Source: Verrucomicrobiota bacterium (lineage in GTDB: Bacteria > Verrucomicrobiota > Verrucomicrobiia > Palsa-1439). Taken from it: a DNA stretch of 64,000 nucleotides. Below the pieces are notes generated by a model, which saw only the letters and a list, made by a program, of their open reading frames with translations, was not told the origin of the DNA and searched no databases. Shown one piece after another: positions 1 through 64,000 of the stretch; positions within the stretch are counted from its first letter, which is position 1; every line of letters begins with the position of its first letter. A program made the position numbers and the translations under genes. The stretch is taken from assembly GCA_016871575.1 (NCBI GenBank), contig VHCW01000007.1:19616-83615 (forward strand), given 5' to 3'.

Positions 1-2575
1 CAAAACCGTAGGTCGCGTCCTTGTCCATGACCATGATCTGGCCCGACGGCACGCGATTGCCCATCGCCGGCCACTGGCCCCAGCCCGACTTCATCGCGTC
101 GCCAAAAATCCAGTACGTGCGATGCCACCAATCGCCGTCGAGGAACCCCGCCGCGCTGTGCAGGTGCGGCACGGCTTTCTTGAGCAACTGACCGTCGAGA
201 CCGAAACTCTCGTGCCGCATGAACACCAGTTCGCCATCGCAGGAAAGCACGTCATTGAGGCGGCCGTTCAAGCCAACGCCGCCGCGGTCGTCCACGACCG
301 TCCGCGAGAGTTCCTTGCCGGTCCGCGCGTCGAGCCGGCAGAGCACGATGCCGCCATCGAGGAACGACGACCGGCCCGCCGCGCAGAAGACAACGCCATC
401 CTTCACCAACACACTGCCGTGCACCGGCCACGGCGATTCGAGTTGGCCGTAGGCCATGATGCGCTGGTCTGCCGGCGCGGCACGGAACCGCCACGCGAGC
501 CGGCCATCGGTCGCGCTCAGGCAATAGACCCGGCCGTCGGTGCTGCCGAACAACACGCGACCTTCGAACACCGTCGGTGGCGAATCCACGTGCCCGCCCG
601 CCGTGAACCGCCACAACTCTTTTCCGCTGGCCGCATCGAGCGCGCAGACTTCGCGCGTCTCCGTCGCTGCGACGAACAACCTGCCGCCGGCGATGGCCGG
701 CGCGGTGAGTTTCCCGCCGAGTTTCGTCTGCCACGCTTCCGCCAGCGAAGCCGGCACGGCAGCGGAAGTGGAACCGCTCCGCACAATGTCGCCACGATAA
801 GTTGGCCAATCAGAGGTTTGAGATTGTTGATTTGCGATAACGGCGGGACCTTGTTCCAAACGCTCTCCGCTCTCCACGATCGTTCGCGCCGGCGCGAGCG
901 CGTTGAAGCTGTTGAGCTTCGATTGGATGAAACAGGCACAGGCGTGTGGAGGGACGTAGAGCAGGCCGTTGGCGGGCATCACGCCGTATTGGCAGGCGCC
1001 GCGCACCCAATGATTCGCGATGGCCTTGCCGGTGTTGACGTCAACGAACTCCGCGCCGGCGCGGCCGGTGATGAGATAGCGGTCAGTCGCCTTGTTGCGA
1101 TAACACCGATGATGTCCCATGCCCACGGCATAAAACTCCTGATCGCGCGGGCGCGTCTTGCGGACTTCGCCGGTGAGAAGGTCGCGGCCTTGCGTGATGC
1201 CGGGGTCGCTGGCTTTGACGAGATCGCCGCTCCACACGGTCCCACCCGTCACCAACAAATCCACCGGCGAATTGTAGCCTTCGCGCGCCGGTGCGCTCCA
1301 GAGCCGCTGGCCGGTCTTGGCGTTGAACGCGATCATCTCGCCCTTCGGCGCGAGGCCGCCGGCGCTGTTGACCGACCAACTGAGTGCGCCCTCGTCGCCG
1401 GCGGCGCGGTCGGCGGAGAGCACAACGTCGCCGCTCACCACCAACGTCGGCGCGGTCCAGCTTGGCCGCTTCGGAGTCAACGGACGCGCGGCCTTCCAAA
1501 TCTCCTTTCCGGTCGCTGCGTCGGCGCAGATGACCGACTTGAGGTCCTCGAAGAACACGCGGTTGCCCGCCGCGGCCAGCGCCGTCGGCATCAGGTCGGT
1601 TCCGGTCTTGTTCCAGAGCGTCTCGCCGGAATCGGCGCGCACGGCGAGCAAAGTTTTCTTCGGCGCCGGCACGCTGTAAATCGGCCAGAAATTCCATTTG
1701 TCCGTCGCGGCCCTGGCGAGGCGCGCCTCCTCGTCAGCGCTGGTCGGTTCTGCGGTCACGACGAACAGCACGCCGTCGTGGCAGATAAATTCCGTCGCGT
1801 TGACAGTCTGCGAATACGTCCGCAACGTTTTGCCGGTCACGGCGTCGAGCGCACAGACCGGTTTGCCGTAGCCGAGCGTGACATAGACGCGGTCGCCGAC
1901 CGCGACGAGCCGCCGCGCCAGTTCCGCCGGGCCGGCGCGGAAACCGCGGAGGTGATATTGCCAGCTTTCGATGGGCAGCTTCCAGAACTGGATGCCGTTG
2001 AAAGCGTCGCGCGCGATGAGAAACCATTTCGGCGTCAACGCCACGGAGGCGGTCGGCGCTTCGTCCACGACGTAGAAGATGCGTCCCTTTGCCGTGACCA
2101 CAGCGCTGATGGTGGAGAGGTGATCGTGGCTGCGCGCCCATTTCGGCTCGGCGACCCACTGCAGATGTTGCGGCGGCCCGACGAGCGTGTCGTGCGACAC
2201 GGCGTTGTTGCCGGGACTGTGGAGGTAGTGCGTCCAGTCGTCCATCTCCTTCGGCCAGGGCTTGACGATCTTTTTTCCGCCGATGAGCGCGACGCCGCCC
2301 GGCACGAGGACGCGCAACGCTTCAGCTACCGGAACATTTCCGGAACTTTCGGCGACGAGCAGGTTCACGAGATTGTCAACGTACGGCAACCGTCCGCCAC
2401 GGCATTCGCCGAGGTTGTCCACGACGAAGCCGTCTTTCGCGCGCAGCTCGCCGCGACCGATGTGGACGACGAGGCCGCCCTTGATGCCGGTGGATTGCAG
2501 AATGTCTTTTGCGTTGTTGGCGGTTGTCTGTGCGGCAAGCAGCAGAACGACGGCACACACTCGAAGTATCATCAT
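1..2575 (-). CDS. Paralog P1 (3' end cut by window edge) of the secreted methyltransferase-fold + PQQ/BamB-like beta-propeller family
   Basis: Missing from the ORF track, presumably because it has no stop codon inside the window. Hand translation of the minus strand from ATG 2575..2573 gives MMILRVCAVVLLLAAQTTANNAKDILQSTGIKGGLVVHIGRGELRAKDGFVVDNLGEC... At the window edge it reads ...NRVPSGQIMVMDKDATYGF. Both ends are colinear with the full-length paralogs. The track lists no interrupted minus-strand ORFs in this frame. The start forms an ATGA overlap with the P2 stop (2572..2574). Confidence 0.85.
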   Translation of the reverse strand, partial: MMILRVCAVVLLLAAQTTANNAKDILQSTGIKGGLVVHIGRGELRAKDGFVVDNLGECRGGRLPYVDNLVNLLVAESSGNVPVAEALRVLVPGGVALIGGKKIVKPWPKEMDDWTHYLHSPGNNAVSHDTLVGPPQHLQWVAEPKWARSHDHLSTISAVVTAKGRIFYVVDEAPTASVALTPKWFLIARDAFNGIQFWKLPIESWQYHLRGFRAGPAELARRLVAVGDRVYVTLGYGKPVCALDAVTGKTLRTYSQTVNATEFICHDGVLFVVTAEPTSADEEARLARAATDKWNFWPIYSVPAPKKTLLAVRADSGETLWNKTGTDLMPTALAAAGNRVFFEDLKSVICADAATGKEIWKAARPLTPKRPSWTAPTLVVSGDVVLSADRAAGDEGALSWSVNSAGGLAPKGEMIAFNAKTGQRLWSAPAREGYNSPVDLLVTGGTVWSGDLVKASDPGITQGRDLLTGEVRKTRPRDQEFYAVGMGHHRCYRNKATDRYLITGRAGAEFVDVNTGKAIANHWVRGACQYGVMPANGLLYVPPHACACFIQSKLNSFNALAPARTIVESGERLEQGPAVIANQQSQTSDWPTYRGDIVRSGSTSAAVPASLAEAWQTKLGGKLTAPAIAGGRLFVAATETREVCALDAASGKELWRFTAGGHVDSPPTVFEGRVLFGSTDGRVYCLSATDGRLAWRFRAAPADQRIMAYGQLESPWPVHGSVLVKDGVVFCAAGRSSFLDGGIVLCRLDARTGKELSRTVVDDRGGVGLNGRLNDVLSCDGELVFMRHESFGLDGQLLKKAVPHLHSAAGFLDGDWWHRTYWIFGDAMKSGWGQWPAMGNRVPSGQIMVMDKDATYGF

Positions 2576-5500
2576 TCGGTTCCTCCAAAGCACAGAACGT
2601 TACCATCCACCGTGGCGATGTACAACCGGCCGAGCGCGGCGGACAGGCCGTCGAAAACCGGCATTGACGGCAAGGCGCACTCGGAAATCTTTTTGCCATC
2701 GGCGGCGTTGATGATTCTCAGAAAAACGCCTTTCTTGCCGTCAAACGCCGCCCGCGCTTCCGTCTCGTTTGTGAACGCCAGCAGGTCGGGATCTTTCCGG
2801 CCGAGATCAACCGGGCCGGCGACGGCCAGCCGGTCGTTGCCGAGCGCCATGGCGCGGACGATGAGCGATTGCGTGTCGGTCCAGATCGGATCGGGTTTGC
2901 CCGCAGCGGTTCGTTCCATTCCGAACAGCCGGTAGGCATCGGCCTTGTGGCCGACGGGACCGGGGGCAACTTTCTCTCGACCGTAACCGTACACACGGCG
3001 TTCGTCGAAACATAAAATCCGGCCCGCCGGAAACTGGTTGGCAGCGCTCGCCCAGCCACCCCAGCCGGCGCCGGGCATGCCTTCGCCGAGGACCCAGTAA
3101 TTGCGGACGAACCATTCTTCGCCGAGGAAACCGGTGATCGAGAAGGGACGCGGTTTCGCCGTTTCCGTCCGTTTGCCGTAGCGGTCGAACGTGAAATACT
3201 TCAAGAACACCGCATCACCGTCGCCGGAGAGGATGTCGGACGTGGTGCCTTCCATATTGAACTTGGCTTCCGTCGTGAGTTGTTCGCCGGTTTGCGGGTC
3301 GAGATGATAGAGGACGGTCTTCGACAGCTCGCGGCCCGTCGCCGGCTCGAGCCGGTAAAGCACGATGCCGCCGTCCAGATATGTCGAGCGGCCAGCGGTC
3401 GCGTAGAGCGTGTCGTTCTGCACGAGCACCGCCCCGTGAACCGGCCAGAGCGATTCAAGCTGGCCGTACGCTGCGATTAACCGTTCCGCCGGCGCGGCGC
3501 GGAATCGCCAGACCAACGCGCCATCCGCGTCACTCACACAGTAAATCCAGCCATCGGCGGAACCGAAGATGACCATGCCATTATAAATGGTCGGCGAACT
3601 GTCAATGCGTCCACCCGCGGTGAACCGCCAGATCTCCCGGCCATTTGCGGCGGCGAGGGCGTGGACCGTGTGCGCATCGGGCGCGGCCACGAACACTTTT
3701 CCGCCCGCAATCACCGGCTGCGTCAGCCGTCCGCCGAGCGAGGCCGACCATGTTTGTTTCACCGCGTCGGGAATCGCGCTGGCGACCGCGCCGCTGCGGC
3801 GCGAATCGCGGCGGTACGCGGGCCAGTCTTCCGCATTTCGGATTTCGGATTTCGGATTTCGGATTTCCGAATAGGCTGGGCCGCGTTCGAGCACCGGTTC
3901 CTTGGGGAACGGCATCGCGCCGGTCTTGTCGCGTTGCGGCGCGGCGGCGAAGAACCCGGCGACTTTGGAAGTGAGAAAACAGGCGCAGGCATTGGGCGGC
4001 GCGTAGAGAAGGCCGTTGGCCGGCATGATGCCGTACTGGCAGGTGCCGCGAATCCAACTGTTGTTGCTGAGCCAGCAACCCTTGTCGAGACTGAGCACTT
4101 CGATGCCGGATTTGCTGGTGAAGATGAACCGCCCGGTGGCCTTGTTCCGGTAGCAACGATGATGCGCCATGCCGACCTTGGGGGCCTTGGCGTTCATCGT
4201 TTTCGCTGGCGCGCCCGTCTTCAGGTCCAGCCCGTGAAACTCCGGCCCGACCCACACGACGCCGTTGATGACGAACAGGTCCGCCGGCGAGTTGTATCCT
4301 TCCTTGCTCGGCGCCGACCACAATTCCTTGCCGTCCTTCGCCGCGTACGCCCGCAACGTGCTCTTGCCTTTCCGTGGGAACCCCGGTTCGTTCCAGCCGT
4401 GGACGCCCCACGCGACCGTGCCGGCGGCTGGGGCGCCCTCAATATCAAGGTCGGCCAGCAGAATCACATCGTCGGTCGCCACCAATGTCGGCGCGGAGAA
4501 GCTCATGCGCCGCGCGGTGGTCGGGCGCGCGGTTTTCCAAACTTCTTTGCCCGACCGCGCGTCGAGACACACGATTCCGGAGGAACTCTGGTAGTACAGG
4601 CGCGACCCTTTCACCGCCAACGTCAACGGCAGGAGATATTCGTTCCGGGCAAAATCTTTTTTCCACAACGGCTTCGCCGTGGCGGCATCCAGGGCGGTGA
4701 TGAATCGGAAATTCGTCGGCGCCGGTTCGTTGCGCGTAAACAGTCCGCCGCCGGTCCGCTCCGCTTCGGATGTGCCCACGGCCAGATAGAGAATGCCGTT
4801 GTCCGCGATGATCTCTTCCGCCCGCTCGGTGCCCTTGTATTCGCACACGGTCTGGCCGGTCGCCGCATCCAACGCGAGCACCGGTCCCGCGAGGCTCGGT
4901 GTCACGTACACCCGGTCGCCGACCGCCACGAGCCGGCGCGGCAGGTGCGCCGGGCCGGAACGGAAATGGCGCAGATGATCCACCCACGAACTGATGGGAC
5001 GTTTCCACAGCAGCGTGCCGTTGAATGCGTCGCGCGCCACCAGCTTCCAGTCGCCCGTAAACCGGATGAAAGCCAGCGGCGCCTCGTCCACGATGTAGAA
5101 GATGCGCCCTTGCGCCGTGACCGCGGCGCTCATGCTGGCGAGTTCCTCGTGGCTGCGCCCCCACCGCGGCTCTGCCACCCACTGGATCGAGCGCGGAATG
5201 TCCACCACCGAATCCATCGCCACCGCGTTGTTGTCCGGCCCGTGCAGAAAATGCGTCCACTGATCAATCGTCTTCGGCCACGGTTTCACCGTCTTCTTCC
5301 CGCCGATCATCGCCACGCCGCCGGGGACGAGCACCCGCATCACTTCGTCCATTGAAACCGCGCCGGGTTTTTCCGCCACGACCAAGTTCACAAGGTTGTC
5401 CACGTACGGCAACACTCCACCGCTCCATTGCGCCACGCTGACCGGCCCGTACAAGCCGAGCGACTGAATGTGTTTGCGCGCCGCCGTCACGTCCGTGTCG

Positions 5501-5667
5501 AGTCCATGGACGAGAAAGCTGTCGTTGGCGCGCAACGCCACTGTCTGTTTCCCATCGCCGCAGCCGATGTGGACGACGAGGCCGCCCTTGACGCCGGTGT
5601 CCGCGCCGCAAAACGCCGATGCTATTGTAAGCAGAGAAATCAGGCAGGTTAGTAAGAAGGTTTTCAT
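2572..5667 (-). CDS. Paralog P2: signal peptide + class-I SAM-methyltransferase-like fold + split PQQ/BamB-like beta-propeller protein
   Basis: ORF 2572..5754. The start is trimmed to ATG 5667 (MKTFLLTCLISLLTIASAFCG, a signal-peptide-like N-terminus). Motifs seen: VVHIGCGDGKQT, LVHGLD, LPYVDNLVNLVV, MRVLVPGGVA, KPWPKTIDQWTHFLH, HHRCYRNKAT, DWPAYRRD, GGRIDSSPT, WRFRAAP, QLESLWPVHGAVLV. Confidence 0.9.
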   Translation of the reverse strand: MKTFLLTCLISLLTIASAFCGADTGVKGGLVVHIGCGDGKQTVALRANDSFLVHGLDTDVTAARKHIQSLGLYGPVSVAQWSGGVLPYVDNLVNLVVAEKPGAVSMDEVMRVLVPGGVAMIGGKKTVKPWPKTIDQWTHFLHGPDNNAVAMDSVVDIPRSIQWVAEPRWGRSHEELASMSAAVTAQGRIFYIVDEAPLAFIRFTGDWKLVARDAFNGTLLWKRPISSWVDHLRHFRSGPAHLPRRLVAVGDRVYVTPSLAGPVLALDAATGQTVCEYKGTERAEEIIADNGILYLAVGTSEAERTGGGLFTRNEPAPTNFRFITALDAATAKPLWKKDFARNEYLLPLTLAVKGSRLYYQSSSGIVCLDARSGKEVWKTARPTTARRMSFSAPTLVATDDVILLADLDIEGAPAAGTVAWGVHGWNEPGFPRKGKSTLRAYAAKDGKELWSAPSKEGYNSPADLFVINGVVWVGPEFHGLDLKTGAPAKTMNAKAPKVGMAHHRCYRNKATGRFIFTSKSGIEVLSLDKGCWLSNNSWIRGTCQYGIMPANGLLYAPPNACACFLTSKVAGFFAAAPQRDKTGAMPFPKEPVLERGPAYSEIRNPKSEIRNAEDWPAYRRDSRRSGAVASAIPDAVKQTWSASLGGRLTQPVIAGGKVFVAAPDAHTVHALAAANGREIWRFTAGGRIDSSPTIYNGMVIFGSADGWIYCVSDADGALVWRFRAAPAERLIAAYGQLESLWPVHGAVLVQNDTLYATAGRSTYLDGGIVLYRLEPATGRELSKTVLYHLDPQTGEQLTTEAKFNMEGTTSDILSGDGDAVFLKYFTFDRYGKRTETAKPRPFSITGFLGEEWFVRNYWVLGEGMPGAGWGGWASAANQFPAGRILCFDERRVYGYGREKVAPGPVGHKADAYRLFGMERTAAGKPDPIWTDTQSLIVRAMALGNDRLAVAGPVDLGRKDPDLLAFTNETEARAAFDGKKGVFLRIINAADGKKISECALPSMPVFDGLSAALGRLYIATVDGNVLCFGGTE
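3835..3869. repeat. Heptanucleotide tandem repeat (ATTTCGG)x4 plus one imperfect unit, inside the P2 inter-domain linker
   Basis: Read directly: atttcgg atttcgg atttcgg atttcgg atttccg. It encodes SEIRNPKSEIRN between ERGPAY and DWPAY. The unit is the reverse complement of the CCGAAAT/CGAAATC unit in the intergenic elements at 35485 and 37798. Confidence 0.95.
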
Positions 5668-5679
5668 GGCAGTGCGTGA

Positions 5680-5718
5680 GATTCTATCCAACACCACCGG
5701 GAAGACAAGGTTGCAGAG
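5680..5718 (-). promoter_or_regulatory. Conserved promoter-like leader upstream of P2
   Basis: The minus strand reads CTCTGCAACCTTGTCTTCCCGGTGGTGTTGGATAGAATC. It has a -35-like TTGTCT, a 16-nt spacer and a -10-like TAGAAT, with 13 nt between the -10 element and the ATG. The same block lies upstream of P3, P4 and P7. Confidence 0.4.
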
Positions 5719-5759
5719 TTTGACTGATGCAACAAAAACCGTTGAGCAGTTCACAGAGC

Positions 5760-6001
5760 GCGTCCGGGACGGACGCCACTACACCCATCCGTGGTGTAGT
5801 AGCCGCCGTCTCGGCGGCTCTTTGCCCAAGCCATCGAACTGCCTTGAAACATGCCGAGGAAAGCCTCGACCAAGGACAGGGTGTCACGCAAGAAAACGTT
5901 GAAGCGCGGTTTGAAGCGACGAGACGGTGATTTGTAGCTGCGCTTGTGCCAAGCGCAGACTCGGTCGCTCTCCCCACGAAACGGCGCTTCACAGAAGCGC
6001 C
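5760..6001. other. Cluster of five perfect short hairpins in the P3-P2 spacer
   Basis: Stems read directly. H1 5760-5776: GCGTCCG-gga-CGGACGC. H2 5778-5800: ACTACACC-catccgt-GGTGTAGT. H3 5802-5818: GCCGCCG-tct-CGGCGGC. H4 5938-5958: CTGCGCTT-gtgcc-AAGCGCAG. H5 5983-6001: GGCGCTTC-aca-GAAGCGCC. Confidence 0.7.
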
Positions 6002-6047
6002 GCTACAACAACACCCGGTAAAGAAAACACATTCCGCCAAACTTCAG

Positions 6048-9000
6048 TTACGGCTTTCCTTCCAAGCACGCAAGACTGCCGTCTTGCAATGCGATCAGTA
6101 AACGTCCGCCTGCAGCGATCAAGCCGTCGAAGACTGGCGGCACGTTCAGCGCGCTTTCGGCGAGCTTCTTGCCGTCCTTCGCTGACACGGCGACGAGCTT
6201 CGCGCCTTTCTTGCCATCGAGTGCCGCGTATGGGTCTTTCGCGTCAAGTTCGTCGGGCGGGCCAGCGACAAACAACGTGTCGCCGGCTTTGACCATCGCG
6301 CGGATCCGCACCGGCAGGAACGTCTTCCACAACGGCGGCTCCGCGCGCGTGTAGCCGATCATCTTGTCGAGACCGAACGCGGTGTTGTCGAGCTTCTCTA
6401 CGGCGCGTCCGCCGCCGCGCTCGTAATCGGATTGCGGCAACCACTCCACCGGCTTGCGCGCGCCGGTGGGGTCGCCGACGATCTGCGGCTCGTTGGAGTT
6501 CTTGTCGGCGTAGAGCAGATAACCTTCCTTGCCGGGGAAGAACATCGGGCTGTGAACGTTGCGGCGATAGTACGGCTGGACAGCGTAGGTGCGTTCGTTG
6601 TCCACGATGAGCAACTGGCCGCTCTTCGAGGATTGATTTGCCAATTGGAAACCGGGCCAGCGTTTGGCGTACATCCAGAACGCGCGGTTGTACCACGACG
6701 CGTCCAGGAAACCTGACGTCGAGAACACGTGCAGGCCGACATCCTTCTCACCCTTCACAGAAAGATCTTCCTGCTTCTCTTCCCTGAGATCGGGCGTCAG
6801 TTTCTTCTGGCGCATATAGACATAACCGCCTTCGTGGGCCAGCACGTCGGAGTTCGCGCCGGGAATATAGAACGACACCTCGCGGAACGTCTTGCCGTCG
6901 GGGAACGGGCCGGAGAGCGTTGTCTGGTGCTGCAGCTTGCCTGTCGTCGCGTCCAGCGCGTACACGCGAATGCCGCCGTCCAGATACGTCGAGCGGCCGG
7001 CGGTGCAGTAGGCCGCGCCGTCGCTGACCAGCACGCTGCCGTGGACCGGCCAGACCGATTCGAGTTGGTCGTTGACCATGATGCGACGCTCACAAGGCGC
7101 CGCGAGGAACCGCCACGCCAGCGCGCCGTCGTCCGCGCGCAGGCAATAGACGTAGCCGTCCGCGCTGCCGAACAGAACGAGTCCACCGAGAATGGTCGGC
7201 GGCGAATCCACGCGTCCGCCGGCGACGAACGTCCACGCTGTCTTGCCGGTCTTCATGTCCAGCGCGTGGATCGTGTGCGATTCGCGCGCGGCCGCAAACA
7301 CGCGTCCGCCGGCGACGACCGGCTGCGTCAATCCGGCGCCGATCTTGACGCGCCAGGTTTCGGTCAACGTGGTTCCCACCTTGGTGGGCGTCGAGCCGTG
7401 GCGGGCCGGATTGTGACGGAAGGTTGGCCAGTCGTCGGGGTTTCTGCTTTCTGCTTTCTGCTTTCTGCTTTCTGCTCCGTAGGCCGGACCTTTTTGCAGT
7501 CGCTGATTGTCGGGCACCGGCTGGATCTTTGTGGCCGGGCCGATGGCGGTGAAGCCCAGTTTTTTCGCGCCGGGGTCGCAGAAACATTGGTCGGGCGGCA
7601 CGTAGATCATGCCGTTGGCGGGCATGATGCCGAGTTTGCAGGCGCCGCGCACGAAGTTGTGCTGCGAATGGTTGGAGCCGACGACATCCAGGAACTCCAA
7701 GCCTTCCATCGAACTGATGATGAATCGCTCGGTGGCCTTGTTCCGATAGCAGCGATGATGATGCTCCGGGCTGCGCAAGTTCTCGACGAAAAGACGTTTT
7801 CGTTCCTCGCCGGTCCGCAGGTCGTAGCCGATGGCGAGGACGTGGGGGCTTTTGACGTTGGGCGTGCGGTCTTCGTCCACGCCGATCATGTCCGGCCAGA
7901 CGATGCCGCCGATGACGTATAATCCCTCGCTGCCGAGGCCGCGCGCCAGCGGCGCTTCCTTTTTCCAAAGCAACTTGCCGGTGGCGCCATCGCGCGCCTC
8001 CAAGCCATTGTTGCCGAGCACCGCCAACACGCCGTCACACGCCACCAATGTTCGCACTCCGCCGCTTTCGACACCGGTTTGCCACCGGTCAGCGCCCGTT
8101 TTCAAGTCGAGCGCCGTCAGCTTGCCGCCGCCGAAGAACACGATGCGGCCTCCTTCAATCGCCAGCGTGATTCCCTGCACCGCGGGAACGTTCTTGCGCC
8201 AGAGCGCCTTCCCCGTGGCGCCTTCCACGGCGATCAATACGCCCGGCGGACCGCTCTCCTGCGCTTTGCCTTTCCCCTTGCCTTTTTGTCTTGGCAGTTC
8301 GGCGTCGGGTTTTCCTTCCTGCGAATAGACCAACGCAATGCCATCGGCAACGACGATTTGCCGGACCGGCGCGGTGTCCGGGACAGTCGCGACCGTTTTG
8401 CCGGTGGCCGCATCGAGAATCGCCAACGGCGCGCGGTAGCTGAGCGTCGCGTAGAGGCGGTCGCCGTCCACGACGAGCCGGCGCTGGTTTTCATCGGGCA
8501 CAACCGTCCGGCCACCGGTGATTGTCGTCCAGTCGGTGTTGGCGAATCTATCCCCGGCCCACTCCGTCCAGCCCCATTTCTCAATGGGCCGGCGCCAGAG
8601 TTCTTTGCCGTTGAACGCGTCCCGGCACAGCAGCGCCCAGCGCTCCGGCAAGCGCTGGTCGGTGATGCCGATCAATCCCTCGTCGAAAATGTAGAACACG
8701 CGCCCGCCGCCGCAGACCATCGCCTGGAAACCCGACGGCGTTTCGTGGCTGCGCAACCACAGCGGCGGCGCCATCCATTGCAACGAGCGCGGCGCGCCGA
8801 CGCGCGTGTCGCGGGCGACAGCGTTGTTGTTCGCGCTGTGCAGGAAATGCGTCCACTCATCAATGTCCTTCGGGCGCGGCTTGACCGTCTTCTTGCCGGC
8901 GATGAGCGCGACGCCGCCCGGCGCGAGCACGCGCATCAGCTCGTCCATCGAGACGCCGCTGGGCTTGTCCGCGACAATCAAATTCACCAAGTTCTCCGCG

Positions 9001-9287
9001 TATGGCAACACGCCACCACTCCATCGCTCCACGCTGACCGGCCCGTACAATCCGAGCGACTGAATGTGCTTGCGCGCGGCGGTCACGTCCTTGTCGAGGC
9101 CGTGCACGGTGAAACGGTCGTTGGCGCGCAATGCCGCCGTTTGTTTTCCGTCGCCGCAGCCGATGTGGACGATGAGGCCGCCTTTGACACCGGTCGTTTT
9201 GAGGATGGCTTTGGTCTGCTCCGCGCTGCGCGCGTGCGGCATTGAAGCCAGCAGAAGAACAAGGGCGATTGACAGGTTGGTGTTCAT
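6048..9287 (-). CDS. Paralog P3: signal peptide + methyltransferase-like fold + split PQQ/BamB-like beta-propeller protein
   Basis: ORF 6048..9575. The start is trimmed to ATG 9287 (MNTNLSIALVLLLASMPHARSAEQTKAILKTTGVKGGLIVHIGCGDGKQT). It has the same motif series as P2 (HHHRCYRNKAT, DWPTFRHN, WRFLAAP, QLESVWPVHGSVLV). Confidence 0.9.
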   Translation of the reverse strand: MNTNLSIALVLLLASMPHARSAEQTKAILKTTGVKGGLIVHIGCGDGKQTAALRANDRFTVHGLDKDVTAARKHIQSLGLYGPVSVERWSGGVLPYAENLVNLIVADKPSGVSMDELMRVLAPGGVALIAGKKTVKPRPKDIDEWTHFLHSANNNAVARDTRVGAPRSLQWMAPPLWLRSHETPSGFQAMVCGGGRVFYIFDEGLIGITDQRLPERWALLCRDAFNGKELWRRPIEKWGWTEWAGDRFANTDWTTITGGRTVVPDENQRRLVVDGDRLYATLSYRAPLAILDAATGKTVATVPDTAPVRQIVVADGIALVYSQEGKPDAELPRQKGKGKGKAQESGPPGVLIAVEGATGKALWRKNVPAVQGITLAIEGGRIVFFGGGKLTALDLKTGADRWQTGVESGGVRTLVACDGVLAVLGNNGLEARDGATGKLLWKKEAPLARGLGSEGLYVIGGIVWPDMIGVDEDRTPNVKSPHVLAIGYDLRTGEERKRLFVENLRSPEHHHRCYRNKATERFIISSMEGLEFLDVVGSNHSQHNFVRGACKLGIMPANGMIYVPPDQCFCDPGAKKLGFTAIGPATKIQPVPDNQRLQKGPAYGAESRKQKAESRNPDDWPTFRHNPARHGSTPTKVGTTLTETWRVKIGAGLTQPVVAGGRVFAAARESHTIHALDMKTGKTAWTFVAGGRVDSPPTILGGLVLFGSADGYVYCLRADDGALAWRFLAAPCERRIMVNDQLESVWPVHGSVLVSDGAAYCTAGRSTYLDGGIRVYALDATTGKLQHQTTLSGPFPDGKTFREVSFYIPGANSDVLAHEGGYVYMRQKKLTPDLREEKQEDLSVKGEKDVGLHVFSTSGFLDASWYNRAFWMYAKRWPGFQLANQSSKSGQLLIVDNERTYAVQPYYRRNVHSPMFFPGKEGYLLYADKNSNEPQIVGDPTGARKPVEWLPQSDYERGGGRAVEKLDNTAFGLDKMIGYTRAEPPLWKTFLPVRIRAMVKAGDTLFVAGPPDELDAKDPYAALDGKKGAKLVAVSAKDGKKLAESALNVPPVFDGLIAAGGRLLIALQDGSLACLEGKP
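7441..7475. repeat. Heptanucleotide tandem repeat (TTTCTGC)x5, perfect, inside the P3 inter-domain linker
   Basis: Read directly: five consecutive tttctgc units. They encode AESRKQKAESRN between GPAYG and PDDWPTF. Confidence 0.95.
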
Positions 9288-9294
9288 TGGCGTA

Positions 9295-9334
9295 GTTATG
9301 ATGCAACACCGCCAGCAAGGCAAGGTTGCAACAA
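9295..9334 (-). promoter_or_regulatory. Conserved promoter-like leader upstream of P3 (diverged copy)
   Basis: The minus strand reads TTGTTGCAACCTTGCCTTGCTGGCGGTGTTGCATCATAAC. It aligns with the P2/P4/P7 leader (TTGCCT, 16-nt spacer, TCATAA). Confidence 0.3.
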
Positions 9335-9344
9335 CAGGAACCAG

Positions 9345-9584
9345 ATGAAAACATCTTCCCGAAAAGGTTTTTCCTTGATTGAACTGATGGCGGTGGTTCT
9401 CACCATCGCTGTATTCGTAATCCCGCAGGCAATTATTACAGCTACCGATATCCCGGCGCAAACAACAAGGGGGGATACGATTTGTCGGTCCGCAGCGAGC
9501 TGGGGAAAACGTATGACAACTGGAAGCGATGAACTGACAAATCCGGTGCCGCCAATTATTCTTTGGCAATCTCAACGGCGCTGA
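9345..9584 (+). CDS. Small ORF with a prepilin-type N-terminal cleavage/methylation motif (possibly a gene fragment)
   Basis: MKTSSRKGFSLIELMAVVLTIAVFV matches the type IV pilin-like motif (K-G-F-S-L-I-E followed by a hydrophobic helix). The ORF is only 79 aa, lies in a locally AT-richer stretch, and has no recognisable C-terminal domain. Confidence 0.4.
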   Translation: MKTSSRKGFSLIELMAVVLTIAVFVIPQAIITATDIPAQTTRGDTICRSAASWGKRMTTGSDELTNPVPPIILWQSQRR

Positions 9585-9867
9585 AGTCGCTGATCACCGA
9601 CGATACCCAGTAACCAACCCAAAGGATCGAGTCGAGACGGGCAGCGACCGGCGCTTCCACAGTCTGGCCGCGCGCGGACAGCGTCACTTGTTGCGCCGCG
9701 AGGTCGGCGACGACGGTTACCTCCGTGACTTCGTTGGCCTTGAGATCGGCTTTCTGGGAAGCGCGGCCCGTCTTTCCTGCGCCGGGGCCTTGCGTGATTT
9801 CCAGCAACTTGCCGCTCATCCGGTAGCCGCATTTGATCAACGTGGCCTCGTCGGGCGAGTCGCCAAA
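9556..9867 (-). pseudogene. Orphan C-terminal fragment homologous to the C-terminal extension domain of P7
   Basis: The minus strand encodes FGDSPDEATLIKCGYRMSGKLLEITQG...VTVVADLAAQQVTLSARGQTVEAPVAARLDSILWVGYWVSSVISDFSAVEIAKE. This aligns with the P7 tail FGDGAAEDKLIKCGVRLRTKKCYIIQG...VEVTVDFAAKKVRMTLPGKAIEAPLTAPLKQITHVGYYVMNAVTEFSPVEIK. It has no start codon of its own and abuts the mobile element. Confidence 0.7.
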
Positions 9868-9891
9868 GGTGTAAGGTGTAAGGGGTTGTAA

Positions 9892-10906
9892 GGGGTCAAC
9901 TCTGGACTCGTGACAACTGAGCCTTGAGGTGGTCGAGTTTGGAGCGGAGGTTGGGGTCTTTGGCTGCGGTTTTGTCGAGGCGTTTGAGGAGTTGGCCGAC
10001 GCCGCTCTGGTCGCGATAGCCATACTCGCGGGCGATGTCGGATGGGCGTTCGCCACCGAGTTTGACGCGCGTCCAAATCTTGACGCGGTCATCGGTCTCT
10101 TGGGCGAGGAGATCGCGAAGACGTTGTCGGAGGGTTGAGGTGGTTTGCGTCCGGGTCCAGCGGGTTTCGTCGAGGCCTTGTTTGCCTTCGACCATGGCAC
10201 AGACTCTCGCCAGTAGCGCGTCGCCACCCAGCACGAGTCCGGCACGCAGACGTTCCCACGGACTGGCTTTTTCGCCGGTAAACCATCGGTTGATCTCGTG
10301 ACGATAGGCCGTTTGCGCCGCGCGGCGATCCATTCCCCAGTACGCCAGCCAATCCAGACAGAGCCATTCGGCCGGTTTGGCCCGCAGTCCCGCATAATCC
10401 CGGTGGCTGCTCCAGTCGAAGGCGTCAAGGTCTTGCGCTCGTTCGATGGGCAGCGGCGTGTGGGCGCGACGGGGACGGACCGGGTTCAGATGGACGTACT
10501 CGACGAGCCACCGGCCATACTCGTCCGCTTCGACTAATTGAGCCTTGAAACGACCTTGAAACAGGTGGCCGCTACGCCGATGACGGGCATTGAAACGCAC
10601 GGTGTAGGTCACTTGGAGCCAGCCTGCGGCACGGCTGAGGTTGCCTTGCGGTGTCCCCAAGACCAAGTGATAATGATTCAGCATCAGGCAATACGCCATT
10701 ACCCGGACTCCAAACCGCTCCACCATCTCGCCGATTGTCTTCAGAAACAGCTTCCGATCATCGTCGGAAAAGAAAACAGCTCGTCGCTCATTACCGCGAG
10801 CCGTCACATGATAGACGGCACCTTCAAACTCTACGCGAATTGGTCTAGCCATGCTGCGCGGAATACCAAACCCAGCCCCGTTAGTCAAGTGTCAAGAGTT
10901 GACCCC
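9892..10906 (-). mobile_element. IS200-like / RAYT-like element bounded by inverted repeats
   Basis: GGGGTCAACTCT at 9892-9903 is the exact reverse complement of AGAGTTGACCCC at 10895-10906. The inverted match extends to about 20 of 23 nt. The repeats bracket the Y1 transposase ORF precisely. A small GC hairpin (CCCGC...GCGGG) lies just outside at about 10903-10918, and (GGTGTAA)x2 lies at 9868-9881 just outside the other end. Confidence 0.7.
9896..10852 (-). CDS. Y1 (HUH) transposase, IS200-like / REP-associated tyrosine transposase-like, with a C-terminal HTH
   Basis: ORF 9896..10888. The likely start is ATG 10852 (MARPIRVEFEGAVYHVTARGNERR). It has the HUH motif in LMLNHYHLVL, a conserved Tyr in VEYVHLNPVR, and a C-terminal DnaA-C-like HTH (SDIAREYGYRDQSGVGQLLKRL). 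Confidence 0.85.
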   Translation of the reverse strand: MARPIRVEFEGAVYHVTARGNERRAVFFSDDDRKLFLKTIGEMVERFGVRVMAYCLMLNHYHLVLGTPQGNLSRAAGWLQVTYTVRFNARHRRSGHLFQGRFKAQLVEADEYGRWLVEYVHLNPVRPRRAHTPLPIERAQDLDAFDWSSHRDYAGLRAKPAEWLCLDWLAYWGMDRRAAQTAYRHEINRWFTGEKASPWERLRAGLVLGGDALLARVCAMVEGKQGLDETRWTRTQTTSTLRQRLRDLLAQETDDRVKIWTRVKLGGERPSDIAREYGYRDQSGVGQLLKRLDKTAAKDPNLRSKLDHLKAQLSRVQS

Positions 10907-13545
10907 GCGGGCTGCGGGTTACCCATGCTCTGGGCGACGTGCTTGGAATAAACCTGAACGCCGAACGTGGTCGTCTCGTTGAACACCAGAAGCTGCGCGC
11001 CGGCTTGGTTGACGTCCCAGTCCGAATAATGCCAGGCGGTCCGGTTGAACGCCGAGTCGTCGAGCAAATCGCTGGTCGAGGTGAGCCGCAAGCCCGACGA
11101 GTCCGTGAACGACCGTTTCAACGCAGCGTCAAATTTGATCTGGCGCAAATAAATCGAGGTGCCGTCGCTGACGAGAACTTCGGAGCGCGCGCCCGGCATG
11201 TTGCGCGAGCCGCCGTTGTCAACGTTCACGTCGGGATACGGTCCCTCGACGCGCGCGTCGTGCAGCAGCTTGCCGGTGAACGGATCAAGCGCCGACAAAA
11301 AGATGCCGCCGTCCAAAAACGTCGAGCGACCGGCGGCGACGTAAGCGATTCCGTTTTGCACCAACACCGTTCCGTGCACCGGCCAGACGGATTCGACCTG
11401 GTTCATCGCCACGAGCCGGCGATCCGCCGGCGCGGCGCGGAACCGCCACGCGAGCGCGCCGTCGGAAACCTGCACGCAATAGACCCAGCCGTCCGCAGAA
11501 CCGAACAGCGCCACGCCGCCGTGAATTGTCGGCGGGCTGTTCACGCGCCCGCCGGCGGTGAAGCGCCAGAGTTCGCGCCCGTTTTTCGCGTCGAGACAGT
11601 GAACTTTCGCGGCGTTAATCTCCGCGACGAACAGTTTGCCATCGGCCACGACCGGCTGGCTCAGCTTGCCGGAGAGCTTCGTCTGCCAGAGTTGGTTCAC
11701 GCTGGCGGGCACTGCTGCGGCTGTGCGTCCGCTGCGCTTGCAATCGGCGCGGAAGGTTGGCCAATCGGACTCGTGACTCGTGACACGTGAAACGTTGCCG
11801 TAGGCAGGACCTTTCTCAAAACGCCCTTCGGCGATTGACTTCGGCGCCGAGCCGCGGGCGGAGAGCGCGTTGAAGCCGTTGAGTTTGACGCCGGCAAAAC
11901 AGGAACACTGATGCGGGCCGACGTAGAGCAGGCCGTTGCACGGCAGGATGCCGTATTTGCAGGGGCCGCGATACCAATCGTGCCGCATGTTCTCGTTGCC
12001 CTCGAGATCAATGAACTCCGCGCCTTGCTTCGGCCAGATCAGGAAACGCTCGGTCGCTTTGCTCCGGTAACAACGATAATGATGCCACGGGTTGATGAGC
12101 TGCTTCAGGTCAATCGTCCGTCGCACCGCGCCCGTCATCAGGTCGCGTCCGCTGGTGCTCTGGCCGGACCAGACGAGGCCGGCCGTGACGAAAAGGTCCG
12201 GCGGATTGCTGACGCCCGGGCCTTTCTTGGCGTCGGTCTTCCACAGGGACTTGCCGGTCTCGGCGGCGAAGGCTTCCAGGTTGTTGCCGGCAAACAGCAC
12301 CACGCCGCGATGAACAATCAATGTGTTTGGTCCCGCGTAGAGATTGCCGTGGCTGGCAGAACTCGGCGCGCGCCATTGCACCGCGCCGGTCGCCAGGTTC
12401 AGGCAAACGAGTTCCCGGTAATTGTGGTAATAGACGCGCTGCCCGTCGGTGGCGACGCACAGCGGCACCACTTCGCCGGCCTCGGTTCGCCAGATGATGT
12501 CGCCCGTGGCGGCGTTGATCGTCAGCAACCGGTTGCTGACGGATGGCGCTTGCGGAGGCGCTTCTGTCACGACCGCGCGCTTCTTGCCTCTCTTTCCCCC
12601 GGCCTTGCTCTTCACGTCGCCCTCGCCGGATGGACGCTCTTGGCGCACACAGACCACCAGCTTGTCTTTCGCGCAAAGGATTTCATCGGCGTATTCTGTT
12701 CCGGAAATGTTCCGGAGCGCCTGGCCGGTCGCCGCATCGAGAACGCTCACCGGCGCGTTGTAACCGAGCGTCACGTAAATCCGCTCGCTGTCGCAGACCA
12801 GCCGCCGCGGCAACGTCGCCGGCGAACGCACCCGGTGCGCCTTGATGTTCGTCCAGTCCACGCCGGCCAGTTCGTTCTTCTTCCATTCCGGCCAGCCCCA
12901 GTTTGGCAGCGGCACCTTCCAGAGGAGCACGCCGCTGAAAGCGTCGCGCGCCACCAGCGCCCATTTCTGCGGCAACCGCTCGTCGGCGACGCCCGTCGGG
13001 CCTTCATCGAGAATGTAAAACAGGCGACCGCGCGCCGAAACGATGGCGCTGATGCTCGAATCCGTTTCGTGAGTGCGACAATAGAGCGGCTCGGCGAACC
13101 ATTGCAGTCCTTTTGTCGGCCCGACAACTTTGTCGTTCGCAACCGCGTTGTTGTCGGCGTCGTGCAAGTAGTGCGTCCACTCGTCAATCTCCTTCGGCCA
13201 CGGCTTCACCGTCTTCTTCCCGCCGATGAGCGCCACGCCATTCGGCACGAGCACCCGCATTACTTCCTCCATCGAAACAGCGCCGAGTTTGTCCGCGACA
13301 ACCAGGTTCACAAGATTGTCCACGTAAGGCAGATGTTTGCCGCGCCAGTTAGTGAGGCCGTCCACGAGGAAACTGCCGCTGGCGCGCAACTCAGCCAGCA
13401 ACTTCTCGTCGCCATGCCCGAGATGGACGATGAGGCCGCCTTTGATACCGGCGGTCGAGAGGATTTCATTGGCCCGCTCCGCGCCATGAAGCAACGGGGC
13501 CAGCGCCAGCAAAAGAACGAGGATGGTTCGCAAGATGGCTTTCAT
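10885..13545 (-). CDS. Paralog P4, C-terminally truncated by the mobile element (probably non-functional or shortened)
   Basis: ORF 10885..13707. The start is trimmed to ATG 13545 (MKAILRTILVLLLALAPLLHGAERANEILSTAGIKGG). Homology to the paralogs stops near ...LLVFNETTTFGVQVYSKHVAQS. The last residues (GNPQPAGSTLDT*) are read out of the element's hairpin and inverted repeat. The roughly 170-aa C-terminal part present in the other paralogs is missing. Confidence 0.8.
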   Translation of the reverse strand: MKAILRTILVLLLALAPLLHGAERANEILSTAGIKGGLIVHLGHGDEKLLAELRASGSFLVDGLTNWRGKHLPYVDNLVNLVVADKLGAVSMEEVMRVLVPNGVALIGGKKTVKPWPKEIDEWTHYLHDADNNAVANDKVVGPTKGLQWFAEPLYCRTHETDSSISAIVSARGRLFYILDEGPTGVADERLPQKWALVARDAFSGVLLWKVPLPNWGWPEWKKNELAGVDWTNIKAHRVRSPATLPRRLVCDSERIYVTLGYNAPVSVLDAATGQALRNISGTEYADEILCAKDKLVVCVRQERPSGEGDVKSKAGGKRGKKRAVVTEAPPQAPSVSNRLLTINAATGDIIWRTEAGEVVPLCVATDGQRVYYHNYRELVCLNLATGAVQWRAPSSASHGNLYAGPNTLIVHRGVVLFAGNNLEAFAAETGKSLWKTDAKKGPGVSNPPDLFVTAGLVWSGQSTSGRDLMTGAVRRTIDLKQLINPWHHYRCYRSKATERFLIWPKQGAEFIDLEGNENMRHDWYRGPCKYGILPCNGLLYVGPHQCSCFAGVKLNGFNALSARGSAPKSIAEGRFEKGPAYGNVSRVTSHESDWPTFRADCKRSGRTAAAVPASVNQLWQTKLSGKLSQPVVADGKLFVAEINAAKVHCLDAKNGRELWRFTAGGRVNSPPTIHGGVALFGSADGWVYCVQVSDGALAWRFRAAPADRRLVAMNQVESVWPVHGTVLVQNGIAYVAAGRSTFLDGGIFLSALDPFTGKLLHDARVEGPYPDVNVDNGGSRNMPGARSEVLVSDGTSIYLRQIKFDAALKRSFTDSSGLRLTSTSDLLDDSAFNRTAWHYSDWDVNQAGAQLLVFNETTTFGVQVYSKHVAQSMGNPQPAGSTLDT
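11769..11789. repeat. Short heptanucleotide repeat (ACTCGTG x2 + ACACGTG) in the P4 linker
   Basis: Read directly: actcgtg actcgtg acacgtg. It encodes ...VSRVTSHES just before DWPTF. Confidence 0.75.
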
Positions 13546-13557
13546 GTTTGTGTGCGT

Positions 13558-13596
13558 GATTCTATCCGACGCCGCCGGGAAGTCGAGGCCGCAAAG
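13558..13596 (-). promoter_or_regulatory. Conserved promoter-like leader upstream of P4
   Basis: The minus strand reads CTTTGCGGCCTCGACTTCCCGGCGGCGTCGGATAGAATC (TCGACT, 16-nt spacer, TAGAAT), with 13 nt between the -10 element and the ATG. Confidence 0.4.
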
Positions 13597-13675
13597 CCGT
13601 CCATCGGCGCTCGGAAGACGGATTGACGCGGTGGACTGAATTCGGTACTGTATTCGGGCCGATGGAAGACATGCC

Positions 13676-13960
13676 ATGAAAATGAAAGAAGACATTCGTC
13701 CCGTCACCTACCTGAAGAGCAAGGCGGCGGATTTGTTGGCGCAGATCAACGCCACGCACCGGACAGTCATCATCACCCAGAACGGGGAAGCGCGGGCCGT
13801 GCTCCAGGATCCCGAAAGCTACGAACAGATGCGGCGCGCGATCGGCTTGCTCAAACTCGTCGCGCAGGGGGAATCGGACGTGCAGGCCGGACGCACGCTG
13901 GCTGCCGACAAGGTGTTTGCCGGCTTGCGCAGAACGCTGATCGCCCGCCGCGCGTCCTGA
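13676..13960 (+). CDS. Phd/YefM-family antitoxin
   Basis: 94 aa. The sequence ...RPVTYLKSKAADLLAQINATHRTVIITQNGEARAVLQDPESYEQM... is the typical Phd/YefM N-terminal fold signature. It lies immediately upstream of a ParE-like ORF (1-nt gap). Confidence 0.85.
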   Translation: MKMKEDIRPVTYLKSKAADLLAQINATHRTVIITQNGEARAVLQDPESYEQMRRAIGLLKLVAQGESDVQAGRTLAADKVFAGLRRTLIARRAS

Positions 13961-13961
13961 C

Positions 13962-14294
13962 ATGGCACCGTCCCGGTCTTACGCGGTCGAGTTTGCCGTC
14001 GTGGCGCAGCGCGATTTGCAGGTCATCATCGAATTGATCGCCACGGAAGATCCCGTTGTCGCCGGGCAGGTCTTGGACCGGATTGAATCGCGTTGTGCGG
14101 ACCTGAAGAAGATGCCGCAACGCGGACGTGTGGTGCCGGAACTGGCTGCGTTTGAGATTTACACCTACCGGGAATTGGTTGTGGCGCCGTGGCGAGTGGT
14201 TTACCGAATCAGCGGCAACGGCGTTTATGTTCTGGCGGTGTTGGATGGGCGGCGCAACGTGGAGGACATCCTGCTGGCTCGGTTGGTTCGATGA
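13962..14294 (+). CDS. ParE/RelE-superfamily toxin
   Basis: 110 aa. It contains ...DLQVIIELIATEDPVVAGQVLDRIESRCADLKKMPQRGRVVPEL...YRELVVAPWRVVYRISGNGVYVLAVLDGRRN, the typical ParE core. Confidence 0.85.
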   Translation: MAPSRSYAVEFAVVAQRDLQVIIELIATEDPVVAGQVLDRIESRCADLKKMPQRGRVVPELAAFEIYTYRELVVAPWRVVYRISGNGVYVLAVLDGRRNVEDILLARLVR

Positions 14295-14314
14295 GTGGGA
14301 AGGTGAATTCGTTT

Positions 14315-17300
14315 CTAACGTCCCAAACACACCAGCCGGCCATCGGTTGTGGCAACAAAGAGCCGGCGGTTGGCGGCGGCGATGCCGTTGAGCACCGGCG
14401 GCGAATCGAGCTTCAATTCGGAAACTTTCTTTCCGGTGGCTGAATCCACGGCGTACAGCAGTCCGCCCAGCCGTCCCTCAAACGCGCCGAGCGGGTCCTT
14501 CGCGTCCACGACATCCGGCGGCCCGGCGACAAAGAGCCGGTCGCTGGTCTGCGCCATCGCGCGCACGCGCACGGGAATTCGCAACGACCACGATTCCTTT
14601 TTCGTGCCGACGTTCTTCGCGAAGAGCAGGTAACCCTTCGCGCCGGGCGTGAAGAAGACCGTCGGGTCGAGTCCCTTCAACGAATCAAACTGGCGGACGT
14701 AATAGACCGACTGCTTGTCGTGGACGATGAGGTTGCCGTAGTCGGCTTGCTTGCCGAAGGACCACGGCGTTCTCTTGAAATACGTCTCGTCAAGAAAACC
14801 GCTGCGGGGTGACAGCTCCGTGTCGCCGCGCTGTCGTTTCAACTCCGCATCGAACGCCAACGACCGCATGAAGACGAGTTTCCCGTCGCCCATCATGACA
14901 TCGGAGAGCGCGCCCATCGGCAGTCTGAAGTTCGAATCGAATTCCGCCGGGCCATCGGGAGGTTGCGGGCACATCACCAGTTTGCCGGCGGTGTTGACGG
15001 CGTAATCGGGGCCTTCGAGTTTGTTTTGATGCAACACTTGTCCCGTCGCGGGATCGAGGCCGAAAAGATGGATGCCGCCATCGAGTTCCGACGACCGGCC
15101 GGCGCTGACGTAGGCTTTGCCGCCCTGTGCCAGCACGCTGCCGTGAACCGGCCACGCCGATTCAAGCTGGCCATACACGGTGATGAGCCGTTCTTCCGGC
15201 GCGGCGCGGAACCGCCACGCGAGCGCGCCGTCACTGGCGCGCACGCAATACGCCCAGCCGTCGGCGGAACCGAACAACACCGCGCCATTGTGCCACGTCG
15301 GCGACGAATCAATCCGTCCGCCGGCGGCGAACTCCCAGAGCTTCTTTCCATCGCGCGCGTCGAGGCAGACGACGTGATGCTCGTCTGGAATCGCGACGAA
15401 CACACGGTCGCCGACGACAATCGGCGGCGTGGCGTTGTTGCCGAGCTTGACGCTCCACACCGGCGCGGCGTTGTCGGGAACTTGCGTGTTCACCGAGCCG
15501 GTGCGCGCGGCATCGCGGCGGAACGTCGGCCAGTCGGAATCGGTGAGTGGTGAGTGGTGAGTGGTGAGTTCAAAGGCCGGGCCGCGTTCGAGCCGTTCTT
15601 CTTTCAACTTGCTGCTTTCTGCTTTCAGCTTTCGCTCTGGCGCGAGCGCGAAGAAGCCGTTGAGTTTCTCCTCGATGTAGCAGGCGCACGGGTGCGGCGG
15701 GACGTATTGGAGGCCGTTCGCCGGCATCATGCCGACGTGGCAAGTGCTCCGGACCCAGTTGTGGACGGTGTGCTTGCCTTCCTCCAAGTCCACGTACTCG
15801 GTCCCGCGCCGGCTGGCGAGGATGTAGCGCGTCGTTGCCTTGTTTCGGTAACAACGATGATGATGGTGCGCCTTGAAGATGGAGCCGACGGGCACTTCTT
15901 TCTTCTGCGCGCCGGTGTGAAGGTCGTACCCGTTCACTGACTTGGGCCAAGACGTGCGCTGTTTTCCCTTTTTGCCGCCTTCAAACTCTCCCGCTTCCAA
16001 CTCCGCGCTCCACGTCCAGACGAGATCGCCGATGACGAACACGTCCTTCCACGAATACCAGAGGTGACCGATGTATTTCTTCGGCTGACTCCAAAGCACC
16101 TTGCCGGTATCGGCGGAGAGCGCGGCCAGTTTCGCGGGACTGGCGTGGAGCACGACGCCATCGCGCACGATCATCGTGCCGACCCACAAGTTTCCGCCTT
16201 CGCCGCGTTTCTTGTCGTCGTCATCCAACGGAAATGCCGAGCGCCATTTCTCCGTGCCGGTGCGGGCGTCGAGGCAGACAATCTCCGGGCCGTCAATCAA
16301 CGCCACCACTTTGCCATCGGTGGCAATGTTGCTCGCGGGATCAAGCTTCGGAACCGTGGGGCTGATCGGCGTAATCACCCACTTGATGTAGTCGGTCGTG
16401 GTGCCCTTGAAAGTCTTTGCGCTCGTCCAGAGCATTTTGCCGGTTGCGGCGTTCACCGCCATGACTTTGACTCCGTCGCCGGAGAGGACGGATAAGACCA
16501 ATACGCCGTTATGGAAAAGGATTTCGTTGGTGCGTTCCGTGCCGGCGTAGGTCTGAAGGATTTCGCCGGTGCGCGCGTCGAGTTCGGTGACGGGCGCTTG
16601 ATAGCCGAGCGTCACGTAAACCTTGTCGTCCGACGCGACGAGCCGCTTCTGGATGTTGAGCGGGATGTCGCCGGGACGGCTGTTGAACCAAGTGTCCTTC
16701 CACTCGCGCCAGCCCCAGCGCCGGATCGGCACTTTCCATAGCAACACACCGTTGAACGCATCACGCGCGATGAGCGACCATTTGTCCGGCAGTGAATGCT
16801 GTCCCGCGAGGCCGATGGGCGCTTCGTCCACGATGGCGAACAACCGGCCTTGCGCGGTGACGAGCGTGCTGACGCTCGAATCGGTCTCGTGATCGCGCAA
16901 CCACATCGGGCCTTCGATCCACTGGTAATGTTTCGGCGGACCAACGACGCTGTCGTTGGCGACCGGGTTGCCGTCGGCGCCGTGCAGGTAATGCGTCCAC
17001 TCGTCAATCTCCTTCGGCCACGGCTTCACGGTCTTCTTGCCGCCGATCATCGCAACTCCATTCGGCACGAGCACGCGCATCACTTCGCTCATCGGAAGTT
17101 TGCCGAGCTTGTCGGCGACAACCATGTTCACCAGATTGTCGGCGTACGGCAATCGCTCGCCCGTCCACGGCGCCACCGACACCGGCCCGTACAAACCGAG
17201 CGCGCGGATATTCTTGCGTGCATCCGTCACGTCCGCATCAAGGCCGTGAACGACAACGTTCTCGCTCGTTCGCAGCGCGGCAGTTTGCTTGCCGTCCCCG

Positions 17301-17350
17301 CAACCGAGGTGAACGACGAGACCGCCTAATATGAGAGCAAGGAATGTCAT
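14315..17350 (-). CDS. Paralog P5: methyltransferase-like fold + split beta-propeller, without a normal signal peptide
   Basis: ORF 14315..17494. The start is trimmed to ATG 17350 (MTFLALILGGLVVHLGCGDGKQTAAL), which forms an ATGA overlap with the P6 stop (17347..17349). It has the same motif series (HHHHRCYRNKAT, DWPTFRRD, WRFRAAP, QLESAWPVHGSVLA). Confidence 0.85.
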   Translation of the reverse strand: MTFLALILGGLVVHLGCGDGKQTAALRTSENVVVHGLDADVTDARKNIRALGLYGPVSVAPWTGERLPYADNLVNMVVADKLGKLPMSEVMRVLVPNGVAMIGGKKTVKPWPKEIDEWTHYLHGADGNPVANDSVVGPPKHYQWIEGPMWLRDHETDSSVSTLVTAQGRLFAIVDEAPIGLAGQHSLPDKWSLIARDAFNGVLLWKVPIRRWGWREWKDTWFNSRPGDIPLNIQKRLVASDDKVYVTLGYQAPVTELDARTGEILQTYAGTERTNEILFHNGVLVLSVLSGDGVKVMAVNAATGKMLWTSAKTFKGTTTDYIKWVITPISPTVPKLDPASNIATDGKVVALIDGPEIVCLDARTGTEKWRSAFPLDDDDKKRGEGGNLWVGTMIVRDGVVLHASPAKLAALSADTGKVLWSQPKKYIGHLWYSWKDVFVIGDLVWTWSAELEAGEFEGGKKGKQRTSWPKSVNGYDLHTGAQKKEVPVGSIFKAHHHHRCYRNKATTRYILASRRGTEYVDLEEGKHTVHNWVRSTCHVGMMPANGLQYVPPHPCACYIEEKLNGFFALAPERKLKAESSKLKEERLERGPAFELTTHHSPLTDSDWPTFRRDAARTGSVNTQVPDNAAPVWSVKLGNNATPPIVVGDRVFVAIPDEHHVVCLDARDGKKLWEFAAGGRIDSSPTWHNGAVLFGSADGWAYCVRASDGALAWRFRAAPEERLITVYGQLESAWPVHGSVLAQGGKAYVSAGRSSELDGGIHLFGLDPATGQVLHQNKLEGPDYAVNTAGKLVMCPQPPDGPAEFDSNFRLPMGALSDVMMGDGKLVFMRSLAFDAELKRQRGDTELSPRSGFLDETYFKRTPWSFGKQADYGNLIVHDKQSVYYVRQFDSLKGLDPTVFFTPGAKGYLLFAKNVGTKKESWSLRIPVRVRAMAQTSDRLFVAGPPDVVDAKDPLGAFEGRLGGLLYAVDSATGKKVSELKLDSPPVLNGIAAANRRLFVATTDGRLVCLGR
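15542..15569. repeat. Heptanucleotide tandem repeat (GGTGAGT)x4, perfect, in the P5 linker
   Basis: Read directly. It encodes LTTHHSPLT before DSDWPTF. Confidence 0.95.
15614..15634. repeat. Second heptanucleotide tract (GCTTTCN)x3 in P5, 45 nt from the first
   Basis: Read directly: gctttct gctttca gctttcg. It encodes KLKAESSKLK. The unit is related to the P3 tract unit (GCTTTCT in another register). Confidence 0.8.
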
Positions 17351-20300
17351 TTGTTTTCTCCGTAGCAAAGCACCGTGCCGTCTGACATGGCGACGTAAAG
17401 CCTGCCGTTCGCGGCGGCCATGCCGTCGAAGACGGGCGGAGCGGACAGCTTGATTTCCGACACCTTGCTGCCGTCCTTCGTCGAAACCAACCACAACACT
17501 GCGCCGAGCCGTCCCTCAAACGAACCGTACGGATCGGTGGACGGCACAATGTCCGGCGGCCCGGCCAGCGCAAGATGTTCGCCGGCGACAACCATTGCGC
17601 GGACGCGGACGGGAATCTTCCCCTGCCAGCGCGGCGGTTTCTGGCGCTGGAACATGCCGATTCTGCCTTCGGTCCCTTCGCTTGATTCGTTGGCGTTGTC
17701 GTCGGCGATGAGGTCGTAGCCGTCCCTGCCGGCGGTGAAGTGCGGGCTGCGGCTGAATTGCGTGTTGAAATATTTCACCGCGTACGTGGTGGCGTTGTCG
17801 AATACAAGCATCTGTCCCTGCTTCGGCGCGCCGATGGCAAATTGCGCGCCCGGCCAGTGCTCGGAATACATCCAGTAGAGCCGGTCGAAACCGGAATCAT
17901 CGAGAAACCCGCCGGTAGCCAACAGGCGGCGATCGGTCTTGCGCACGCCCGAAGCGGCGAGCATCGGCGCGTCGAGCTTGTTGAGTTTCAGGTCGAACAC
18001 GTATTGGAGCATGAAGAGCTTGTCGCCGCTGCACACGAGGATGTCGCTGCTCGTCCCCTCCATCGCATGCGGATGACGTTCCTTCGCCGGGACAGTCCAC
18101 GGGCCGTCGAGGTGTTGCTGGTAGAGTTGCTTGCCGGTGGCCACGTCGAGTCCGTAGAGATAAATCCCGCCATCGAGGAACGACGACCGTCCTGCCGAGC
18201 AGTACGCCACGTTGTCTTTCACCAACACGCTGCCGTGCACCGGCCACGCCGATTCGAGGTGGCCGTACGAGACAATGATCTTCTTGCGAGGCGCCGCCTC
18301 GAAACGCCACGCGAGTTCGCCATCGGCGGCGTTGAGACAATAGACCGCGCCGTCGGCGCAACCGAACAGCACGCGTCCTTGCGCGATGGTCGGCGGCGAA
18401 TCCACCGGCCCTCCGGCGATGTAGCTCCAACGTTCCCCTCCGGTCTCGGCGTCGAGACAATAGACGGCGTGCGAGTCTTTTCCGCCGACGTAGAGCGATT
18501 TGCCCGCGATCACCGGCGCAGTGATGCGTCCGGGAAGTTTCGCCGACCAAGCTTGGTTCAGGTTGGCGGGCAGACTTGTTCCGGCGTTTCCGCTGCGCGC
18601 GTTGTCTTTGCGGTACGTTGGCCAATCGTTGCTGGTGAGTGGTGAGTGGTGAGTGGTGGAGTAGGCTGGTCCCCGTTCCAATCGCTCAGTGGTCGTGGCT
18701 TGTTGTTCGCCGCTTGTCGTGAACGCGTTGAAGCCGTTCATCTGGACGCCGGGCTGGCAGCGGCACGGCGTGGGCGGGACGTAAAGGAAACCGTTCGCCG
18801 GAACAAAACCGGAACGGCAGACCGTGCGGCACCAATCGTTGCCCGAATGATTCTTGTCCGTCCGAATGTCCACAAACTCAACGCCGCGCTTCGACCAGAT
18901 GAGATAATCCTCGGTCGCCTTCGAGCGGTAACAGCGCGGATGATGCCCGGCGGTGAACAACTCGCCCACATCAATTGACTTCGCGATTTCTCCGGTCTGG
19001 AGATTCAATCCCTTGGTCGTCATCGTGCCGGCCCACGCGAGGCCGTTGGCGACCATCAAGTCCGGCACGCCGCGAAAGCTCGAGCCGATCACCTCGCTCG
19101 TCCGCCACAACAACTTGCCGTCGGCAAGCGAGTGGACGTTCAGGCCGTTGACCACGAACAACACCTTGTCGCCTGCCATCAACAGCGACGCGCCCATCTG
19201 GGCGTCGTTGTTCTGCCGAGAGTTCACCGGCGTCTTCCACCGCTCCTGGCCAGTCTGCAAATCAAGCGCCGTCAATTCTTCCGCGTTCAAAAAACAGACG
19301 CCCCTCTTCGTTGCCGCCAGCGATAACGGAAGCATCCGTCCCCCCGGTTTCTTCCAAAGCGTTTTCCCGGAACTCAACTCGATGGCCACGACGTTCGCTT
19401 CCGGGAATTGACGGGCTGGCGCGGCGGCTTTCTTGACTTTGCCCTTGCCCTTGCCGGCGGCAGTTGCCGGTTGGGGACGTGGTCCGTCGGGAATCACGCA
19501 AACTCGCGCCACGAGAATGCCGTCGCATACGACGATCTCCTCGGTGGTGGCGGTATCGGCAAACTCGCGCAACGTCTTGCCGGTGACGGCGTCCAGTTCA
19601 CTCACCGGCGCGCGATAGCCCATCGTCATATAAACGCGGTCGCCCACGGCCACGACGCGCCGCGTCACCGTCGGCGGCAACGCCCACATTTCTTCTTTCG
19701 GAATGGCGAGGAACGGAATCCGTCCCGCCTCCCAAAAGCTGGGGCCCCATTTCGGAATCGGACGCTTCCAAAGCTGAACGCCATTGAAAGCGTCTTGTGC
19801 AATCAACGACCACTTGTCCGGGAACCGTCGTTCCGCCGGCGGCAACGGCGTGTCGTGAACGCCCGTCGGCCCTTCGTCCTGAATGCTGAAAATCCGCCCG
19901 CCGGCCGTGACCACTACGGCGACGCTGATGTCCACTTCGTGACTCCGGCACCAACGCGGCGCGCTGACCCATTGCAGTTGACGCGGCGGCCCAACTTTCT
20001 TGTCCTGCGAGACCGGGTTGCCGGAAGCGTTGTGCAAATAGTGCGACCACTCGTCAATTTCCGGCGGACGCGGCTTGACGATTTTTTGACCGCCGACGAG
20101 CGCGGTGCCGTTCGGCACGAGCACGCGGAGCGCCTCGTCTTTTGGGATCTGACTCCCTTCGTTGACGATGAGCGTGTTCACCAGATTATCGGTGTACGGA
20201 AGGCGGCTGCCACTGAGAATGTCGGCGAAGACGGAGCAACGGCGAAGCGCGTTGCAGGTCTTCGCGTCCGGAGCAAGACAGTGGACGAGGTTGCCCTGCT

Positions 20301-20415
20301 TGGCGAGCGCGCGTGCTTGGTCGGCGTCCTTTGCGCCCACGATAACGTAGAGGCCGCCAGCGTGCGCACTCGACACGAAAACGAACAACAGGACGGCAAG
20401 AATTCTCATTTGCAT
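17347..20415 (-). CDS. Paralog P6: signal peptide + degenerate methyltransferase-like fold + split beta-propeller
   Basis: ORF 17347..20415 (MQMRILAVLLFVFVSSAHAGGLYVIVGAKDADQ). An alternative start at ATG 20409 would form an ATGA overlap with the upstream stop at 20406..20408. Motifs seen: GHHPRCYRSKAT, NDWPTYRKD, WRFEAAP, HLESAWPVHGSVLV. Confidence 0.9.
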   Translation of the reverse strand: MQMRILAVLLFVFVSSAHAGGLYVIVGAKDADQARALAKQGNLVHCLAPDAKTCNALRRCSVFADILSGSRLPYTDNLVNTLIVNEGSQIPKDEALRVLVPNGTALVGGQKIVKPRPPEIDEWSHYLHNASGNPVSQDKKVGPPRQLQWVSAPRWCRSHEVDISVAVVVTAGGRIFSIQDEGPTGVHDTPLPPAERRFPDKWSLIAQDAFNGVQLWKRPIPKWGPSFWEAGRIPFLAIPKEEMWALPPTVTRRVVAVGDRVYMTMGYRAPVSELDAVTGKTLREFADTATTEEIVVCDGILVARVCVIPDGPRPQPATAAGKGKGKVKKAAAPARQFPEANVVAIELSSGKTLWKKPGGRMLPLSLAATKRGVCFLNAEELTALDLQTGQERWKTPVNSRQNNDAQMGASLLMAGDKVLFVVNGLNVHSLADGKLLWRTSEVIGSSFRGVPDLMVANGLAWAGTMTTKGLNLQTGEIAKSIDVGELFTAGHHPRCYRSKATEDYLIWSKRGVEFVDIRTDKNHSGNDWCRTVCRSGFVPANGFLYVPPTPCRCQPGVQMNGFNAFTTSGEQQATTTERLERGPAYSTTHHSPLTSNDWPTYRKDNARSGNAGTSLPANLNQAWSAKLPGRITAPVIAGKSLYVGGKDSHAVYCLDAETGGERWSYIAGGPVDSPPTIAQGRVLFGCADGAVYCLNAADGELAWRFEAAPRKKIIVSYGHLESAWPVHGSVLVKDNVAYCSAGRSSFLDGGIYLYGLDVATGKQLYQQHLDGPWTVPAKERHPHAMEGTSSDILVCSGDKLFMLQYVFDLKLNKLDAPMLAASGVRKTDRRLLATGGFLDDSGFDRLYWMYSEHWPGAQFAIGAPKQGQMLVFDNATTYAVKYFNTQFSRSPHFTAGRDGYDLIADDNANESSEGTEGRIGMFQRQKPPRWQGKIPVRVRAMVVAGEHLALAGPPDIVPSTDPYGSFEGRLGAVLWLVSTKDGSKVSEIKLSAPPVFDGMAAANGRLYVAMSDGTVLCYGENK
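18634..18661. repeat. Heptanucleotide tandem repeat (GGTGAGT)x3 plus one imperfect unit in the P6 linker
   Basis: Read directly: ggtgagt ggtgagt ggtgagt ggtggag. It encodes STTHHSPLTS. The unit and peptide are the same as in P5. Confidence 0.9.
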
Positions 20416-21398
20416 TGTTGGGCGATCTCCTCTACCGACAAGGCGGCGTCGAAATGTTTCACTTCGTCAATCACGCCCTCGAACGCGTCGGTGAGTTCGA
20501 TGGCGCTGTTGCCGACATCAAAGCCAATCTCCATTCCCTGTCCGCCGTTGCTCGTCATCAGGCCGCCGGTTTTGGCCGACGCGGCGAGCTTGCCGTTGAC
20601 GTACAACTCGATGCGGTCGTTCGCGACGACGCCGGCCAAGTGGCTCCAGCCAGCGCCGATCTTCTCGCGGCCGGTAACGATGTCGGCGCCTTCTTTCGAG
20701 CGACGAATCCCGAACTTGGGAAAGCCGTCCTTGAGATAAAGCGAGTAGCCGCAGAACGCGCCGCCGCGCGCGACGACCACGCCGGTCGGCGCATCGGCCT
20801 TGACCCACGCCATGATCGTGAACGGCGTCTTGGCAACCGATGGTTTTTGTGTGCGGCCCAGCTCGATGTACTTGCCCTTGCCGAAACGCAACGCCGCGCC
20901 GACTTTGCCCTCGGCGACCGTGCAGCCCTTGATCTCGCCGTCGGTGGCCTTGCCGCTCACATCTTTTGCGACTTTCGTGTTTTTGTCGTCGAAACTCCAA
21001 TGCGCCGACAGCACCGGCGGCTTGGTCGGCGGAACGATCTTGATCGCGCCGTACTGCACCAACAGCCACGTGATGTGCGGAACGTCGGCGTCCTTTTCCT
21101 TCAACATTGCCTTGAGCGGCTCGATGATCTTGGCATCGTGAAGCTCTCGCAACGCCCACGCGGCTTGGTCGCGCACAACCCACTCCGGGTCGCGGAGCGC
21201 GCGCAACAAAGCGTCGGCGGCCCGCGCGTCCTTGACCTCGCCGAGCGCGTAGGCGGCATAGAACCGGTGGTTCTTGTCCTTGTGACCGAGCGCCTCGATC
21301 AGTTTCGGCACATCGCGCACCGAGGCCAACGCCCGCACCCCCTGTTCCTGCGCGGCGCACACGCCGGCCAGCAGCGCGAACAACAAACACCACGTCAT
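20406..21398 (-). CDS. Secreted HEAT-repeat + LamG/concanavalin-A-like lectin domain protein
   Basis: 330 aa with a signal peptide (MTWCLLFALLAGVCAAQ). HEAT-like repeats: AAYALGEVKDARAADALLRALRDPEWVVRDQAAWALREL. LamG-like C-terminus: FTIMAWVKADAPTG...GYSLYLKDGFPKFGI...WSHLAGVVANDRIELYVNGKL...FEGVIDEVKHF. There is an ATGA overlap with the P7 stop. Confidence 0.85.
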   Translation of the reverse strand: MTWCLLFALLAGVCAAQEQGVRALASVRDVPKLIEALGHKDKNHRFYAAYALGEVKDARAADALLRALRDPEWVVRDQAAWALRELHDAKIIEPLKAMLKEKDADVPHITWLLVQYGAIKIVPPTKPPVLSAHWSFDDKNTKVAKDVSGKATDGEIKGCTVAEGKVGAALRFGKGKYIELGRTQKPSVAKTPFTIMAWVKADAPTGVVVARGGAFCGYSLYLKDGFPKFGIRRSKEGADIVTGREKIGAGWSHLAGVVANDRIELYVNGKLAASAKTGGLMTSNGGQGMEIGFDVGNSAIELTDAFEGVIDEVKHFDAALSVEEIAQQCK

Positions 21399-24300
21399 TT
21401 GATTTCCACCGGGCTGAATTCGGTCACGGCGTTCATCACGTAGTAGCCGACGTGGGTGATCTGTTTCAACGGCGCGGTCAGCGGCGCTTCAATGGCCTTG
21501 CCGGGCAGGGTCATTCTAACTTTCTTGGCCGCGAAATCCACGGTCACCTCGACGGCAATGGATTTACCGGCTTCACTGACAAACTCGTCCATTGTGGTGC
21601 CGGTTTTGGCGGCGCCTTGGATGATGTAGCATTTCTTGGTGCGCAGACGGACACCGCACTTGATGAGTTTGTCTTCCGCGGCGCCGTCGCCAAACACGAG
21701 GAACCCGGTCTGCAGTTTGCCTCCGGTGTTGGGTTGAATCTTCAGCGTGAATATCACCGGCTTGGTCAGCGGCGCGGCGAGCTGCTTGAGGGCGAGACCG
21801 TTTTCGCCTTCGTCCGCGGTGAGTTTGTAACCAAGGCCACCGCTGGTCACCGTGACGGCGGAGAGAACATGGAAGTCGGGATGAGTCCGTTGTTCCGGCT
21901 TTGTTCCGGTTTTGGGCGCGGTTTTTGGTGCGGCCTTGGCGGCGCCTTTTCCTTTGGACGTCGTCACGGGTGGAATTTCGCCGGTGGGTTTGTCGGCGTC
22001 GCCGCGCGGCGTTACCACCTGATCCGTCGCGGCGGGCAACGGCTGGCTGCCGCCCGCACCGAAGCAGTGAACCTTGCCGTCCAGCGTCGAGAGATAGACT
22101 TGGCCATACGCCGTGGCGAGGCCGTCGAAAACCGGCGCGGCCTTGAGCCGGTAGGTTGCGATCTTCTTGCCATCCTCAACGCCGATGGCGGCGAGCAACG
22201 CGCCACGCTTGCCTTCGAGCGCGGCTTCCTGCTCGGCGAGTTTCTTCTTCACCTCAAGATCGCCGAGTGTATTACTGAGTTTCTCCTCGTCCACCAGATC
22301 GGGTACGCCGGCGACGAACAATGTCTTGTCAGCCAACGCCATCGAGGTGACTTGCATGGAGAGTTCATTCGACCACTCGTGGGCGAAACGCGTCAGTGGT
22401 CTTTGATTCAAGGTGCCTTTTGGTTTGCCATCGGCCTTCTTCGGTCGCTTTGGCGGCTCTGAGCCCATCCGGACCTGCTCCGGATCTCTTGGCGCAGAGA
22501 AGAGGTGATGCTCGATCGGCGTGGTCCAACGATAATACTGCCAAAGCCGGCCGAAGCCGTACACGTTCTTGTCGTCGAAGACAAGCATCCGGCCCGACGG
22601 CGTGACGCGGCCGGCTTGATAATAGCCGCCGGCGCCGGAGGCGAACGCGCGGCCAAACGTCCAATACGTGCGATGCCACATCGTGTCGTCGAGGAAACCG
22701 GTCGGGCTGAACAAATGCCGGTCATCGCCTTGCTGGTCCTTCACGTCGTTGACACCGATCACCCTCCGTTTGCCGTCCATGTCCATCACCAGCGTTCGCA
22801 TATAGACGTTCTTGCCGTCGCTGGAGAGGATGTCCGCCAACGCGGTCGGCATGTTCAAGCCCTTGATATGCGATTGCAGGTTCGTCTTGGTGATCGGATC
22901 GTTGTCGTCCATGACGATCTCGGTGAGTTTCTTGCCGGTCTTCGGGTCGAGACGGAATATCCGCAAGCCGCCGTCGAGGAACATCGAGCGGCCGGCGACG
23001 CAGTAGAGCGTGTTGCTCTGCACGAGCACGCTGCCGCTGACGGGCCAGACGCTTTCGAGTTGCTCGAAACAGAAGTGCCGCCGGTCTTCCGGCGCGGCGC
23101 GGAATCGCCACGCGAACGCGCCGTCGGTGGCGCGCAGGCAATAGACGTAGCCGTCGGTGCCGCCGAACAACACGCGGCCCTCCCAGATCGTGGGCGGGGA
23201 ATCAATGCGTCCGCCGGCGGTGTAGCTCCAGAGTTTCCGGCCGGTGCTCGCATCAAGCGAGACGATCTCGTGGCGGTCTATCACGGCGACGAACAACAGT
23301 CCGCCGGCGATGACGGGCGAGGTGATCTTGCCGCCGAGGTCCATTTCCCAGGTGCTCTTCAGTTCGGTGGCGGGCACCGTCGTCTTCACGTAACCGCTGC
23401 GGGCCGCGTTGCCGCGATAGGTGGGCCAATCGGAATCGGACATTTCAAAAGTGAAATCGGAAACATCGCTTTTGATGAGTCGGCCCTCGTCGGACACTTC
23501 GCGTTTTGGCTGCCATAACTTCGTCATCGGCGCGAGCGCGTTGAAGCCGGAGAGTTTTGCGTCGAGGTAACAGGCGCACGGGTTGGGCGCGTTGTAGATC
23601 ATGCCGTTGGCGGGCATGAAACCGTAGAGGCATGCACCGCGGACCCAATGATGACAGGTCCAGTGCGCGTTGGCGATGTCCACGAACTCGATGCCGGTGC
23701 GCGAGAAGAACAGGAAGTTTTCAGTGGCTTTCTGCCGGTAGCAGCGTTGATGGAACCAGTGGGTCTTCACATCCGGCGGAAACTCTTTCACGACCTTGCC
23801 GGTGTGAATGTCGCGGCCGGTCGTGTTGCCCGTGCCGGAGCCTTGAGCCGTGTCGCCATACCAGACGACGCCCTTGATCACGAGGAGGTCCTTCGGGCTG
23901 CCGGCGTGGCCTTGGGGCGGGTGCTCGGCTTCCCAGAGCCGTTTGCCGGTGCGCGCGGAGAGCGCGTACATCGTTGTGCCTTCGCCCTTGAGCTTCTTCG
24001 CGTCGCCGCTGTAGCCGGAGAACAACAATACGTCGTCATACACGACCAACGTCGGCGTGGACGAGGCTTTCAACGTCCGCTGGCACGGCGTCTCGGTGGC
24101 CCACACCGGCGCGCCGGTCTTGCGGTTGAGGCAGACAACCTTGACGCCGTCGTGGAGATAGACCGATTGGTTGTCGGCGGCCAATGTCGCCGGCATCAGG
24201 TTGGTGATCTTCTTCCACAACAATCTTCCGCTGCTTACCTCGATGGCCACGACGGTGCGCGGCAGATCGCCCCACTGGGGGCCGGTCACGTCGGCGCGGA

Positions 24301-25273
24301 TGTCGGCCAACGTCGCAAACACCTTCTTCGGGTCGCTGCGAAGCGGTTGTTTGTCCGCGACCGCGAGGAACAACACGCCGTCGGAGAGAATGATCTCCTC
24401 CGTCACGCCCGTGTTGTCGAACGTGCGCAGCGTCTTGCCGGTGGCGGCGTCCAGCTCGGTCAGCGGCGCGTCAATGTTCAATGTCGCGTAGAGTTTGTCA
24501 CCCATCGCCACGATCCGGCGCGGCAACATGCCGGGGCCGCTCTTGAGCGGATACATGTGCTCGTGCCAGCGCTCGATGGGGCGCCTCCAGAGCAACGTGC
24601 CGTTGAACGAGTCACGGGCGTACAAGAACCACTGCGGCGGAATGAAGATCGAGGCGCGCGGCGCTTCATCGAAGATGTAGAAGTTCCGCCCGTTGGCCGA
24701 CACCATCGCGCTGGCGACGGACATGTGATCATGATGCCGGGAGTAACGCGGCCCCGCGAGCCACTGCATCCGCGCCAGAAAACCAATCTCCGTGTCGTGC
24801 GCGACGGCGTTGCCGCTTGCGTCGTGCAGGTAATGCGTCCACTCATCAATGCTCTTCGAACGCGGCTTCACGATTTTCTGCCCGCCAACAATCGCGACTC
24901 CGTTCGGCACAAGCACGCGCATGATCTCGTCGTTCGAGACGCGGGCGCTGTCGCTGACGACGATGAGGTTCACGAAGTTCTCGATGTACGGCAGCCGCTT
25001 CCCGTCCCACTGCGCGGCTGACACCGTGCCATAGAGGCCGAGCGATTGAATGTGCTTGCGAGCGGCGGTCACGTCTGCGTCGAGGCCGTGCACGAGGTAA
25101 CTGTTGTTCGCGCGCAACGCCGCCGTCAACTTCCCGTCGCCGCAACCGACATGGACGACCAGGCCACCCTTGACGCCGGAGGTTTGGAGGATTTCCGTGG
25201 CCTGCTCCGCGCCGCGAAGGAGCGGCGCTTGTGCGACCAGGAAGACGAGGGTGAATCGCAAAAAAGTTCTCAT
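21395..25273 (-). CDS. Paralog P7: same architecture plus a ~220-aa C-terminal extension (Pro/Lys-rich linker + beta-rich domain)
   Basis: ORF 21395..25342. The start is trimmed to ATG 25273 (MRTFLRFTLVFLVAQAPLLRGAEQATEILQTSGVKGGLVVHVGCGDGKLT). The family C-terminus ...LDGKVHCFGAGG is followed by ...KGKGAAKAAPKTAPKTGTKPEQ... and a domain ending in ...VGYYVMNAVTEFSPVEIK. Confidence 0.9.
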   Translation of the reverse strand: MRTFLRFTLVFLVAQAPLLRGAEQATEILQTSGVKGGLVVHVGCGDGKLTAALRANNSYLVHGLDADVTAARKHIQSLGLYGTVSAAQWDGKRLPYIENFVNLIVVSDSARVSNDEIMRVLVPNGVAIVGGQKIVKPRSKSIDEWTHYLHDASGNAVAHDTEIGFLARMQWLAGPRYSRHHDHMSVASAMVSANGRNFYIFDEAPRASIFIPPQWFLYARDSFNGTLLWRRPIERWHEHMYPLKSGPGMLPRRIVAMGDKLYATLNIDAPLTELDAATGKTLRTFDNTGVTEEIILSDGVLFLAVADKQPLRSDPKKVFATLADIRADVTGPQWGDLPRTVVAIEVSSGRLLWKKITNLMPATLAADNQSVYLHDGVKVVCLNRKTGAPVWATETPCQRTLKASSTPTLVVYDDVLLFSGYSGDAKKLKGEGTTMYALSARTGKRLWEAEHPPQGHAGSPKDLLVIKGVVWYGDTAQGSGTGNTTGRDIHTGKVVKEFPPDVKTHWFHQRCYRQKATENFLFFSRTGIEFVDIANAHWTCHHWVRGACLYGFMPANGMIYNAPNPCACYLDAKLSGFNALAPMTKLWQPKREVSDEGRLIKSDVSDFTFEMSDSDWPTYRGNAARSGYVKTTVPATELKSTWEMDLGGKITSPVIAGGLLFVAVIDRHEIVSLDASTGRKLWSYTAGGRIDSPPTIWEGRVLFGGTDGYVYCLRATDGAFAWRFRAAPEDRRHFCFEQLESVWPVSGSVLVQSNTLYCVAGRSMFLDGGLRIFRLDPKTGKKLTEIVMDDNDPITKTNLQSHIKGLNMPTALADILSSDGKNVYMRTLVMDMDGKRRVIGVNDVKDQQGDDRHLFSPTGFLDDTMWHRTYWTFGRAFASGAGGYYQAGRVTPSGRMLVFDDKNVYGFGRLWQYYRWTTPIEHHLFSAPRDPEQVRMGSEPPKRPKKADGKPKGTLNQRPLTRFAHEWSNELSMQVTSMALADKTLFVAGVPDLVDEEKLSNTLGDLEVKKKLAEQEAALEGKRGALLAAIGVEDGKKIATYRLKAAPVFDGLATAYGQVYLSTLDGKVHCFGAGGSQPLPAATDQVVTPRGDADKPTGEIPPVTTSKGKGAAKAAPKTAPKTGTKPEQRTHPDFHVLSAVTVTSGGLGYKLTADEGENGLALKQLAAPLTKPVIFTLKIQPNTGGKLQTGFLVFGDGAAEDKLIKCGVRLRTKKCYIIQGAAKTGTTMDEFVSEAGKSIAVEVTVDFAAKKVRMTLPGKAIEAPLTAPLKQITHVGYYVMNAVTEFSPVEIK

Positions 25274-25279
25274 AAGTTT

Positions 25280-25318
25280 GATTCTATACAACACCGCCGG
25301 AAAGTCGAGGTTGCGAAG
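25280..25318 (-). promoter_or_regulatory. Conserved promoter-like leader upstream of P7
   Basis: The minus strand reads CTTCGCAACCTCGACTTTCCGGCGGTGTTGTATAGAATC (TCGACT, 16-nt spacer, TAGAAT). Only 7 nt separate the -10 element from the ATG, which would make the mRNA leaderless or nearly so. Confidence 0.4.
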
Positions 25319-25359
25319 CTTGCTTCGAGATGCCGTGTGCAATTAGACTGCCGGGCGCT

Positions 25360-27429
25360 ATGAGAATGCGAATTGTCCTGCTGGTCGTCGCGCTGATGCT
25401 CCCGGAAACGATTTTCGCCGAGTCGGATGCGTTGGCGAAACTCCGCCAGCAACGAACCGAAGCCGCGCGCCGCGTGCGGCGCGTCATCTTCAACAACGAT
25501 GGCGACGATCATATCCTCGACGGGCCGGCATCTGTCGAGGCGTTCCTCGCGAAGCGCACGACGCCGTTGCTGGATTCGCAGGTGGACACGATCGTGTATT
25601 GCACGTCGCGCCCTTTCGGCATGTTCACGCATCACGCGAAAGTCGGCGACGCGCTCGTCATGAAAGAAGGTTTTCGCTCCAACCGCAACAACATCGTCGC
25701 CGACCTCATCGCGCAGGGCACGGACACGCTGCGGCTCATGGTGGACTGCGGGCACAAGCACGGCAAGGAAGTGTTCTGGTCCATGCGCATGAACGACACC
25801 CACGACGCCGCGCATCCACCGGACAAACCGCAATTCTACTGGTCCACGTTCAAGGAACAGCACCGCGACTGGCTCTTCGGCACCCGCGAGAAACGCCCCG
25901 CTCACGGCGCATGGTCGGGGATTGACTACGCGGAACCGTTGGTGCGGGATTTTCTGTGCCGTGTGTTCGAGGACATTTGCCGGCGATACGATGTGGACGG
26001 GGTCGAACTGGATTTTCTCCGTCATCCTGTGTTCTTCAAGACTGTTGCCAACGGCGGCCGCGCCACTGATGCGGAATTGAAGATGATGACCGATTTGGTG
26101 CGACGCATCCGCGCAATCACCGAAGCCGAAGGCCTGCGCCGGGGCCGGCCGATTCTCGTTGCGATGCGCGTCCCCGATTCCGTCGGCTATAGCAAGGACA
26201 TGGGGCTCGATATCGAGACGTGGCTGCGGGAAGGATTGATTGATCTGCTCGTTACCACTTGCTACTTCCGCCTCAACCCCTGGGAACACAGCGTCGGACT
26301 GGGCCGCAAATACAACGTGCCGGTTTATCCGTGCTTGAGCGACTCGCGCGTGCGAGGCGAGTCGCGGTTCAAGCGCGACGCAAAGGAGAGTTATCGCGGC
26401 CGCGCCATGAACGCCTGGGCCGCCGGCGCCGATGGCGTGTATCTCTTCAACTGCTTCGACCCACGCCATCCGCTCTGGCGGGAAGTGGGCGACCCGTCCA
26501 AGCTGCGCGGCATGGACAAGCTCTACTTCGTCACTGTGCTCGATGGGAATCCCGATCGCAGCCTCGCCAACGGCAGCCGTTACCAGGCCGTGCCGGTCCT
26601 GACCCCAAACCAGCCGCGCAGTGTCACCTCCAAGCAACCGTTGAGTCTGCCCATCGTCATCGGGGATGATTTTTCACAGGGACAAAAACCAACGCTTACC
26701 TGCCACCTGCAAATGCCCAGCGTGTCCCGCTCCGAACAAGTGACAGTCAAGCTCAACGGCCATCCCGTTTCCAACGGCACAGTAAAGGACGGCTGGGTGG
26801 ATTTGCCAATTGTGCCGGCGTGGGCCAAGCGAGGCGCCAATGAAATTGAAGTGTCCATCAAGGAGGGCGGGCTGTGGGACAGCGAGTCTGCGTGCACCGA
26901 GAAATTGTCTGCGCCGTGGGCGCGAGGACGCGGCAACAGCAGCACATCCACCGCGATGCGCGACGGCGCGCTGGTCATCGCCGACAAAGGCAAGGAACAA
27001 GGTTCGTTCCTGTACTACTCCAACCCATGGGGTGCCACCCCCGGCCAACCGGCCACAATCGAAGCCGAGGCCAAGGTCGTGTCCGGAAAAAGCGGAATCA
27101 TCGTCGCCAACGGCGTGACCGAAGACACACTCCGCCTTCTCCCCGACAGGATCAATCTTCAACACGCGGGCTTGAGCTACGCGATGGACACCACCGGCGC
27201 ATTTCACGTTTATCGCGTCGAGATTCAGGGCAAGGACATTCGCGTCTTCGTTGACGGCACGCTGCGACTCGCCGGCGTGGGCAAGTTCAAGCAACCTGCA
27301 AGTTCCGCGCGCAACGTCGTCTGTTTCGGCGCCGGCAGCAGCGCCGAGACCGGCGAAGGCTGCTGGCGCGTCGTCCGCCTGCGTTCCGGCAGCCACCTCC
27401 TTTATGATATAGTGCTCTCGGTGCGGTAG
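25360..27429 (+). CDS. Secreted glycoside-hydrolase-like TIM-barrel protein with a C-terminal LamG/jelly-roll-like domain
   Basis: ORF 25330..27429. The likely start is MRMRIVLLVVALMLPETIFA. The sequence ...IFNNDGDD...DTIVYCT...GHKHGKEVFWSMRMNDTHD...GVELDFLRHP...ILVAMRVP... resembles uncharacterised GH-like (GHL-type) barrels. The tail ...FHVYRVEIQGKDIRVFVDGTL... is lectin-like. The function call is tentative. Confidence 0.6.
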   Translation: MRMRIVLLVVALMLPETIFAESDALAKLRQQRTEAARRVRRVIFNNDGDDHILDGPASVEAFLAKRTTPLLDSQVDTIVYCTSRPFGMFTHHAKVGDALVMKEGFRSNRNNIVADLIAQGTDTLRLMVDCGHKHGKEVFWSMRMNDTHDAAHPPDKPQFYWSTFKEQHRDWLFGTREKRPAHGAWSGIDYAEPLVRDFLCRVFEDICRRYDVDGVELDFLRHPVFFKTVANGGRATDAELKMMTDLVRRIRAITEAEGLRRGRPILVAMRVPDSVGYSKDMGLDIETWLREGLIDLLVTTCYFRLNPWEHSVGLGRKYNVPVYPCLSDSRVRGESRFKRDAKESYRGRAMNAWAAGADGVYLFNCFDPRHPLWREVGDPSKLRGMDKLYFVTVLDGNPDRSLANGSRYQAVPVLTPNQPRSVTSKQPLSLPIVIGDDFSQGQKPTLTCHLQMPSVSRSEQVTVKLNGHPVSNGTVKDGWVDLPIVPAWAKRGANEIEVSIKEGGLWDSESACTEKLSAPWARGRGNSSTSTAMRDGALVIADKGKEQGSFLYYSNPWGATPGQPATIEAEAKVVSGKSGIIVANGVTEDTLRLLPDRINLQHAGLSYAMDTTGAFHVYRVEIQGKDIRVFVDGTLRLAGVGKFKQPASSARNVVCFGAGSSAETGEGCWRVVRLRSGSHLLYDIVLSVR

Positions 27430-27450
27430 AACTGACACGCACTCAAGAAA

Positions 27451-29592
27451 TTGAAGCCACGCTTGAAATGCAAATACATTGCCCTGCTTAAGACGGCACT
27501 GTTGCTCGGCACCGGCACAGGACCGGCGTTTGCCGACCAAACCATCTACGACGACGCGCTCGTCAACAGCTGGCAGGATTACGGCTGGGCCACATTGAAT
27601 TACACCAACTCGTCGCCGGTTCATTCCGGGACACACTCGATCAGTGTCACGGCGGGGGCGTATGAAGCGTTGTATTTGCATCACGCGGCGTTCGCGACCA
27701 GCGGCTACAGCAATCTGACTTTCTGGATTCATGGCGGAACGTCGGGCGGGCAGTTGTTGCAGGTGCAGGCGTTGCTCAACGGCAGCGCGCAACCCGCCAC
27801 CAATCTGCCGCCGCTGACGACGAGTTGGCAGCAGATCGTTCTTCCGCTCGCTGCGCTCGGCGTCGCCAACAAATCGAACATGGACGGTTTCTGGATCCAA
27901 AGCCGCAGCGGCACGAGCATTCCCACCTTTTACGTGGACGACATCCAAGTCACGAGCGTCGCGCCGCCGGCCGTGGTGCATCTCAGCATCGTCGCCACGC
28001 AAACCGTACGCACGGTGGACGCGCGCGTCTTCGGCCTCAACGTCGCCGTCTGGGACTCCGTGCTCGACACACCGAACACCATCAGTCTGCTCCAGGACAT
28101 GGACAACCGGGCCTTGCGGTTTCCCGGCGGCTCATTGTCGGACGATTACCACTGGGAGACGAATACCACCGGCACCAACACGTGGCAGTGGGCGAGTTCA
28201 TTCAGCAAGTTTGCCAACGTGGTGACGAACACCGGCGCGCAGGTGTTCATCACCGTCAACTACGGCTCCGGCACGCCCGCCGAGGCCGCCGCTTGGGTTC
28301 AGAACGCAAACGTGACCCGCCAGCTCGGCATCAAGTACTGGGAAGTCGGCAACGAGAACTACGGCTCATGGGAAACCGACACGAACTCCCGGCCGCACGA
28401 CCCGTTTACCTACGCCACGCGGTTCAAGGACTACGCCAGCCAGATGAAGGCCGTGGACCCGACGATCAAAGTCGGCGCCGTCGGCATCACCGGCGAAGAC
28501 AGATACGCCAACTACACCGACCACCCCGCCACCAACTCGCGCACGCTCGCCGTGCACAACGGCTGGACGCCCGTGATGCTGGCGACGTTGAAGAGCCTCG
28601 GCGTCACGCCCGATTTTCTCATCTACCATCGCTACGAACAGGCGCCCGGCGCGGAGAACGACGCGATCTTGCTGCAAGCCGCGGCCACATGGCCCAACGA
28701 CGCGGCGGATTTGCGGCAGCAGTTGAACGATTACCTCGGCGCCGCCGCCACGAATGTCGAACTCGTTTGCACCGAGAACAACTCCGTGTACAGCAATCCC
28801 GGCAAGCAAACCACCAGCCTCGTCAACGGCCTCTTTCTCGCCGACAGCCTCGGACACATCCTGCAGACCGAGTTCAACGCCTGTCTCTGGTGGGACCTGC
28901 GCAACGGCCAGGAATCCGGCAACAACAACTCGTCGTCGCTCTACGGCTGGCGGCCCTACGGCGATTACGGCATCACCGACTACAGCAACCCCTCGACGCC
29001 GACCAACCGCTATCCGACGTTCCACGTCGCCAAGCTCCTGAAATATTTCGCGCGCGGCGGCGACCGCGTTGTGCCCGCTACCAGCGATTACTCGCTGCTG
29101 ACCGCGTTCGGAGCCCAACGTCAGGACGCTTCGCTGTCGGTATTGGTCATCAACAAGCACCCGACCGCCGCGCTCACCGCCAACGTCGCCCTTGCCGGTT
29201 ACCTGCCGCGCTCAAACGCCGTGCTTTATTCCTACGGCATCCCGCAAGACAACGCCGCCCAGTCCGGCATCGGTTCGGCTGACGCGGTGCGCACCAACCT
29301 CGTGTTGTCCCCGCCGGGGACCAACCTCACGTTCACTTTTGATCCGTACTCCGTCAGCGTGCTCACACTCAACCCGCCGCGCCTGAGCCTGCTCCCGATG
29401 CAGACCAACGGCCTCGCCCAAATCCGCATCCTCGGCCAGCCCGGCCTGCGTTGCGTCATCCAGGTATCGAGCAACCTCGTCTCATGGACGCCCGTCACAA
29501 CCAACACGCTGACCGGCGATTCGCTCGACTGGCCGGACCCCGGCTCCGCCGGCCTCAAGATGCGGTTCTACCGCGCACAGTGGCTCCCGTAA
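27451..29592 (+). CDS. Secreted clan GH-A glycoside hydrolase (GH51/GH79-like) with an N-terminal carbohydrate-binding-like module
   Basis: 713 aa with a signal peptide. It has the motif RFPGGSLSDDYHWE and the acid/base-type motif KYWEVGNENYGSWE. The N-terminal beta-sandwich-like region reads ...HSGTHSISV...LTFWIHGG...FYVDDIQV. The C-terminal ~70-aa domain ends in ...MRFYRAQWLP. Confidence 0.7.
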   Translation: MKPRLKCKYIALLKTALLLGTGTGPAFADQTIYDDALVNSWQDYGWATLNYTNSSPVHSGTHSISVTAGAYEALYLHHAAFATSGYSNLTFWIHGGTSGGQLLQVQALLNGSAQPATNLPPLTTSWQQIVLPLAALGVANKSNMDGFWIQSRSGTSIPTFYVDDIQVTSVAPPAVVHLSIVATQTVRTVDARVFGLNVAVWDSVLDTPNTISLLQDMDNRALRFPGGSLSDDYHWETNTTGTNTWQWASSFSKFANVVTNTGAQVFITVNYGSGTPAEAAAWVQNANVTRQLGIKYWEVGNENYGSWETDTNSRPHDPFTYATRFKDYASQMKAVDPTIKVGAVGITGEDRYANYTDHPATNSRTLAVHNGWTPVMLATLKSLGVTPDFLIYHRYEQAPGAENDAILLQAAATWPNDAADLRQQLNDYLGAAATNVELVCTENNSVYSNPGKQTTSLVNGLFLADSLGHILQTEFNACLWWDLRNGQESGNNNSSSLYGWRPYGDYGITDYSNPSTPTNRYPTFHVAKLLKYFARGGDRVVPATSDYSLLTAFGAQRQDASLSVLVINKHPTAALTANVALAGYLPRSNAVLYSYGIPQDNAAQSGIGSADAVRTNLVLSPPGTNLTFTFDPYSVSVLTLNPPRLSLLPMQTNGLAQIRILGQPGLRCVIQVSSNLVSWTPVTTNTLTGDSLDWPDPGSAGLKMRFYRAQWLP

Positions 29593-29631
29593 CGCTTGCA
29601 ATCGGCGCGCAAGTCCGCGACAATTACGCCG

Positions 29632-30840
29632 ATGATTCTCAGAGCCATCCAACTGTTGCTGTGTGCGGCGACGCCGTGGTGGCCGCAGTTCCACGGGCCG
29701 CAACGCGATAATATGTCCGGTGATACTGGCTTGCTGAAAAGCTGGCCCGACGGCGGGCCGCCGCTCGTCTGGAAATTCTCCGAGTGCGGTCGCGGTTACG
29801 CCTCCGTCTCCATCGCGAACGGGACGATCTTCACCACCGGCGATTTCGGCGAGGACGAATTTGTCCTCGCGCTCGACCTCGACGGCAAACTGAAATGGAA
29901 GACGCAAAACGGCAAAGCCTGGAAAGGCCCGCAGCCCGGCGCGCGCACGACGCCGACTTTCCACGACGGCATCGTCTATCAGATGAACGCCCACGGCCGG
30001 CTGGCCGCGTTCGAAGCCGCGACCGGCAAACCGGCGTGGGCTGTCGAACTCCAAGAGCGGTTCGAAGCCAAGAATAACTTCTGGGGCTACGCCGAAAACG
30101 TCATCATCGAGGGCGATGCGTTGCTCTGCATGCCCGGCGGCGCAAAAGGCCGGGTGGTTGCGCTTGACCGCCGCACCGGGAACACGATCTGGGCCAATGC
30201 CGACATTCCCGACACGGCCGGCTATTCGTCGCCCAAGGTCGTCACACACAACGGGACGCGCGTGTTCCTCACATTGGCCCGGCAAAGCATTGTCGCGGTG
30301 GACGTGAAGACGGGCAAACTGCTCTGGTCGCATCCGCATCCCAGCACGTGCGACCAGAACGTCACGTCGCCGATCTATCACGACGGGTGCGTCGCCGTGA
30401 GCAGCGGACACAAGGGCGGCAGCCGCATGGCGAAGATCAATCCCGATGGCCGCAGCGCCACCGAGGTGTGGTTCGGAACCGACCTTGACAACTGTCACGG
30501 CGGCCTGCAGTTGCTGCGCGGCCACCTGTACGGCAGCGGTTGCCGTCAGTATCGCAAAGGGCTGGTTTGCGTCGAGTTCGCCACCGGCAAAACAGTTTTC
30601 ACCGCGCCGGAGATTGGCAAGACTTCGATTACGTTTGCCGATGGCCGGTTGTACTGTTTCGGCAACGACGGCACGATGATGCTGGTGGACGTCACGCCGC
30701 AACAGGCGAAGATCATCAGCAAATTCACGCCGCCGTGGCCGGAGAAGCCGCCGTGCCTTTGTCATCCCGTCGTCTGCGGCGGCCGGCTCTACATCCGTCA
30801 CTTGAACTCGCTCTTGGTGTACGACGTACGCGCGAAGTGA
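29632..30840 (+). CDS. PQQ/BamB-like beta-propeller repeat protein (single propeller, secreted)
   Basis: ORF 29596..30840. The likely start is MILRAIQLLLCAATPWWPQFHGPQRDN. Repeated motifs are typical of PQQ-like propellers: ...G.L.W....G....SP....G.VY... Confidence 0.8.
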   Translation: MILRAIQLLLCAATPWWPQFHGPQRDNMSGDTGLLKSWPDGGPPLVWKFSECGRGYASVSIANGTIFTTGDFGEDEFVLALDLDGKLKWKTQNGKAWKGPQPGARTTPTFHDGIVYQMNAHGRLAAFEAATGKPAWAVELQERFEAKNNFWGYAENVIIEGDALLCMPGGAKGRVVALDRRTGNTIWANADIPDTAGYSSPKVVTHNGTRVFLTLARQSIVAVDVKTGKLLWSHPHPSTCDQNVTSPIYHDGCVAVSSGHKGGSRMAKINPDGRSATEVWFGTDLDNCHGGLQLLRGHLYGSGCRQYRKGLVCVEFATGKTVFTAPEIGKTSITFADGRLYCFGNDGTMMLVDVTPQQAKIISKFTPPWPEKPPCLCHPVVCGGRLYIRHLNSLLVYDVRAK

Positions 30841-30848
30841 CTCGTCGC

Positions 30849-31673
30849 CTATCCGCGCATCGTTAGCTTCGTCAGAGCAGTGCCTTCGCGCCGCAGGATC
30901 ACGGCCTCAATTTTCGGCACGTACATCTGCGTTTCGGCCGGTAATCGCGTCGCAATGCCGTCGAAGGTTGTGGCCTTGTGACGGCTCAACAAGTTTCGCA
31001 CCCGCGTCTCGCCGGCGTTGTAGGCGGCCAGCGCGAGACGCCAATCCTTGAAGCGGACGTAGAGGTAACGGAGATATTTTGCCGCCGCTTGCGCGCTCTT
31101 GTCGGGATCGGCGCGCTCGTCCTGCGGACGCAACTTCAATCCCATCATCGTCGCCGTCGCCGGCATCAACTGGAACAGGCCAACCGCGCCGACGGGCGAG
31201 CGGGCACGCGGATTGAACGACGACTCGACCTCCGCGACCCAGACCAGTTCAGCCGGAATCTTCTGCGCCGTGAAATATGGCTTCAGCCGCGCTGCCAGCT
31301 TGGCGGAGGGTGACAACGCCGGTTTCTTTTCCAACCGTTGCTGCCATGTTTTGCGCAGGATCTCCGGTGTCGGCTTGGGAGCGGTGGGTTTGAGTTCCTC
31401 GGCCATCTCAAGATAGTCGAGGCGCGTCTTCAGCCACGCGGCAATTGGTTGCGTCTCCTCCGATGTCTCCAGCAACGGAATCAACGTCGTCGCAACCTGC
31501 CGCAGCGCGGCGAGATCGAGCACATACTCGCTTTGAAACTGCTCCTGCAACTTCTGGCAAAGCTTGACCAACTCCTCCTCGTCGAATTCCAGTTCAAACT
31601 GCGCGCAGGCCGTCAACGCGCCAAACGCGAGCAGGACCACGAAAAAACGAATCGCCGTGACAACTCTCATCAT
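30849..31673 (-). CDS. Lytic transglycosylase (SLT domain)
   Basis: 274 aa. It has an SLT catalytic region (VAEVESSFNPRARSPVGAVGLFQLMPATA...AAYNAGETRV) and a signal or lipoprotein-like N-terminus (...GALTACAQ). Confidence 0.85.
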   Translation of the reverse strand: MMRVVTAIRFFVVLLAFGALTACAQFELEFDEEELVKLCQKLQEQFQSEYVLDLAALRQVATTLIPLLETSEETQPIAAWLKTRLDYLEMAEELKPTAPKPTPEILRKTWQQRLEKKPALSPSAKLAARLKPYFTAQKIPAELVWVAEVESSFNPRARSPVGAVGLFQLMPATATMMGLKLRPQDERADPDKSAQAAAKYLRYLYVRFKDWRLALAAYNAGETRVRNLLSRHKATTFDGIATRLPAETQMYVPKIEAVILRREGTALTKLTMRG

Positions 31674-31853
31674 TCTCCCGCGCAGCCTCTTGCGGGTGTT
31701 GTGTAATAGCTGTTACACAACACTGGACGGACAGCGCGCCTGTGTTGGCAGAAGAGGGCGAAGAATGTGGCGGCGCTGATTGATGTGACTGGCTTCATTG
31801 ACATCTTGTGATTTGGACGGGGACGGGCGTAGCAACCTTGATCTGTGGGCGGT

Positions 31854-33449
31854 CTAATCTTCTTTGGTCGGCTTGATGGCTTCGTAACGTTTGTCCAGCT
31901 CGTCGTGCTGCTTCTGCAATTCCTCGAACTTCCGCATCGCGGTGGCGCGCTGTTGCGGCGTGGCGTCGGCGGGCAATGCCAGCGCCTCTTTCATCTGGGC
32001 AGCGATGCCCATCATCTGCTTGGTCAACGCCATGCGCTGCGCCAACTGTTCGTAGGTAAACTTGGGTTCGTGTTTCACTACACGCGTCTTCTCCGGCCAG
32101 TACTGCCACGTCAACGCGCCGACAATCGCCAGCGTCATCAAAATACCGGCGGCGACTTTGCCGCCTTTGCCGGGTTTCGGCTCCGGCTCGGCGTTGGCGA
32201 GGTCTTCGTCAATGATCTTTGCCAGCTCGGGGTCGAGCGGGACGTTGGCTTTGCGGAGCGCGTGGAAGATGCGCGGGAAGCCGGGCAGGTGCGTCATCCA
32301 AAGTTTCAGTTTGCGCCCGTCCTTCATTCGGATGGCGATGCCGTAGGCTTCCTCGGAGGAACCGATGAGGATTGCGCCGAGCAACCGCCAGTTCAACAAG
32401 CCGATGAGGATGACGATAGTCTTCAGCCACGTCGGCCAGGCCCATTTGGCCGGTTCGATGGCTTCCATGTCGGCAAAAGCGTAGTCGCCGCCGCTGAGCA
32501 GCTTTCGAAGGCGGAGGCTGGTCGGGGTGATCTGCATCGTGAAACAGGCGTACCACAACGCCACGAACACGGCGGCCAGCCCGTGGCAGGCCAGCAGCCA
32601 CATCACCAGCGTCAACGGCCACCAACCGTTGGTGAACCCGAACAGGTCCGGCGGCTCCGAGCCGAAGGTGTTGGTCATGATGACGAGCATGGGCAACGTG
32701 AAGAAGAACACGGTCATGAATGCGCCAAGAAAATCGGGGCCGACCATCGCGCGGCCGGTGCTGTAGCGGAGTTCGTCAGGGCCTTTGCGGTACCACGGGA
32801 TGGCGGCGTAGGCGAGCAGGCCGAGGATGAAAAGCCAGGCGGCGTGTTTGCGGAGCGGGTAGAGCAGCCAGTTCGGCGCGTCGCGGAAGGCCGACTGCGG
32901 GCGTTGGTAAAGAACTTCGATGTAGCGGAGCTTGTCGCCGTCGCGCATCGCGACGTAGGTGAAGAGGTTGTTGTCGTCGAGCTTGGATTGCAACTCCTTC
33001 AACGGGCCATGGCCGGTGTTGAAGTAAAGCATGTAGAGGCTGGAGTGGCGGTCAACGTCGAGGTGGCGGGCGAACGTCGTGGTCTTGCCGGCGAGGGTTT
33101 GATCCACATCATTGAAGAACTGCGACCACTCGTTGCCGGAAACTTCGATGAGACTATTCTTGGTCTTCTTCTCGATGTACTGTTCCAGCGTGAGCGTCGG
33201 CGCGGTATTGATGGTGGGATCGTTCGGGTCGAGTTCCATGCCGCTGACCCGGCTCATCATCCGGATGTCGTTGCGCATCCGCGCGCCTTCCTGTTTCTGG
33301 CGCTTGGCGAAATTCACGTCGCGGACGCGAAAGAGCGCGTCGGCCGGTTTCACGATGGCCCAGGCGGTCAGCAGCACACCGCCGAGAAGGCAGAGTCGGC
33401 GGAGAATCTCCAGAGCGCGTTTCGGTCCAAAGTTACTCATCTCATTCAT
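31854..33449 (-). CDS. Multi-pass membrane protein of unknown function
   Basis: ORF 31854..34112 is trimmed to ATG 33449 (MNEMSNFGPKRALEILRRLCLLGGVLLTAWAIV). The upstream part of the ORF is antisense to moxR. There are several hydrophobic helices (WLFILGLLAYAAIPW, FMTVFFFTLPMLVIM, LTLVMWLLACHGLAAVFVALWY, WLKTIVILIGLL, VAAGILMTLAIVGAL) and a helical, charged C-terminus. Confidence 0.7.
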   Translation of the reverse strand: MNEMSNFGPKRALEILRRLCLLGGVLLTAWAIVKPADALFRVRDVNFAKRQKQEGARMRNDIRMMSRVSGMELDPNDPTINTAPTLTLEQYIEKKTKNSLIEVSGNEWSQFFNDVDQTLAGKTTTFARHLDVDRHSSLYMLYFNTGHGPLKELQSKLDDNNLFTYVAMRDGDKLRYIEVLYQRPQSAFRDAPNWLLYPLRKHAAWLFILGLLAYAAIPWYRKGPDELRYSTGRAMVGPDFLGAFMTVFFFTLPMLVIMTNTFGSEPPDLFGFTNGWWPLTLVMWLLACHGLAAVFVALWYACFTMQITPTSLRLRKLLSGGDYAFADMEAIEPAKWAWPTWLKTIVILIGLLNWRLLGAILIGSSEEAYGIAIRMKDGRKLKLWMTHLPGFPRIFHALRKANVPLDPELAKIIDEDLANAEPEPKPGKGGKVAAGILMTLAIVGALTWQYWPEKTRVVKHEPKFTYEQLAQRMALTKQMMGIAAQMKEALALPADATPQQRATAMRKFEELQKQHDELDKRYEAIKPTKED

Positions 33450-33542
33450 TGGGTACACTCCAGGTTCAAGATGCGCGCGAGTATAGCGCGGAAAATTATG
33501 CTCGCAAGACTGGAATGAGTTGTTTACAAGAGACACTCGACT

Positions 33543-34583
33543 ATGGAGCCAATCCAGCAAAAATCCCACGACGGACAGCAAGACGTTGCGCTGGCGCAAA
33601 CGTTGGTCGCCGCCTACCAGAAGGTCACCGGCGAACTCAGCAAACTCATCGTCGGCCAGAACGAGGTCATCGAGCAGTTGATGATCGCCATCCTCGCGCG
33701 CGGCCATTGCCTCTTGGAGGGCGTGCCGGGACTGGCGAAGACGTTGATGGTGCGCGGGCTGGCGCAGGTGATGGATCTGAAGTTTCGACGGATCCAGTTC
33801 ACGCCGGACCTGATGCCCGCCGACATCACCGGCACCGAGGTCATTTACGAGGACTCCGCGACGGGGAAACGGAACCTGACATTCTTGCCGGGGCCGTTGT
33901 TCGCACAGATGATTCTCGCCGATGAAATCAACCGCACGCCGCCGAAGACGCAGTCGGCCCTGCTCGAAGCAATGCAGGAACACTCGATCACCATCGGCGG
34001 CAAGACCTATCCGCTGACCGAGCCGTTCTTCGTGCTGGCGACGCAGAACCCCATCGAACAGGAAGGCACGTATCCCCTGCCCGAGGCGCAACGCGACCGG
34101 TTCCTTTTCCACGTCAAAGTCACCTACCCGAACCGCGAACAGGAACGCGAGATCGTCGGTCGCACCACCAGTGCGTTCGAGACGACGATGTTACCGGTCA
34201 TCACGGGGCCGGAAATCATCGCGTGCCAGACGCTCGTGCGTCGCGTGCCGGTGCCGGACCATGTAATGGATTTCGTGCTGGACCTCGTCCGCTGCACGCG
34301 ACCAAAGGAGGCCGACCAGAAACTGTCGTTCGTGAAGGAACTCGTCGAGTGGGGCGCCGGGCCGCGCGCGTGCCAGTACCTCACGCTCGGCGGCAAGGTC
34401 CGCGCCGTGTTGCAGGGACGGTTCCACGTGACCATTGACGACATCGAGGCGATTGCGCAGCCCGTGTTGCGCCACCGCGTGATCCCGACGTTCAACGCCG
34501 AGGCCGAGGGCATCAACGTGGATGAAATCATTGACCGCATCCTCAAGGCAGTGCCCCGCGGCACGCCGGCCAACGTATTGTGA
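33543..34583 (+). CDS. moxR: MoxR-family AAA+ ATPase
   Basis: It has Walker A-like [11 protein letters not shown] and Walker B ILADEINR, plus ...LEAMQE..ITI.G....[28 protein letters not shown]. Confidence 0.95.
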
Positions 34584-35476
34584 GTCGTCCGTCTGATTTT
34601 CTGACACCGGCCGACCTGCAGAAAATCAGCAACCTGCAGGTGCTCGCCCGTCTTGTCGTCGAGGGCTTCTGCTCCGGCCTGCACACCTCGCCGCACAAGG
34701 GCTTCAGTGTCGAGTTCCGCGAACACCGCCAATACGTCCAAGGCGACGAAATCCGGCGGCTCGACTGGAAGGTCTTCGGCAAGAGCGACCGCCTCTACAT
34801 CAAGGAGTACGAGGAGGAAACGAACCTGCGCGCGACGTTGCTGGTGGATGTCAGCGGCTCGATGTCCTACGCCGGCAACGGCGTCAGCAAATACCAGTAC
34901 GCCATCCGCCTCGCGGCGTGCCTGTCATACCTGATGTTGCGGCAGGCCGACAGCGTCGGGCTGGTGACGTTCGACGAAAAAATCCGCCACTACATCCCGC
35001 CGCGGTCGCGCCCGAACCATTTGCGAATGCTGCTCGACGCGCTTCAGGACACCACTCCCGGCGGCGAGACCGAGTTGGGGAAAGTGTTTCACCAGCTCGT
35101 CCCGAAAATCCACCGGCGCGGCCTGCTCGTCATTTTCTCCGACTGTTTCGGCAACGTGACGGAACTGATGTCGGCGCTGGCGCATTTCCGTCACGCACGC
35201 CACGACATCGTCATCTTCCAGATCTGTGACCCGGACGAACTGGAGTTTCCCTTCAAGCAATGGACCCGTTTCGACTCGCTGGAAGCCGAGGCTGACAAGC
35301 GGTTGCTCGACCCCGTCCAGCTTCGTTCCGTCTATCTGGAGAACCTGGACAAGTTCCGCCAGGACCTCAAGGAAGGTTGTCACCGCCACCGGATTGACCT
35401 CGTGCCGATGACGACTGACAAACCGTACGCCGAAGCGCTGGCGTACTATCTCGCCCGCCGGATGAAGACCGCATGA
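34580..35476 (+). CDS. DUF58 (vWA-like) protein, MoxR partner
   Basis: The GTG start overlaps the moxR stop. The DUF58 signature is present: [57 protein letters not shown]. Confidence 0.9.
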
Positions 35477-35484
35477 GCAGAAAA

Positions 35485-35597
35485 CTCGAAATCCGAAATC
35501 CGAAATCCGAAACAATGAACGGCAAATCCGAATCGGAAAATTGCCGCTTTCGGTCATTCGGATTTGTTTCGGATTTCGAGATTCGAATTTCGGATTT
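35485..35597. repeat. Intergenic hairpin repeat element built from CGAAATC heptamers
   Basis: The left arm ctCGAAATCCGAAATCCGAAATCCGAAACAA (35485-35515) pairs with the right arm TTGTTTCGGATTTCGag (35564-35580). An inner stem CGGCAA...TTGCCG lies at 35520-35546. Further heptamer-like units extend to 35597. The element fills the DUF58-BatA spacer. Confidence 0.85.
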
Positions 35598-35606
35598 ACG
35601 CCGCCC

Positions 35607-37793
35607 ATGACTTTCCTCAACGCCATACTTCTCGGCGGTCTCGCGGCGGCGAGCATTCCGATCATCATTCATCTGCTCCACAAGAACCGGTTCAAAGTCG
35701 TCAAGTGGGCCGCGATGCACCTGCTCGAACCGCTCCAGCGCAAACGACGCCGGCGAATCCAGATCGAACAGCTTCTGCTCCTGCTCGTGCGCTGCCTGAT
35801 CCCGGCAACGCTTGCGCTGTTGATGGCGCGGCCCGTCCTGACCGGGATGCGGGCGCTGATGGGCGCGGCAAAAACCTCCATCGTCATCGCGCTCGACAAT
35901 TCCTACTCAATGGACGCCGGCACAAAGAACCGCAGCACATTCACCGAGGCGCGCGACACCGCCGGCCAGATCATCCGTCATCTGGGGCGCGGCTCCGAGG
36001 TCGGCGTCGTCTTGATGGGCGGCGCGCCGGCGCCGTTGCTGGATGAACCGACGTACAACACCGACCGCGCCGACCGCGAGTTGCGCAAGCTCCAAAGCGG
36101 TTATGGTTCCGCCGCCGCGCCGGCGTCGCTGGAACTCGGCGCCGGGATGCTCGGCAAGATGCACGAAGTCCAGCGCGAACTGGTCGTCATCAGCGATTTC
36201 CAAAAAATCAGTTGGGGTCAGGCCGAGGACGCCGAGCGCGCCCGCGTGGCCATGTTGCTCAAGAAACTTCCCCTGACGCCGCGGGTCACGTTCATCCACG
36301 TTGGGCGCGAGGACAAAAACAACGTCAGCGTCCAGTCGCTCGATTTTTCACGGTTCCTGCTTGGCGTCGGCCAGCGGTTCCAAGTCCGCGCCAACCTCAA
36401 GAACCACGGCGAGACCGCCTATCAAAATCTGCGCGTTTATTTCAAGGTGGACAACCAAGAGCGCGGCATCACCCAGATTGCGCTCGGTCCGCACGAGACC
36501 GGGCAGGTCCTTTTCACGCACACCTTTGAAACCGCCGGGTCGCACGTCATCGCCGTGGAAACCGACGCGCCCGATTTGCTGAAACAGGACAACGCACTGC
36601 TCGCAGCCGTGCCGGTCTGGGACTCGCTTCCCGTGCTGCTCGTCAACGGCAATCCCGGCCGCGGTCCGCTCGAAGGCGAAACCGACTTCCTCGAAATCGC
36701 CCTCCGCCCCTATGCGTCCACCAAGGGCACGCTTGCCGACCTCGTCACCACGACCGTCATCGCGCCGAACGGCCTGAACGCCGCCGCGCTCAAGGACAAA
36801 CGCGTCGTGGTCCTCGCCAACGTTGCCGAACTTTCGCGAAACCACCTCAAACTGCTCGAAGATTTTGTCCACACCGGCGGCGGCCTCCTCGTCTTCCCCG
36901 GCGACCGCATCAAGACCGCCTGGTACAACACGCAGTTCCACGCCGACGGCAACGGATTGTTGCCGTGGCGGCTTGCGACGCTCGAAGGCAGCCTCGACGA
37001 CAACGCGCCGCACGCTGCCATTCTCGTCCAGCATTTCGAACATCCCGCGCTTTCCCTGTTCAACGACCCGCGCCACGGCAATCTCGCCGCCGCCACTGTG
37101 CGTCTCTGGTACAAATTCTCCGAAAGCGGGAGCCCCGCTCCGAGCGGGGCGGCCAAGACCAACGGCGCGCCCTTCGTCCTCGCCCGCCTCAGCACCGGCG
37201 ATCCGTACCTGATCGAGAAAAAATTCGGCGAGGGAACCGTCATCGTCAGCAGCGTGCCGTGCAGCGCCGGCTGGTCGAACCTGCCGATGCGTCCCGTCTA
37301 TCTGCCGTTGATGCAGCAACTCGTGACGTATCTCGCCGCGAAGTTCGCCCCGCCGCGCAACGTTGACATTGGCCAGCCGCTCATTGCCGTGTTGCCTGCC
37401 GCGCTCAGCGGCAAGACGCTGGAATTGTCCGATCCCGACGGGCGCAAACACAAGCTCATCGTCAAGTCCGCCGGCGGACGCGCGCTCGCCACGTTCACCG
37501 ACACGCGCCGGCCCGGCCTGTACATCCTCGAACTGCCGGACAAGACGCCAGTGCATTTCGTCGTCAACACCACGCGGGCCGAGTCCGACCTCGCGCAATT
37601 GACCGCCGACGAAATCAAGGCCGTCGCCAAGCCATTCAACGCCGATGTCGTTCGCAGTTGGGACGAATATCGCCGGCTCGAACAACGCCGCCGCTACGGG
37701 CGCGACCTCTGGCGTCCGTTGCTCTGGGCGCTGCTCGGCCTCGTCTTCGTCGAGATGGCGCTCCAACAACGCATCACGAGGAGCAAACGATGA
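35607..37793 (+). CDS. BatA-like membrane protein (N-terminal double-TM aerotolerance-regulator domain + vWA domain)
   Basis: ORF 35541..37793 is trimmed to ATG 35607 (MTFLNAILLGGLAAASIPIIIHLLHKNRF, the BatA_N signature). There is a second TM helix, a vWA MIDAS-like IALDNSYSM, and a C-terminal TM helix. Confidence 0.85.
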   Translation: MTFLNAILLGGLAAASIPIIIHLLHKNRFKVVKWAAMHLLEPLQRKRRRRIQIEQLLLLLVRCLIPATLALLMARPVLTGMRALMGAAKTSIVIALDNSYSMDAGTKNRSTFTEARDTAGQIIRHLGRGSEVGVVLMGGAPAPLLDEPTYNTDRADRELRKLQSGYGSAAAPASLELGAGMLGKMHEVQRELVVISDFQKISWGQAEDAERARVAMLLKKLPLTPRVTFIHVGREDKNNVSVQSLDFSRFLLGVGQRFQVRANLKNHGETAYQNLRVYFKVDNQERGITQIALGPHETGQVLFTHTFETAGSHVIAVETDAPDLLKQDNALLAAVPVWDSLPVLLVNGNPGRGPLEGETDFLEIALRPYASTKGTLADLVTTTVIAPNGLNAAALKDKRVVVLANVAELSRNHLKLLEDFVHTGGGLLVFPGDRIKTAWYNTQFHADGNGLLPWRLATLEGSLDDNAPHAAILVQHFEHPALSLFNDPRHGNLAAATVRLWYKFSESGSPAPSGAAKTNGAPFVLARLSTGDPYLIEKKFGEGTVIVSSVPCSAGWSNLPMRPVYLPLMQQLVTYLAAKFAPPRNVDIGQPLIAVLPAALSGKTLELSDPDGRKHKLIVKSAGGRALATFTDTRRPGLYILELPDKTPVHFVVNTTRAESDLAQLTADEIKAVAKPFNADVVRSWDEYRRLEQRRRYGRDLWRPLLWALLGLVFVEMALQQRITRSKR

Positions 37794-37797
37794 AGAT

Positions 37798-37901
37798 GAA
37801 ATCCGAAATCCGAAGCACGAAATCCGAAACAATCTCGAAATTCGAATTTTCGAATTTTGGTAATTCGGATTTGTTTCGGATTTCGGATTTCGGATTTCGA
37901 G
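37798..37901. repeat. Second intergenic hairpin repeat element built from CGAAATC heptamers
   Basis: The left arm GAAATCCGAAATCCGAAgcaCGAAATCCGAAACAA (37798-37832) pairs with the right arm TTGTTTCGGATTTCGGATTTCGGATTTCgag (37871-37901). The central part also has a 7-nt period (tcgaaat tcgaatt ttcgaat). Confidence 0.85.
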
Positions 37902-37908
37902 TTTTCCT

Positions 37909-40344
37909 ATGACACGCACTGTCACAGATTTGCGTTTTCTCGGCGACTGGAGCCTCTGGTTCGCTGTTGTGATTGCGCTGGCGCTCGCCGGGGCCGCGTG
38001 GTGGTTCTACCGGCGCGAGACGCGCGCGCAGGAAGGACGGGCGCGTTGGTTATTGCCGCTGTTGCGGTCGCTGGTCGTATTTTTCCTCGTGCTGATGTTG
38101 GCGGGACCGGTGTTGCACCACCGGCGAACCGTCGGCGACTTGGCGCGCGTGCTCGTGTTTGTGGACGCCTCAAAAAGCGTGGGCGTGACCGATGAATTCA
38201 TGGATCCGGGTCGCAAGCTGATCGTGGCCACCGCCTACGGCTGGCTTCGCGAAGGCGTTCTGCCGGCCAACCGGTTCGGCACCGCCGTGAAACCGGAGTT
38301 GCTCACGAACGAAGTCGTCGTGTCGGCGTTCCAGAAGTTCGACGGCGCGACACGTTGGCAACGGATGGAGTCGTTGTTGCTCAGCGAACACGACGGCCTG
38401 CTGCCGCGTCTGTCGAAGAAACACAACGTCGAGTTGTGGGCGCTCAGCGGCATCGAATCACACCGGCTCTGGAGCGCCGAACAGGGCGTGCCGTTGCCTC
38501 GGTTGTTGCCGGCCAAACCAGACGGCGACGCCACGGATCTCAGCGATGCCGTCACGGCGCGCATCGGCCAGAAGACGCACGAGCGTTGCGTGGTTGTGTT
38601 GCTTTCCGACGGCCAGCACAATCTCGGCAGTCCGCCGCTGGAAACCGCCAAGATAGCCGGCGGCCGCAACATCCCGATCTTCACGGTCGGCATCGGCGCC
38701 ATTGAGCGGCCGCCCGACCTCGCCGTGACTGCTGTCACGGCGGCGGACTCGGTGTTCGTCGATGATCGCCTCCGGGGCGAGCTCACGCTCAAGGACGACA
38801 TGCCGGCGGGGCAGGCGTTCAGCATCCGCATCGAGGAAGGCGCGCAGTTGGTGTGGGAGAAACCGTTCATCACCGAGCGCGGGCATCTTCGGAAAATCGA
38901 GTTCGATTTCCCCATCAAGGACCTCGTCGAGGCCAGGAAAAAAGCCGCCGAGCACACGACGTTCACAAGCCTGCCGCTGGCGTTCAAGGTCAGCATCACG
39001 CCGCTGGCCGGCGAGAAGGACGCCACGAACAACACGACGACATTCCGCGCGCGCGCCGTCACGCAACGCCGCAAACTGCTCCTGCTCGACGGCCGGCCGC
39101 GCTGGGAGTTCCGGTACCTCCGGAACATGTTTGAACGCGACCCGCAATGGGAAGTCAACGCGCTCGTCGCGGGCACTGAACTGACCGACGTGTGGGAGCG
39201 CGGCGACAGGGCCGGCCAGTTCCCGGCGTCGCGCGAGGCGTTGTTCGCCTGCGACCTCATCGGGTTCGGCGAAGTGCCGGCGCGGTTGCTCCGGCAAGAG
39301 GAACTCGACTGGATCAAGGAATTTGTCGGCACGCGCGGCGGCGGATTGTTTTTCGTGGACGGCCAGCGCGAGTTGTTGCGGAGTTATGCGCAAGGGCCGC
39401 TCGGCGCGCTGTTGCCCGTCGAGTGGCTTGCGCGCGGCGGACGGGAGTTGCCGAGCGCCATCGAGTTGACCGCGCGCGGCGCGGCATTCGGGGCGATGCG
39501 GTTTCTCAGCGACCCGAAGGAAAACGCCGCCGTCTGGCGAAGCCTGAAACCGCCGCACTGGCTCGCAACGGTGCGCGCGCTGCCCGGCTCGGAAACGCTC
39601 CTTGACGGCGTTGTGGGCGGACAAAAGTTTCCGGTGGTCGTGCTGCGTCCGTTCGGCGCCGGCAAAGCGTTGTATCTCGGCACCGACGAAACATGGCGCT
39701 GGCGCTACGATGTCGCCGACAAATATCACGACCCGTTCTGGCACCAGATCGCCGCCGCCATCATGGAGCCACCGTATGCCGTGCGCGACAAGAACGTCGC
39801 GCTCGACGCCGGCACGGTGAACTATCTGGCGGGCGACACTGCGGAGTTGCGGGTGCGGTTGCGCGACGACCGTGGTCGCGCTGTCACGAAGGGACATCCC
39901 GCGGCGTTGTTGTTCCGCGACGGCCAACGGGTCGCCACGATTACGCTCAGCGCCGACGACAACACCGGCGGGGCGTTTCGCGGCAAAACAGGGCCGCTCG
40001 CGCCGGGTTCTTACGAAGTCCGCGTGGACGCGCGCGGCCTCGTTCCCCAAATCGGCGATCTGCGGGCCGAGTTTCACGTGCAATCGCGCGGCGGCGATGC
40101 CGCCCGCGAGATGGCCAATCTCAACTGCAACGAGGAACTTCTCCAGCAGATGGCGCGCGCCAGCGGCGGCGAACACTGGCGTGAAGAAGACGGCGCGCGG
40201 CTCGTCGAAAAACTCGAACCAATGAGCAAAGGCCGCATCGAGGAGTCCGAGACGATCCTCTGGCAGAGTTGGTGGTGGTTCGTGCCCATCATCGCCCTGT
40301 TGACCGTCGAATGGTTCCTGCGAAAACGGAGCGGTCTGATATGA
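37909..40344 (+). CDS. Membrane-anchored vWA-like protein of the MoxR/Bat-type cluster
   Basis: 811 aa. It has two N-terminal TM helices (WSLWFAVVIALALAGAAWWF, LLRSLVVFFLVLMLAGPVL), a DxSxS-like VFVDASKSVGV, and a C-terminal TM helix (WWWFVPIIALLTVEWFL). Confidence 0.75.
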   Translation: MTRTVTDLRFLGDWSLWFAVVIALALAGAAWWFYRRETRAQEGRARWLLPLLRSLVVFFLVLMLAGPVLHHRRTVGDLARVLVFVDASKSVGVTDEFMDPGRKLIVATAYGWLREGVLPANRFGTAVKPELLTNEVVVSAFQKFDGATRWQRMESLLLSEHDGLLPRLSKKHNVELWALSGIESHRLWSAEQGVPLPRLLPAKPDGDATDLSDAVTARIGQKTHERCVVVLLSDGQHNLGSPPLETAKIAGGRNIPIFTVGIGAIERPPDLAVTAVTAADSVFVDDRLRGELTLKDDMPAGQAFSIRIEEGAQLVWEKPFITERGHLRKIEFDFPIKDLVEARKKAAEHTTFTSLPLAFKVSITPLAGEKDATNNTTTFRARAVTQRRKLLLLDGRPRWEFRYLRNMFERDPQWEVNALVAGTELTDVWERGDRAGQFPASREALFACDLIGFGEVPARLLRQEELDWIKEFVGTRGGGLFFVDGQRELLRSYAQGPLGALLPVEWLARGGRELPSAIELTARGAAFGAMRFLSDPKENAAVWRSLKPPHWLATVRALPGSETLLDGVVGGQKFPVVVLRPFGAGKALYLGTDETWRWRYDVADKYHDPFWHQIAAAIMEPPYAVRDKNVALDAGTVNYLAGDTAELRVRLRDDRGRAVTKGHPAALLFRDGQRVATITLSADDNTGGAFRGKTGPLAPGSYEVRVDARGLVPQIGDLRAEFHVQSRGGDAAREMANLNCNEELLQQMARASGGEHWREEDGARLVEKLEPMSKGRIEESETILWQSWWWFVPIIALLTVEWFLRKRSGLI

Positions 40345-40355
40345 CGACGCTTCGC

Positions 40356-40631
40356 TTACTGCCGGTAAATGTCGTGGGAGCCGATGTCAACCGTTACGAC
40401 CACATCGTCCTCGACGTAAAAGACCACGCGCAGGTCAGCTTCGACCTCAACCGCATGGATGGTGCGGTGAAACTGCGCCGACAGACGGTGAATCTTGTGG
40501 GGACGCAACCGAGGATCAAACGGGTTTTCCCGAAAGATTCTCCACGCACGGCGGACGGCGTCCTTTTGGCTGGACGACAACGCGTAGAAGCTTTCCCAAA
40601 ACCGGTGCGTGGGTTTGTAGCGGTAGCTCAC
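40356..40631 (-). CDS. RelE/ParE-superfamily toxin
   Basis: 91 aa. The sequence ...NPFDPRLRPHKIHRLSAQFHRTIHAVEVEADLRVVFYVEDDVVVTVDIGSHDIY is the typical RelE/ParE C-terminal core. There is a 4-nt overlap with the upstream small ORF. Confidence 0.75.
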   Translation of the reverse strand: MSYRYKPTHRFWESFYALSSSQKDAVRRAWRIFRENPFDPRLRPHKIHRLSAQFHRTIHAVEVEADLRVVFYVEDDVVVTVDIGSHDIYRQ

Positions 40632-40828
40632 TTCGCGGAACGCGGTGGCGGTTTGGCTCCGCTGAGGACTGTCTCCATGTCAACAAAACGGCCAGCCTCG
40701 GCGTCCGCCATGCCCTGTTTGAACTCTTCCGGAATCCAGTCGTCCTGTGCCAGCACGAACTTGCTGACTTCCGCCCGTTCGTCCGGCGGCAACGACTTGA
40801 TCTGCTCGATGACTTCTTGCGCGCTCAT
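40628..40828 (-). CDS. Putative antitoxin (addiction-module component-like)
   Basis: ORF 40628..40900. The likely start is MSAQEVIEQIKSLPPDERAEVSKFVL..., which resembles the small helical antitoxin family with an LSPxER motif. It is translationally coupled to the toxin. Confidence 0.6.
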   Translation of the reverse strand: MSAQEVIEQIKSLPPDERAEVSKFVLAQDDWIPEEFKQGMADAEAGRFVDMETVLSGAKPPPRSAK

Positions 40829-40906
40829 CACGACACAAACTGCCACAAAACATTTCACCCGGCAAGCATTGAAACCTGCCACCGTCACAGGTAACTTCAC
40901 TTCAAG

Positions 40907-43900
40907 ATGAACACAACCGCGCTACATCCAGTCGTGTTGGAGAAACTCCGGCGATTCAGCCGGCAGCGGCGGCGGCTGATTTTGTGGCGGGGATTGTGCA
41001 GCATCGTGGCCGTCTGGCTCGCGGCAATGACGGCGCTGGCGTTGCTTGACCGGCTCGTGCTGGTCGAAGACGGCGTGCGGATGGCGTTGAGCCTGCTCGC
41101 GTACGCCGGCACGGCAGTAGTGGTCTGGCGGACGTGCGTGCGTTACCTGGCGCACCTGCCGGGACCGCGCGAGTTGGCGCGGCTGGTGGAGGTCGCCGCG
41201 CCGCAGTTGCGCGAGCAATTGCTCGCCGCGGTCGAGTTGGCCGACAGCGGCCAGAAACCACACTGGGACTCCGACGAGTTGCGCGCTGCCATCCAACAAA
41301 TCGTGGCCCGTGATGTTGGCCGCATTCAGGTCGAGTCGCTGATCACACGACGGTTGATTGCGGCGTGGCTGTACGCGGCCGGCGCGACGATCGTTGTGTT
41401 CCTCGCGCTGTTCAACGCGCCGGGGCTGCATTTCCGTCAGGCGTTCGCCCGCGCCGCGTTGCCGGCGGCGAACATCCCGCGTTACTCCAGCATCCAAATC
41501 GAAGTGCTCGCGCCCGCGCCCGCCGACCAGACGGTGCCGGAAGGCGATGCCGTGCCGGTCACCGTCCGCGTCACGGGCGGCGATGTGCGGCGTGTTGTGT
41601 TGGAGACGTTTCCCAAACGCGGTCCGCGTGAGCGCGCCCCAATGGCGCTCAGCGCCGTGAACCAGTTCACCGCGCCGGTTCAGGTCAATCAATCGCCGGT
41701 TCTCTACCGGGTCCGGGCGCGTGATGCCGTCACGCAAAAGTTCACGCTTAACCCGCACCCGCGTCCGCAGGTTCTCCGGTTCCACAAAACTTATCACTAC
41801 CCGTCGTACACGCGGCTTGCCGCCCGCGCCGCGACCGAGGACAACGGCGACCTCGATGCGCTGGACGGAACCGAAGTCGAGTTGAAGCTGGACGTTGACC
41901 AGCCGATGCAGCGGGCCGCGTTGCGTCTCGACCTCGGCAAGGCGGCAAAGGAAATTCCGCTCCAGCAACTTCCCAACGGCCAGCTTGCCGCCCGCGTTCC
42001 GCTCACCGCCGCCGGCACGTATCGGGTGCAACTGGTCGCGGCGCAGACCGGTTTCGAGAACAAGTACAGTCCGCAATACGAAATCCGCGTCCAGCCCGAC
42101 CTCCTGCCATCGGTCAAGATCGAGCAGCCCGAACAAGACCAGATCGTGTTGCCGCCCGACGCGCTCGTCCAACTCACCGGCGCAGCCAAGGACGACATTG
42201 CCCTCTCGAACATCGAGCAAGCCATCCAAGTCAATCACGGCTCATGGCAGACGTTTCCGCTCCAACAACCCACCGGCGTCGTCGCCACGGTCGCGCGGAC
42301 GTGGGACCTTTTTGAACTCGGCGTTCATCCCGGTGATCGCGTGATCACGAAACTTGTCGCCACCGACCTCAAGGGGCAGCGCGGCGAATCGGTTCCACTT
42401 CGCATCATGATTGCCGCTCCCGGTTTCGACCCGCAACGCCATGCCCGCTTGAAAGCCAAACAGTCCGTTGAGAAATCGCTTCAGGAACTGCGCGATGCGA
42501 CGGACAAACTCGACCGCGCGATGACGTCAGCCAAGACCGCCATCGCGTCGCGAACAGCCGACAAACTCCAGAAACAGCAGGCGCTCCTCGCCGCCCGCGC
42601 CGCCGCTGAGGATGCCGCCGAGAAGGCCGCCGACACGCTGCGCCGGATTCAGGATACGCTGCCGAGAATGGCCAGCGTCCGCGAGTCCGGTGATCTTGTG
42701 CTGGTTGGCGCCGCCGTCAGCCGGGCATTGCGCGAAGGCATTGAGCCGCTCAAGGCGGCGCTCGAACGCGCCGCAACTGGCGATGATATGACCGCCAAGA
42801 CCGGTCTTCAGAAGGCGCAGGAATCGCTCAATGCCGCCGTCAGCCCGCCGCGCGTTGCCAACGACAATTACCGCCAGATGGTTGCCGCCGATCAAGCGCG
42901 CGCCATCACCAGCGACCTCGCGCAGATCAACGCCGACCAGCGCGCCTTGAGCGAGATGTTCCGCGATCCGTTGCAAACCGAACGGGCCACGCGCCGGCAG
43001 ACTGTCACCGCGGACCAAGCCAAGGAAGTCGAACAACAGTTGAAACGCCTTGCGCAGCAGACGCGGGATTGGCCCGCCAACACGGCGCGCGAGACCGCCC
43101 AGCATCTTGCCGGTGACCGTGATCAGGTTGAGAAAACGCTCGCCGCCGAGCCGACCGCCGAACGGCTCAAACCGGTCGCCGACGCAATGCAGCGCGGCAT
43201 CGAGAAAGCCGCCGCCCAAATGCAAAAGGCCGAGCGCGAACTGGCCAGCCGCGCCGAAGTCGCCCGTCAACGGCTCGCCGAACAGTTTTCCAGTTCCGCC
43301 AACAGCATCGCCAAGCTCATCCGCCAAAAAACGCCGGTCATCGAGCAAATGGAGATGGCTGCCAGCCATCTCAAGGACCGGGCCGCCCTCGAAGAGAAAC
43401 GTCCGCACCCCGACGCGCAGTTCGCCTCGGACGCCGCCCGCGCAGCCGACGCCGTGCAGGCGTTGGCCGACGCCGCATCGCCGACCAATGCGCTCGCCGC
43501 GATCAAGGCGATTGAACAAGCCTATCGCAAACTCGAAACCGGCCATCATCTCGGCGAACAAGTTTCCGCGCTCCGCCAGCTCGCTGCGCAGGAACGCTGG
43601 GAACGATTGATGTCCGCCGAGGCTGTCGAGCGCGCGAAGGATTGGAAATGGTCGCACGAGCAAATGAAGTCGTTGCCGCAACAGTTGCAGCAGGCGCAGT
43701 TGCCCGCCGAGGCCGCCAAGTCGCTCAACGCAACTGCCGACAGCCCATCGGTCCGGCAAATTGCCGATGAAATGCGCCAGCGACAGGAATCCGCTGCGCC
43801 GACAATGAATGTCGCACAGCCCGTCGCCCAGGTTGCCAACGATGTCGCCGAGGTGAAACGACAAATTCAGCCGTACCTCGACGAAGCCCGCGCCGAGATC

Positions 43901-45442
43901 GAAAAGGCCGCGCCGAAACTCAGCGAACGCCTCGCCGGCCTCGCCAAGAACGCCGACAACATGCAGGGCAAGACCGACGAACAAGCCAGGCACGCCGGTC
44001 AACCCGACATGGCCGAGAAAATCCGCGCCGAGGCAAAAAACCTTTCGCACGACCAGCAGAAACTCGACAACCGCGTCAATGATGCCCGCAACGCCATCCG
44101 CCGCGACGCCAACGTCCAGAACCTTGCCACCGAGGAAGGCCGTCAACGCGCCCGCGACGCCGACGATGCCAGCGCCATGTTGCGCGAGCCGTCGCCGAGC
44201 GCCAACGACATGCTCCAGCACGCCGCACACACGCCACAGCCCGATCACCAAAAGAATGCGTTGAAGGGCGCCGCCGAATTGCAGGGCAAACTCGCCGACA
44301 CGCTCCGCCAACTCGCCGAGCATTACAAAAACCTTGAAGCCGGCCAGCCCGGCCTGACGCGCATGGCGTTGCGCGAGGCCGAGAAGGAAATGGGATTGAA
44401 ACCGACGCTCGACGCCGAGTACGCGAAGGCGATGGCGTTGGAAGAACTCGCCGGCTTGACGCCGCTGGAACAATTGCAGGAACTGGAGAAGGCGTTGCAA
44501 CAGAACAAACCGATGCGGGCGGAACTCAGCGAGATCGCGCGCAACACGCTCCAGAACGCCGCCGCCGATCTCCAGCGGTCAGCAAATAAGGAACAGCATC
44601 TCGCGCAACACGCGACCAGCCCCGCCGAGGCCGCCGCGCAACAACCGCGCATCGAGCAGAACGTCCGCGATGCCGGCAACGACATCGAACGCGCCGGCCG
44701 CCACGAGTCCCGGCTCGGCAATCAAACCATGGGCCAAGAGGTCCAGCAACTCGGCAATCAAATCGAAAACAAAACCGGCGGCGAAGTCGCCAAGGCCGGC
44801 AAGGAGATGGCGCAGTCGCAGTCGTCCGCGCAAGCGCAGGCCGCCGCCCGCGCTGCCGGTGACGCGATTCAGCAAGCCACCGATCAGGTCAACGCGATGC
44901 TTCAACAGCCGATGCCCAGCCCGGCCAGCCCGGCTTCGATGGAAAGCATGGCCGGGAAACTGGCCGCCGCCGAAGGCGCCGCGGCGCAATGGATGGCGCG
45001 CGCGTTGGACAGTCTCGACGCAGCGATGAACCTGTCAACCCAAGCCAGCCAATCGGGGCAACAAGCCCAGCAAACCCAGGCCGGCCAGGGGCAGACGCAA
45101 GGACAAAGCGAACAGGCGCAAGGCCAGACTGCCGCGAGTCAGGCCGCGCAAGCACAGGCATCCTCGATGATGAGCGCGCGCGGCCAGGGATTGACGCCCG
45201 GCCAGCAACCGATGTCGGAGAAAGAAGGCTCTGGCGCCGGCGCAGCATTCCGCGCGCAAGGACTGGATGTCGGCAATCTTCCGGAGAGCCTCCGCCGGTT
45301 GCGCGGCGAATGGGGCAAGTTGCCGCCCAAGCTGGCGCGCGACCTGATGGAGTCGCCGCACGAAGGCGTCGCCGGCGAGTATCGCGAGATGGTGGAGTTG
45401 TATTTCCGCGCCATCGCCATCAAGGCGCAGGAGGGGAAATGA
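40907..45442 (+). CDS. DUF4175-like large membrane-anchored coiled-coil protein of the MoxR/Bat-type cluster
   Basis: 1511 aa. It has two N-terminal TM helices (LCSIVAVWLAAMTALALL, LSLLAYAGTAVVVW), a very long Ala/Gln/Glu-rich helical region, a Q/A/G low-complexity tract, and a conserved tail WGKLPPKLARDLMESPHEGVAGEYREMVELYFRAIA. Confidence 0.8.
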   Translation: MNTTALHPVVLEKLRRFSRQRRRLILWRGLCSIVAVWLAAMTALALLDRLVLVEDGVRMALSLLAYAGTAVVVWRTCVRYLAHLPGPRELARLVEVAAPQLREQLLAAVELADSGQKPHWDSDELRAAIQQIVARDVGRIQVESLITRRLIAAWLYAAGATIVVFLALFNAPGLHFRQAFARAALPAANIPRYSSIQIEVLAPAPADQTVPEGDAVPVTVRVTGGDVRRVVLETFPKRGPRERAPMALSAVNQFTAPVQVNQSPVLYRVRARDAVTQKFTLNPHPRPQVLRFHKTYHYPSYTRLAARAATEDNGDLDALDGTEVELKLDVDQPMQRAALRLDLGKAAKEIPLQQLPNGQLAARVPLTAAGTYRVQLVAAQTGFENKYSPQYEIRVQPDLLPSVKIEQPEQDQIVLPPDALVQLTGAAKDDIALSNIEQAIQVNHGSWQTFPLQQPTGVVATVARTWDLFELGVHPGDRVITKLVATDLKGQRGESVPLRIMIAAPGFDPQRHARLKAKQSVEKSLQELRDATDKLDRAMTSAKTAIASRTADKLQKQQALLAARAAAEDAAEKAADTLRRIQDTLPRMASVRESGDLVLVGAAVSRALREGIEPLKAALERAATGDDMTAKTGLQKAQESLNAAVSPPRVANDNYRQMVAADQARAITSDLAQINADQRALSEMFRDPLQTERATRRQTVTADQAKEVEQQLKRLAQQTRDWPANTARETAQHLAGDRDQVEKTLAAEPTAERLKPVADAMQRGIEKAAAQMQKAERELASRAEVARQRLAEQFSSSANSIAKLIRQKTPVIEQMEMAASHLKDRAALEEKRPHPDAQFASDAARAADAVQALADAASPTNALAAIKAIEQAYRKLETGHHLGEQVSALRQLAAQERWERLMSAEAVERAKDWKWSHEQMKSLPQQLQQAQLPAEAAKSLNATADSPSVRQIADEMRQRQESAAPTMNVAQPVAQVANDVAEVKRQIQPYLDEARAEIEKAAPKLSERLAGLAKNADNMQGKTDEQARHAGQPDMAEKIRAEAKNLSHDQQKLDNRVNDARNAIRRDANVQNLATEEGRQRARDADDASAMLREPSPSANDMLQHAAHTPQPDHQKNALKGAAELQGKLADTLRQLAEHYKNLEAGQPGLTRMALREAEKEMGLKPTLDAEYAKAMALEELAGLTPLEQLQELEKALQQNKPMRAELSEIARNTLQNAAADLQRSANKEQHLAQHATSPAEAAAQQPRIEQNVRDAGNDIERAGRHESRLGNQTMGQEVQQLGNQIENKTGGEVAKAGKEMAQSQSSAQAQAAARAAGDAIQQATDQVNAMLQQPMPSPASPASMESMAGKLAAAEGAAAQWMARALDSLDAAMNLSTQASQSGQQAQQTQAGQGQTQGQSEQAQGQTAASQAAQAQASSMMSARGQGLTPGQQPMSEKEGSGAGAAFRAQGLDVGNLPESLRRLRGEWGKLPPKLARDLMESPHEGVAGEYREMVELYFRAIAIKAQEGK

Positions 45443-46491
45443 GGAGGAGTTTTCAGTTTTTGGTGCTGATGGTGGTGCCGGTGTTCGCTGACCAAGCTGC
45501 GGTCGATCGGGCGGTGAGACGCGGGACGGAGTATTTGTTGTCGCGGCAGGACGACGACGGCGCGATTGGGAAGGTGGACCGCAAGAGCCGGGACAACGCG
45601 AACGCGATGACCGGGCTGGCGATCCTGGCGTTGACGTCGGTCGGTCATTTGCCGACGGATGAGACGCGCGAGGGCCGGGCGGTGCGGCGGGCGCTGGAGT
45701 TTATTCTGGAAGAAGAACGCCAGGACCAGACCGGTTACTTCGGCAAGTACGACGGTTCGCGGATGTACGGCCACGGCATCGTGACGTTGATGCTGGCGGA
45801 AATGCTCGGCATGGGATTGAACGCAAAGCAGGACGCGCTGATCCGCGAACGCTGCCAGCGGGCGATTGACCTGATCGTGCGGTCGCAACGGGTTCCGAAA
45901 TCGGACCAGCGTTTCCACGGCGGCTGGCGTTATTCGCCGGAATCGCGCGACGCCGATTTGTCGGTCACCGTGTGGCAGGTGATGGCGTTGCGCGCGGCAA
46001 AAAACTCAGGCTTGTCGGTGCCGGCGGAGACCATCGAGGATGCCGTCCGCTACATCAAACGCAGTTATCGCTCGGATCGCGACAAGCAAGGCCGGATCAC
46101 GAACCTCCGAAGCGGGTTCGCGTACGAGCCGGGGCAGTGGCCGGTCTACTCGACGGCCTCGGAAGGGTTGCTGGCGTTGCAGGTGTGCGGCGAGTACGAC
46201 GCGCCGGAATTGAGGGGAACGGTGGAATGGTTGCGCAGCGAGAAGATCAGCACGAAACACCGGTGGTTTTTCTACGGCACCTACTATTACGCGCAGGGCA
46301 TGTATCAACAAGGCGGCCAGATTGCCAAAGAAGCGCGCGAGGAAGTCGAGCGCGTGCTGGTGGCCGAGCAGCAGGAGGACGGCTCGTGGATCGGCCGGGG
46401 CGAGGAAGGCAACTCGCGCGTGTATTGCACCGCCTTGGCGCTGATGAGCCTCTCAATCCGCCACCACTTCATGCCCATTTACCAGCGCTGA
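45439..46491 (+). CDS. Secreted prenyltransferase/squalene-cyclase-repeat (alpha/alpha-toroid) protein
   Basis: ORF 44989..46491 is trimmed to ATG 45439 (MRRSFQFLVLMVVPVFADQ), which forms an ATGA overlap with the upstream stop. Repeats seen: ...SRQDDDGAIG..., ...FHGGWRYSPESRDADLSVTVWQVMALRAA..., ...EQQEDGSW... Confidence 0.75.
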   Translation: MRRSFQFLVLMVVPVFADQAAVDRAVRRGTEYLLSRQDDDGAIGKVDRKSRDNANAMTGLAILALTSVGHLPTDETREGRAVRRALEFILEEERQDQTGYFGKYDGSRMYGHGIVTLMLAEMLGMGLNAKQDALIRERCQRAIDLIVRSQRVPKSDQRFHGGWRYSPESRDADLSVTVWQVMALRAAKNSGLSVPAETIEDAVRYIKRSYRSDRDKQGRITNLRSGFAYEPGQWPVYSTASEGLLALQVCGEYDAPELRGTVEWLRSEKISTKHRWFFYGTYYYAQGMYQQGGQIAKEAREEVERVLVAEQQEDGSWIGRGEEGNSRVYCTALALMSLSIRHHFMPIYQR

Positions 46492-46536
46492 GTTCTGCGC
46501 TTGCGAAAACAGCGCCTGTGGCGGTATTCTGCCTCC

Positions 46537-47763
46537 ATGCCATTTCGATCCCTTGGTCTTTCCCCGAACGCACTCCGCGGCGTCGAAGCCGCCGGCTACA
46601 CGCAACCCACCGCCATCCAAACGCGCGCCATCCCGCTCGTTCTCGCTGGCAAGGACATCATCGGCTCCGCCCAGACCGGCACCGGCAAGACCGCCGCATT
46701 CGCGCTGCCGATCATCACGAAGCTCGAACGCCACGGCGCCTGCCGTTGCCTCGTGCTCGAACCGACCCGCGAACTCGCCGCCCAAGTCGAGACCGCGTTC
46801 CGCGATTACGGACGATTTACTGACATCCGCACCACCGTCATCTTCGGCGGCGTCGGCTACGGCAAACAACGCGAAGACATCAAGCACGGCATGGACATTC
46901 TCGTTGCCACGCCCGGGCGCCTTCTTGATTTTCTCGGCCAGGGCGAAATCAAACTCCACGACATCCAGTTCCTCATTCTCGACGAAGCCGACCGGATGCT
47001 CGACATGGGATTCATGCCCGACGTGCGCCGCATCATCGAGAAATGTCCGCGCCAACGCCAGACCATGCTTTTCTCCGCGACCGTTCCGCCGGAGATCGCG
47101 CGTCTGGCGTCGTGGGCGTTGCGCGACCCGGTCAACGTCGCCATTGGCGAACGCCGTTCTCCCGCCGAGACGGTCAAGCACGCATTCTACCCCGTCAACA
47201 GCGGCCAGAAATTCCAGCTCCTGCTCGTCCTGCTCGAACGCACCAACTACAACAGCGTCCTCATCTTTTGCCGCACCAAGCACGGCGCCGACAAGATCGC
47301 CAATCGCCTCCAGCGCGCCAACCACGCCGTCGCCGTCCTCCACTCCAACCGCACCCAACAGGAGCGCATCGAGGCGCTCAATGGATTCAAGTCCGGCAAA
47401 TACGAAGTCATGGTCGCCACCGACATCGCCGCCCGCGGCCTCGACATCGAGGACGTCAGCCACGTCGTCAACTACGATGTGCCGCAGCATCCCGAAGACT
47501 ACGTCCACCGCATTGGCCGCACCGGCCGCGCGCTCAAATCCGGCGAAGCCTTCACGCTGATCACCACCGAGGAAATGGATCACGTCCGCGCCATTGAACG
47601 GTTCATCGGCCAGACTGTTCCGCGGGCGAAACTCGACAACTTCCGCTACGACGAGACCGCCGCGTTCCGCACCGACGCCGAAGTCGGCAGCCGCCGCGCC
47701 GTCAGCATGGCCCGCACCGCCCGCGGCGGCTGGTCGTTCGCACCCGGGAAACGTCGCCGATGA
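46537..47763 (+). CDS. DEAD-box ATP-dependent RNA helicase
   Basis: It has a Q-motif (GYTQPTAIQ), AQTGTGKT, DEADRMLDMGF, SAT and HRIGRTGR. The ORF track begins at a TTG (46501); the ATG at 46537 (MPFRSLGL) is more likely. Confidence 0.95.
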   Translation: MPFRSLGLSPNALRGVEAAGYTQPTAIQTRAIPLVLAGKDIIGSAQTGTGKTAAFALPIITKLERHGACRCLVLEPTRELAAQVETAFRDYGRFTDIRTTVIFGGVGYGKQREDIKHGMDILVATPGRLLDFLGQGEIKLHDIQFLILDEADRMLDMGFMPDVRRIIEKCPRQRQTMLFSATVPPEIARLASWALRDPVNVAIGERRSPAETVKHAFYPVNSGQKFQLLLVLLERTNYNSVLIFCRTKHGADKIANRLQRANHAVAVLHSNRTQQERIEALNGFKSGKYEVMVATDIAARGLDIEDVSHVVNYDVPQHPEDYVHRIGRTGRALKSGEAFTLITTEEMDHVRAIERFIGQTVPRAKLDNFRYDETAAFRTDAEVGSRRAVSMARTARGGWSFAPGKRRR

Positions 47764-48722
47764 AAGAACTTCTTCTCCGCCGCGCCCGACTCGCCTCGCC
47801 CAGCGGCAACGAGGACGACCCATGGCGCCGCGTCATCCTTCGAGCCACCACCGGTAAAGCCGATCTCGAAATTGCCGGCGTCGGCGCGTACGAAATTTTC
47901 CGGCCAACACCGACGCCCGCGGCGCCGCTTGCCGGCAAGATCGCCATTGTCACCGGCGCCGCCGGGGCGATTGGCGCGGGCATTTGCCGCGGCCTCCTTG
48001 AAACCGGCTGCCACGTCGCCGCCACCGATGTTTCGCCTGACAACCTCTGCAGCCTTGTCGAAGACCTGCGCGGCGTCGGCCCGACCATCGGAGTCCCGCT
48101 CGACGTGACCGACCCGCAATCCGTCGCCGACGGTTTCGCGCAAGTCATCAAGACATGGGGCGGCGTGGACATCGTTGTCGTCAACGCCGGCATCGCCATC
48201 GGCGCGTCGTTGATGGAGACGAGCCTCGAAGCGTTCCGCAAGCTCGAAAAGGTCAACGTGGATGGCGCGCTGCTCACGCTCACCGAAGCCGGACGAATCC
48301 TTCGCGAACAAAACACCGGCGGCGATATCATCGTCATCTCGACGAAGAACTTCTTTGCGCCCGGCGCCGGTTTCGGCGCGTATTGCGCGACGAAAAGCGC
48401 CTGTCACCAACTCGCCCGCATCGCCAGCCTCGAGTTTGCGCCGTTTGGCGTCCGTGTGAACATGGTCGCGCCGGATGCCGTGTTCTCGGATGGGTCGCGC
48501 CGTTCCGGGCTTTGGGCCGAGGTCGGACCCGCCCGGATGAAATCGCGCGGCCTCGATGAAAAAGGCTTGGAAGAATACTACCGGAACCGAAACCTGCTGA
48601 AAACGCGCGTCACCGCCAAACACGTCGCCAATGCCGTTCTCTTCTTCGCCACGCGCCAGACGCCGACGACCGGCGCGACGATTCCCGTTGACGGCGGCCT
48701 GCCCGACTCCACTCCGCGCTAG
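47760..48722 (+). CDS. Short-chain dehydrogenase/reductase (SDR) family oxidoreductase
   Basis: It has TGAAGAIG (cofactor-binding motif), NAGIA and YCATKSA (YxxxK). There is a ~55-aa N-terminal extension of unknown function and an ATGA overlap with the helicase stop. Confidence 0.85.
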   Translation: MKELLLRRARLASPSGNEDDPWRRVILRATTGKADLEIAGVGAYEIFRPTPTPAAPLAGKIAIVTGAAGAIGAGICRGLLETGCHVAATDVSPDNLCSLVEDLRGVGPTIGVPLDVTDPQSVADGFAQVIKTWGGVDIVVVNAGIAIGASLMETSLEAFRKLEKVNVDGALLTLTEAGRILREQNTGGDIIVISTKNFFAPGAGFGAYCATKSACHQLARIASLEFAPFGVRVNMVAPDAVFSDGSRRSGLWAEVGPARMKSRGLDEKGLEEYYRNRNLLKTRVTAKHVANAVLFFATRQTPTTGATIPVDGGLPDSTPR

Positions 48723-48838
48723 CAAGCTTGGGCCGCTGGTTGTGGCGCGTCGGCCGGATTCCCGACGGTGACGCAACGCTGGCTGGACTTCTCGGCTGGT
48801 TTGGACAATGATGACGGGGAGAACGAAAGAACAACGCC

Positions 48839-50107
48839 ATGGCAACCTATTTTTCCCGAGGCTCGGTCACCGACAACATCACGACGGCGGACAAACGCGC
48901 CGCGCTGGCGGAGGCGTTGAAGGCCGTCGGCAAACCGTTGCGGCGCGTCTTGATTCTGCCGCCGGACCACACCCGGCTCAACTCCGACGCGGGCGAGCTG
49001 ACGCGGCTGTTGTACGAGTTGCTTTCGCCGGCAACGCAGATTGACATTATGCCGACGCTCGGCACGCACTCGCCGATGACCGAGGCGCAACTGCGGATGA
49101 TGTTCGGCAACACGATTCCGCTGGACCATTTCCACGTTCACGACTGGCGCCGCGGCGTCCGCGAAGTCGGCACCGTGCCCGGCAAACTGCTCAAGGAATG
49201 GTCGGAGGGTCGCGTGGATTACGACGTGCGCGTCGAGGTCAGCAACCGTCTCTTTGCCGGCTACGACCTGATTCTCTCGGTCGGCCAGCTTGTGCCGCAC
49301 GAGGTTGTCGGCATTGCCAACTACACCAAGAACATCATGACCGGCGCGGGCGGCGCCGACACGATCAACAAATCCCATTTCCTCGGCGCGGCCTACGGCA
49401 TGGAACGGATGATGGGCCGCATTGATACGCCGGTGCGGAAGCTCTTCAACTACGGCGTCGAGAAGTTTCTCGCCGACCTGCCGATTCTCTACGTGCTCAC
49501 CGTCATGCAGAAGAACAACGCCACCGGCGCGATGACGATGCGCGGCCTCTACATCGGCGACGACAACGAGACGTTCACGACCGGGGCGCGCCTCTCGCAG
49601 AAGGTCAACCTTGACCTGCTCGATGCGCCGTTGAAGAAGGTGCTCGTCTGGCTTGACCCGCACGAGTTCAAGAGCACGTGGCTCGGCAACAAGGCGGTTT
49701 ACCGGACCCGGATGGCAATGGCTGATGGTGGCGACCTCATCGTCCTCGCGCCCGGCCTCAAGGAGTTTGGTGAAGACCCTGAGATTGACCGGCTCATCCG
49801 CAAGTACGGCTACAAAGGCACGCCGGCCACGCTGGCTGCCGTCAAGGCGCACGACGATCTTCGCAACAACCTCAGCGCCGCCGCGCACCTGATTCACGGT
49901 TCGAGCGAAGGCCGGTTCCGCATCACGTATTGCCCGGGTCCCAACATCAGCCCGGATGCGGTTCGCGCCGTCGGCTTCGAGGTTGGTAATCTGAAGGATT
50001 ACCCGGTCGAAGGTTTGAAGGATGGATTCAACGGCGACCTCTTTTACATCAGCAACCCGGCGCTCGGCCTCTGGGCGCTCAAGAGCCAGTTCGCACAAGG
50101 AAGCTGA
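48839..50107 (+). CDS. LarA-like (DUF2088 / lactate-racemase N-terminal domain) protein
   Basis: VLILPPDHTRLNS...IMPTLGTHSPMTEAQLRMMFG parallels LarA's SSDHTRPVP...ATGFHRPSTHEELVNKYG. LILSVGQLVPHEVVG...TKNIMTG parallels LISEGFIESHFFAGFSGGRKSVLPG. Similarity was recognised from memory only. Confidence 0.6.
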   Translation: MATYFSRGSVTDNITTADKRAALAEALKAVGKPLRRVLILPPDHTRLNSDAGELTRLLYELLSPATQIDIMPTLGTHSPMTEAQLRMMFGNTIPLDHFHVHDWRRGVREVGTVPGKLLKEWSEGRVDYDVRVEVSNRLFAGYDLILSVGQLVPHEVVGIANYTKNIMTGAGGADTINKSHFLGAAYGMERMMGRIDTPVRKLFNYGVEKFLADLPILYVLTVMQKNNATGAMTMRGLYIGDDNETFTTGARLSQKVNLDLLDAPLKKVLVWLDPHEFKSTWLGNKAVYRTRMAMADGGDLIVLAPGLKEFGEDPEIDRLIRKYGYKGTPATLAAVKAHDDLRNNLSAAAHLIHGSSEGRFRITYCPGPNISPDAVRAVGFEVGNLKDYPVEGLKDGFNGDLFYISNPALGLWALKSQFAQGS

Positions 50108-50618
50108 CGCGCGTATCGCCGTAGATTGCTTCCCGCTTCCCGTTCCACGTTTCGCCGGGCGTCAGGGCATCGCGCTTGGCTGACTCCAACACCACCAGGC
50201 CGCCGGGGGCAAGCGGCAACGGAAGCACGAGGAATTTTTGCGCGGCATCGCCGTACGGCGGGTCGGCGAAGATCAACGAGTATTCCCCCTCCAACGCCGG
50301 CAACTTGAAGGCGTCTGCGCGGAGCACGCGAAATACGCAGGACACGCCGCGGTTGCGACGGAACGATTCGAGATTGCGCTCGATGGCGTCGAGCGAGGCG
50401 CGGGCGTTCTCGACGAACGTGACCGCGCTCGCGCCGCGGCTGGCGGCTTCGAGTCCGAGCGCGCCGCTGCCGGCGAACAGATCGAGCACGGTCGCGCCGA
50501 CCACGCGCTCGCCGAGGCTGGAGAAGATGGCTTCACGGACGCGGTCCGACGTTGGGCGAACGTCGCCGCGCGGCGCAACCAGCGTCATTCCCTTGGCGAT
50601 GCCGGCGATGATGCGCAT
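50079..50618 (-). CDS. rsmD: 16S rRNA (guanine966-N2)-methyltransferase RsmD
   Basis: It contains RIIAG..KG..L......RPT.DRVREAIFS.L, then LDLFAGSGALGLEA.SRGA, and FADPPY. The ATG at 50618 shares one nucleotide with the upstream stop. Confidence 0.9.
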   Translation of the reverse strand: MRIIAGIAKGMTLVAPRGDVRPTSDRVREAIFSSLGERVVGATVLDLFAGSGALGLEAASRGASAVTFVENARASLDAIERNLESFRRNRGVSCVFRVLRADAFKLPALEGEYSLIFADPPYGDAAQKFLVLPLPLAPGGLVVLESAKRDALTPGETWNGKREAIYGDTRVSFLVRTGS

Positions 50619-51982
50619 CAACGAAAGAGTTTTTGGATTCCCTTTTGGATCAGGTTCTGCGCGGCGCCTTTGAGCAGCGTTTCCGTGATGTTGTTTTTGG
50701 GGGCGTCGTACGGGCCGGACACTTGGAAGGTGATGGCGAGGAAACCGTCGGGCTGCTTCTTGAAGATGTCGCGGATTTCGCCGGGCACCTTGGCGAGCAG
50801 GTCGGAAGCGACCGCCAGCGTCACGTCGTGATTGAGCGAATAATCGGCCAGCGACACAACGCCTTTCCCCGTGATCTGCACTTGCGGCGACTTGATGCTA
50901 ATCACCGGCGTGGGCATTTTGTTGTCGGCCATCGTGAACTCAAACCGGCACTCGGTGAATTTGAGATTGCGCAGTTCATTGATATGGAGCAGCACGGCCA
51001 GTGTTTCCAGCAGCGGAACGCCGATGAGCGTGCCATTGACGATTTCGAGTTTGCCGTTGCCGTTCATGGTCGGCAGGCCGCCGCTGCCGGTCAACGAGGT
51101 CTCGGCTTGCAGTTTGCCGGTGAGGGCTGGTTTTGTCTTGGCTTCCTGCAGGAGTTTGCCCATGTCGCCGTCCTTGACCTTGATGTTGACGCCGTACTGG
51201 AAACCGCCGGTCAATTTGACTCCGACATCGCCGCTGACGGCGCCGCCGGCCAGCGTCCCGCTGAGCGGCGCGAGCGCCACGCGTTCCGCCGACATCTTGA
51301 TCGGGGCGGCAATCGTGCGCACGAACAGGGAATCGGCGGCGCTGAGCGTCTCAATCTTGGCGTTGCCGTCGCCTTCCATTTTGGATCCACTGGTTTGCAG
51401 TTTGCTGGTGACGGTCAGATTGCGGATGCGGACGAGTTCCTTCTGCTTTTCGTCGAGCATCACAATCTCCGCATTTTCGAGAGCGAGCTTCGACAACGTG
51501 ATGTCCACGCCCGCCTTGGTGGTCGAGGGCGTTGAGGGTGCGGCGCTCGCGGGCGCGGTTGCGGGAGCAGGAGCCTCTGCTGGGGTTGCGGGTTTCGCGC
51601 CGATCTTATCGTAATTCCACTCGCCCTTGTCGTTGCGCGCCAGCGTGATCACCGGTTTGCGCAACGCCAGCGTCTCGATTTCGACGCGCTTTTGCAAAAG
51701 CGGCCAGAGATTGTAGCGGAGCACAAACTCCTCGGCGGTCAACAACGAGCCATTGAACCCCTGCGGGTTCGCAATGGTCACGCCGCGAAGCGTGATGCCG
51801 CTGAACAGCGAGATATTGAGGTCGTTGATTTGAACTTTTGTGCCGAGCGCATCCTGCGCGGCTTTCAGCGCCAATTCCCTGGTTTCGGGTGATTGGAGCT
51901 TGTGGTTGATGAAGAACACCGCTCCCGCCAGCAGAACGGCTGCGATAATCACCAACACGAACAGAATCTTCAACAGCTTCAT
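50618..51982 (-). CDS. AsmA-family protein
   Basis: ORF 50618..52039 is trimmed to ATG 51982 (MKLLKILFVLVIIAAVLLAGAVFFINHKL). It has an N-terminal anchor followed by a long beta-rich region typical of AsmA-like proteins. Confidence 0.7.
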   Translation of the reverse strand: MKLLKILFVLVIIAAVLLAGAVFFINHKLQSPETRELALKAAQDALGTKVQINDLNISLFSGITLRGVTIANPQGFNGSLLTAEEFVLRYNLWPLLQKRVEIETLALRKPVITLARNDKGEWNYDKIGAKPATPAEAPAPATAPASAAPSTPSTTKAGVDITLSKLALENAEIVMLDEKQKELVRIRNLTVTSKLQTSGSKMEGDGNAKIETLSAADSLFVRTIAAPIKMSAERVALAPLSGTLAGGAVSGDVGVKLTGGFQYGVNIKVKDGDMGKLLQEAKTKPALTGKLQAETSLTGSGGLPTMNGNGKLEIVNGTLIGVPLLETLAVLLHINELRNLKFTECRFEFTMADNKMPTPVISIKSPQVQITGKGVVSLADYSLNHDVTLAVASDLLAKVPGEIRDIFKKQPDGFLAITFQVSGPYDAPKNNITETLLKGAAQNLIQKGIQKLFR

Positions 51983-52049
51983 GGTTTGATCCTCCAGAAA
52001 TAGGTTGGTTTGCCTGACAACGCGTTTACAATAGCGCAACTATCCAGCA

Positions 52050-52916
52050 ATGCCCAGAATTTTTGTCATCTTCAACCCGGCGGCGCGCGGCGAGAAATCG
52101 CAGCGGCTCCGCCGTTTTCTCGAATCGAAGGCCGGGCCGGACGTTACGCTCGCGCCGACCGAGCGGGCCGGCGACGCCACGCGGTTGGCCGCCGAAGCTG
52201 ACGGCATCGTCGTGGCCGCCGGCGGCGACGGCACCATCAACGAGGTCGTCAATGGCCTGCGGTTGCCGGGAGCGACGCTCGGCGTGTTGCCGCTTGGCAC
52301 GGCCAACGTGTTCGCGCGCGAGCTGGGCATTCCGCTGGACTTGGCGGCGGCGTGGGCAACGCTGGAACGCGGTGTGACGCGCGTGATTGACCTCGGCGTC
52401 GCCGAGTTTGCCGGGCGCCAGCGATTCTTCGCGCAACTGGCGGGCGTCGGGTTCGATGCGCGGGCTGTGCGCACGGCGAACTGGGAACTGAAAAAACGGT
52501 TCGGACCGCTCAGCTACGTCTGGGCCGGGTTGGCGGCGTTGCGCGAACAGAAGGACGACGTTGCGGTTGTCGCCGAGGACACCGGCGATACCGCGCGCGG
52601 GATGGCGGTGATGGTTGGGAATGGACGACGTTACGGCGGTCCGTTCCGTCTTTTTCCCGACGCGCAACTCGACGATGGCCTGCTTGATGTTTGCGTGTTC
52701 GAGCGTGGCGGCTACGGCAACGCCTTGCGGCACGGATTCGGTGTGCTGTGCGGCAGACACACGCAGCAACGGGGTGTCCGCTGTTTTCGCAGCGCCCGTT
52801 TTGTTTGCCGCGCTGCCTCGCCGGCCCCGCTGGAACTGGACGGCGAAGATGCGGGCGATGTCCCGGTGTTGTTTCGGCTGGAGCCGCGCGCCTTGCGGGT
52901 CATTGCGCCGGTCTGA
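52050..52916 (+). CDS. Diacylglycerol-kinase-family lipid kinase (YegS/BmrU-like)
   Basis: It contains IFNPAARGEK..., VVAAGGDGTINEVVNGL and GVLPLGTANVFARELGIP. Confidence 0.9.
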   Translation: MPRIFVIFNPAARGEKSQRLRRFLESKAGPDVTLAPTERAGDATRLAAEADGIVVAAGGDGTINEVVNGLRLPGATLGVLPLGTANVFARELGIPLDLAAAWATLERGVTRVIDLGVAEFAGRQRFFAQLAGVGFDARAVRTANWELKKRFGPLSYVWAGLAALREQKDDVAVVAEDTGDTARGMAVMVGNGRRYGGPFRLFPDAQLDDGLLDVCVFERGGYGNALRHGFGVLCGRHTQQRGVRCFRSARFVCRAASPAPLELDGEDAGDVPVLFRLEPRALRVIAPV

Positions 52917-52932
52917 GTTTGGCCGCGTTTCG

Positions 52933-53841
52933 TCAACCGGCCACAAACTGGCTCATCACCCGGAAGATTTCGTAACGCTGGATAATGTCATGTTGCGTCA
53001 GCGTCTGGAGCCGGCCGAGGCTGAAGCTCTCGACGTTGAAGCTGGCGATGACGCTGCCGTAAATGACCGCGTTGCGGAGCGTGTCGCCGTCCACACGGTT
53101 CACGCTGGCGAGGTAGCCGGTGAAACCGCCGGCAAAACAGTCGCCCGCGCCGGTGGGGTCGTGGAGGTCTTCGAGCGGATAGGCCGGGGCGCTGAAGACG
53201 TGGCCGTCGCCGAACAGCAGGCATCCGTGCTCGCCCTTTTTGATGACCACGTGTTTCGGTCCCCAACCGAGCGCCATTCGTCCGGCCTTGATGAGATTGG
53301 TTTGCCGGGTCAACTGGCGCGCCTCGCTTTCGTTCATCACAAAGCAATCAATCCGCGGAAGCAACTGCAGCAGCGGTTCGCGCGCCGTTTCGATCCAGAG
53401 GTCCATCGTGTCGGCCACGACGAAGCGCGGGCGTTGCATCTGGTCCAGCACGTGAAGCTGCAACTCCGGCGCGATGTTGGCGAGGAACACGTACGGCGTG
53501 GCGCGATACTGTTCCGGCAATGCCGGGCGGAACTGCTCGAAGACGTTCAGTTCCGTGGAAAGCGTCCGACGGTTGTTCATGTCCCATTCGTACTCGCCCG
53601 ACCAGCGGAAGGTTTTGCCATTGGCGATTTCGAGGCCGTCGAGGTTGATCCGGTGTTTTTGGTACAGTTCAAGGTACGGACGGGGAAAATCGTTGCCGAC
53701 AATGCCGACGAGGTTGACATGGGTGAAAAAACCCGCCGCCACGCCCGCGTAGCTGGCGGAGCCGCCAAGCAGATCGTGATGTTCTTCCAACGGTGTTTTG
53801 ACGGTGTCGAGTGCAATCGAGCCTGTGATCAATACGCTCAT
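52933..53841 (-). CDS. PfkB-family carbohydrate/nucleoside kinase
   Basis: It contains ITGSIALDTV...GGSASYA near the N-terminus and DPTGAGDCFAGGF (PfkB signature 2) near the C-terminus. Confidence 0.9.
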   Translation of the reverse strand: MSVLITGSIALDTVKTPLEEHHDLLGGSASYAGVAAGFFTHVNLVGIVGNDFPRPYLELYQKHRINLDGLEIANGKTFRWSGEYEWDMNNRRTLSTELNVFEQFRPALPEQYRATPYVFLANIAPELQLHVLDQMQRPRFVVADTMDLWIETAREPLLQLLPRIDCFVMNESEARQLTRQTNLIKAGRMALGWGPKHVVIKKGEHGCLLFGDGHVFSAPAYPLEDLHDPTGAGDCFAGGFTGYLASVNRVDGDTLRNAVIYGSVIASFNVESFSLGRLQTLTQHDIIQRYEIFRVMSQFVAG

Positions 53842-53917
53842 GATGCGGTTTATGTAGCCGCAAACAGCCGTGAATGCACGCGAATTTCACTTGCCAACGC
53901 CGAAGTGGGATTACCAC

Positions 53918-53946
53918 TTGACCGGGTAGAGGGGTTTGCCTATAGT
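53918..53946 (+). promoter_or_regulatory. sigma70-like promoter upstream of nusA
   Basis: TTGACC (53918-53923), a 17-nt spacer, then TATAGT (53941-53946), read directly. It lies about 120 nt upstream of the nusA ATG. Confidence 0.55.
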
Positions 53947-53979
53947 TCGAACTTGAAATTGGAGGCTGCGAGCGATGAA

Positions 53980-54003
53980 GTGGGTGTGTGCACCCGCTTT
54001 TTT
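53980..54003 (+). terminator. Intrinsic-terminator-like hairpin in the nusA leader (candidate attenuator)
   Basis: The stem GUGGGUG (53980-53986) pairs with CACCCGC (53991-53997), including one G-U pair. The loop is UGUG and a T6 run follows (53998-54003). It sits between the putative promoter and the nusA ATG (54066). Confidence 0.5.
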
Positions 54004-54065
54004 GTTCCCTTGCGCGAGTGTTCGCGGCCGACAAAAAGACAATTAAACAACCAGACAACAATATT

Positions 54066-55334
54066 ATGAACGGTGAACTGATAGCGGTCTTGGAGTATTT
54101 GCAGCGAGAAAAGGGCCTCGATAAAGAGACCCTGCTTCAAGCTGTTGAAAAGGCCATTCTTCAGGCATCGAAGAAATCCGTCGGCCCCGCCAACGACGTT
54201 CGCATCGAGATTGACCGCAAAAACGGCAATATCCGCGCATTTGCCAAACTGTTGGTTGTCGAGAACGTGGTCAACAAACACGACGAAGTCACCCTTTCCG
54301 ACGCGCGGCAGCGGGTTCCGAACATTCAACTTGGCGAATCCATCGAGGTCGAGGTCACGCCCTCCAATTTCGGGCGGATTGCCGCCCAAACCGCCAAACA
54401 GGCGATGTTGCAAAGCATCCGTCAGGCCGAACGAACCATGGTGTTTGAGGAGTTCAAAGGGCGGGCGGGCGATATCGTGTCGGGCACCGTGCGGCGTTTT
54501 GAGCGCAGCGACGTGATCGTGGACTTGGGCCGGATCGAGGCGATGATGCCGAGCCGCGAACGCGTTCCCATCGAGGAATACCAGCCCGGCGACCGGATTC
54601 GGGCCTACATTCTCACTGTTGAAAACGCGTTGCGCGGACCGGAAATCGTGCTGTCGCGGGCGCACCCGGATTTTGTAAAGAAACTGTTCGAGCTGGAAGT
54701 CAGCGAAATCGCCGATAAGACCGTCGAAATCAAGGCCATCGCCCGCGAGGCCGGTTATCGCACGAAGATTGCCGTGTATTCGCGCGACGAGAAGGTGGAC
54801 CCGGTCGGCGCGTGCGTTGGGCTGCGCGGGATGCGCGTCAAAAACATCGTTCGGGAACTCAGTGGCGAGAAGATTGACATTCATCGTTGGTCTCCCAATG
54901 TGCGTGAGTTTGTCATGGAAGCGCTCAAGCCGGCCAAGGTGAAATCTTTGGAGGTGGAAGAAGCGGCCAGAACGGTGCGGGTGCTTGTGGATTCCGATCA
55001 GCTTTCGCTGGCCATCGGCAAGAAAGGCCAAAATGCCCGTCTCACCGCCAAATTGACCGGTTGGAAGGTGGACATTATGAAGGCCGAGACGGCTGAACTT
55101 GGTTTTGAAGAGAAAGTCGCGCGCGCCATCAAGGAATTGGCCGCGTTGCCCGGCATGGATCGGCCGACGGCGCAGATGCTCGTCAATTGCGGTTTCCATT
55201 CTGTCGAAGGGCTGCTGGCAGCGGACGTAAACGATCTGATTGAGTTGCTGGGTGAAGAGACAGCCAAAGCGGTGCACGACATTGTCGTGGCCGCGCAAGA
55301 ACGTCAAGAGCGAGGCACAGGCGCAACCTCATGA
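54066..55334 (+). CDS. nusA: Transcription termination/antitermination factor NusA
   Basis: The N-terminus MNGELIAVLEYLQREKGLDKETLLQAVEKAI is typical of NusA. It is followed by S1 and KH regions (...GDIVSGTVRRFERSDVIVDLG...; ...ACVGLRGMRVKNIVRELSGEKIDI...). The ORF is trimmed from 53988. Confidence 0.95.
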   Translation: MNGELIAVLEYLQREKGLDKETLLQAVEKAILQASKKSVGPANDVRIEIDRKNGNIRAFAKLLVVENVVNKHDEVTLSDARQRVPNIQLGESIEVEVTPSNFGRIAAQTAKQAMLQSIRQAERTMVFEEFKGRAGDIVSGTVRRFERSDVIVDLGRIEAMMPSRERVPIEEYQPGDRIRAYILTVENALRGPEIVLSRAHPDFVKKLFELEVSEIADKTVEIKAIAREAGYRTKIAVYSRDEKVDPVGACVGLRGMRVKNIVRELSGEKIDIHRWSPNVREFVMEALKPAKVKSLEVEEAARTVRVLVDSDQLSLAIGKKGQNARLTAKLTGWKVDIMKAETAELGFEEKVARAIKELAALPGMDRPTAQMLVNCGFHSVEGLLAADVNDLIELLGEETAKAVHDIVVAAQERQERGTGATS

Positions 55335-57628
55335 GCATTCGCGTCCACGAACTAGCCAAGCGTTGCGGCCTCTCCAACAAAGAGATGATGGAGAAGCTGG
55401 TTGCCATCAAGTACCCGGTCAAGTCGGTTTCCAGTACGGTGGACAACATCACGGCTGAATCGCTTGAACAAGAGTACGGTTACGTTCCACCGCCGCCGGC
55501 GCCACCCGAGCCTCCCGCTCCTGCTCCGCCACCGGTATCTGAGCCGCAACCTCCCCCGCCCCAAGAACCTCCGCCGGCTCCTGTTGTCGTTCCAGAACCG
55601 CCCCAACCGGTTGCACCGCCGCCACCACCGGTGCCGCCACCGGCGCCAAAACCGCCACCGCCAATGATCGGGCCGGTCAAGCCCGCGACGGCGGTTGCGC
55701 CGCCGAAACCGCCTGTTGCGGCTCCGAGACAAGCTGTTGTCTCCACGGTAAAACCACCGCCGCCTCCGCGCATAGTCGCCCCGCCTCCCAGCGTCAGCGT
55801 TGGACCGACGTTCACCACCAACGAACGCGGCCAGAAGGTCATCCAGATGAAGCCGCCGGTCGTTGTCCGCGATTTGGCGCAACGCGTCGGCGTGAAGGCG
55901 CACTTGTTGCTGGCCGAATTGATGCAACTCAACGTCTTCGCCAATCTCAACGAAACCATCGGCGAAGACGTGGCGCGCAAAATCTGCGAACGCCATGGGT
56001 TCCTCTTTGATCTTGAAAAACGAGACCGCGGCGCCGGTCTGGCGCATCCGCCACAGAAACGGGAAGTCAAAGTCGAGGCCGGCGAGAAAGCCGAGGACTT
56101 GAAGTTCCGCCAGCCGGTGGTGACGGTGATGGGACACGTTGACCACGGCAAGACGTCGTTGCTCGACGCGATCCGCAAGACCGACGTGGTCGCGCACGAG
56201 TCCGGCGGCATTACCCAGCACATCGGCGCCAGCGTGGTGACGTTGCCCGACGGCAAGAAGATCACGTTCCTCGACACGCCCGGCCACCAGGCGTTCACCA
56301 AGATGCGCGCCCGCGGCGCCAACGTGACGGACATCGCGATTCTCGTGGTGGCCGCCGATGATGGCGTGATGCCGCAAACGCTCGAAGCGATCAATCACGC
56401 CAAGGCCGCCAAGGTGCCCGTCATTATCGCCGTCAACAAATGCGACCTGGCGGCCGCGAATCCCGACCGCGTGAAGAAACAATTGCAGGAACACGGCCTC
56501 AATCCCGAATCGTGGGGCGGCGACACCATCGCCGTGGACGTGTCGGCGACGACAAAGAAGAACCTTGATACGCTGCTGGAGATGATCCTGCTCCAAGCGG
56601 AAATGATGGAGTTGAAGGCCAACCCGAAAGGCCCCGCCAAAGGCAACGTCATCGAAGCCCAAATGGAGCCGGGCATGGGACCGACCGCCACGGTCCTCGT
56701 CCGCAAAGGCACGTTGAAAACCGGCGACGCGCTCATCTGCGGGGCGCACATGGCAAAGGTGCGCGCGCTCATTGACGACAAAGGCAAGCGCGTGAAGGAG
56801 GCCGGCCCGGCGACGCCGGTGAAGATCGTCGGGTTTACCGGGCTGCCGGAGGCGGGCGCCGAGTTTGAAGTCTTGAAGAACGAAAAGGAAGCGCGCGAGT
56901 TGAGCGAGCAGCGCGCGCTGGCCGAACGCGCAGCCGCCGCGACCGCCGAGGCGGCCGGCGGACGGCGCGGAACACGGCTGGAGGATTTGTTGAGCCAGTT
57001 GGAGAAGGGCGAAAAGAAGAAGCTCGGCATCGTGTTGAAGGCGGACGTGCAGGGGTCGTTGGAGGCAATCCACGATTCGCTCGGCAAACTCAAGAGCGAC
57101 AAGGTGGAACTGGACGTCATCCACGGCGCTGTTGGCACTGTTACGGAGAACGATGTGCTGCTGGCAAGCGCTTCCGATGCCGTCATCATCGGTTTCCGGG
57201 TCAAGACCGAAAGCGGTGTGACCGACGTGGCCAAGCGCGAAGACGTCCAGATCAAACTGTACACCATCATTTACGAGCTCCTCGAACAGGTCGAGGAAGC
57301 CATGGAAGGATTGTTGGAACCGGAATCCAAGGAAGTGGTGATCGGTCGCGCCGAGATTCGCCAGGTTTTCCAGCTCAGCAAGGGACCGTTCGTCGCCGGT
57401 TGCTACGTCAACAGCGGGCGCATCCAGCGCACGGGCCGCGCGCGCTTGTTGCGGCGCAAGGCTGTCCAGTACGAGGGCAAGATTATCAGCCTCAAACATT
57501 TCCAGGATGACGTGAAAGAGGTCAAGGCCGGCGCCGAGTGCGGCCTGCGCCTCGACAATTTCCATGACTTCCAACCCGGCGACATCATCGAGTGTTACAC
57601 GGTGGAGAAAGTTGCCGCCACGCTGTAA
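55331..57628 (+). CDS. infB: Translation initiation factor IF-2
   Basis: G-domain motifs are present: [21 protein letters not shown]. The N-terminal region is proline-rich. There is an ATGA overlap with nusA. Confidence 0.97.
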
Positions 57629-57654
57629 ACGAAAACGGAGGTAAGCCGCGAGCC

Positions 57655-58008
57655 ATGAGCCACCGGCGCATTGAACGAGTTTCGGAGTTGGTCAAACAAC
57701 AGATCGGCGAGATTGTGCAGCAACTCAATCTTGCCGGCTGCGGCTTTGTCACCGTCACTTCCGCTGTTGTCAGCCAGGACCTGCGCGACGGGCGCGTCTA
57801 TGTCAGCGTCATCGGCACAGCGAAACAACAACAAGCCGCCATCGCGGCGCTCGAAGAAGCGCATGGCCATATCCAACACGAACTCTCGCGCCGCGTGATC
57901 CTCAAGTACACACCGCGCTTGAAATTTCTCCTCGATGAAACCGAGTCCCACGCCCAGCGCATCGAACACCTCCTCGACGAACTCCACATCGAGCCGTCCA
58001 ATGACTGA
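57655..58008 (+). CDS. rbfA: Ribosome-binding factor A
   Basis: The sequence MSHRRIERVSELVKQQIGEIVQQ...VTVTSAVVSQDLRDGRVYVSV...LKYTPRLKF is typical of RbfA. The ORF is trimmed from 57592. Confidence 0.9.
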   Translation: MSHRRIERVSELVKQQIGEIVQQLNLAGCGFVTVTSAVVSQDLRDGRVYVSVIGTAKQQQAAIAALEEAHGHIQHELSRRVILKYTPRLKFLLDETESHAQRIEHLLDELHIEPSND

Positions 58009-58984
58009 TCCCTGCCTGCAAATCGCCGGACTGTTGCGCCAGCACCAGAGTTTCCTCCTGCTCTCCCACTACCGGCCCGACGGCGACGCCATCGGCTCGC
58101 AGCTTGCCCTCGCCATCCTTCTGAAAGCACTCGGCAAACAAGTCACCGTCTGGAATGACGACCCTGTTCCGGCAAAATTCCGCTTCCTCCCCCACAGCGA
58201 CCTCCTCACCCGTCCGCCCGACGCGCCGCGGGATTTCGACGTTGTCATCGCCGTGGACACCTCGACATGGCAACGCGTCGGCGTCGCCGCCCAACGCATC
58301 GGCAGCCGGAAAGCGTTCGTCAACATTGACCACCACGTCAGCAACGAAAAATTCGCCGAGATCAACTGGGTCGTCCCCGCAGCGCCCGCCACCGGCCAGA
58401 TCGTCTTCGACCTCATCAAACGCGGCGGATTCAGCCTCAGCCTCGACATCGCCAACTGCCTCTATGCCGCCATCGCCACCGACACCGGCAACTTCACCTA
58501 CGCCAACACCAATGCCGCGTCGTTGCGCGCCGCCGCCGACCTCGTCGAAACCGGCGTCAACGTCGGCGACCTCTGCCGCCACATTTACGAGAGCTACCCG
58601 TACGCCCGCGTCCAGCTTCTCCAGATGGCGCTCGCCGATCTTACGATGACCGACCGCAACCGCATCGCCTACTACTGGCTCACCAACGACATGTTCCAGC
58701 GCTCCAACGCCAAGCGCGAGGACACCGAGGGACTCATTGATTACGCGCGCTCGATTCAAGGCGTCCTTGTCGCCGTCCTCTTCGAGGAACTGCCCGAACC
58801 CGGCAAGTTCCGCATGAGCCTCCGTTCCAAACATCCGAAGGTTGACGTCAACAGCATCGCCCGCCATTTTGGCGGCGGCGGCCACCGCGAAGCCGCCGGC
58901 GCCCGGCTCAGTGGCACGCCGCACGAAGTCGAGGCGAAAGTCGTCGCCACCATCTCCAAAGCCATCCAAGACGCCGGACTATGA
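58001..58984 (+). CDS. nrnA: DHH/DHHA1 phosphoesterase (NrnA-like oligoribonuclease / pAp phosphatase)
   Basis: Motifs seen: HYRPDGDAIGS, AVDTS, NIDHH, TDTGNF, GGGGH. The ORF is trimmed from 57935 to ATG 58001. Confidence 0.85.
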   Translation: MTDPCLQIAGLLRQHQSFLLLSHYRPDGDAIGSQLALAILLKALGKQVTVWNDDPVPAKFRFLPHSDLLTRPPDAPRDFDVVIAVDTSTWQRVGVAAQRIGSRKAFVNIDHHVSNEKFAEINWVVPAAPATGQIVFDLIKRGGFSLSLDIANCLYAAIATDTGNFTYANTNAASLRAAADLVETGVNVGDLCRHIYESYPYARVQLLQMALADLTMTDRNRIAYYWLTNDMFQRSNAKREDTEGLIDYARSIQGVLVAVLFEELPEPGKFRMSLRSKHPKVDVNSIARHFGGGGHREAAGARLSGTPHEVEAKVVATISKAIQDAGL

Positions 58985-59700
58985 CGCCCCAACTCACCCC
59001 ATTCGACGGCGTTCTCCTCGTGGACAAGCCGCCTCTCCTCACCTCCCACGATGTTGTGGACCGCATCCGCCGGCATTTCGGTTTCCACAAAGTCGGCCAC
59101 TGCGGCACACTCGACCCTGCCGCGACGGGCTTGCTCGTCATCGTCCTCGAACGCGCCACCAAACTTCAAGAGCGGTTGATGATTGAAGACAAAACCTACG
59201 AAGGCACTCTCAAGCTCGGCATCGCCACCGATTCGCAGGACGCCGACGGTGAGGTCATCGCTGAAAAAAACGTCCCGCCCCTCACCGCCGCCGACCTCGA
59301 AGCCGTCTTCAAAAAATTCACCGGTGACATCCAACAGATGCCGCCGATGGTCAGCGCCAAGAAAATCGCCGGCGTCCCGCTCTACAAACTCGCCCGCAAA
59401 GGCAAGACCGTCGAACGCGAGTTGCGCAACGTTCACATCTACGATTTTCGCCTGCTGAAATTCGCTTTGCCCGACGCCGAGTTCCGTGTCACCTGCACCA
59501 AGGGCACCTACGTCCGCACCCTGTGCCACGACATCGGCGACCAACTCGGCTGCGGCGGCCATCTCTCCACGCTCCGCCGCACCCGCTCCGGTCGCTTCGA
59601 CGTCAAGGACGCCCACAAACTCAACGAGCTACTGTTGCTCAACCGCCAGGAACTCCAGCCCTGCATCATTCCGATCTTGAAACTCATCAAGCCCGCGTGA
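58981..59700 (+). CDS. truB: tRNA pseudouridine(55) synthase TruB
   Basis: It contains VDKP...TSHDVV and the catalytic GHCGTLDPAATGLL, then ...QMPPMVSAKK. There is an ATGA overlap with the upstream gene. Confidence 0.95.
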   Translation: MTPQLTPFDGVLLVDKPPLLTSHDVVDRIRRHFGFHKVGHCGTLDPAATGLLVIVLERATKLQERLMIEDKTYEGTLKLGIATDSQDADGEVIAEKNVPPLTAADLEAVFKKFTGDIQQMPPMVSAKKIAGVPLYKLARKGKTVERELRNVHIYDFRLLKFALPDAEFRVTCTKGTYVRTLCHDIGDQLGCGGHLSTLRRTRSGRFDVKDAHKLNELLLLNRQELQPCIIPILKLIKPA

Positions 59701-60581
59701 TGAAAGTCCTCCACTCACTCGCCGAACTCGCCTCGTTGAACCGCCCGCTCAACGTTGCCATCGGCGTATTCGACGGCGTCCACCTCGGCCACCAGCGCGT
59801 CATCGCCCACGCCTCTGTTGTTCTCACCTTCGATCCACATCCCATGCGAGTCCTCCATCCCGACAAAGCGCCGCCGCTGCTCACCTCCACGCCACACAAA
59901 CTCGCGCTCATCCAAAAACTTGGTGTGGATGTCGCGCTCGTCCTGCCATTCACTCGTGAATTTGCCGACATTCCTGCGGAGACATTCCTGGAACAACTTG
60001 CCACACACCGTGTCCGGCAAATCTGCGTCGGCGCCCGTTTCCATTTCGGACACAATCGCGCCGGCAACGCCACCCTCATGGAACGCCACGCCGCCCGCCT
60101 CGGCTACACCGTCAACGAAATTCCCGCCGTCCACACCGCCGACGGTGAGATGATCAGTTCCTCGGCCGTCCGCGCGCACGTATTGCACGGACGCCTCGAC
60201 CGCGCCGCCGCCATGCTCGGCCGACCGTTCCGCTTGCTTGGCACCGTCGAACCCGGCGACCAACGCGGACGCTCGCTCGGTTTCCCCACCGCGAACCTGA
60301 ACCTCCACAACGAAGTCCTCCCGCCCGATGGTGTCTATGCCGCCCGCGTCGGACAACGCATTGCCGTCGTCAACGTCGGCCTTCGTCCCACCTTCCAACA
60401 CGCCACGCCCGGCCGCCTCATCGAAGTCCACCTCCTCGATTTCACCGGCGACCTCTACGGTCAGGACATCGAAGTCGCCCTCATCCAAAAACTCCGTGGC
60501 GAACAGAAGTTCCCCAACATCGAGGCGCTCCAAGCCCAAATCCGCGCCGACATCGCCCAAGCCCGTCGCCTCCTCACCTGA
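59700..60581 (+). CDS. ribF: Bifunctional riboflavin kinase / FMN adenylyltransferase
   Basis: ORF 59523..60581 is trimmed to ATG 59700 (MKVLHSL...AIGVFDGVHLGHQRVI). The C-terminal kinase part contains ...GRSLGFPTANL...GVYA...EVHLLDF.GDLYG.... Confidence 0.9.
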   Translation: MKVLHSLAELASLNRPLNVAIGVFDGVHLGHQRVIAHASVVLTFDPHPMRVLHPDKAPPLLTSTPHKLALIQKLGVDVALVLPFTREFADIPAETFLEQLATHRVRQICVGARFHFGHNRAGNATLMERHAARLGYTVNEIPAVHTADGEMISSSAVRAHVLHGRLDRAAAMLGRPFRLLGTVEPGDQRGRSLGFPTANLNLHNEVLPPDGVYAARVGQRIAVVNVGLRPTFQHATPGRLIEVHLLDFTGDLYGQDIEVALIQKLRGEQKFPNIEALQAQIRADIAQARRLLT

Positions 60582-60600
60582 CCTCCGCCAAACACGTGCT

Positions 60601-60638
60601 GGTTGACATCTTAACCACACTGGTTAACATGTTAACCA
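60601..60638. promoter_or_regulatory. Pair of AT-rich palindromic operator-like sites upstream of the XRE regulator gene
   Basis: GGTTGACATCTTAACC lies at 60601-60616. The perfect palindrome TGGTTAACATGTTAACCA lies at 60621-60638. The centres are 21 bp apart. Confidence 0.6.
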
Positions 60639-60642
60639 TCAA

Positions 60643-61125
60643 ATGGAGACACGTATGAAAGGTTCCCGACCGATTCGCTATCAAATCCTCGATCCCCATG
60701 AGTCGCCCCCGTCCCGTCAGAGCCGATACCGACGGGGGCGTTGCCGCAAAACGGTGGCATTGCACGCCAACATCGCCTCAATGGGACACTACCTGCGCGC
60801 GTGCCGCTTCCGGGATGGACGCGGCGGTCGAGGCGAATGGTCAATGCGACACGTGGCGCAACTGGCGGAGATGAATCACAGCATCTTGTCGCAAGTGGAA
60901 CGAGGCAAGCGTCGTGTCGTTGCCGACGATCTGCTGCGTCTGGCGGATGTGCTTGGCGAAGACCGCGAAGCACTGCTGGTACGCGCCGGTTATCTGCCGG
61001 CCTCGGCACTGGCCAACCGTGGCCAATACCAACTGACCGGTGCCGAACGCCAACTCATTGACATCGTCCGTGCCCAACCGCGTTTGCTGGAGTTGCTGAA
61101 GGCGCTGTCTTCTCACAAACCCTGA
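60643..61125 (+). CDS. XRE-family helix-turn-helix transcriptional regulator
   Basis: The HTH region is WSMRHVAQLAEMNHSILSQVERGKRRVVADDLLRLADVLGEDREALL. The start is uncertain: ATG 60643, or ATG 60781 (MGHYLRACR...). Confidence 0.75.
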   Translation: METRMKGSRPIRYQILDPHESPPSRQSRYRRGRCRKTVALHANIASMGHYLRACRFRDGRGGRGEWSMRHVAQLAEMNHSILSQVERGKRRVVADDLLRLADVLGEDREALLVRAGYLPASALANRGQYQLTGAERQLIDIVRAQPRLLELLKALSSHKP

Positions 61126-61148
61126 ACCACACCCCGAAAAACAGAGAC

Positions 61149-61185
61149 GGTTAACATGTTAACCATCGTGGTTAATATATTAACC
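61149..61185. promoter_or_regulatory. Second pair of the same palindromic sites, overlapping a sigma70-like promoter upstream of ilvD
   Basis: GGTTAACATGTTAACC lies at 61149-61164 and GGTTAATATATTAACC at 61170-61185; both are perfect palindromes with centres 21 bp apart. TTAACA (61151-61156), a 16-nt spacer and TAATAT (61173-61178) lie about 90 nt upstream of the ilvD ATG. Confidence 0.6.
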
Positions 61186-61271
61186 ATCACGAGTGAGGCG
61201 ACGGTTGTGTTGCGCGCTTGCCGCGGGAGGCGAGACGTGGCAAAGTGCGCGCCAAACAAAGGAAGTCCACT

Positions 61272-63452
61272 ATGCGCTCCGACATCATTAAGAAAGGCCC
61301 CGAACGCGCACCGCACCGCAGCCTGCTGCGGGCCGCGGGCGTCATCGAGTCCGAAGCCGATTTCGACAAGCCGTTCATCGCCATCTGCAACAGCTACACC
61401 GACTGCATCCCCGGCCACGCCCACCTCGACGAGATCGGCGCACTCGTAAAACGTTTCGTCCGCGAAGCCGGCGGCGTTCCATTCATCTTCAACACCATCG
61501 GCATTGACGACGGCATCGCGATGGGCCACGGCGGCATGAAGTTCTCGCTGCCGTCGCGCGAACTCATCGCCGACTGCGTCGAGTCCATGCTACAAGCGCA
61601 CCGTTTCGATGGCATGGTCTGCATCCCGAACTGCGACAAGATCGTTCCCGGCATGTTGATGGCTGCCATGCGCGTCAATATCCCCACCATTTTTGTCAGC
61701 GGCGGCCCGATGGCCGCGGGTAACGCCGTCGCAAACAAACCGACTGACTTGATCAGTGTCTTCAAGGCCGTCGGCGAATTGCAGGCCGGCAAGATCAACG
61801 AGGACAAACTTCGCGAACTCGAACAGGTCGCCTGCCCGACGTGTGGCTCGTGTTCCGGCATGTTCACGGCAAACTCGATGAACTGTCTCTGCGAAGCGCT
61901 CGGCATGGCATTGCCGGGCAACGGCACGGTGCTGGCCGTCTCGAAGGAACGCGAGGCGCTCTACCTCCGCGCCGCGCGCGCGATCATGAAGCTCGTCGAA
62001 CACGACTTGAAGCCGCGCGACATCGCCACCGTCGAGGCGTTCGACAACGCGCTCACGCTCGACGTCGCGATGGGCGGCTCGACGAACACCATTCTCCACA
62101 CCCTCGCCATCGCCCGCGAAGCCGGCATCGCGTACGACATCGCGCGCATTGACGCGATCTCGAAGCGGGTGCCCTGCCTGTGCAAAGTCTCGCCGTCGTC
62201 GGACTATCACGTCCAGGATGTTCACCGCGCCGGCGGCATCCACACGATTCTCGGCGAGTTGAAGCGCTTCGGCGCGCTCAACCTGAACTGCAAGACCGTC
62301 ACCGGCAAAACCATCGGCCAGGACATTGACGAGTGGGACGCCCGCTCATCGCAATACACCGCATGGGCAAAGTCCGCCCGCGTCGCCGGCGCGTCGGTGC
62401 CGGTGCGCGATGGCGAGATGGCGCGGAAACCGATCTCATTCTTCCCCGGCGACGAGCGTTCGATCACACTCTGGCGGCTTGCCGCTGCGTTCAACGCCGG
62501 CGACGCGTCGCTCTGTGCGGCGTTGTTTGCCGGCGATGCTGAGTTCCAACTCGACGAGACGACGACGTGGAAAGGCGCGGCAGAGATCGAAGCGGGATTC
62601 CGCCAGAGGATTGACGAGTTCAAAGGACAGGTGCGCGCGGAGCTGGGACGCTTGCGCGACACGCCGGTGTTGATGTTCTGGCAATACGCGCCGGGCGAGC
62701 CGAAGAAAGTGCGCAGCCTCGTTCGCGCATCGCGCTACCGCCAAGGCTGGCTCATCACGAAGGCGTACCGCGACATGCGTCCCGTGTCCATCGCCGCCGC
62801 CGAGCCGACCGGCTTGATGCCGCATGACGCGGCGTTCATGTTCAAGGCCGAGGACTGCATCCGCACGCCGGCGACCGCCTACTCGAAGGACGGCGGCCTC
62901 TCGATTCTCTATGGCCAACTCGCCCCGCAAGGCAGCGTCGTCAAGACCGCCGGCATCAGCGAGAGTTTCAAACAGAATTGCGGCGCGGACTTTGTGTTTG
63001 AAGGGCCGTGCGTGATTTTCGAGAGCCAGGAAGACGCCTGCTCCGGCATTCTCGCCGGCAAAGTGAAGGCCGGTGACATTGTCATTATCCGCAACGAAGG
63101 CCCGAAAGGCGGCCCTGGCATGCAGGAGATGCTCTCGCCGACCAGCTACATCGTCGGCATGGGACTCAGCGATAAAGTTGCGCTCATCACCGATGGCCGG
63201 TTCAGCGGCGGCACCGCGGGCGCGTGCATCGGCCACGTCAGCCCCGAAGCGGCGGAAGGCGGCCCGATGGGTCTGCTCAAGAACGGCGACCGGCTCCGGA
63301 TAGATTTCCCGAACCGCAAGATTGACATCTGCGTGCCGGAAGCTGAACTGACGGCGCGTCAACCGGTGCAGGTGAAACGGAACTTGACCGGCTGGTTGGC
63401 GCGCTATCAGAAACAAGTCACCAACGCCAGCGAAGGCGGTGTGTTGCGCTGA
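61272..63452 (+). CDS. ilvD: Dihydroxy-acid dehydratase with a large internal insertion
   Basis: IlvD motifs are present: [23 protein letters not shown]...[66 protein letters not shown]. The ORF is trimmed from 61218. An extra segment at about 62345-62858 is not seen in the IlvD sequences I know. Confidence 0.9.
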
Positions 63453-63637
63453 GAAGCGAGGAGAGATGCTGAGAGATTAAACTTTCTTCGGATATCAACT
63501 CCTGCATCCGCTATCTCCGGCGACGTCTTTTCTCAAAATAACATTCAGTGTTACGCTGCCATCGGCACTCATGATGTCATCGAAGTGCTCGTAACAATCA
63601 GCGTTATCAGACGTATCACGCCTGTGCGAAAGTCGGG

Positions 63638-64000
63638 CTAGAAGTGATGGGTCCAGCGGAAAATGAAACGCTGTCCCTCGGTCCGGTTCACAGCGCCGAG
63701 TTCCTGATAGAAGTTGAAGAAGATGTGATCGTTCTGAGAGAAACTGTAGAGCAACCCCGGCCCGATGCCGATGACTTCTTCGCGGCGATTGGGAGAATTG
63801 TTGCCATCCACCTTTGTATCGGTGATCTGTTTGAGATAGTAGCCGTTGATCCCAAGTCGTAAACGTTTCTCAATCACCTCGTACTCAGTGGCGAAGTTGA
63901 GGTGGATTGCTTGTCCAGCTTGCACCTTGGAACAGCCGGGTTCATTCGGTTCGGTGTTTTCATCGTTCCAGAGGTAGTGTATCCGCCAAGAGGTCGTCCA
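63638..64000 (-). CDS. Outer-membrane beta-barrel protein, MetA-pathway/phenol-degradation-like family (5' end beyond the window)
   Basis: The C-terminal sequence ...[18 protein letters not shown]...[43 protein letters not shown] has alternating beta-strand patterns and a terminal aromatic residue. The frame stays open upstream to position 64000. The DNA is locally AT-richer. Confidence 0.55.

Follow-up and report, generated by a model that had tools for sequence, protein, structure and literature searches.

Positions 1–25273 of the window, the whole 64-kb stretch of DNA analysed here, contain exactly seven minus-strand paralogues of one protein family (P1–P7) and one gene for a HEAT-LamG protein. 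All seven reading frames lie at the coordinates assigned to them in an earlier note, and a family HMM matches exactly seven copies in the window. The sequence motifs listed in that note (GCGDG, LPYVDNLVN, KPWP..IDEWTHYLH, HHRCYRNKAT, C..G.MPANG.LY.PP..C.C, DWPT[FY]R, AGRS..LDGG and a PPVFDG tail) are all found in the paralogue alignment and vary little or not at all across a family alignment of 52 sequences. The Pfam profile PQQ_2 matches every copy (E values of 1e-30 to 1e-37), confirming the BamB/PQQ-like propeller blades, while the matches to Methyltransf_25/11 are weak in the array copies. A canonical member would begin with a Sec-type signal peptide, followed by a class-I-methyltransferase-like Rossmann domain of minimal size (~100 aa) and two tandem propellers.

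P2 (2572–5667) is a complete canonical member of 1031 aa, with a signal peptide, the Rossmann/methyltransferase-like domain (residues 29–127), propeller 1 (approximately 158–595), a linker and propeller 2 (636–1029). P3 (6048–9287; 1079 aa) is also complete. P1 (1–2575), correctly described earlier as a partial gene, is an open frame of 858 codons that runs past the window edge, which cuts off its C-terminus (profile positions 4–903 of 1055 are covered); it has a signal peptide and a 22-aa deletion in the methyltransferase-like domain, lacks the GxGxG loop and is ATGA-coupled to P2. P4 (10885–13545) is truncated to 886 aa and also has a 22-aa deletion in this domain. P5 (14315–17350), ATGA-coupled to P6, lacks a signal peptide and begins at strand β1 of the Rossmann domain; reading further upstream in frame gives Arg-rich nonsense sequence that overlaps the P6 C-terminus. 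P6 (17347–20415) is the most divergent member (39–44% identity to the others) and has VGAKDAD in place of the Gly-rich loop; its start is 20415, or 20409 if it is ATGA-coupled to the HEAT-LamG gene. The latter (20406–21398, minus strand), embedded in the P7–P5 sub-operon as described earlier, encodes an exported protein of 330 aa with Pfam HEAT_2 and Laminin_G_3 domains. P7 (21395–25273) is a long member (1292 aa); it contains a Pro/Lys-rich linker of low complexity and ends in a CBM66/galectin-like β-sandwich (residues ~1125–1292; window positions 21398–21901), which matches CBM66 structures with TM scores of 0.73–0.76 as well as galectins and legume lectins. The single architecture proposed for the array, including the short hypervariable linker between the propeller parts, holds as a general plan, but P4 is truncated, the Gly-rich loop is lost in P1, P4 and P6 with the propeller motifs retained, and a signal-peptide-like N-terminus is present in six of the seven genes rather than in all, the exception being P5.

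A conserved 25-nt element on the minus strand precedes three of the genes. It lies 14 nt upstream of the P2 ATG (5680–5704; −35 TTGTCT, 16 nt spacer, −10 TAGAAT), before P4 (13558–13582) and 8 nt upstream of the P7 ATG (25280–25304). The three copies show at most two mismatches over 25 nt, where none would be expected by chance, and the element also occurs 5′ of two family genes in the related MAG L049 despite a dS of ~0.6–0.7. It may act as a promoter. The array would then form four transcription units (P7/HEAT-LamG/P6/P5, P4, P3 and P2/P1), with the same promoter-like element heading the P7, P4 and P2 units and a degenerate copy preceding P3. The following genes in each unit would be translationally coupled through the ATGA start/stop overlaps, all four of which are present as the earlier note had reported.

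The truncation of P4 can be traced to a 1-kb IS200/RAYT-like mobile element (9892–10906, minus strand), which encodes an IS200/Y1-type (REP-associated-like) tyrosine transposase (9896–10888) and is bounded by 16-nt inverted repeats (GGGGTCAACTCTGGAC, one mismatch) inside 42-nt imperfect arms. P4 ends within this element at profile position 912 of 1055 and takes its stop codon from it; it lacks the last blades and the conserved tail because of the insertion. On the far side, an orphan lectin-like remnant (9556–9891, minus strand) has 41% identity to the C-terminal domain of P7 (E = 1e-21), and is what is left of the P7-like domain that P4 formerly carried at its C-terminus.

An all-versus-all comparison of P1–P7, a check proposed earlier, gave pairwise amino-acid identities of 39–51% over 760–1018 aligned residues, and the best nucleotide self-matches in the array reach 84% (195 nt) and 80% (452 nt). 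These values identify the copies as old paralogues and reject assembly duplication as their source. The local amplification had previously been taken as a sign of diversifying selection; on this reading, the array is a recent expansion of variable surface proteins, used for example in phage or predator evasion or in variable adhesion. The crowding of seven copies into 25 kb and the variability of their linkers and loops would fit such an expansion, as would a copy number that differs from that of L049 and the raised N-terminal nucleotide identity of some pairs (80–84%), which could reflect gene conversion. However, the low identity between paralogues is at odds with it, the motifs are invariant across phyla, and P1, P2, P3 and P7 each resemble homologues from other genomes and phyla (52–83%) more closely than they resemble the remaining array copies. 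The copies are ancient subfamilies brought or kept together rather than a recent burst. Moreover, the orthologue dN/dS values against L049 are 0.22 for P7 and 0.20 for P5, with no 100-codon window above 0.53, and the HEAT-LamG orthologue is 90% identical with a dN/dS of 0.11. Judged from these comparisons, diversifying selection seems largely refuted and we consider it very improbable. The array is held under purifying selection. It has been remodelled by the transposase insertion that truncated P4 and, probably, by unequal recombination between copies: L049 carries a chimeric gene in which a P6 N-terminus is joined to a P5 body.

Searches for the same fusion and for similar arrays elsewhere, also proposed earlier, revealed that the architecture is common rather than unusual as first described. 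The family comprises 10,258 clusters at 50% identity with E ≤ 1e-30; among large families of exported proteins in PVC-type bacteria it is one of the more common, and the 150th best match is still full length with 973 bits. Of the 8,000 candidates examined, more than 7,500 clusters at 90% identity reach E ≤ 1e-5, and more than 593 matches come from species-representative genomes. Members are spread over the PVC phyla, Armatimonadota and others, and arrays of two to four copies occur in 27 of the 79 loci fetched. No literature characterizing any member was found. The family is thus a very large and uncharacterized one of exported proteins from Planctomycetes/Verrucomicrobia-type bacteria. The signal-peptide-like N-termini in the array, and fusions of other members to sulfatase, SASA and PATR/Big_9 surface repeats, suggest that the proteins are exported.

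The methyltransferase fold proposed for the N-terminal module is supported as homology. Its profile matches the PDB entries 3dlc, 4pne, 7v6h and 3bus, METTL27 and others with E values from 2.7e-8 to 5e-5, and it shares with class I SAM-dependent methyltransferases (Methyltransf_11/25) the β1/αA/β2 Rossmann topology, the motifs LP(Y/F)xDxxh(D/N)hV and RVLxPGG and, in canonical members, a near-invariant Gly-rich loop (GCGDG) and Asp ending β2 (HGLD). Many family members exceed the Pfam cut-offs (e.g. P0142, Methyltransf_25, 42 bits). The proteins could on these grounds be genuine SAM-dependent methyltransferases with the two propellers as substrate-recognition platforms, for instance for polymer or protein methylation at the membrane or cell surface. 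Unlike in class I methyltransferases, however, the domain is reduced to ~100 aa (β1 to β5 and a short hairpin; the AlphaFold2 model shows no evident substrate lid), and an invariant His stands in place of the motif-I acidic residue. Signal peptides and the fusion of some members to exported enzymes locate the protein outside the cytoplasm, where SAM is not known to be available. Furthermore, the loop or 22 residues of the domain are missing from P1, P4 and P6, and about a quarter of the family lacks GxGxG (present in 139 of 188 members, compared with 188 of 188 for CxC and 173 of 188 for HxRCYR). Catalysis by this domain outside the cytoplasm is doubtful, and we regard an active methyltransferase as quite unlikely. 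Since export separates the protein from SAM, and the SAM loop is lost in three of the seven copies with the remainder kept, the domain probably has a structural or ligand-binding role. The conservation of the Gly-rich loop and β2 Asp in most members suggests that it still binds some ligand, possibly SAM.

The AlphaFold2 model of P2 (pLDDT 87, pTM 0.90) contains ~36 strands in residues 158–595 and ~30 in residues 636–1029, separated by a low-confidence linker. In Foldseek searches, it aligns to single eight-bladed propellers over ~500 columns and to tandem-WD proteins over ~960 columns; only generic propellers were matched and none was a full-length analogue. Taken together, the strand counts and alignment lengths of the model indicate two tandem BamB/PQQ-type β-propellers and not the split propeller first suggested. 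The best-conserved signature of the family, HHRCYRxKA with three further invariant cysteines, falls in the last blades of propeller 1. Weak blade-level matches to Pfam PQQ and TIGR03075 and Foldseek matches to PQQ alcohol dehydrogenases might suggest PQQ-dependent dehydrogenases (quinoproteins), a well-characterized enzyme family named in the earlier note. The scores are nevertheless far below the cut-offs (41–54 bits versus 480 for TIGR03075; 20 versus 833 for TIGR03074), the structural alignments are poor (r.m.s.d. > 20 Å, TMt ~0.3) and the vicinal Cys-Cys is absent from every array copy. Membership of the PQQ dehydrogenases is refuted by these observations, and a quinoprotein function is scarcely credible. 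The best structural match is instead tetrathionate hydrolase (PDB entries 6l8a/7cqy; E = 5e-16, TMt 0.60–0.64, ~500 aligned columns), a PQQ-free eight-bladed propeller enzyme, showing that this type of propeller can be an enzyme without PQQ. The match has only 16% identity and, unlike the family, this enzyme has a single propeller and no Rossmann domain; no evidence of sulfur chemistry was found in the family.

The domains fused to family cores point to carbohydrates. LamG is fused in P0133, P0143, P0172, P0178 and P0235, RicinB in P0252, F5/8C in P0231, HEAT_2 in P0171, SASA in P0124 and sulfatase in P0010, the last on three contigs; HEAT_2 and Laminin_G_3, which make up the separate HEAT-LamG protein here, thus each occur fused in other organisms. 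In 79 neighbourhood loci, a sample biased by selection for similarity to P2, the commonest neighbour is sulfatase (23 genes in 16 loci), with a modest enrichment at the immediately adjacent position (11/138 versus 12/407; odds ratio 2.85, p = 0.024). PVC genomes carry very large numbers of sulfatase genes. In one operon the gene order is sulfatase, sulfatase, FGE-sulfatase, family gene, SASA; Gfo/Idh/MocA, SASA, 3-keto-disaccharide hydrolase and SSF symporter genes are other recurrent neighbours. The 64-kb window itself contains no sulfatase, its sole carbohydrate-related neighbour being a weak GHL10 match. From these fusions, the adjacent sulfatases and the CBM66-like module of P7, we infer a role in extracytoplasmic glycan binding or processing. 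That the array consists of seven anciently diverged, exported members acting in this way on a Verrucomicrobiota/PVC-type chromosome is a reading we hold with about even confidence, and the surface or periplasmic binding function proposed earlier is likely. The proteins would serve as glycan-binding or glycan-processing modules outside the cytoplasm together with sulfatases, esterases and lectin-like partners, represented in this array by the co-operonic HEAT-LamG protein and the CBM66-like domain of P7, and the subfamilies would probably differ in the complex polysaccharides, often sulfated ones, that they handle.

Lectin-like and LamG folds also serve in protein–protein binding, and HEAT repeats and propellers are well known as modules for protein interaction. 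These proteins might accordingly be BamB-like scaffolds or chaperones for periplasmic or outer-membrane protein–protein interactions (envelope biogenesis, large surface complexes) unrelated to glycans. Their blades, with the pattern A-x-D-x-x-T-G-x-x-x-W through both propellers, are closest to BamB/PQQ_2 (PF13360), both are extracytoplasmic, BamB structures are matched with TMt ~0.6, and an SLT transglycosylase gene and a 414-aa BamB-like gene lie in the vicinity. Unlike BamB (~390 aa), however, the family has ~1000 aa, two propellers, an N-terminal Rossmann domain, its own invariant HHRCYRxKA/C..C.C signature and no lipobox. BamB identity is rejected by an equivalog score no higher than 79, where the cut-off is 285. 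A housekeeping assembly factor would not be expected in so many copies and subfamilies within one genome, and the partners that recur in fusions (sulfatase, SASA, RicinB, F5/8C, LamG, CBM66-like) are modules and enzymes of carbohydrate type, not envelope-biogenesis domains; such a scaffold is unlikely.

In its modular logic, the family resembles carbohydrate-active enzymes and glycan-binding surface proteins to which CBMs are appended, such as CBM13/CBM32-bearing CAZymes and Bacillus subtilis levanase with its CBM66. As in these systems, a conserved core carries LamG, ricin-B, F5/8C or CBM66-like domains in different members, is fused to or shares operons with sulfatase and SASA esterase, and occurs in many substrate-type subfamilies per genome. 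The core differs from them in lying outside the CAZy/Pfam families of known activity, and it may be a binder rather than an enzyme.

The array is a real, well-delimited and unusually large example of a widespread, functionally dark family. Translation of the minus strand between positions 1 and 25273 yields seven long paralogous proteins (P1, 1–2575; P2, 2572–5667; P3, 6048–9287; P4, 10885–13545; P5, 14315–17350; P6, 17347–20415; P7, 21395–25273), as proposed in the earlier note, and the family HMM finds exactly seven copies in the 64 kb window, its sole extra match being a marginal, blade-level one to a 414-amino-acid BamB-like gene at 29596–30840. P1 comprises 858 stop-free codons and is missing from the ORF list solely because its frame crosses the window edge. 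The gene embedded between P7 and P6 (HEAT-LamG; 20406–21398) does encode Pfam HEAT_2 and Laminin_G_3 domains, and the four ATGA overlaps described earlier (P2/P1, P6/P5, P7/HEAT-LamG and HEAT-LamG/P6) are all present. The motifs that had been quoted for the family all recur in the paralogue alignment, and across a 52-sequence alignment of the family most of them show either no variation or conservation of 90% or more. Pairwise identity between the paralogues is 39–51%, and the best self-alignments at the nucleotide level show 84% identity over 195 nt (5217–5411 versus 13137–13331) and 80% over 452 nt (5147–5598 versus 8743–9194), both in the N-terminal region; since the maximum is 84% over 195 nt, duplication or another artefact of assembly is excluded. 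The N-terminal coding region, from the Rossmann domain to KPWP, is thus 80–84% identical in some paralogue pairs versus approximately 65–70% elsewhere, which could reflect gene conversion or a stronger constraint on that region.

All seven copies had been credited with a single shared architecture: a signal peptide, a methyltransferase-like Rossmann domain and propeller repeats. The motifs and the PQQ_2 repeats bear this out; the uniformity does not hold, as P4 is truncated, P5 has no signal peptide and P1, P4 and P6 carry altered N-terminal domains. The frame of P4 enters a 1015 bp mobile element (9892–10906) bounded by 16 nt terminal inverted repeats (GGGGTCAACTCTGGAC) with one mismatch, which lie inside 42 nt imperfect arms and occur as a single copy within the window. 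The element contains an IS200/Y1-type (RAYT-like) tyrosine transposase gene (9896–10888), which scores 45.1 bits against Pfam Y1_Tnp (threshold 23) and 59.7 bits against NCBIfam REP_Tyr_transpos NF047646, below the cut-off of 80. Past the element lies an orphaned coding remnant (9556–9891) that is 41% identical to the C-terminal domain of P7 (E = 1e-21), a resemblance which shows that P4 was once a long, P7-like form. Insertion together with the loss of approximately 290 codons has cost P4 its final blades and the conserved tail; its profile coverage ends at position 912 of 1055. P5 begins at strand β1 of the Rossmann domain (MTFLALILGGLVVHLGCGDG); an alternative upstream start that would supply a signal peptide was considered and rejected because the extension in that frame reads as Arg-rich nonsense and overlaps the conserved C-terminus of P6; P5 is thus left without one. 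In P1 and P4, 22 residues of the methyltransferase-like domain are missing, and P6 has VGAKDAD where the others have GCGDG.

The assignment of the N-terminal domain to the class I methyltransferase fold is upheld. A profile of residues 22–140 matches PDB entry 3dlc at E = 2.7e-8, as well as 4pne, 7v6h, 3bus and METTL27, with approximately 15 further methyltransferases besides 3dlc, and the alignment spans motif I, the β2 Asp, LPxxD..h(D/N)hV and RVLxPGG; an AlphaFold2 model places a β-α-β unit at residues 29–127 of P2. The domain is thus homologous to class I SAM methyltransferases. The Pfam Methyltransf_25 and Methyltransf_11 models match weakly: among P2–P7, which were scanned, only P7 exceeds a gathering threshold (Methyltransf_11, 24.7 versus 21.2), P2, P3 and P5 fall under it and P4 and P6 give no match, while several family homologues elsewhere exceed the thresholds of these models. 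GCGDG and HGLD are found in P2, P3, P5 and P7, and the loop is absent from P1, P4 and P6; the acidic residue of motif I, (D/E)xGxGxG, is replaced by an invariant His. By crude regular-expression counts, the Gly-rich loop is missing from three of the seven array copies and from approximately one in four of 188 family members, and the signature of the first propeller is retained (CxC in 188/188, HxRCYR in 173/188). Catalysis by this domain is doubtful, judging by its minimal unit of approximately 100 residues, the motif I His, the signal peptide and the loss of the loop in three of seven copies. The signal peptide argues against access to SAM, which would be unlikely for a protein that bears one.

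The remainder of the protein had been described as a split β-propeller built of PQQ/BamB-like blades. The blades are as described: six copies, P2–P7, score 103–129 bits against Pfam PQQ_2 (PF13360; gathering score 27.6), which places the family within the PQQ_2/BamB-like propeller repeat superfamily. The splitting is not borne out. The AlphaFold2 model of P2, computed with the family alignment (mean pLDDT 87, pTM 0.90), comprises a low-confidence N-terminal helix corresponding to the signal peptide (residues 2–20), the Rossmann unit, approximately 36 strands in residues 158–595, a low-confidence linker at about residues 600–630 and approximately 30 strands in residues 636–1029. Foldseek aligns about 450–520 columns of this model with single eight-bladed propellers (tetrathionate hydrolase, TMt 0.60–0.64; BamB, approximately 0.6) and about 960 columns with tandem-WD proteins such as Utp21. 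From the strand counts and alignment lengths, we read P2 as two complete propellers in tandem rather than one split propeller. The Foldseek search with the whole model returned generic propellers only, with no full-length analogue and no functional clue, and a PDB sequence-profile search with the whole family yielded nothing beyond blades (BamB, designed Cake/Bagel proteins and PQQ dehydrogenases) and one methyltransferase.

The architecture had also been called unusual, with a search for the same fusion and for similar arrays suggested as a check; such a search finds relatives in abundance. A word-indexed search gave 7593 matches at E ≤ 1e-5 among 8000 candidates examined, and the best 120 share 60–83% identity with P2 along the entire length, their names, where given, being 'PQQ-binding-like beta-propeller repeat protein', 'BamB' or 'methyltransferase domain-containing protein'. 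A one-genome-per-species scan confirmed at least 593 relatives, all in MAGs, and the matches listed include Planctomycetota, Phycisphaerae, Verrucomicrobiota, Kiritimatiellia, Lentisphaerota, Armatimonadota and others. When 1.84 billion representatives clustered at 50% identity were searched exhaustively with a profile, 10 258 proteins scored E ≤ 1e-30, and even the 150th-best match was full length at 973 bits. The family is therefore abundant in databases under generic names; neither Pfam nor NCBIfam, as far as we found, has a model specific to it, and full-text literature searches gave no paper on it. At least two copies are present in 27 of 79 fetched loci carrying family genes, with three or four in tandem in several (L006, L009, L014, L023, L040, L049 and L061). 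This architecture and the occurrence of copies in tandem are normal for the family, and seven copies per cluster is at the high end among the loci viewed with 10 kb flanks.

Local amplification under diversifying selection had been offered as the origin of the array. Part of the evidence on this point comes from L049, a MAG contig labelled Verrucomicrobiota. It shares synteny and 80–84% nucleotide identity with the window, which suggests the same taxon for the latter, and carries orthologues of SLT, the 414-amino-acid BamB-like gene, P7, HEAT-LamG and P5. Between these orthologues, Nei–Gojobori dN/dS comes to 0.22 (P7) and 0.20 (P5), with HEAT-LamG, the BamB-like gene and SLT at 0.11–0.15; in no 100-codon window does it rise above 0.53. 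P1, P2, P3 and P7 each have relatives in other genomes, some of them from other phyla (52–83% identical), that are closer than any paralogue in the array, the lack of such relatives for P4–P6 being uninformative since the loci were picked by similarity to P2. Together, the low dN/dS and the closer relatives in other genomes contradict a recent diversifying burst, and the copies are better regarded as probable ancient subfamilies under purifying selection. Their number appears to have been shuffled by recombination and mobile DNA. L049 has one chimeric gene (10123–13221) corresponding to P6 and P5 (14349–20415 of the window), the first approximately 128 codons of which match P6 and the remainder P5, with the switch in the conserved LPYVDNLVN...VKPWP region; this is the hallmark of unequal homologous recombination between adjacent paralogues. 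L049 also has an additional family copy (2059–5310) in place of the GHL10-like and 713-amino-acid genes of the window, and the transposase element of P4 (9892–10906) is not found in it.

A conserved element lies upstream of the sub-operons that had been proposed from the ATGA overlaps. A scan for σ70-type promoters gave the same hexamer pair (TCGACT or TTGTCT, 16 nt, TAGAAT) ahead of P7, P4 and P2, 8–14 nt upstream of the ATG, and alignment extends it to a conserved block of approximately 40 nt (TTGCAACCTYGWCTTCCCGGCGGTGTTGGATAGAATC) with a degenerate copy ahead of P3, near 9300. The three copies lie at 5680–5704, 13558–13582 and 25280–25304, upstream of P2, P4 and P7, respectively; the 25-mer has three matches at two or fewer mismatches, where none is expected by chance. 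The element is better conserved than the coding DNA (approximately 65–70% between paralogues; dS of approximately 0.6–0.7 between species). It also precedes two family genes in L049 (2121–2140 and 14057–14076) and, in a degenerate pattern search, occurs in none of the other 83 loci, so it is lineage-specific. We infer that it is a promoter. Its distribution supports four co-regulated units, P7/HEAT-LamG/P6/P5, P4, P3 and P2/P1, in which the followers are coupled through the ATGA overlaps, and its closeness to the ATG suggests that the transcripts have very short leaders or none.

Beyond the array, a divergent plus-strand trio (25330–30840) encodes a GHL10-like protein of 699 residues (weak PF02638), a 713-residue protein with no Pfam match and the 414-residue single-propeller BamB/PQQ_2 protein; the last recurs beside family genes in L049, L032, L065 and L031, and the 713-residue protein has weak relatives in L032 and L058. 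Further along the plus strand (33543–45442), a MoxR AAA+/DUF58/BatA-VWA aerotolerance-type operon is followed by proteins of 811 and 1511 residues, neither with a Pfam match, the latter membrane-anchored, Ala/Gln/Glu-rich and coiled-coil-like; this region has a strong AT skew of 0.26–0.28. A dihydroxy-acid/6-phosphogluconate dehydratase homologue (61218–63452, plus strand) is unusually long at 744 residues, with an insert of approximately 180 residues between its N- and C-terminal domains that gives weak SnoaL-like matches.

The indications of function come from association and all point in one direction. In at least eight other loci, the C-terminal 168 residues of P7 are conserved; they match no Pfam family, and their model (pLDDT 91) is a β-sandwich with CBM66 (TM 0.73–0.76), galectins and legume lectins as the best PDB matches. 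Five of 13 longer representatives scanned have Laminin_G_3 as a fusion or an insertion, and other fusions involve ricin-B lectin, F5/8 type C, PKD, PATR with Big_9/cadherin surface repeats, and HEAT_2. The family thus carries appended modules of carbohydrate-binding type in the P7 C-terminal domain and in the LamG, RicinB and F5/8C fusions. Two enzyme fusions are known, to a SASA carbohydrate esterase and to a sulfatase (P0010, on three contigs). As HEAT_2 and LamG are both fused to the family core elsewhere, a Rosetta-stone argument would make HEAT-LamG a partner of P7 or P6. When 545 neighbouring ORFs from the 79 loci were clustered, sulfatases ranked first (23 genes in 16 loci) and were enriched directly beside family genes (11/138 versus 12/407; odds ratio 2.85, p = 0.024), in a sample biased towards P2 relatives, PVC genomes being rich in sulfatases; the window itself contains none. 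Gfo/Idh/MocA oxidoreductases, SASA esterases, LamG proteins, the 414-residue BamB-like protein, 3-keto-disaccharide hydrolase and an SSF symporter follow. One P2 homologue (79% identical) lies in a same-strand run of sulfatase, sulfatase, FGE-sulfatase, family member and SASA. Near the P2 homologue P0007 in L081, a 1134-residue protein (6451–9855) combines a hydrazine-synthase-α-like propeller with an FGE-sulfatase domain in one operon with two sulfatases, the family member and a SASA esterase.

Taken together, the modules, fusions and neighbourhoods suggest that the family core is most likely an extracytoplasmic glycan-binding or glycan-processing module, which would cooperate with sulfatases, esterases and lectin-like partners, its subfamilies perhaps tuned to different polysaccharides. 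Lectin-like folds can bind proteins as well as glycans. Within the glycan-related role, the CBM-type decoration and the densely set invariant residues of the family alignment (His, Arg, Tyr, Lys, Asp, Glu) may favour an enzyme over a binder, but the core shows no similarity to a known catalytic site. It is possible, although we consider it rather unlikely, that the family constitutes a new extracytoplasmic carbohydrate-active enzyme class of PVC-type bacteria, in which the His/Arg/Tyr/Lys residues and four cysteines at the end of the first propeller would form the catalytic centre, the repurposed Rossmann domain would bind substrate or cofactor outside the cell and the arrays would provide a panel of sulfated-glycan specificities. 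If so, such a panel would fill part of the gap left by Sus-like systems, which to our knowledge are absent from these phyla.

Among the major degraders of recalcitrant sulfated polysaccharides are PVC bacteria, Armatimonadota and related groups, whose exported proteome is mostly annotated generically. Assigning a role to the family would annotate thousands of genes; it might also bring to light a new scaffold for glycan binding or catalysis, along with an unusual use of the methyltransferase fold outside the cytoplasm. The array offers a compact set of natural test cases at a single locus: five intact, diverged subfamilies, a natural partner protein and naturally occurring copies without the SAM loop, signal peptide or C-terminal tail. 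It also draws attention to the exported methyltransferase-like domain.

Two known systems that share the propeller repeat were weighed against the family. Membership of the PQQ-dependent dehydrogenases, which the earlier note had named as a possible outcome, is rejected by family-model scores (TIGR03075, 41–54 bits versus a cut-off of 480; TIGR03074, 20 versus 833), by fold (TMt of approximately 0.3 and r.m.s.d. above 20 Å against PQQ alcohol dehydrogenases in Foldseek) and by the lack of a CC dipeptide in any paralogue, the vicinal Cys-Cys being a trait of type I alcohol/methanol dehydrogenases. BamB is likewise rejected by its equivalog models (TIGR03300, 68–79 bits versus 285; NF008351, 47–57 versus 423) and by N-termini without a canonical lipobox. 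Whereas BamB proper is a lipoprotein of approximately 390 residues with one eight-bladed propeller, the paralogues span 1011–1292 residues and combine two propellers with a Rossmann domain. The array is built from known folds and is neither a categorically new system nor a rare oddity.

Follow-up and report, generated by a model that had tools for sequence, protein, structure and literature searches.

The heptanucleotide tracts found in five neighboring paralogs of a 64,000-nucleotide stretch of DNA (hereafter the window) are probably translated simple-sequence repeats of a dispersed class that fill a permissive, length-constrained spacer, rather than the ON/OFF switches that the first-pass annotation had proposed.

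Heptamer tracts in the inter-propeller linker

The window begins with seven double-propeller paralogs in tandem (1..25342), all on the minus strand: P1 (<1-~2600), P2 (2572-5754), P3 (6048-9575), P4 (10885-13707), P5 (14315-17494), P6 (17347-20415) and P7 (21395-25342). Each comprises a degenerate SAM-methyltransferase-like domain and two PQQ/BamB-like beta-propellers, and all except P5 carry a signal peptide. An AF2 model of a family protein has a pTM of 0.81, and the fold matches were to BamB and tandem-propeller structures. The inter-propeller spacer is structurally permissive and length-constrained at ~11-16 residues: it is mostly coil of low confidence in the model (pLDDT means of 47-57 over 10-residue blocks), and 107 of the 119 orthologues scored have a linker of 11-16 aa.

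Tandem Repeats Finder and a separate scan for perfect runs confirmed the tracts of P2-P6, at 3.3-5.1 units, with the translations previously read from the sequence. Alignment of the paralogs places all five between the GPA[YF] and DWPx[FY]R motifs, bearing out the claim of one shared position. All are on the minus strand, with sense-strand units AAATCCG (P2), GCAGAAA (P3), CACGAGT (P4) and ACTCACC (P5 and P6). The P2 linker (3829..3870; aa 629-642, SEIRNPKSEIRNAE) consists of six units with degenerate ends, that is 42 nt or 14 codons, and includes a perfect tract at 3835-3867, (ATTTCGG)x4.7 with 100% matches (sense (GAAATCC)x4 + GAAAT, 33 nt). The P3 linker (7434..7478, GAESRKQKAESRNPD) contains (TTTCTGC)x5.1 at 7441-7476, also with 100% matches (sense (GCAGAAA)x5.1, 36 nt), and the P3 orthologue in L205 has a tract of the same unit family. 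The P4 linker (11767..11799, GNVSRVTSHES) holds a decaying CACGAGT-type tract (11768-11790, x3.3, 93% matches). P4 itself is a disrupted gene, broken downstream of the tract, which corrects the earlier reading. Perfect tracts are found in the linkers of P5 (15536..15571, ELTTHHSPLTDS), with (GGTGAGT)x4.0 at 15542-15569 (100% matches; sense (ACTCACC)x4), and P6 (18628..18660, STTHHSPLTSN), with ACTCACC-type x3.7 at 18633-18658 (100%); the two genes share the unit, and their flanks have diverged. A second, degenerate array in P5 (15596..15633, GAAAGCA-type x5.4, 77% matches) is of the P3 unit family and sits ahead of the RLERGPAF motif, in a variable segment that also holds arrays in L046, L077, L219 and L260.

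Chance does not account for the P2-P6 tracts, and period 7 dominates. Period-7 self-identity in these linkers was 0.73-0.91, against a background mean of 0.25 and a 99th percentile of 0.46. Degenerate traces had also been claimed for P1 and P7. The first holds as a weak signal (812..841, minus strand; ATCGCAA/ATCAACA/ATCTCAA, self-identity 0.52-0.60), whereas the value for the P7 linker (23425..23472, minus strand), 0.37, was equalled by 8% of background windows and is not significant. Across the window, we counted six perfect period-7 runs of at least 20 nt and nine of at least 17 nt, compared to 0.0 and 0.19 in 200 dinucleotide shuffles; no runs of period 4-6, 8 or 9 comparable to those of period 7 were found.

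Reading frame and unit number among relatives

The proposal under which these tracts are contingency loci holds that fast slipped-strand changes in unit number switch each paralog, resulting in combinatorial expression of a secreted family. Contingency loci are defined in part by reversible switching at rates of at least 1e-5 per division without selection (PMC11868660), and intragenic heptanucleotide switches are known in H. influenzae (PMC2651432). The premises of the proposal were confirmed. The P2-P6 tracts have a non-triplet unit within an ORF, are mostly perfect and belong to a multigene family with signal peptides; gain or loss of one or two units truncates the product 20-255 residues past the tract, ahead of propeller 2, while ±3 units (±21 nt) keep the frame. 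However, we detected no OFF allele. The comparison covered ~200 relatives, in collections that lack the window's own species (best relative 84% identical), and all 80 family loci align in frame across the linker. A frame-blind search (AAATCYRx3, then GAYTGGCC within 20 nt) returned 29 family linkers from genomes and 39 from metagenomes, ~68 in total with some contigs in both collections, and all were again in frame, though the assemblies compared are consensus sequences that favor the majority allele and would not reveal a minority OFF subpopulation. If 10% of alleles were OFF, finding none in 60 would have P ~0.002. Such length differences as we saw kept the frame (+7 aa, at another site in the family, and +28 aa in P0022 relative to P0019), which is how linker-length polymorphism had been expected to differ from switching.

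Unit number was stable as well. The linkers of P2 and of its orthologues P0001-P0005 and L312 are 13-14 residues long, and orthologues at 79-83% aa identity differ by point changes only, with the unit number unchanged; the arrays of P2 and P0005 align unit for unit with 4 differences in 42 nt, although 4-fold degenerate sites differ by 40%. Tracts are the same in L201 and L202, are identical also across L203, L204 and L205, and are identical within the pairs L292/L304, L293/L330 and L307/L345. We found no variation in unit number between orthologues or between same-species contigs from different samples. Many orthologues lack the tract, and the same type of tract is found inside single-copy essential genes (see below). 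The H. influenzae tracts (hmw1A/hmw2A promoters; intragenic AATTTTG and AACAACC; PMC2651432, PMC8262952) likewise have a 7-nt unit and a one-unit frameshift, but they comprise 8-14 units within ORFs and 13-38 within promoters (PMC2651432), a range of 8-38 that lies above the 3.3-5.1 units seen here. They also differ from strain to strain, and some of their alleles are frameshifted; we observed neither. At the comparative level, the contingency reading thus appears largely refuted, and we consider it highly improbable.

The arrays decay by point substitution, with copy number kept between orthologues. This modifies the earlier argument that simple inheritance cannot explain a conserved period with differing units: the P2 and P3 tracts are inherited unit for unit, but replacement and exchange between paralogs do occur. 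Near-identical arrays are common to paralogs of one genome, whole linkers have occasionally been replaced between genes with 96-97% identical flanks, and decayed arrays have been swapped for fresh perfect ones at the same place. These replacements hold the loop length roughly constant, with no 33-nt gain, and linker length is also kept in the ~105 of 120 orthologues without a clear 7-residue repeat. The P2 tract (33 nt) and the P3 tract (36 nt) have stayed perfect despite 30-40% synonymous divergence between orthologues, which suggests homogenisation or constraint and is not explained by plain neutral filler.

The first-pass annotation had offered as an alternative that the linker tolerates, and attracts, the genome's heptamer repeats, and this is the reading that the data favor. 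Perfect runs of at least 17 nt were found in 18 of 89 linkers (80 family loci), a density of 2.7 per kb compared to 0.042 per kb elsewhere in the same loci (64-fold). About 14 of the 21 runs elsewhere fall in other variable segments of family genes, such that heptamer arrays occupy the linker and at least two further variable segments. Throughout the family, in Planctomycetota, Verrucomicrobiota and Lentisphaerota alike, the linker is a hot spot for such arrays.

Dispersed arrays in the window and in other genomes

Within the window, the GCAGAAA, ACTCACC and CACGAGT units are confined to family genes, while the P2 unit AAATCCG is present between genes as well, in arrays at 35487-35512, 37798-37814 and 37874-37899. 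Such occurrence at unrelated loci is characteristic of a dispersed heptanucleotide SSR, or STRR-like, class, as is the shortness of the window's arrays, which range from 2.6 to 5.1 units in direct and inverted orientation. Two sets of inverted arrays on the plus strand are predicted to form strong hairpins: one at 35480..35605, (CGAAATC)x3.7 ... (TTTCGGA)n, adjoins the start of the next gene on its upstream side (-49.9 kcal/mol, z = -4.7), and the other, of AAATCCG/CGGATTT arrays, is intercistronic (37795..37910; -53.5 kcal/mol, z = -7.8). The coding tracts are solo arms and unstructured as RNA (z = -1.2 to +1.4). A RAYT-like Y1 transposase ORF at 9896-10888 matches Pfam Y1_Tnp (1.3e-11) and, at 59.7 bits, falls below the 80-bit cut-off of NCBIfam REP_Tyr_transpos. 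Directly 3´ of it lies a short array, (AAGGTGT)x2.6, with a 10-nt repeat (9866..9896, unstranded), but its flanks are inverted GGGGTCAACTCT and not heptamer arrays that could serve as its cognate REP.

Identical tracts are common outside the family, which counts against switching. (AAATCCG)n is found in frame inside genes of other phyla that are essential: IleRS of L099 and L151, at the same site, ArgRS of L118, another class I tRNA ligase (L081) and the 5´-exonuclease domain of DNA polymerase I (L124). Fifty-three of 136 sampled arrays (~40%) are interior to ORFs, and none of the 136 splits a gene. Ten viral contigs carry the array, and 25 of 73 non-coding arrays (34%) are paired with an inverted one at a distance of 50-100 nt. 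The AAATCCG arrays of more than 120 species keep a fixed phase, with fixed start and end, and measure 32-33 nt (11 codons); their flanks are not conserved. The control unit ACTCACC, as (ACTCACC)x3 in more than 120 other species, has no fixed length or phase, and no fixed length was seen for the P3, P5 and P6 units. In AT-rich genomes, a fresh CG-containing block adjoins decayed arrays. The fixed length and phase of the AAATCCG arrays are not predicted by simple slippage.

Origin of the arrays and related repeats

Fixed boundaries of this kind are what would be expected if preformed blocks of ~33 nt were written or transposed by a mobile or template-directed system, for instance a REP/RAYT-like HUH transposase, with the linker merely tolerating insertion. 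The unpatterned ACTCACC control, the fresh blocks beside decayed arrays, whole-linker replacement, the REPIN-like inverted pairing of non-coding arrays and the presence of the RAYT-like gene all point in this direction. We nevertheless regard it as unlikely: that gene scores below the cut-off and has different flanks, replacements leave the loop length about constant instead of adding 33 nt, the P3, P5 and P6 units lack a fixed length, the array is on only 10 viral contigs, and gene conversion between paralogs would account for the cases within the family.

Another explanation, which we judge quite unlikely, is that the heptad array is itself under selection, as a DNA or mRNA protein-binding site or as a translational pause between the two propellers that aids co-translational folding. 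Perfect arrays amid diverged synonymous sites, the in-place renewal of decayed arrays, the strong hairpins of the P2 unit in 5´ and intercistronic regions of the window, and the fixed length and phase of AAATCCG across phyla would all fit such a function. A further point in its favor is that ribbon-helix-helix proteins, omega of pSM19035 among them, recognize uninterrupted rows of 7-bp heptads. CspB, too, binds heptamer repeats (PMC4679880). On the other side, units vary widely among paralogs and orthologues (AAATCCG, GCAGAAA, ACTCACC, GCAATCG and others), most orthologues keep the linker length without a clear repeat, the coding tracts have no RNA structure, and a candidate binding protein was not found.

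Several known repeats come close to these arrays. Rickettsia palindromic elements, which Ogata and colleagues reportedly described in 2000 as inserted in frame into protein genes, are also short repeats translated at permissive sites of unrelated, even essential proteins, but they are palindromic, ~100-150 bp and restricted to one genus, whereas the arrays here are solo, non-palindromic, 20-36 nt and spread over many phyla. Cyanobacterial STRR heptanucleotide repeats, some of which Vioque (1997, cited in PMC2858038) reportedly found inside the RNase P RNA gene, are likewise dispersed heptamers that can occupy a tolerant stretch of a working gene without destroying it. They differ in phylum and units, and the product of that gene is an RNA, so that no reading frame has to be kept. 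Heptanucleotide repeats are the most abundant class of long SSRs in many genomes (Mrazek 2007, as related in PMC4679880 and PMC4692102). As these later papers present them, the long SSRs that Mrazek et al. (2007) described from non-pathogens with large, GC-rich genomes resemble our tracts in being perfect 7-nt arrays far beyond chance, mostly short, at many loci per genome of free-living bacteria, with polymerase slippage as proposed origin; they are described as mainly intergenic, whereas here the arrays are translated in all three frames at a conserved linker position, remain stable between orthologues and turn up again in the same family in different phyla. The Xanthomonas/Nostoc GGGAATC / GGGGAYT repeats (Rehm et al. 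2015, PMC4692102) share an AATC-containing heptamer, a preference for ~4 units and inverted, hairpin-capable pairs adjoining ORF ends. Those repeats are G-rich, explained by G-quadruplexes and rarer than expected in coding DNA. AAATCCG is unable to form a G4 but shows the same preference, for 4-5 units, with ~40% of sampled arrays within ORFs. TAACTGA repeats of Beggiatoaceae, cyanobacteria and Bacteroidetes (MacGregor 2015, PMC4679880) present one heptamer, x2-6, across unrelated phyla with no known transfer mechanism between them, often directly upstream of start codons, as do the window's arrays at 35.5 and 37.8 kb. TAACTGA has stop codons in the forward orientation and is therefore largely kept out of ORFs; the units here have no stop codon when read in the sense direction and are translated.

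As translated repeats in a permissive spacer, of a class that is scattered over this genome and many large environmental ones, the arrays would arise at the DNA level, through 7-nt slippage on proto-repeats or copying of other arrays, and may spread between paralogs by short-patch gene conversion via the conserved GGNCCNGCNTAY and GAYTGGCCN flanks. Selection would pass only products with a net length that is a multiple of 3, built from units without a sense-strand stop codon whose peptide is hydrophilic and unstructured. With 3-5 units, the tracts are probably too short for frequent slippage and would serve the family as ordinary linker sequence rather than as a switch.

Heptanucleotide tracts in the inter-propeller linker

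The window has a G+C content of 62%, and its nearest relatives are uncultured Verrucomicrobiota; the best relatives are 83-84% identical at the protein level, the window's own species being absent from the collections. Seven paralogs (P1-P7) lie in an array on the minus strand (1-25342). Each has a degenerate SAM-methyltransferase-like domain and two PQQ/BamB-like beta-propellers (Pfam PQQ_2 matches, E = 1e-29 to 1e-37), and all except P5 have a signal peptide. The best PDB fold matches of an AlphaFold2 model of P2 (pTM 0.81) were BamB and tandem-propeller proteins, and the linker between the propellers is predicted, at low confidence, to be mostly coil. The linker is 11-16 residues long in 107 of the 119 P2-like proteins scored, and its length is constrained.

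Tract calling with Tandem Repeats Finder and an exact-run scan bore out the five linker tracts reported by the first-pass annotation. On the plus strand the units are ATTTCGG in P2 (3835-3867, 4.7 copies, 100% matches), TTTCTGC in P3 (7441-7476, 5.1 copies, 100%), GACTCGT in P4 (11768-11790, 3.3 copies, 93%), GGTGAGT in P5 (15542-15569, 4.0 copies, 100%) and TGGTGAG in P6 (18633-18658, 3.7 copies, 100%); P5 carries a second, degenerate TTCTGCT tract (15596-15633, 5.4 copies, 77%). As had been claimed, the paralog alignment placed every linker tract between the GPA[YF] and DWPx[FY]R motifs. The degenerate traces described for P1 and P7 were seen only as a weak trace in P1, with none in P7. Six perfect period-7 runs of at least 20 nt were present in the window versus none in 200 dinucleotide-preserving shuffles, and none of the other periods scanned in the window, from 4 to 9, behaved like period 7. 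The frameshift premise also holds: gain or loss of one or two units truncates the protein ahead of the second propeller, while a change of three units stays in frame. Both the observation of linker tracts and its logical premise are thus confirmed as correct.

The most decayed tract among the paralogs is that of P4, a disrupted gene (9575-13707, minus strand) without the last ~130 residues of its second propeller. Downstream of 10894 no homology was found in any frame, and 9575-9840 still codes for the end of a C-terminal domain like that of P7 (..VGYWVSSVISDFSAVEIAKE, compare ..VGYYVMNAVTEFSPVEIK in P7). Exactly where the homology of P4 to its paralogs ends lies a 330-aa ORF (9896-10888, minus strand) in which Pfam detects an IS200-like Y1 transposase domain (Y1_Tnp, 1.3e-11). 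Inverted GGGGTCAACTCT repeats (9892-9903 and 10895-10906) flank the ORF on both sides. In NCBIfam it scores highest against the REP-associated tyrosine transposase (RAYT) family, where its 59.7 bits fall short of the cut-off of 80. The presence of this RAYT-like gene led us to consider a RAYT as mobiliser of the heptamer arrays, which was not supported. Over 148 nt (17347-17494) the longest P5 ORF and the 3´ end of P6 overlap. The likely P5 start (MTFLALILGG..) is directly after P6, and P5 may therefore have a truncated N-terminus or be coupled to P6 in translation.

Comparison with contingency loci

The first-pass annotation had read the tracts as slipped-strand ON/OFF switches. Documented heptanucleotide switches of Haemophilus influenzae have 8-14 units in ORFs and 13-38 in promoters, and these tracts differ between strains, frameshifted alleles included (PMC2651432). 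We assayed reading frame, independently of the upstream frame, with a pattern of three AAATCYR units followed by GAYTGGCC within 20 nt. All 29 family linkers in genomes and all 39 in metagenome contigs were in frame, some contigs being common to both sets. P2 and its orthologues at 79-83% identity have linkers of 13-14 residues, with arrays that align unit for unit at the DNA level. Comparing P2 with the orthologue P0005, 4 of 42 array positions differ, mostly by CpG transitions, against a 40% difference at 4-fold degenerate sites. The arrays of two further relatives (P0002, L312) have one codon fewer at the degenerate edge, and a P3 orthologue (locus L205) has the same unit family as P3, with two codons different at the edges. 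Contigs of the same species from different samples were identical at every paralog's tract. The unit-number variation between related strains or MAGs that a switch predicts was thus found neither among P2 orthologue arrays nor among same-species samples. The length variants seen were in frame, among them a gain of 7 aa at the N-terminal junction, one of 28 aa for P0022 relative to P0019 (both P2-like proteins), and a multi-array linker of 62 residues in locus L241 versus 14 residues in L244.

Several candidate OFF alleles were also inspected. Five arrays at which one ORF ends and another starts proved to be boundaries of unrelated adjacent genes, the C-terminal half-proteins P0121 and P0132 come from short contigs, and the cluster of P0144 is without a tract. 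Judged by what the first-pass annotation itself said would refute it, the switch reading fails at the comparative level, there being no frameshifted allele among the linkers recovered, a stable unit number and tracts that are common elsewhere. Three defining features of contingency loci were tested and found lacking, and on this sequence comparison the tracts would not be members of that class.

Hot spots in the family and the same units elsewhere

The alternative reading, a linker that tolerates and attracts heptamer repeats, gained support. A perfect period-7 run of at least 17 nt was present in 18 of 89 linkers from 80 related loci, and the density of such runs was 2.7 per kb in linkers versus 0.042 per kb over the remainder of these loci. 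The linker is a genuine, cross-phylum hot spot of heptamer arrays in the family. Most runs scored elsewhere lie in other variable segments of family genes. A second hot spot is the RVLAPNGVA / KPWPKEIDEW junction between the methyltransferase-like domain and the first propeller, seen in family loci L046, L052, L053, L071, L073, L079 and L017. The window has IGGKKTV at this junction (about aa 150-160 of P2-P7). In other genomes heptamers encode 14-residue inserts here, a gain of exactly 7 aa (21 nt, or three units); FINPQSAIRNPKLV and LLNPKSQIQNPKLQ are examples. The variable segment before the RLE[+]GPAY motif is a third hot spot and holds the second tract of P5.

Identical tracts also occur outside the family, including in essential enzymes and in >120 genomes. 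Exact (AAATCCG)x4, from the sense-strand unit of P2, is found in >120 species-representative genomes of phyla including Verrucomicrobiota, Planctomycetota, Acidobacteriota, Chloroflexota, Bacteroidota, Deltaproteobacteria and Patescibacteria. Long open reading frames contain 53 of 136 AAATCCG arrays, usually translated ..KSEIRNPKSEI.. (47 sense versus 12 antisense). Arrays were found in isoleucyl-tRNA synthetase (IleRS), at an identical site in two Phycisphaeraceae species (L099, 4892-4920; L151), in arginyl-tRNA synthetase (ArgRS; L118), in another class I tRNA ligase just ahead of the anticodon-binding domain (L081), and in the 5´-exonuclease domain of DNA polymerase I (L124). Among loci L081-L200, a canonical 32-33-nt (AAATCCG)x4.7 block is in frame in these essential genes of unrelated phyla. 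Since an ON/OFF switch in an essential gene would be lethal, genes tolerate this type of tract as normal coding sequence. The unit of P5 and P6 is similarly widespread, (ACTCACC)x3 being present in >120 species, cultured isolates included. One such array (L443), translated STTHHSPLTTH, sits in a Ser/Thr protein kinase, flanked by the HRDLKPxN catalytic loop on one side and the DFG motif on the other; here, too, a conserved enzyme has a heptamer array in one of its loops. In AT-rich candidate-phyla-radiation genomes, the canonical AAATCCG block adjoins older, AT-shifted heptamer arrays.

Within the window, AAATCCG also forms two intergenic plus-strand hairpins of inverted AAATCCG/CGGATTT arrays (35480-35605, fold z = -4.7; 37795-37910, fold z = -7.8); unlike these, the coding tracts are without RNA structure. 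Both hairpins are immediately upstream of two consecutive large membrane-protein genes, with real starts near 35604 and 37909, and could be 5´-UTR or intercistronic regulatory or processing elements. Two copies of a ~40-nt element (60599-60638 and 61149-61188, 550 nt apart) precede a 744-aa ORF (61218-63452). The element contains the near-palindrome GGTTAACAT(C/A)TTAACC, is reported by Tandem Repeats Finder with a 21-nt period, and could be an operator-like site. An Rfam search of the whole window matched no family.

Inheritance, replacement and fixed length of the arrays

Two modes of tract evolution are visible, stable inheritance with point decay, as in the orthologue comparisons above, and turnover by replacement. 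In clusters at ≥90% identity, a perfect array in some members contrasts with an unrelated or degraded linker in others. Locus L003 has (GCAATCG)x5 opposite an unrelated 40-nt sequence in L206, yet both flanks are 96-97% identical; at the position where L208 and L209 keep a degraded array of a different unit, L207 shows a perfect (AAATCGA)x3.7. Within the P2 orthogroup, P0006 and the cluster of P0007 have a decayed ACTCACC-type linker (SPLTTHDSPT), not the AAATCCG type. Conversely, near-identical arrays occur in diverged paralogs of one genome, as in L003 versus L072 (71% and 53% identity to the P2 query), L046 versus L053, two paralogs in L047, and P5 versus P6 in the window. The simplest reading of this sharing would be short-patch gene conversion between paralogs via the conserved flanks; it cannot account for the similar loop replacement in the single-copy IleRS. 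A pure insertion model was rejected for both IleRS and the family, as the array replaces a loop of similar length and does not add 33 nt. Overall, we consider it probable that these are stable translated heptanucleotide repeats occupying a permissive inter-propeller linker, where they would persist through inheritance, paralog-to-paralog exchange and, at times, replacement.

In many phyla, AAATCCG arrays have a common start (AAATCCG) and a common end (..AAAT(C)). Their perfect runs are most often 32-33 nt long (11 codons); numbers fall abruptly beyond 34 nt and rise slightly again at 40 nt. Coding and non-coding arrays share this pattern, as do arrays from complete or long-read assemblies, and the 33-nt tract of P2 is a canonical example. 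Arrays of other units in the same loci have length modes of 19-20, 26-27 and 32-33 nt, beyond which counts drop off steeply. ACTCACC arrays in the same collection have broad lengths (21-348 nt) and uniform phases; the AAATCCG regularity is therefore neither an assembly artefact nor a general heptamer property. The 33-nt length also recurs in complete or long-read assemblies, L121 among them. The preference of Xanthomonas GGGAATC repeats for about four units has been attributed to G-quadruplexes (PMC4692102), which AAATCCG is unable to form. A filter against stops and starts is too weak to make one unit recur, since 590 of the 1170 heptamer classes contain no stop on either strand, and 276 contain no start either. 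Phage carriage is disfavored, (AAATCCG)x4 occurring in only 10 of 2.9 million viral contigs, and the array flanks examined gave no flank or target consensus. A bolder proposal, which we regard as rather unlikely, is that AAATCCG arrays are discrete ~33-nt (11-codon) cassettes of fixed start, end and length, not ordinary microsatellites, placed in genomes of many phyla, and renewed over decayed copies, by a conversion-type or template-directed mechanism. As 33 is divisible by 3, such cassettes, if real, would leave the reading frame intact on entry into coding DNA. Their translation as ..KSEIRNPKSEI.. at loops and domain boundaries of essential enzymes, with the family's inter-propeller linker as the most frequent site, would then be explained.

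The window tracts fit the heptanucleotide long SSR / STRR-like repeat class. STRR-like heptamer repeats were reportedly described by Vioque in 1997 (cited in PMC2858038) as invading a functional RNA gene in cyanobacteria. Many large genomes contain heptanucleotide long SSRs in excess; slippage has been proposed to generate them, and their function and transfer mechanism are described as not known (PMC4679880, PMC4692102). Our literature search for heptamer repeats in Planctomycetota or Verrucomicrobiota, and for translated heptamer arrays, returned general background only. To our knowledge, what is new relative to those descriptions is that arrays are translated in frame, systematically and across phyla, at a single conserved protein linker; new too are the arrays inside essential enzymes, the unit number stable between orthologues, the array sharing between paralogs together with wholesale replacement, and the fixed length of one unit type.

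A non-triplet repeat in an ORF is insufficient for a contingency-locus call in environmental bacteria; unit number and comparative stability need checking, and automated "phasome" predictions on MAGs could otherwise over-call. Each array, read in three frames, gives a characteristic 7-residue peptide (for example IRNPKSE, AESRKQK, THHSPLT, IGNRQSA or ILHPSSF), and array translation accounts for such low-complexity peptides in PVC and other environmental proteomes. The fixed 32-33-nt length and phase of one heptamer across phyla, with wholesale linker replacement, offer a testable handle on the origin and spread of heptanucleotide repeats. Proteins, aminoacyl-tRNA synthetases included, receive linker and loop sequence from a repeat process that acts on DNA.
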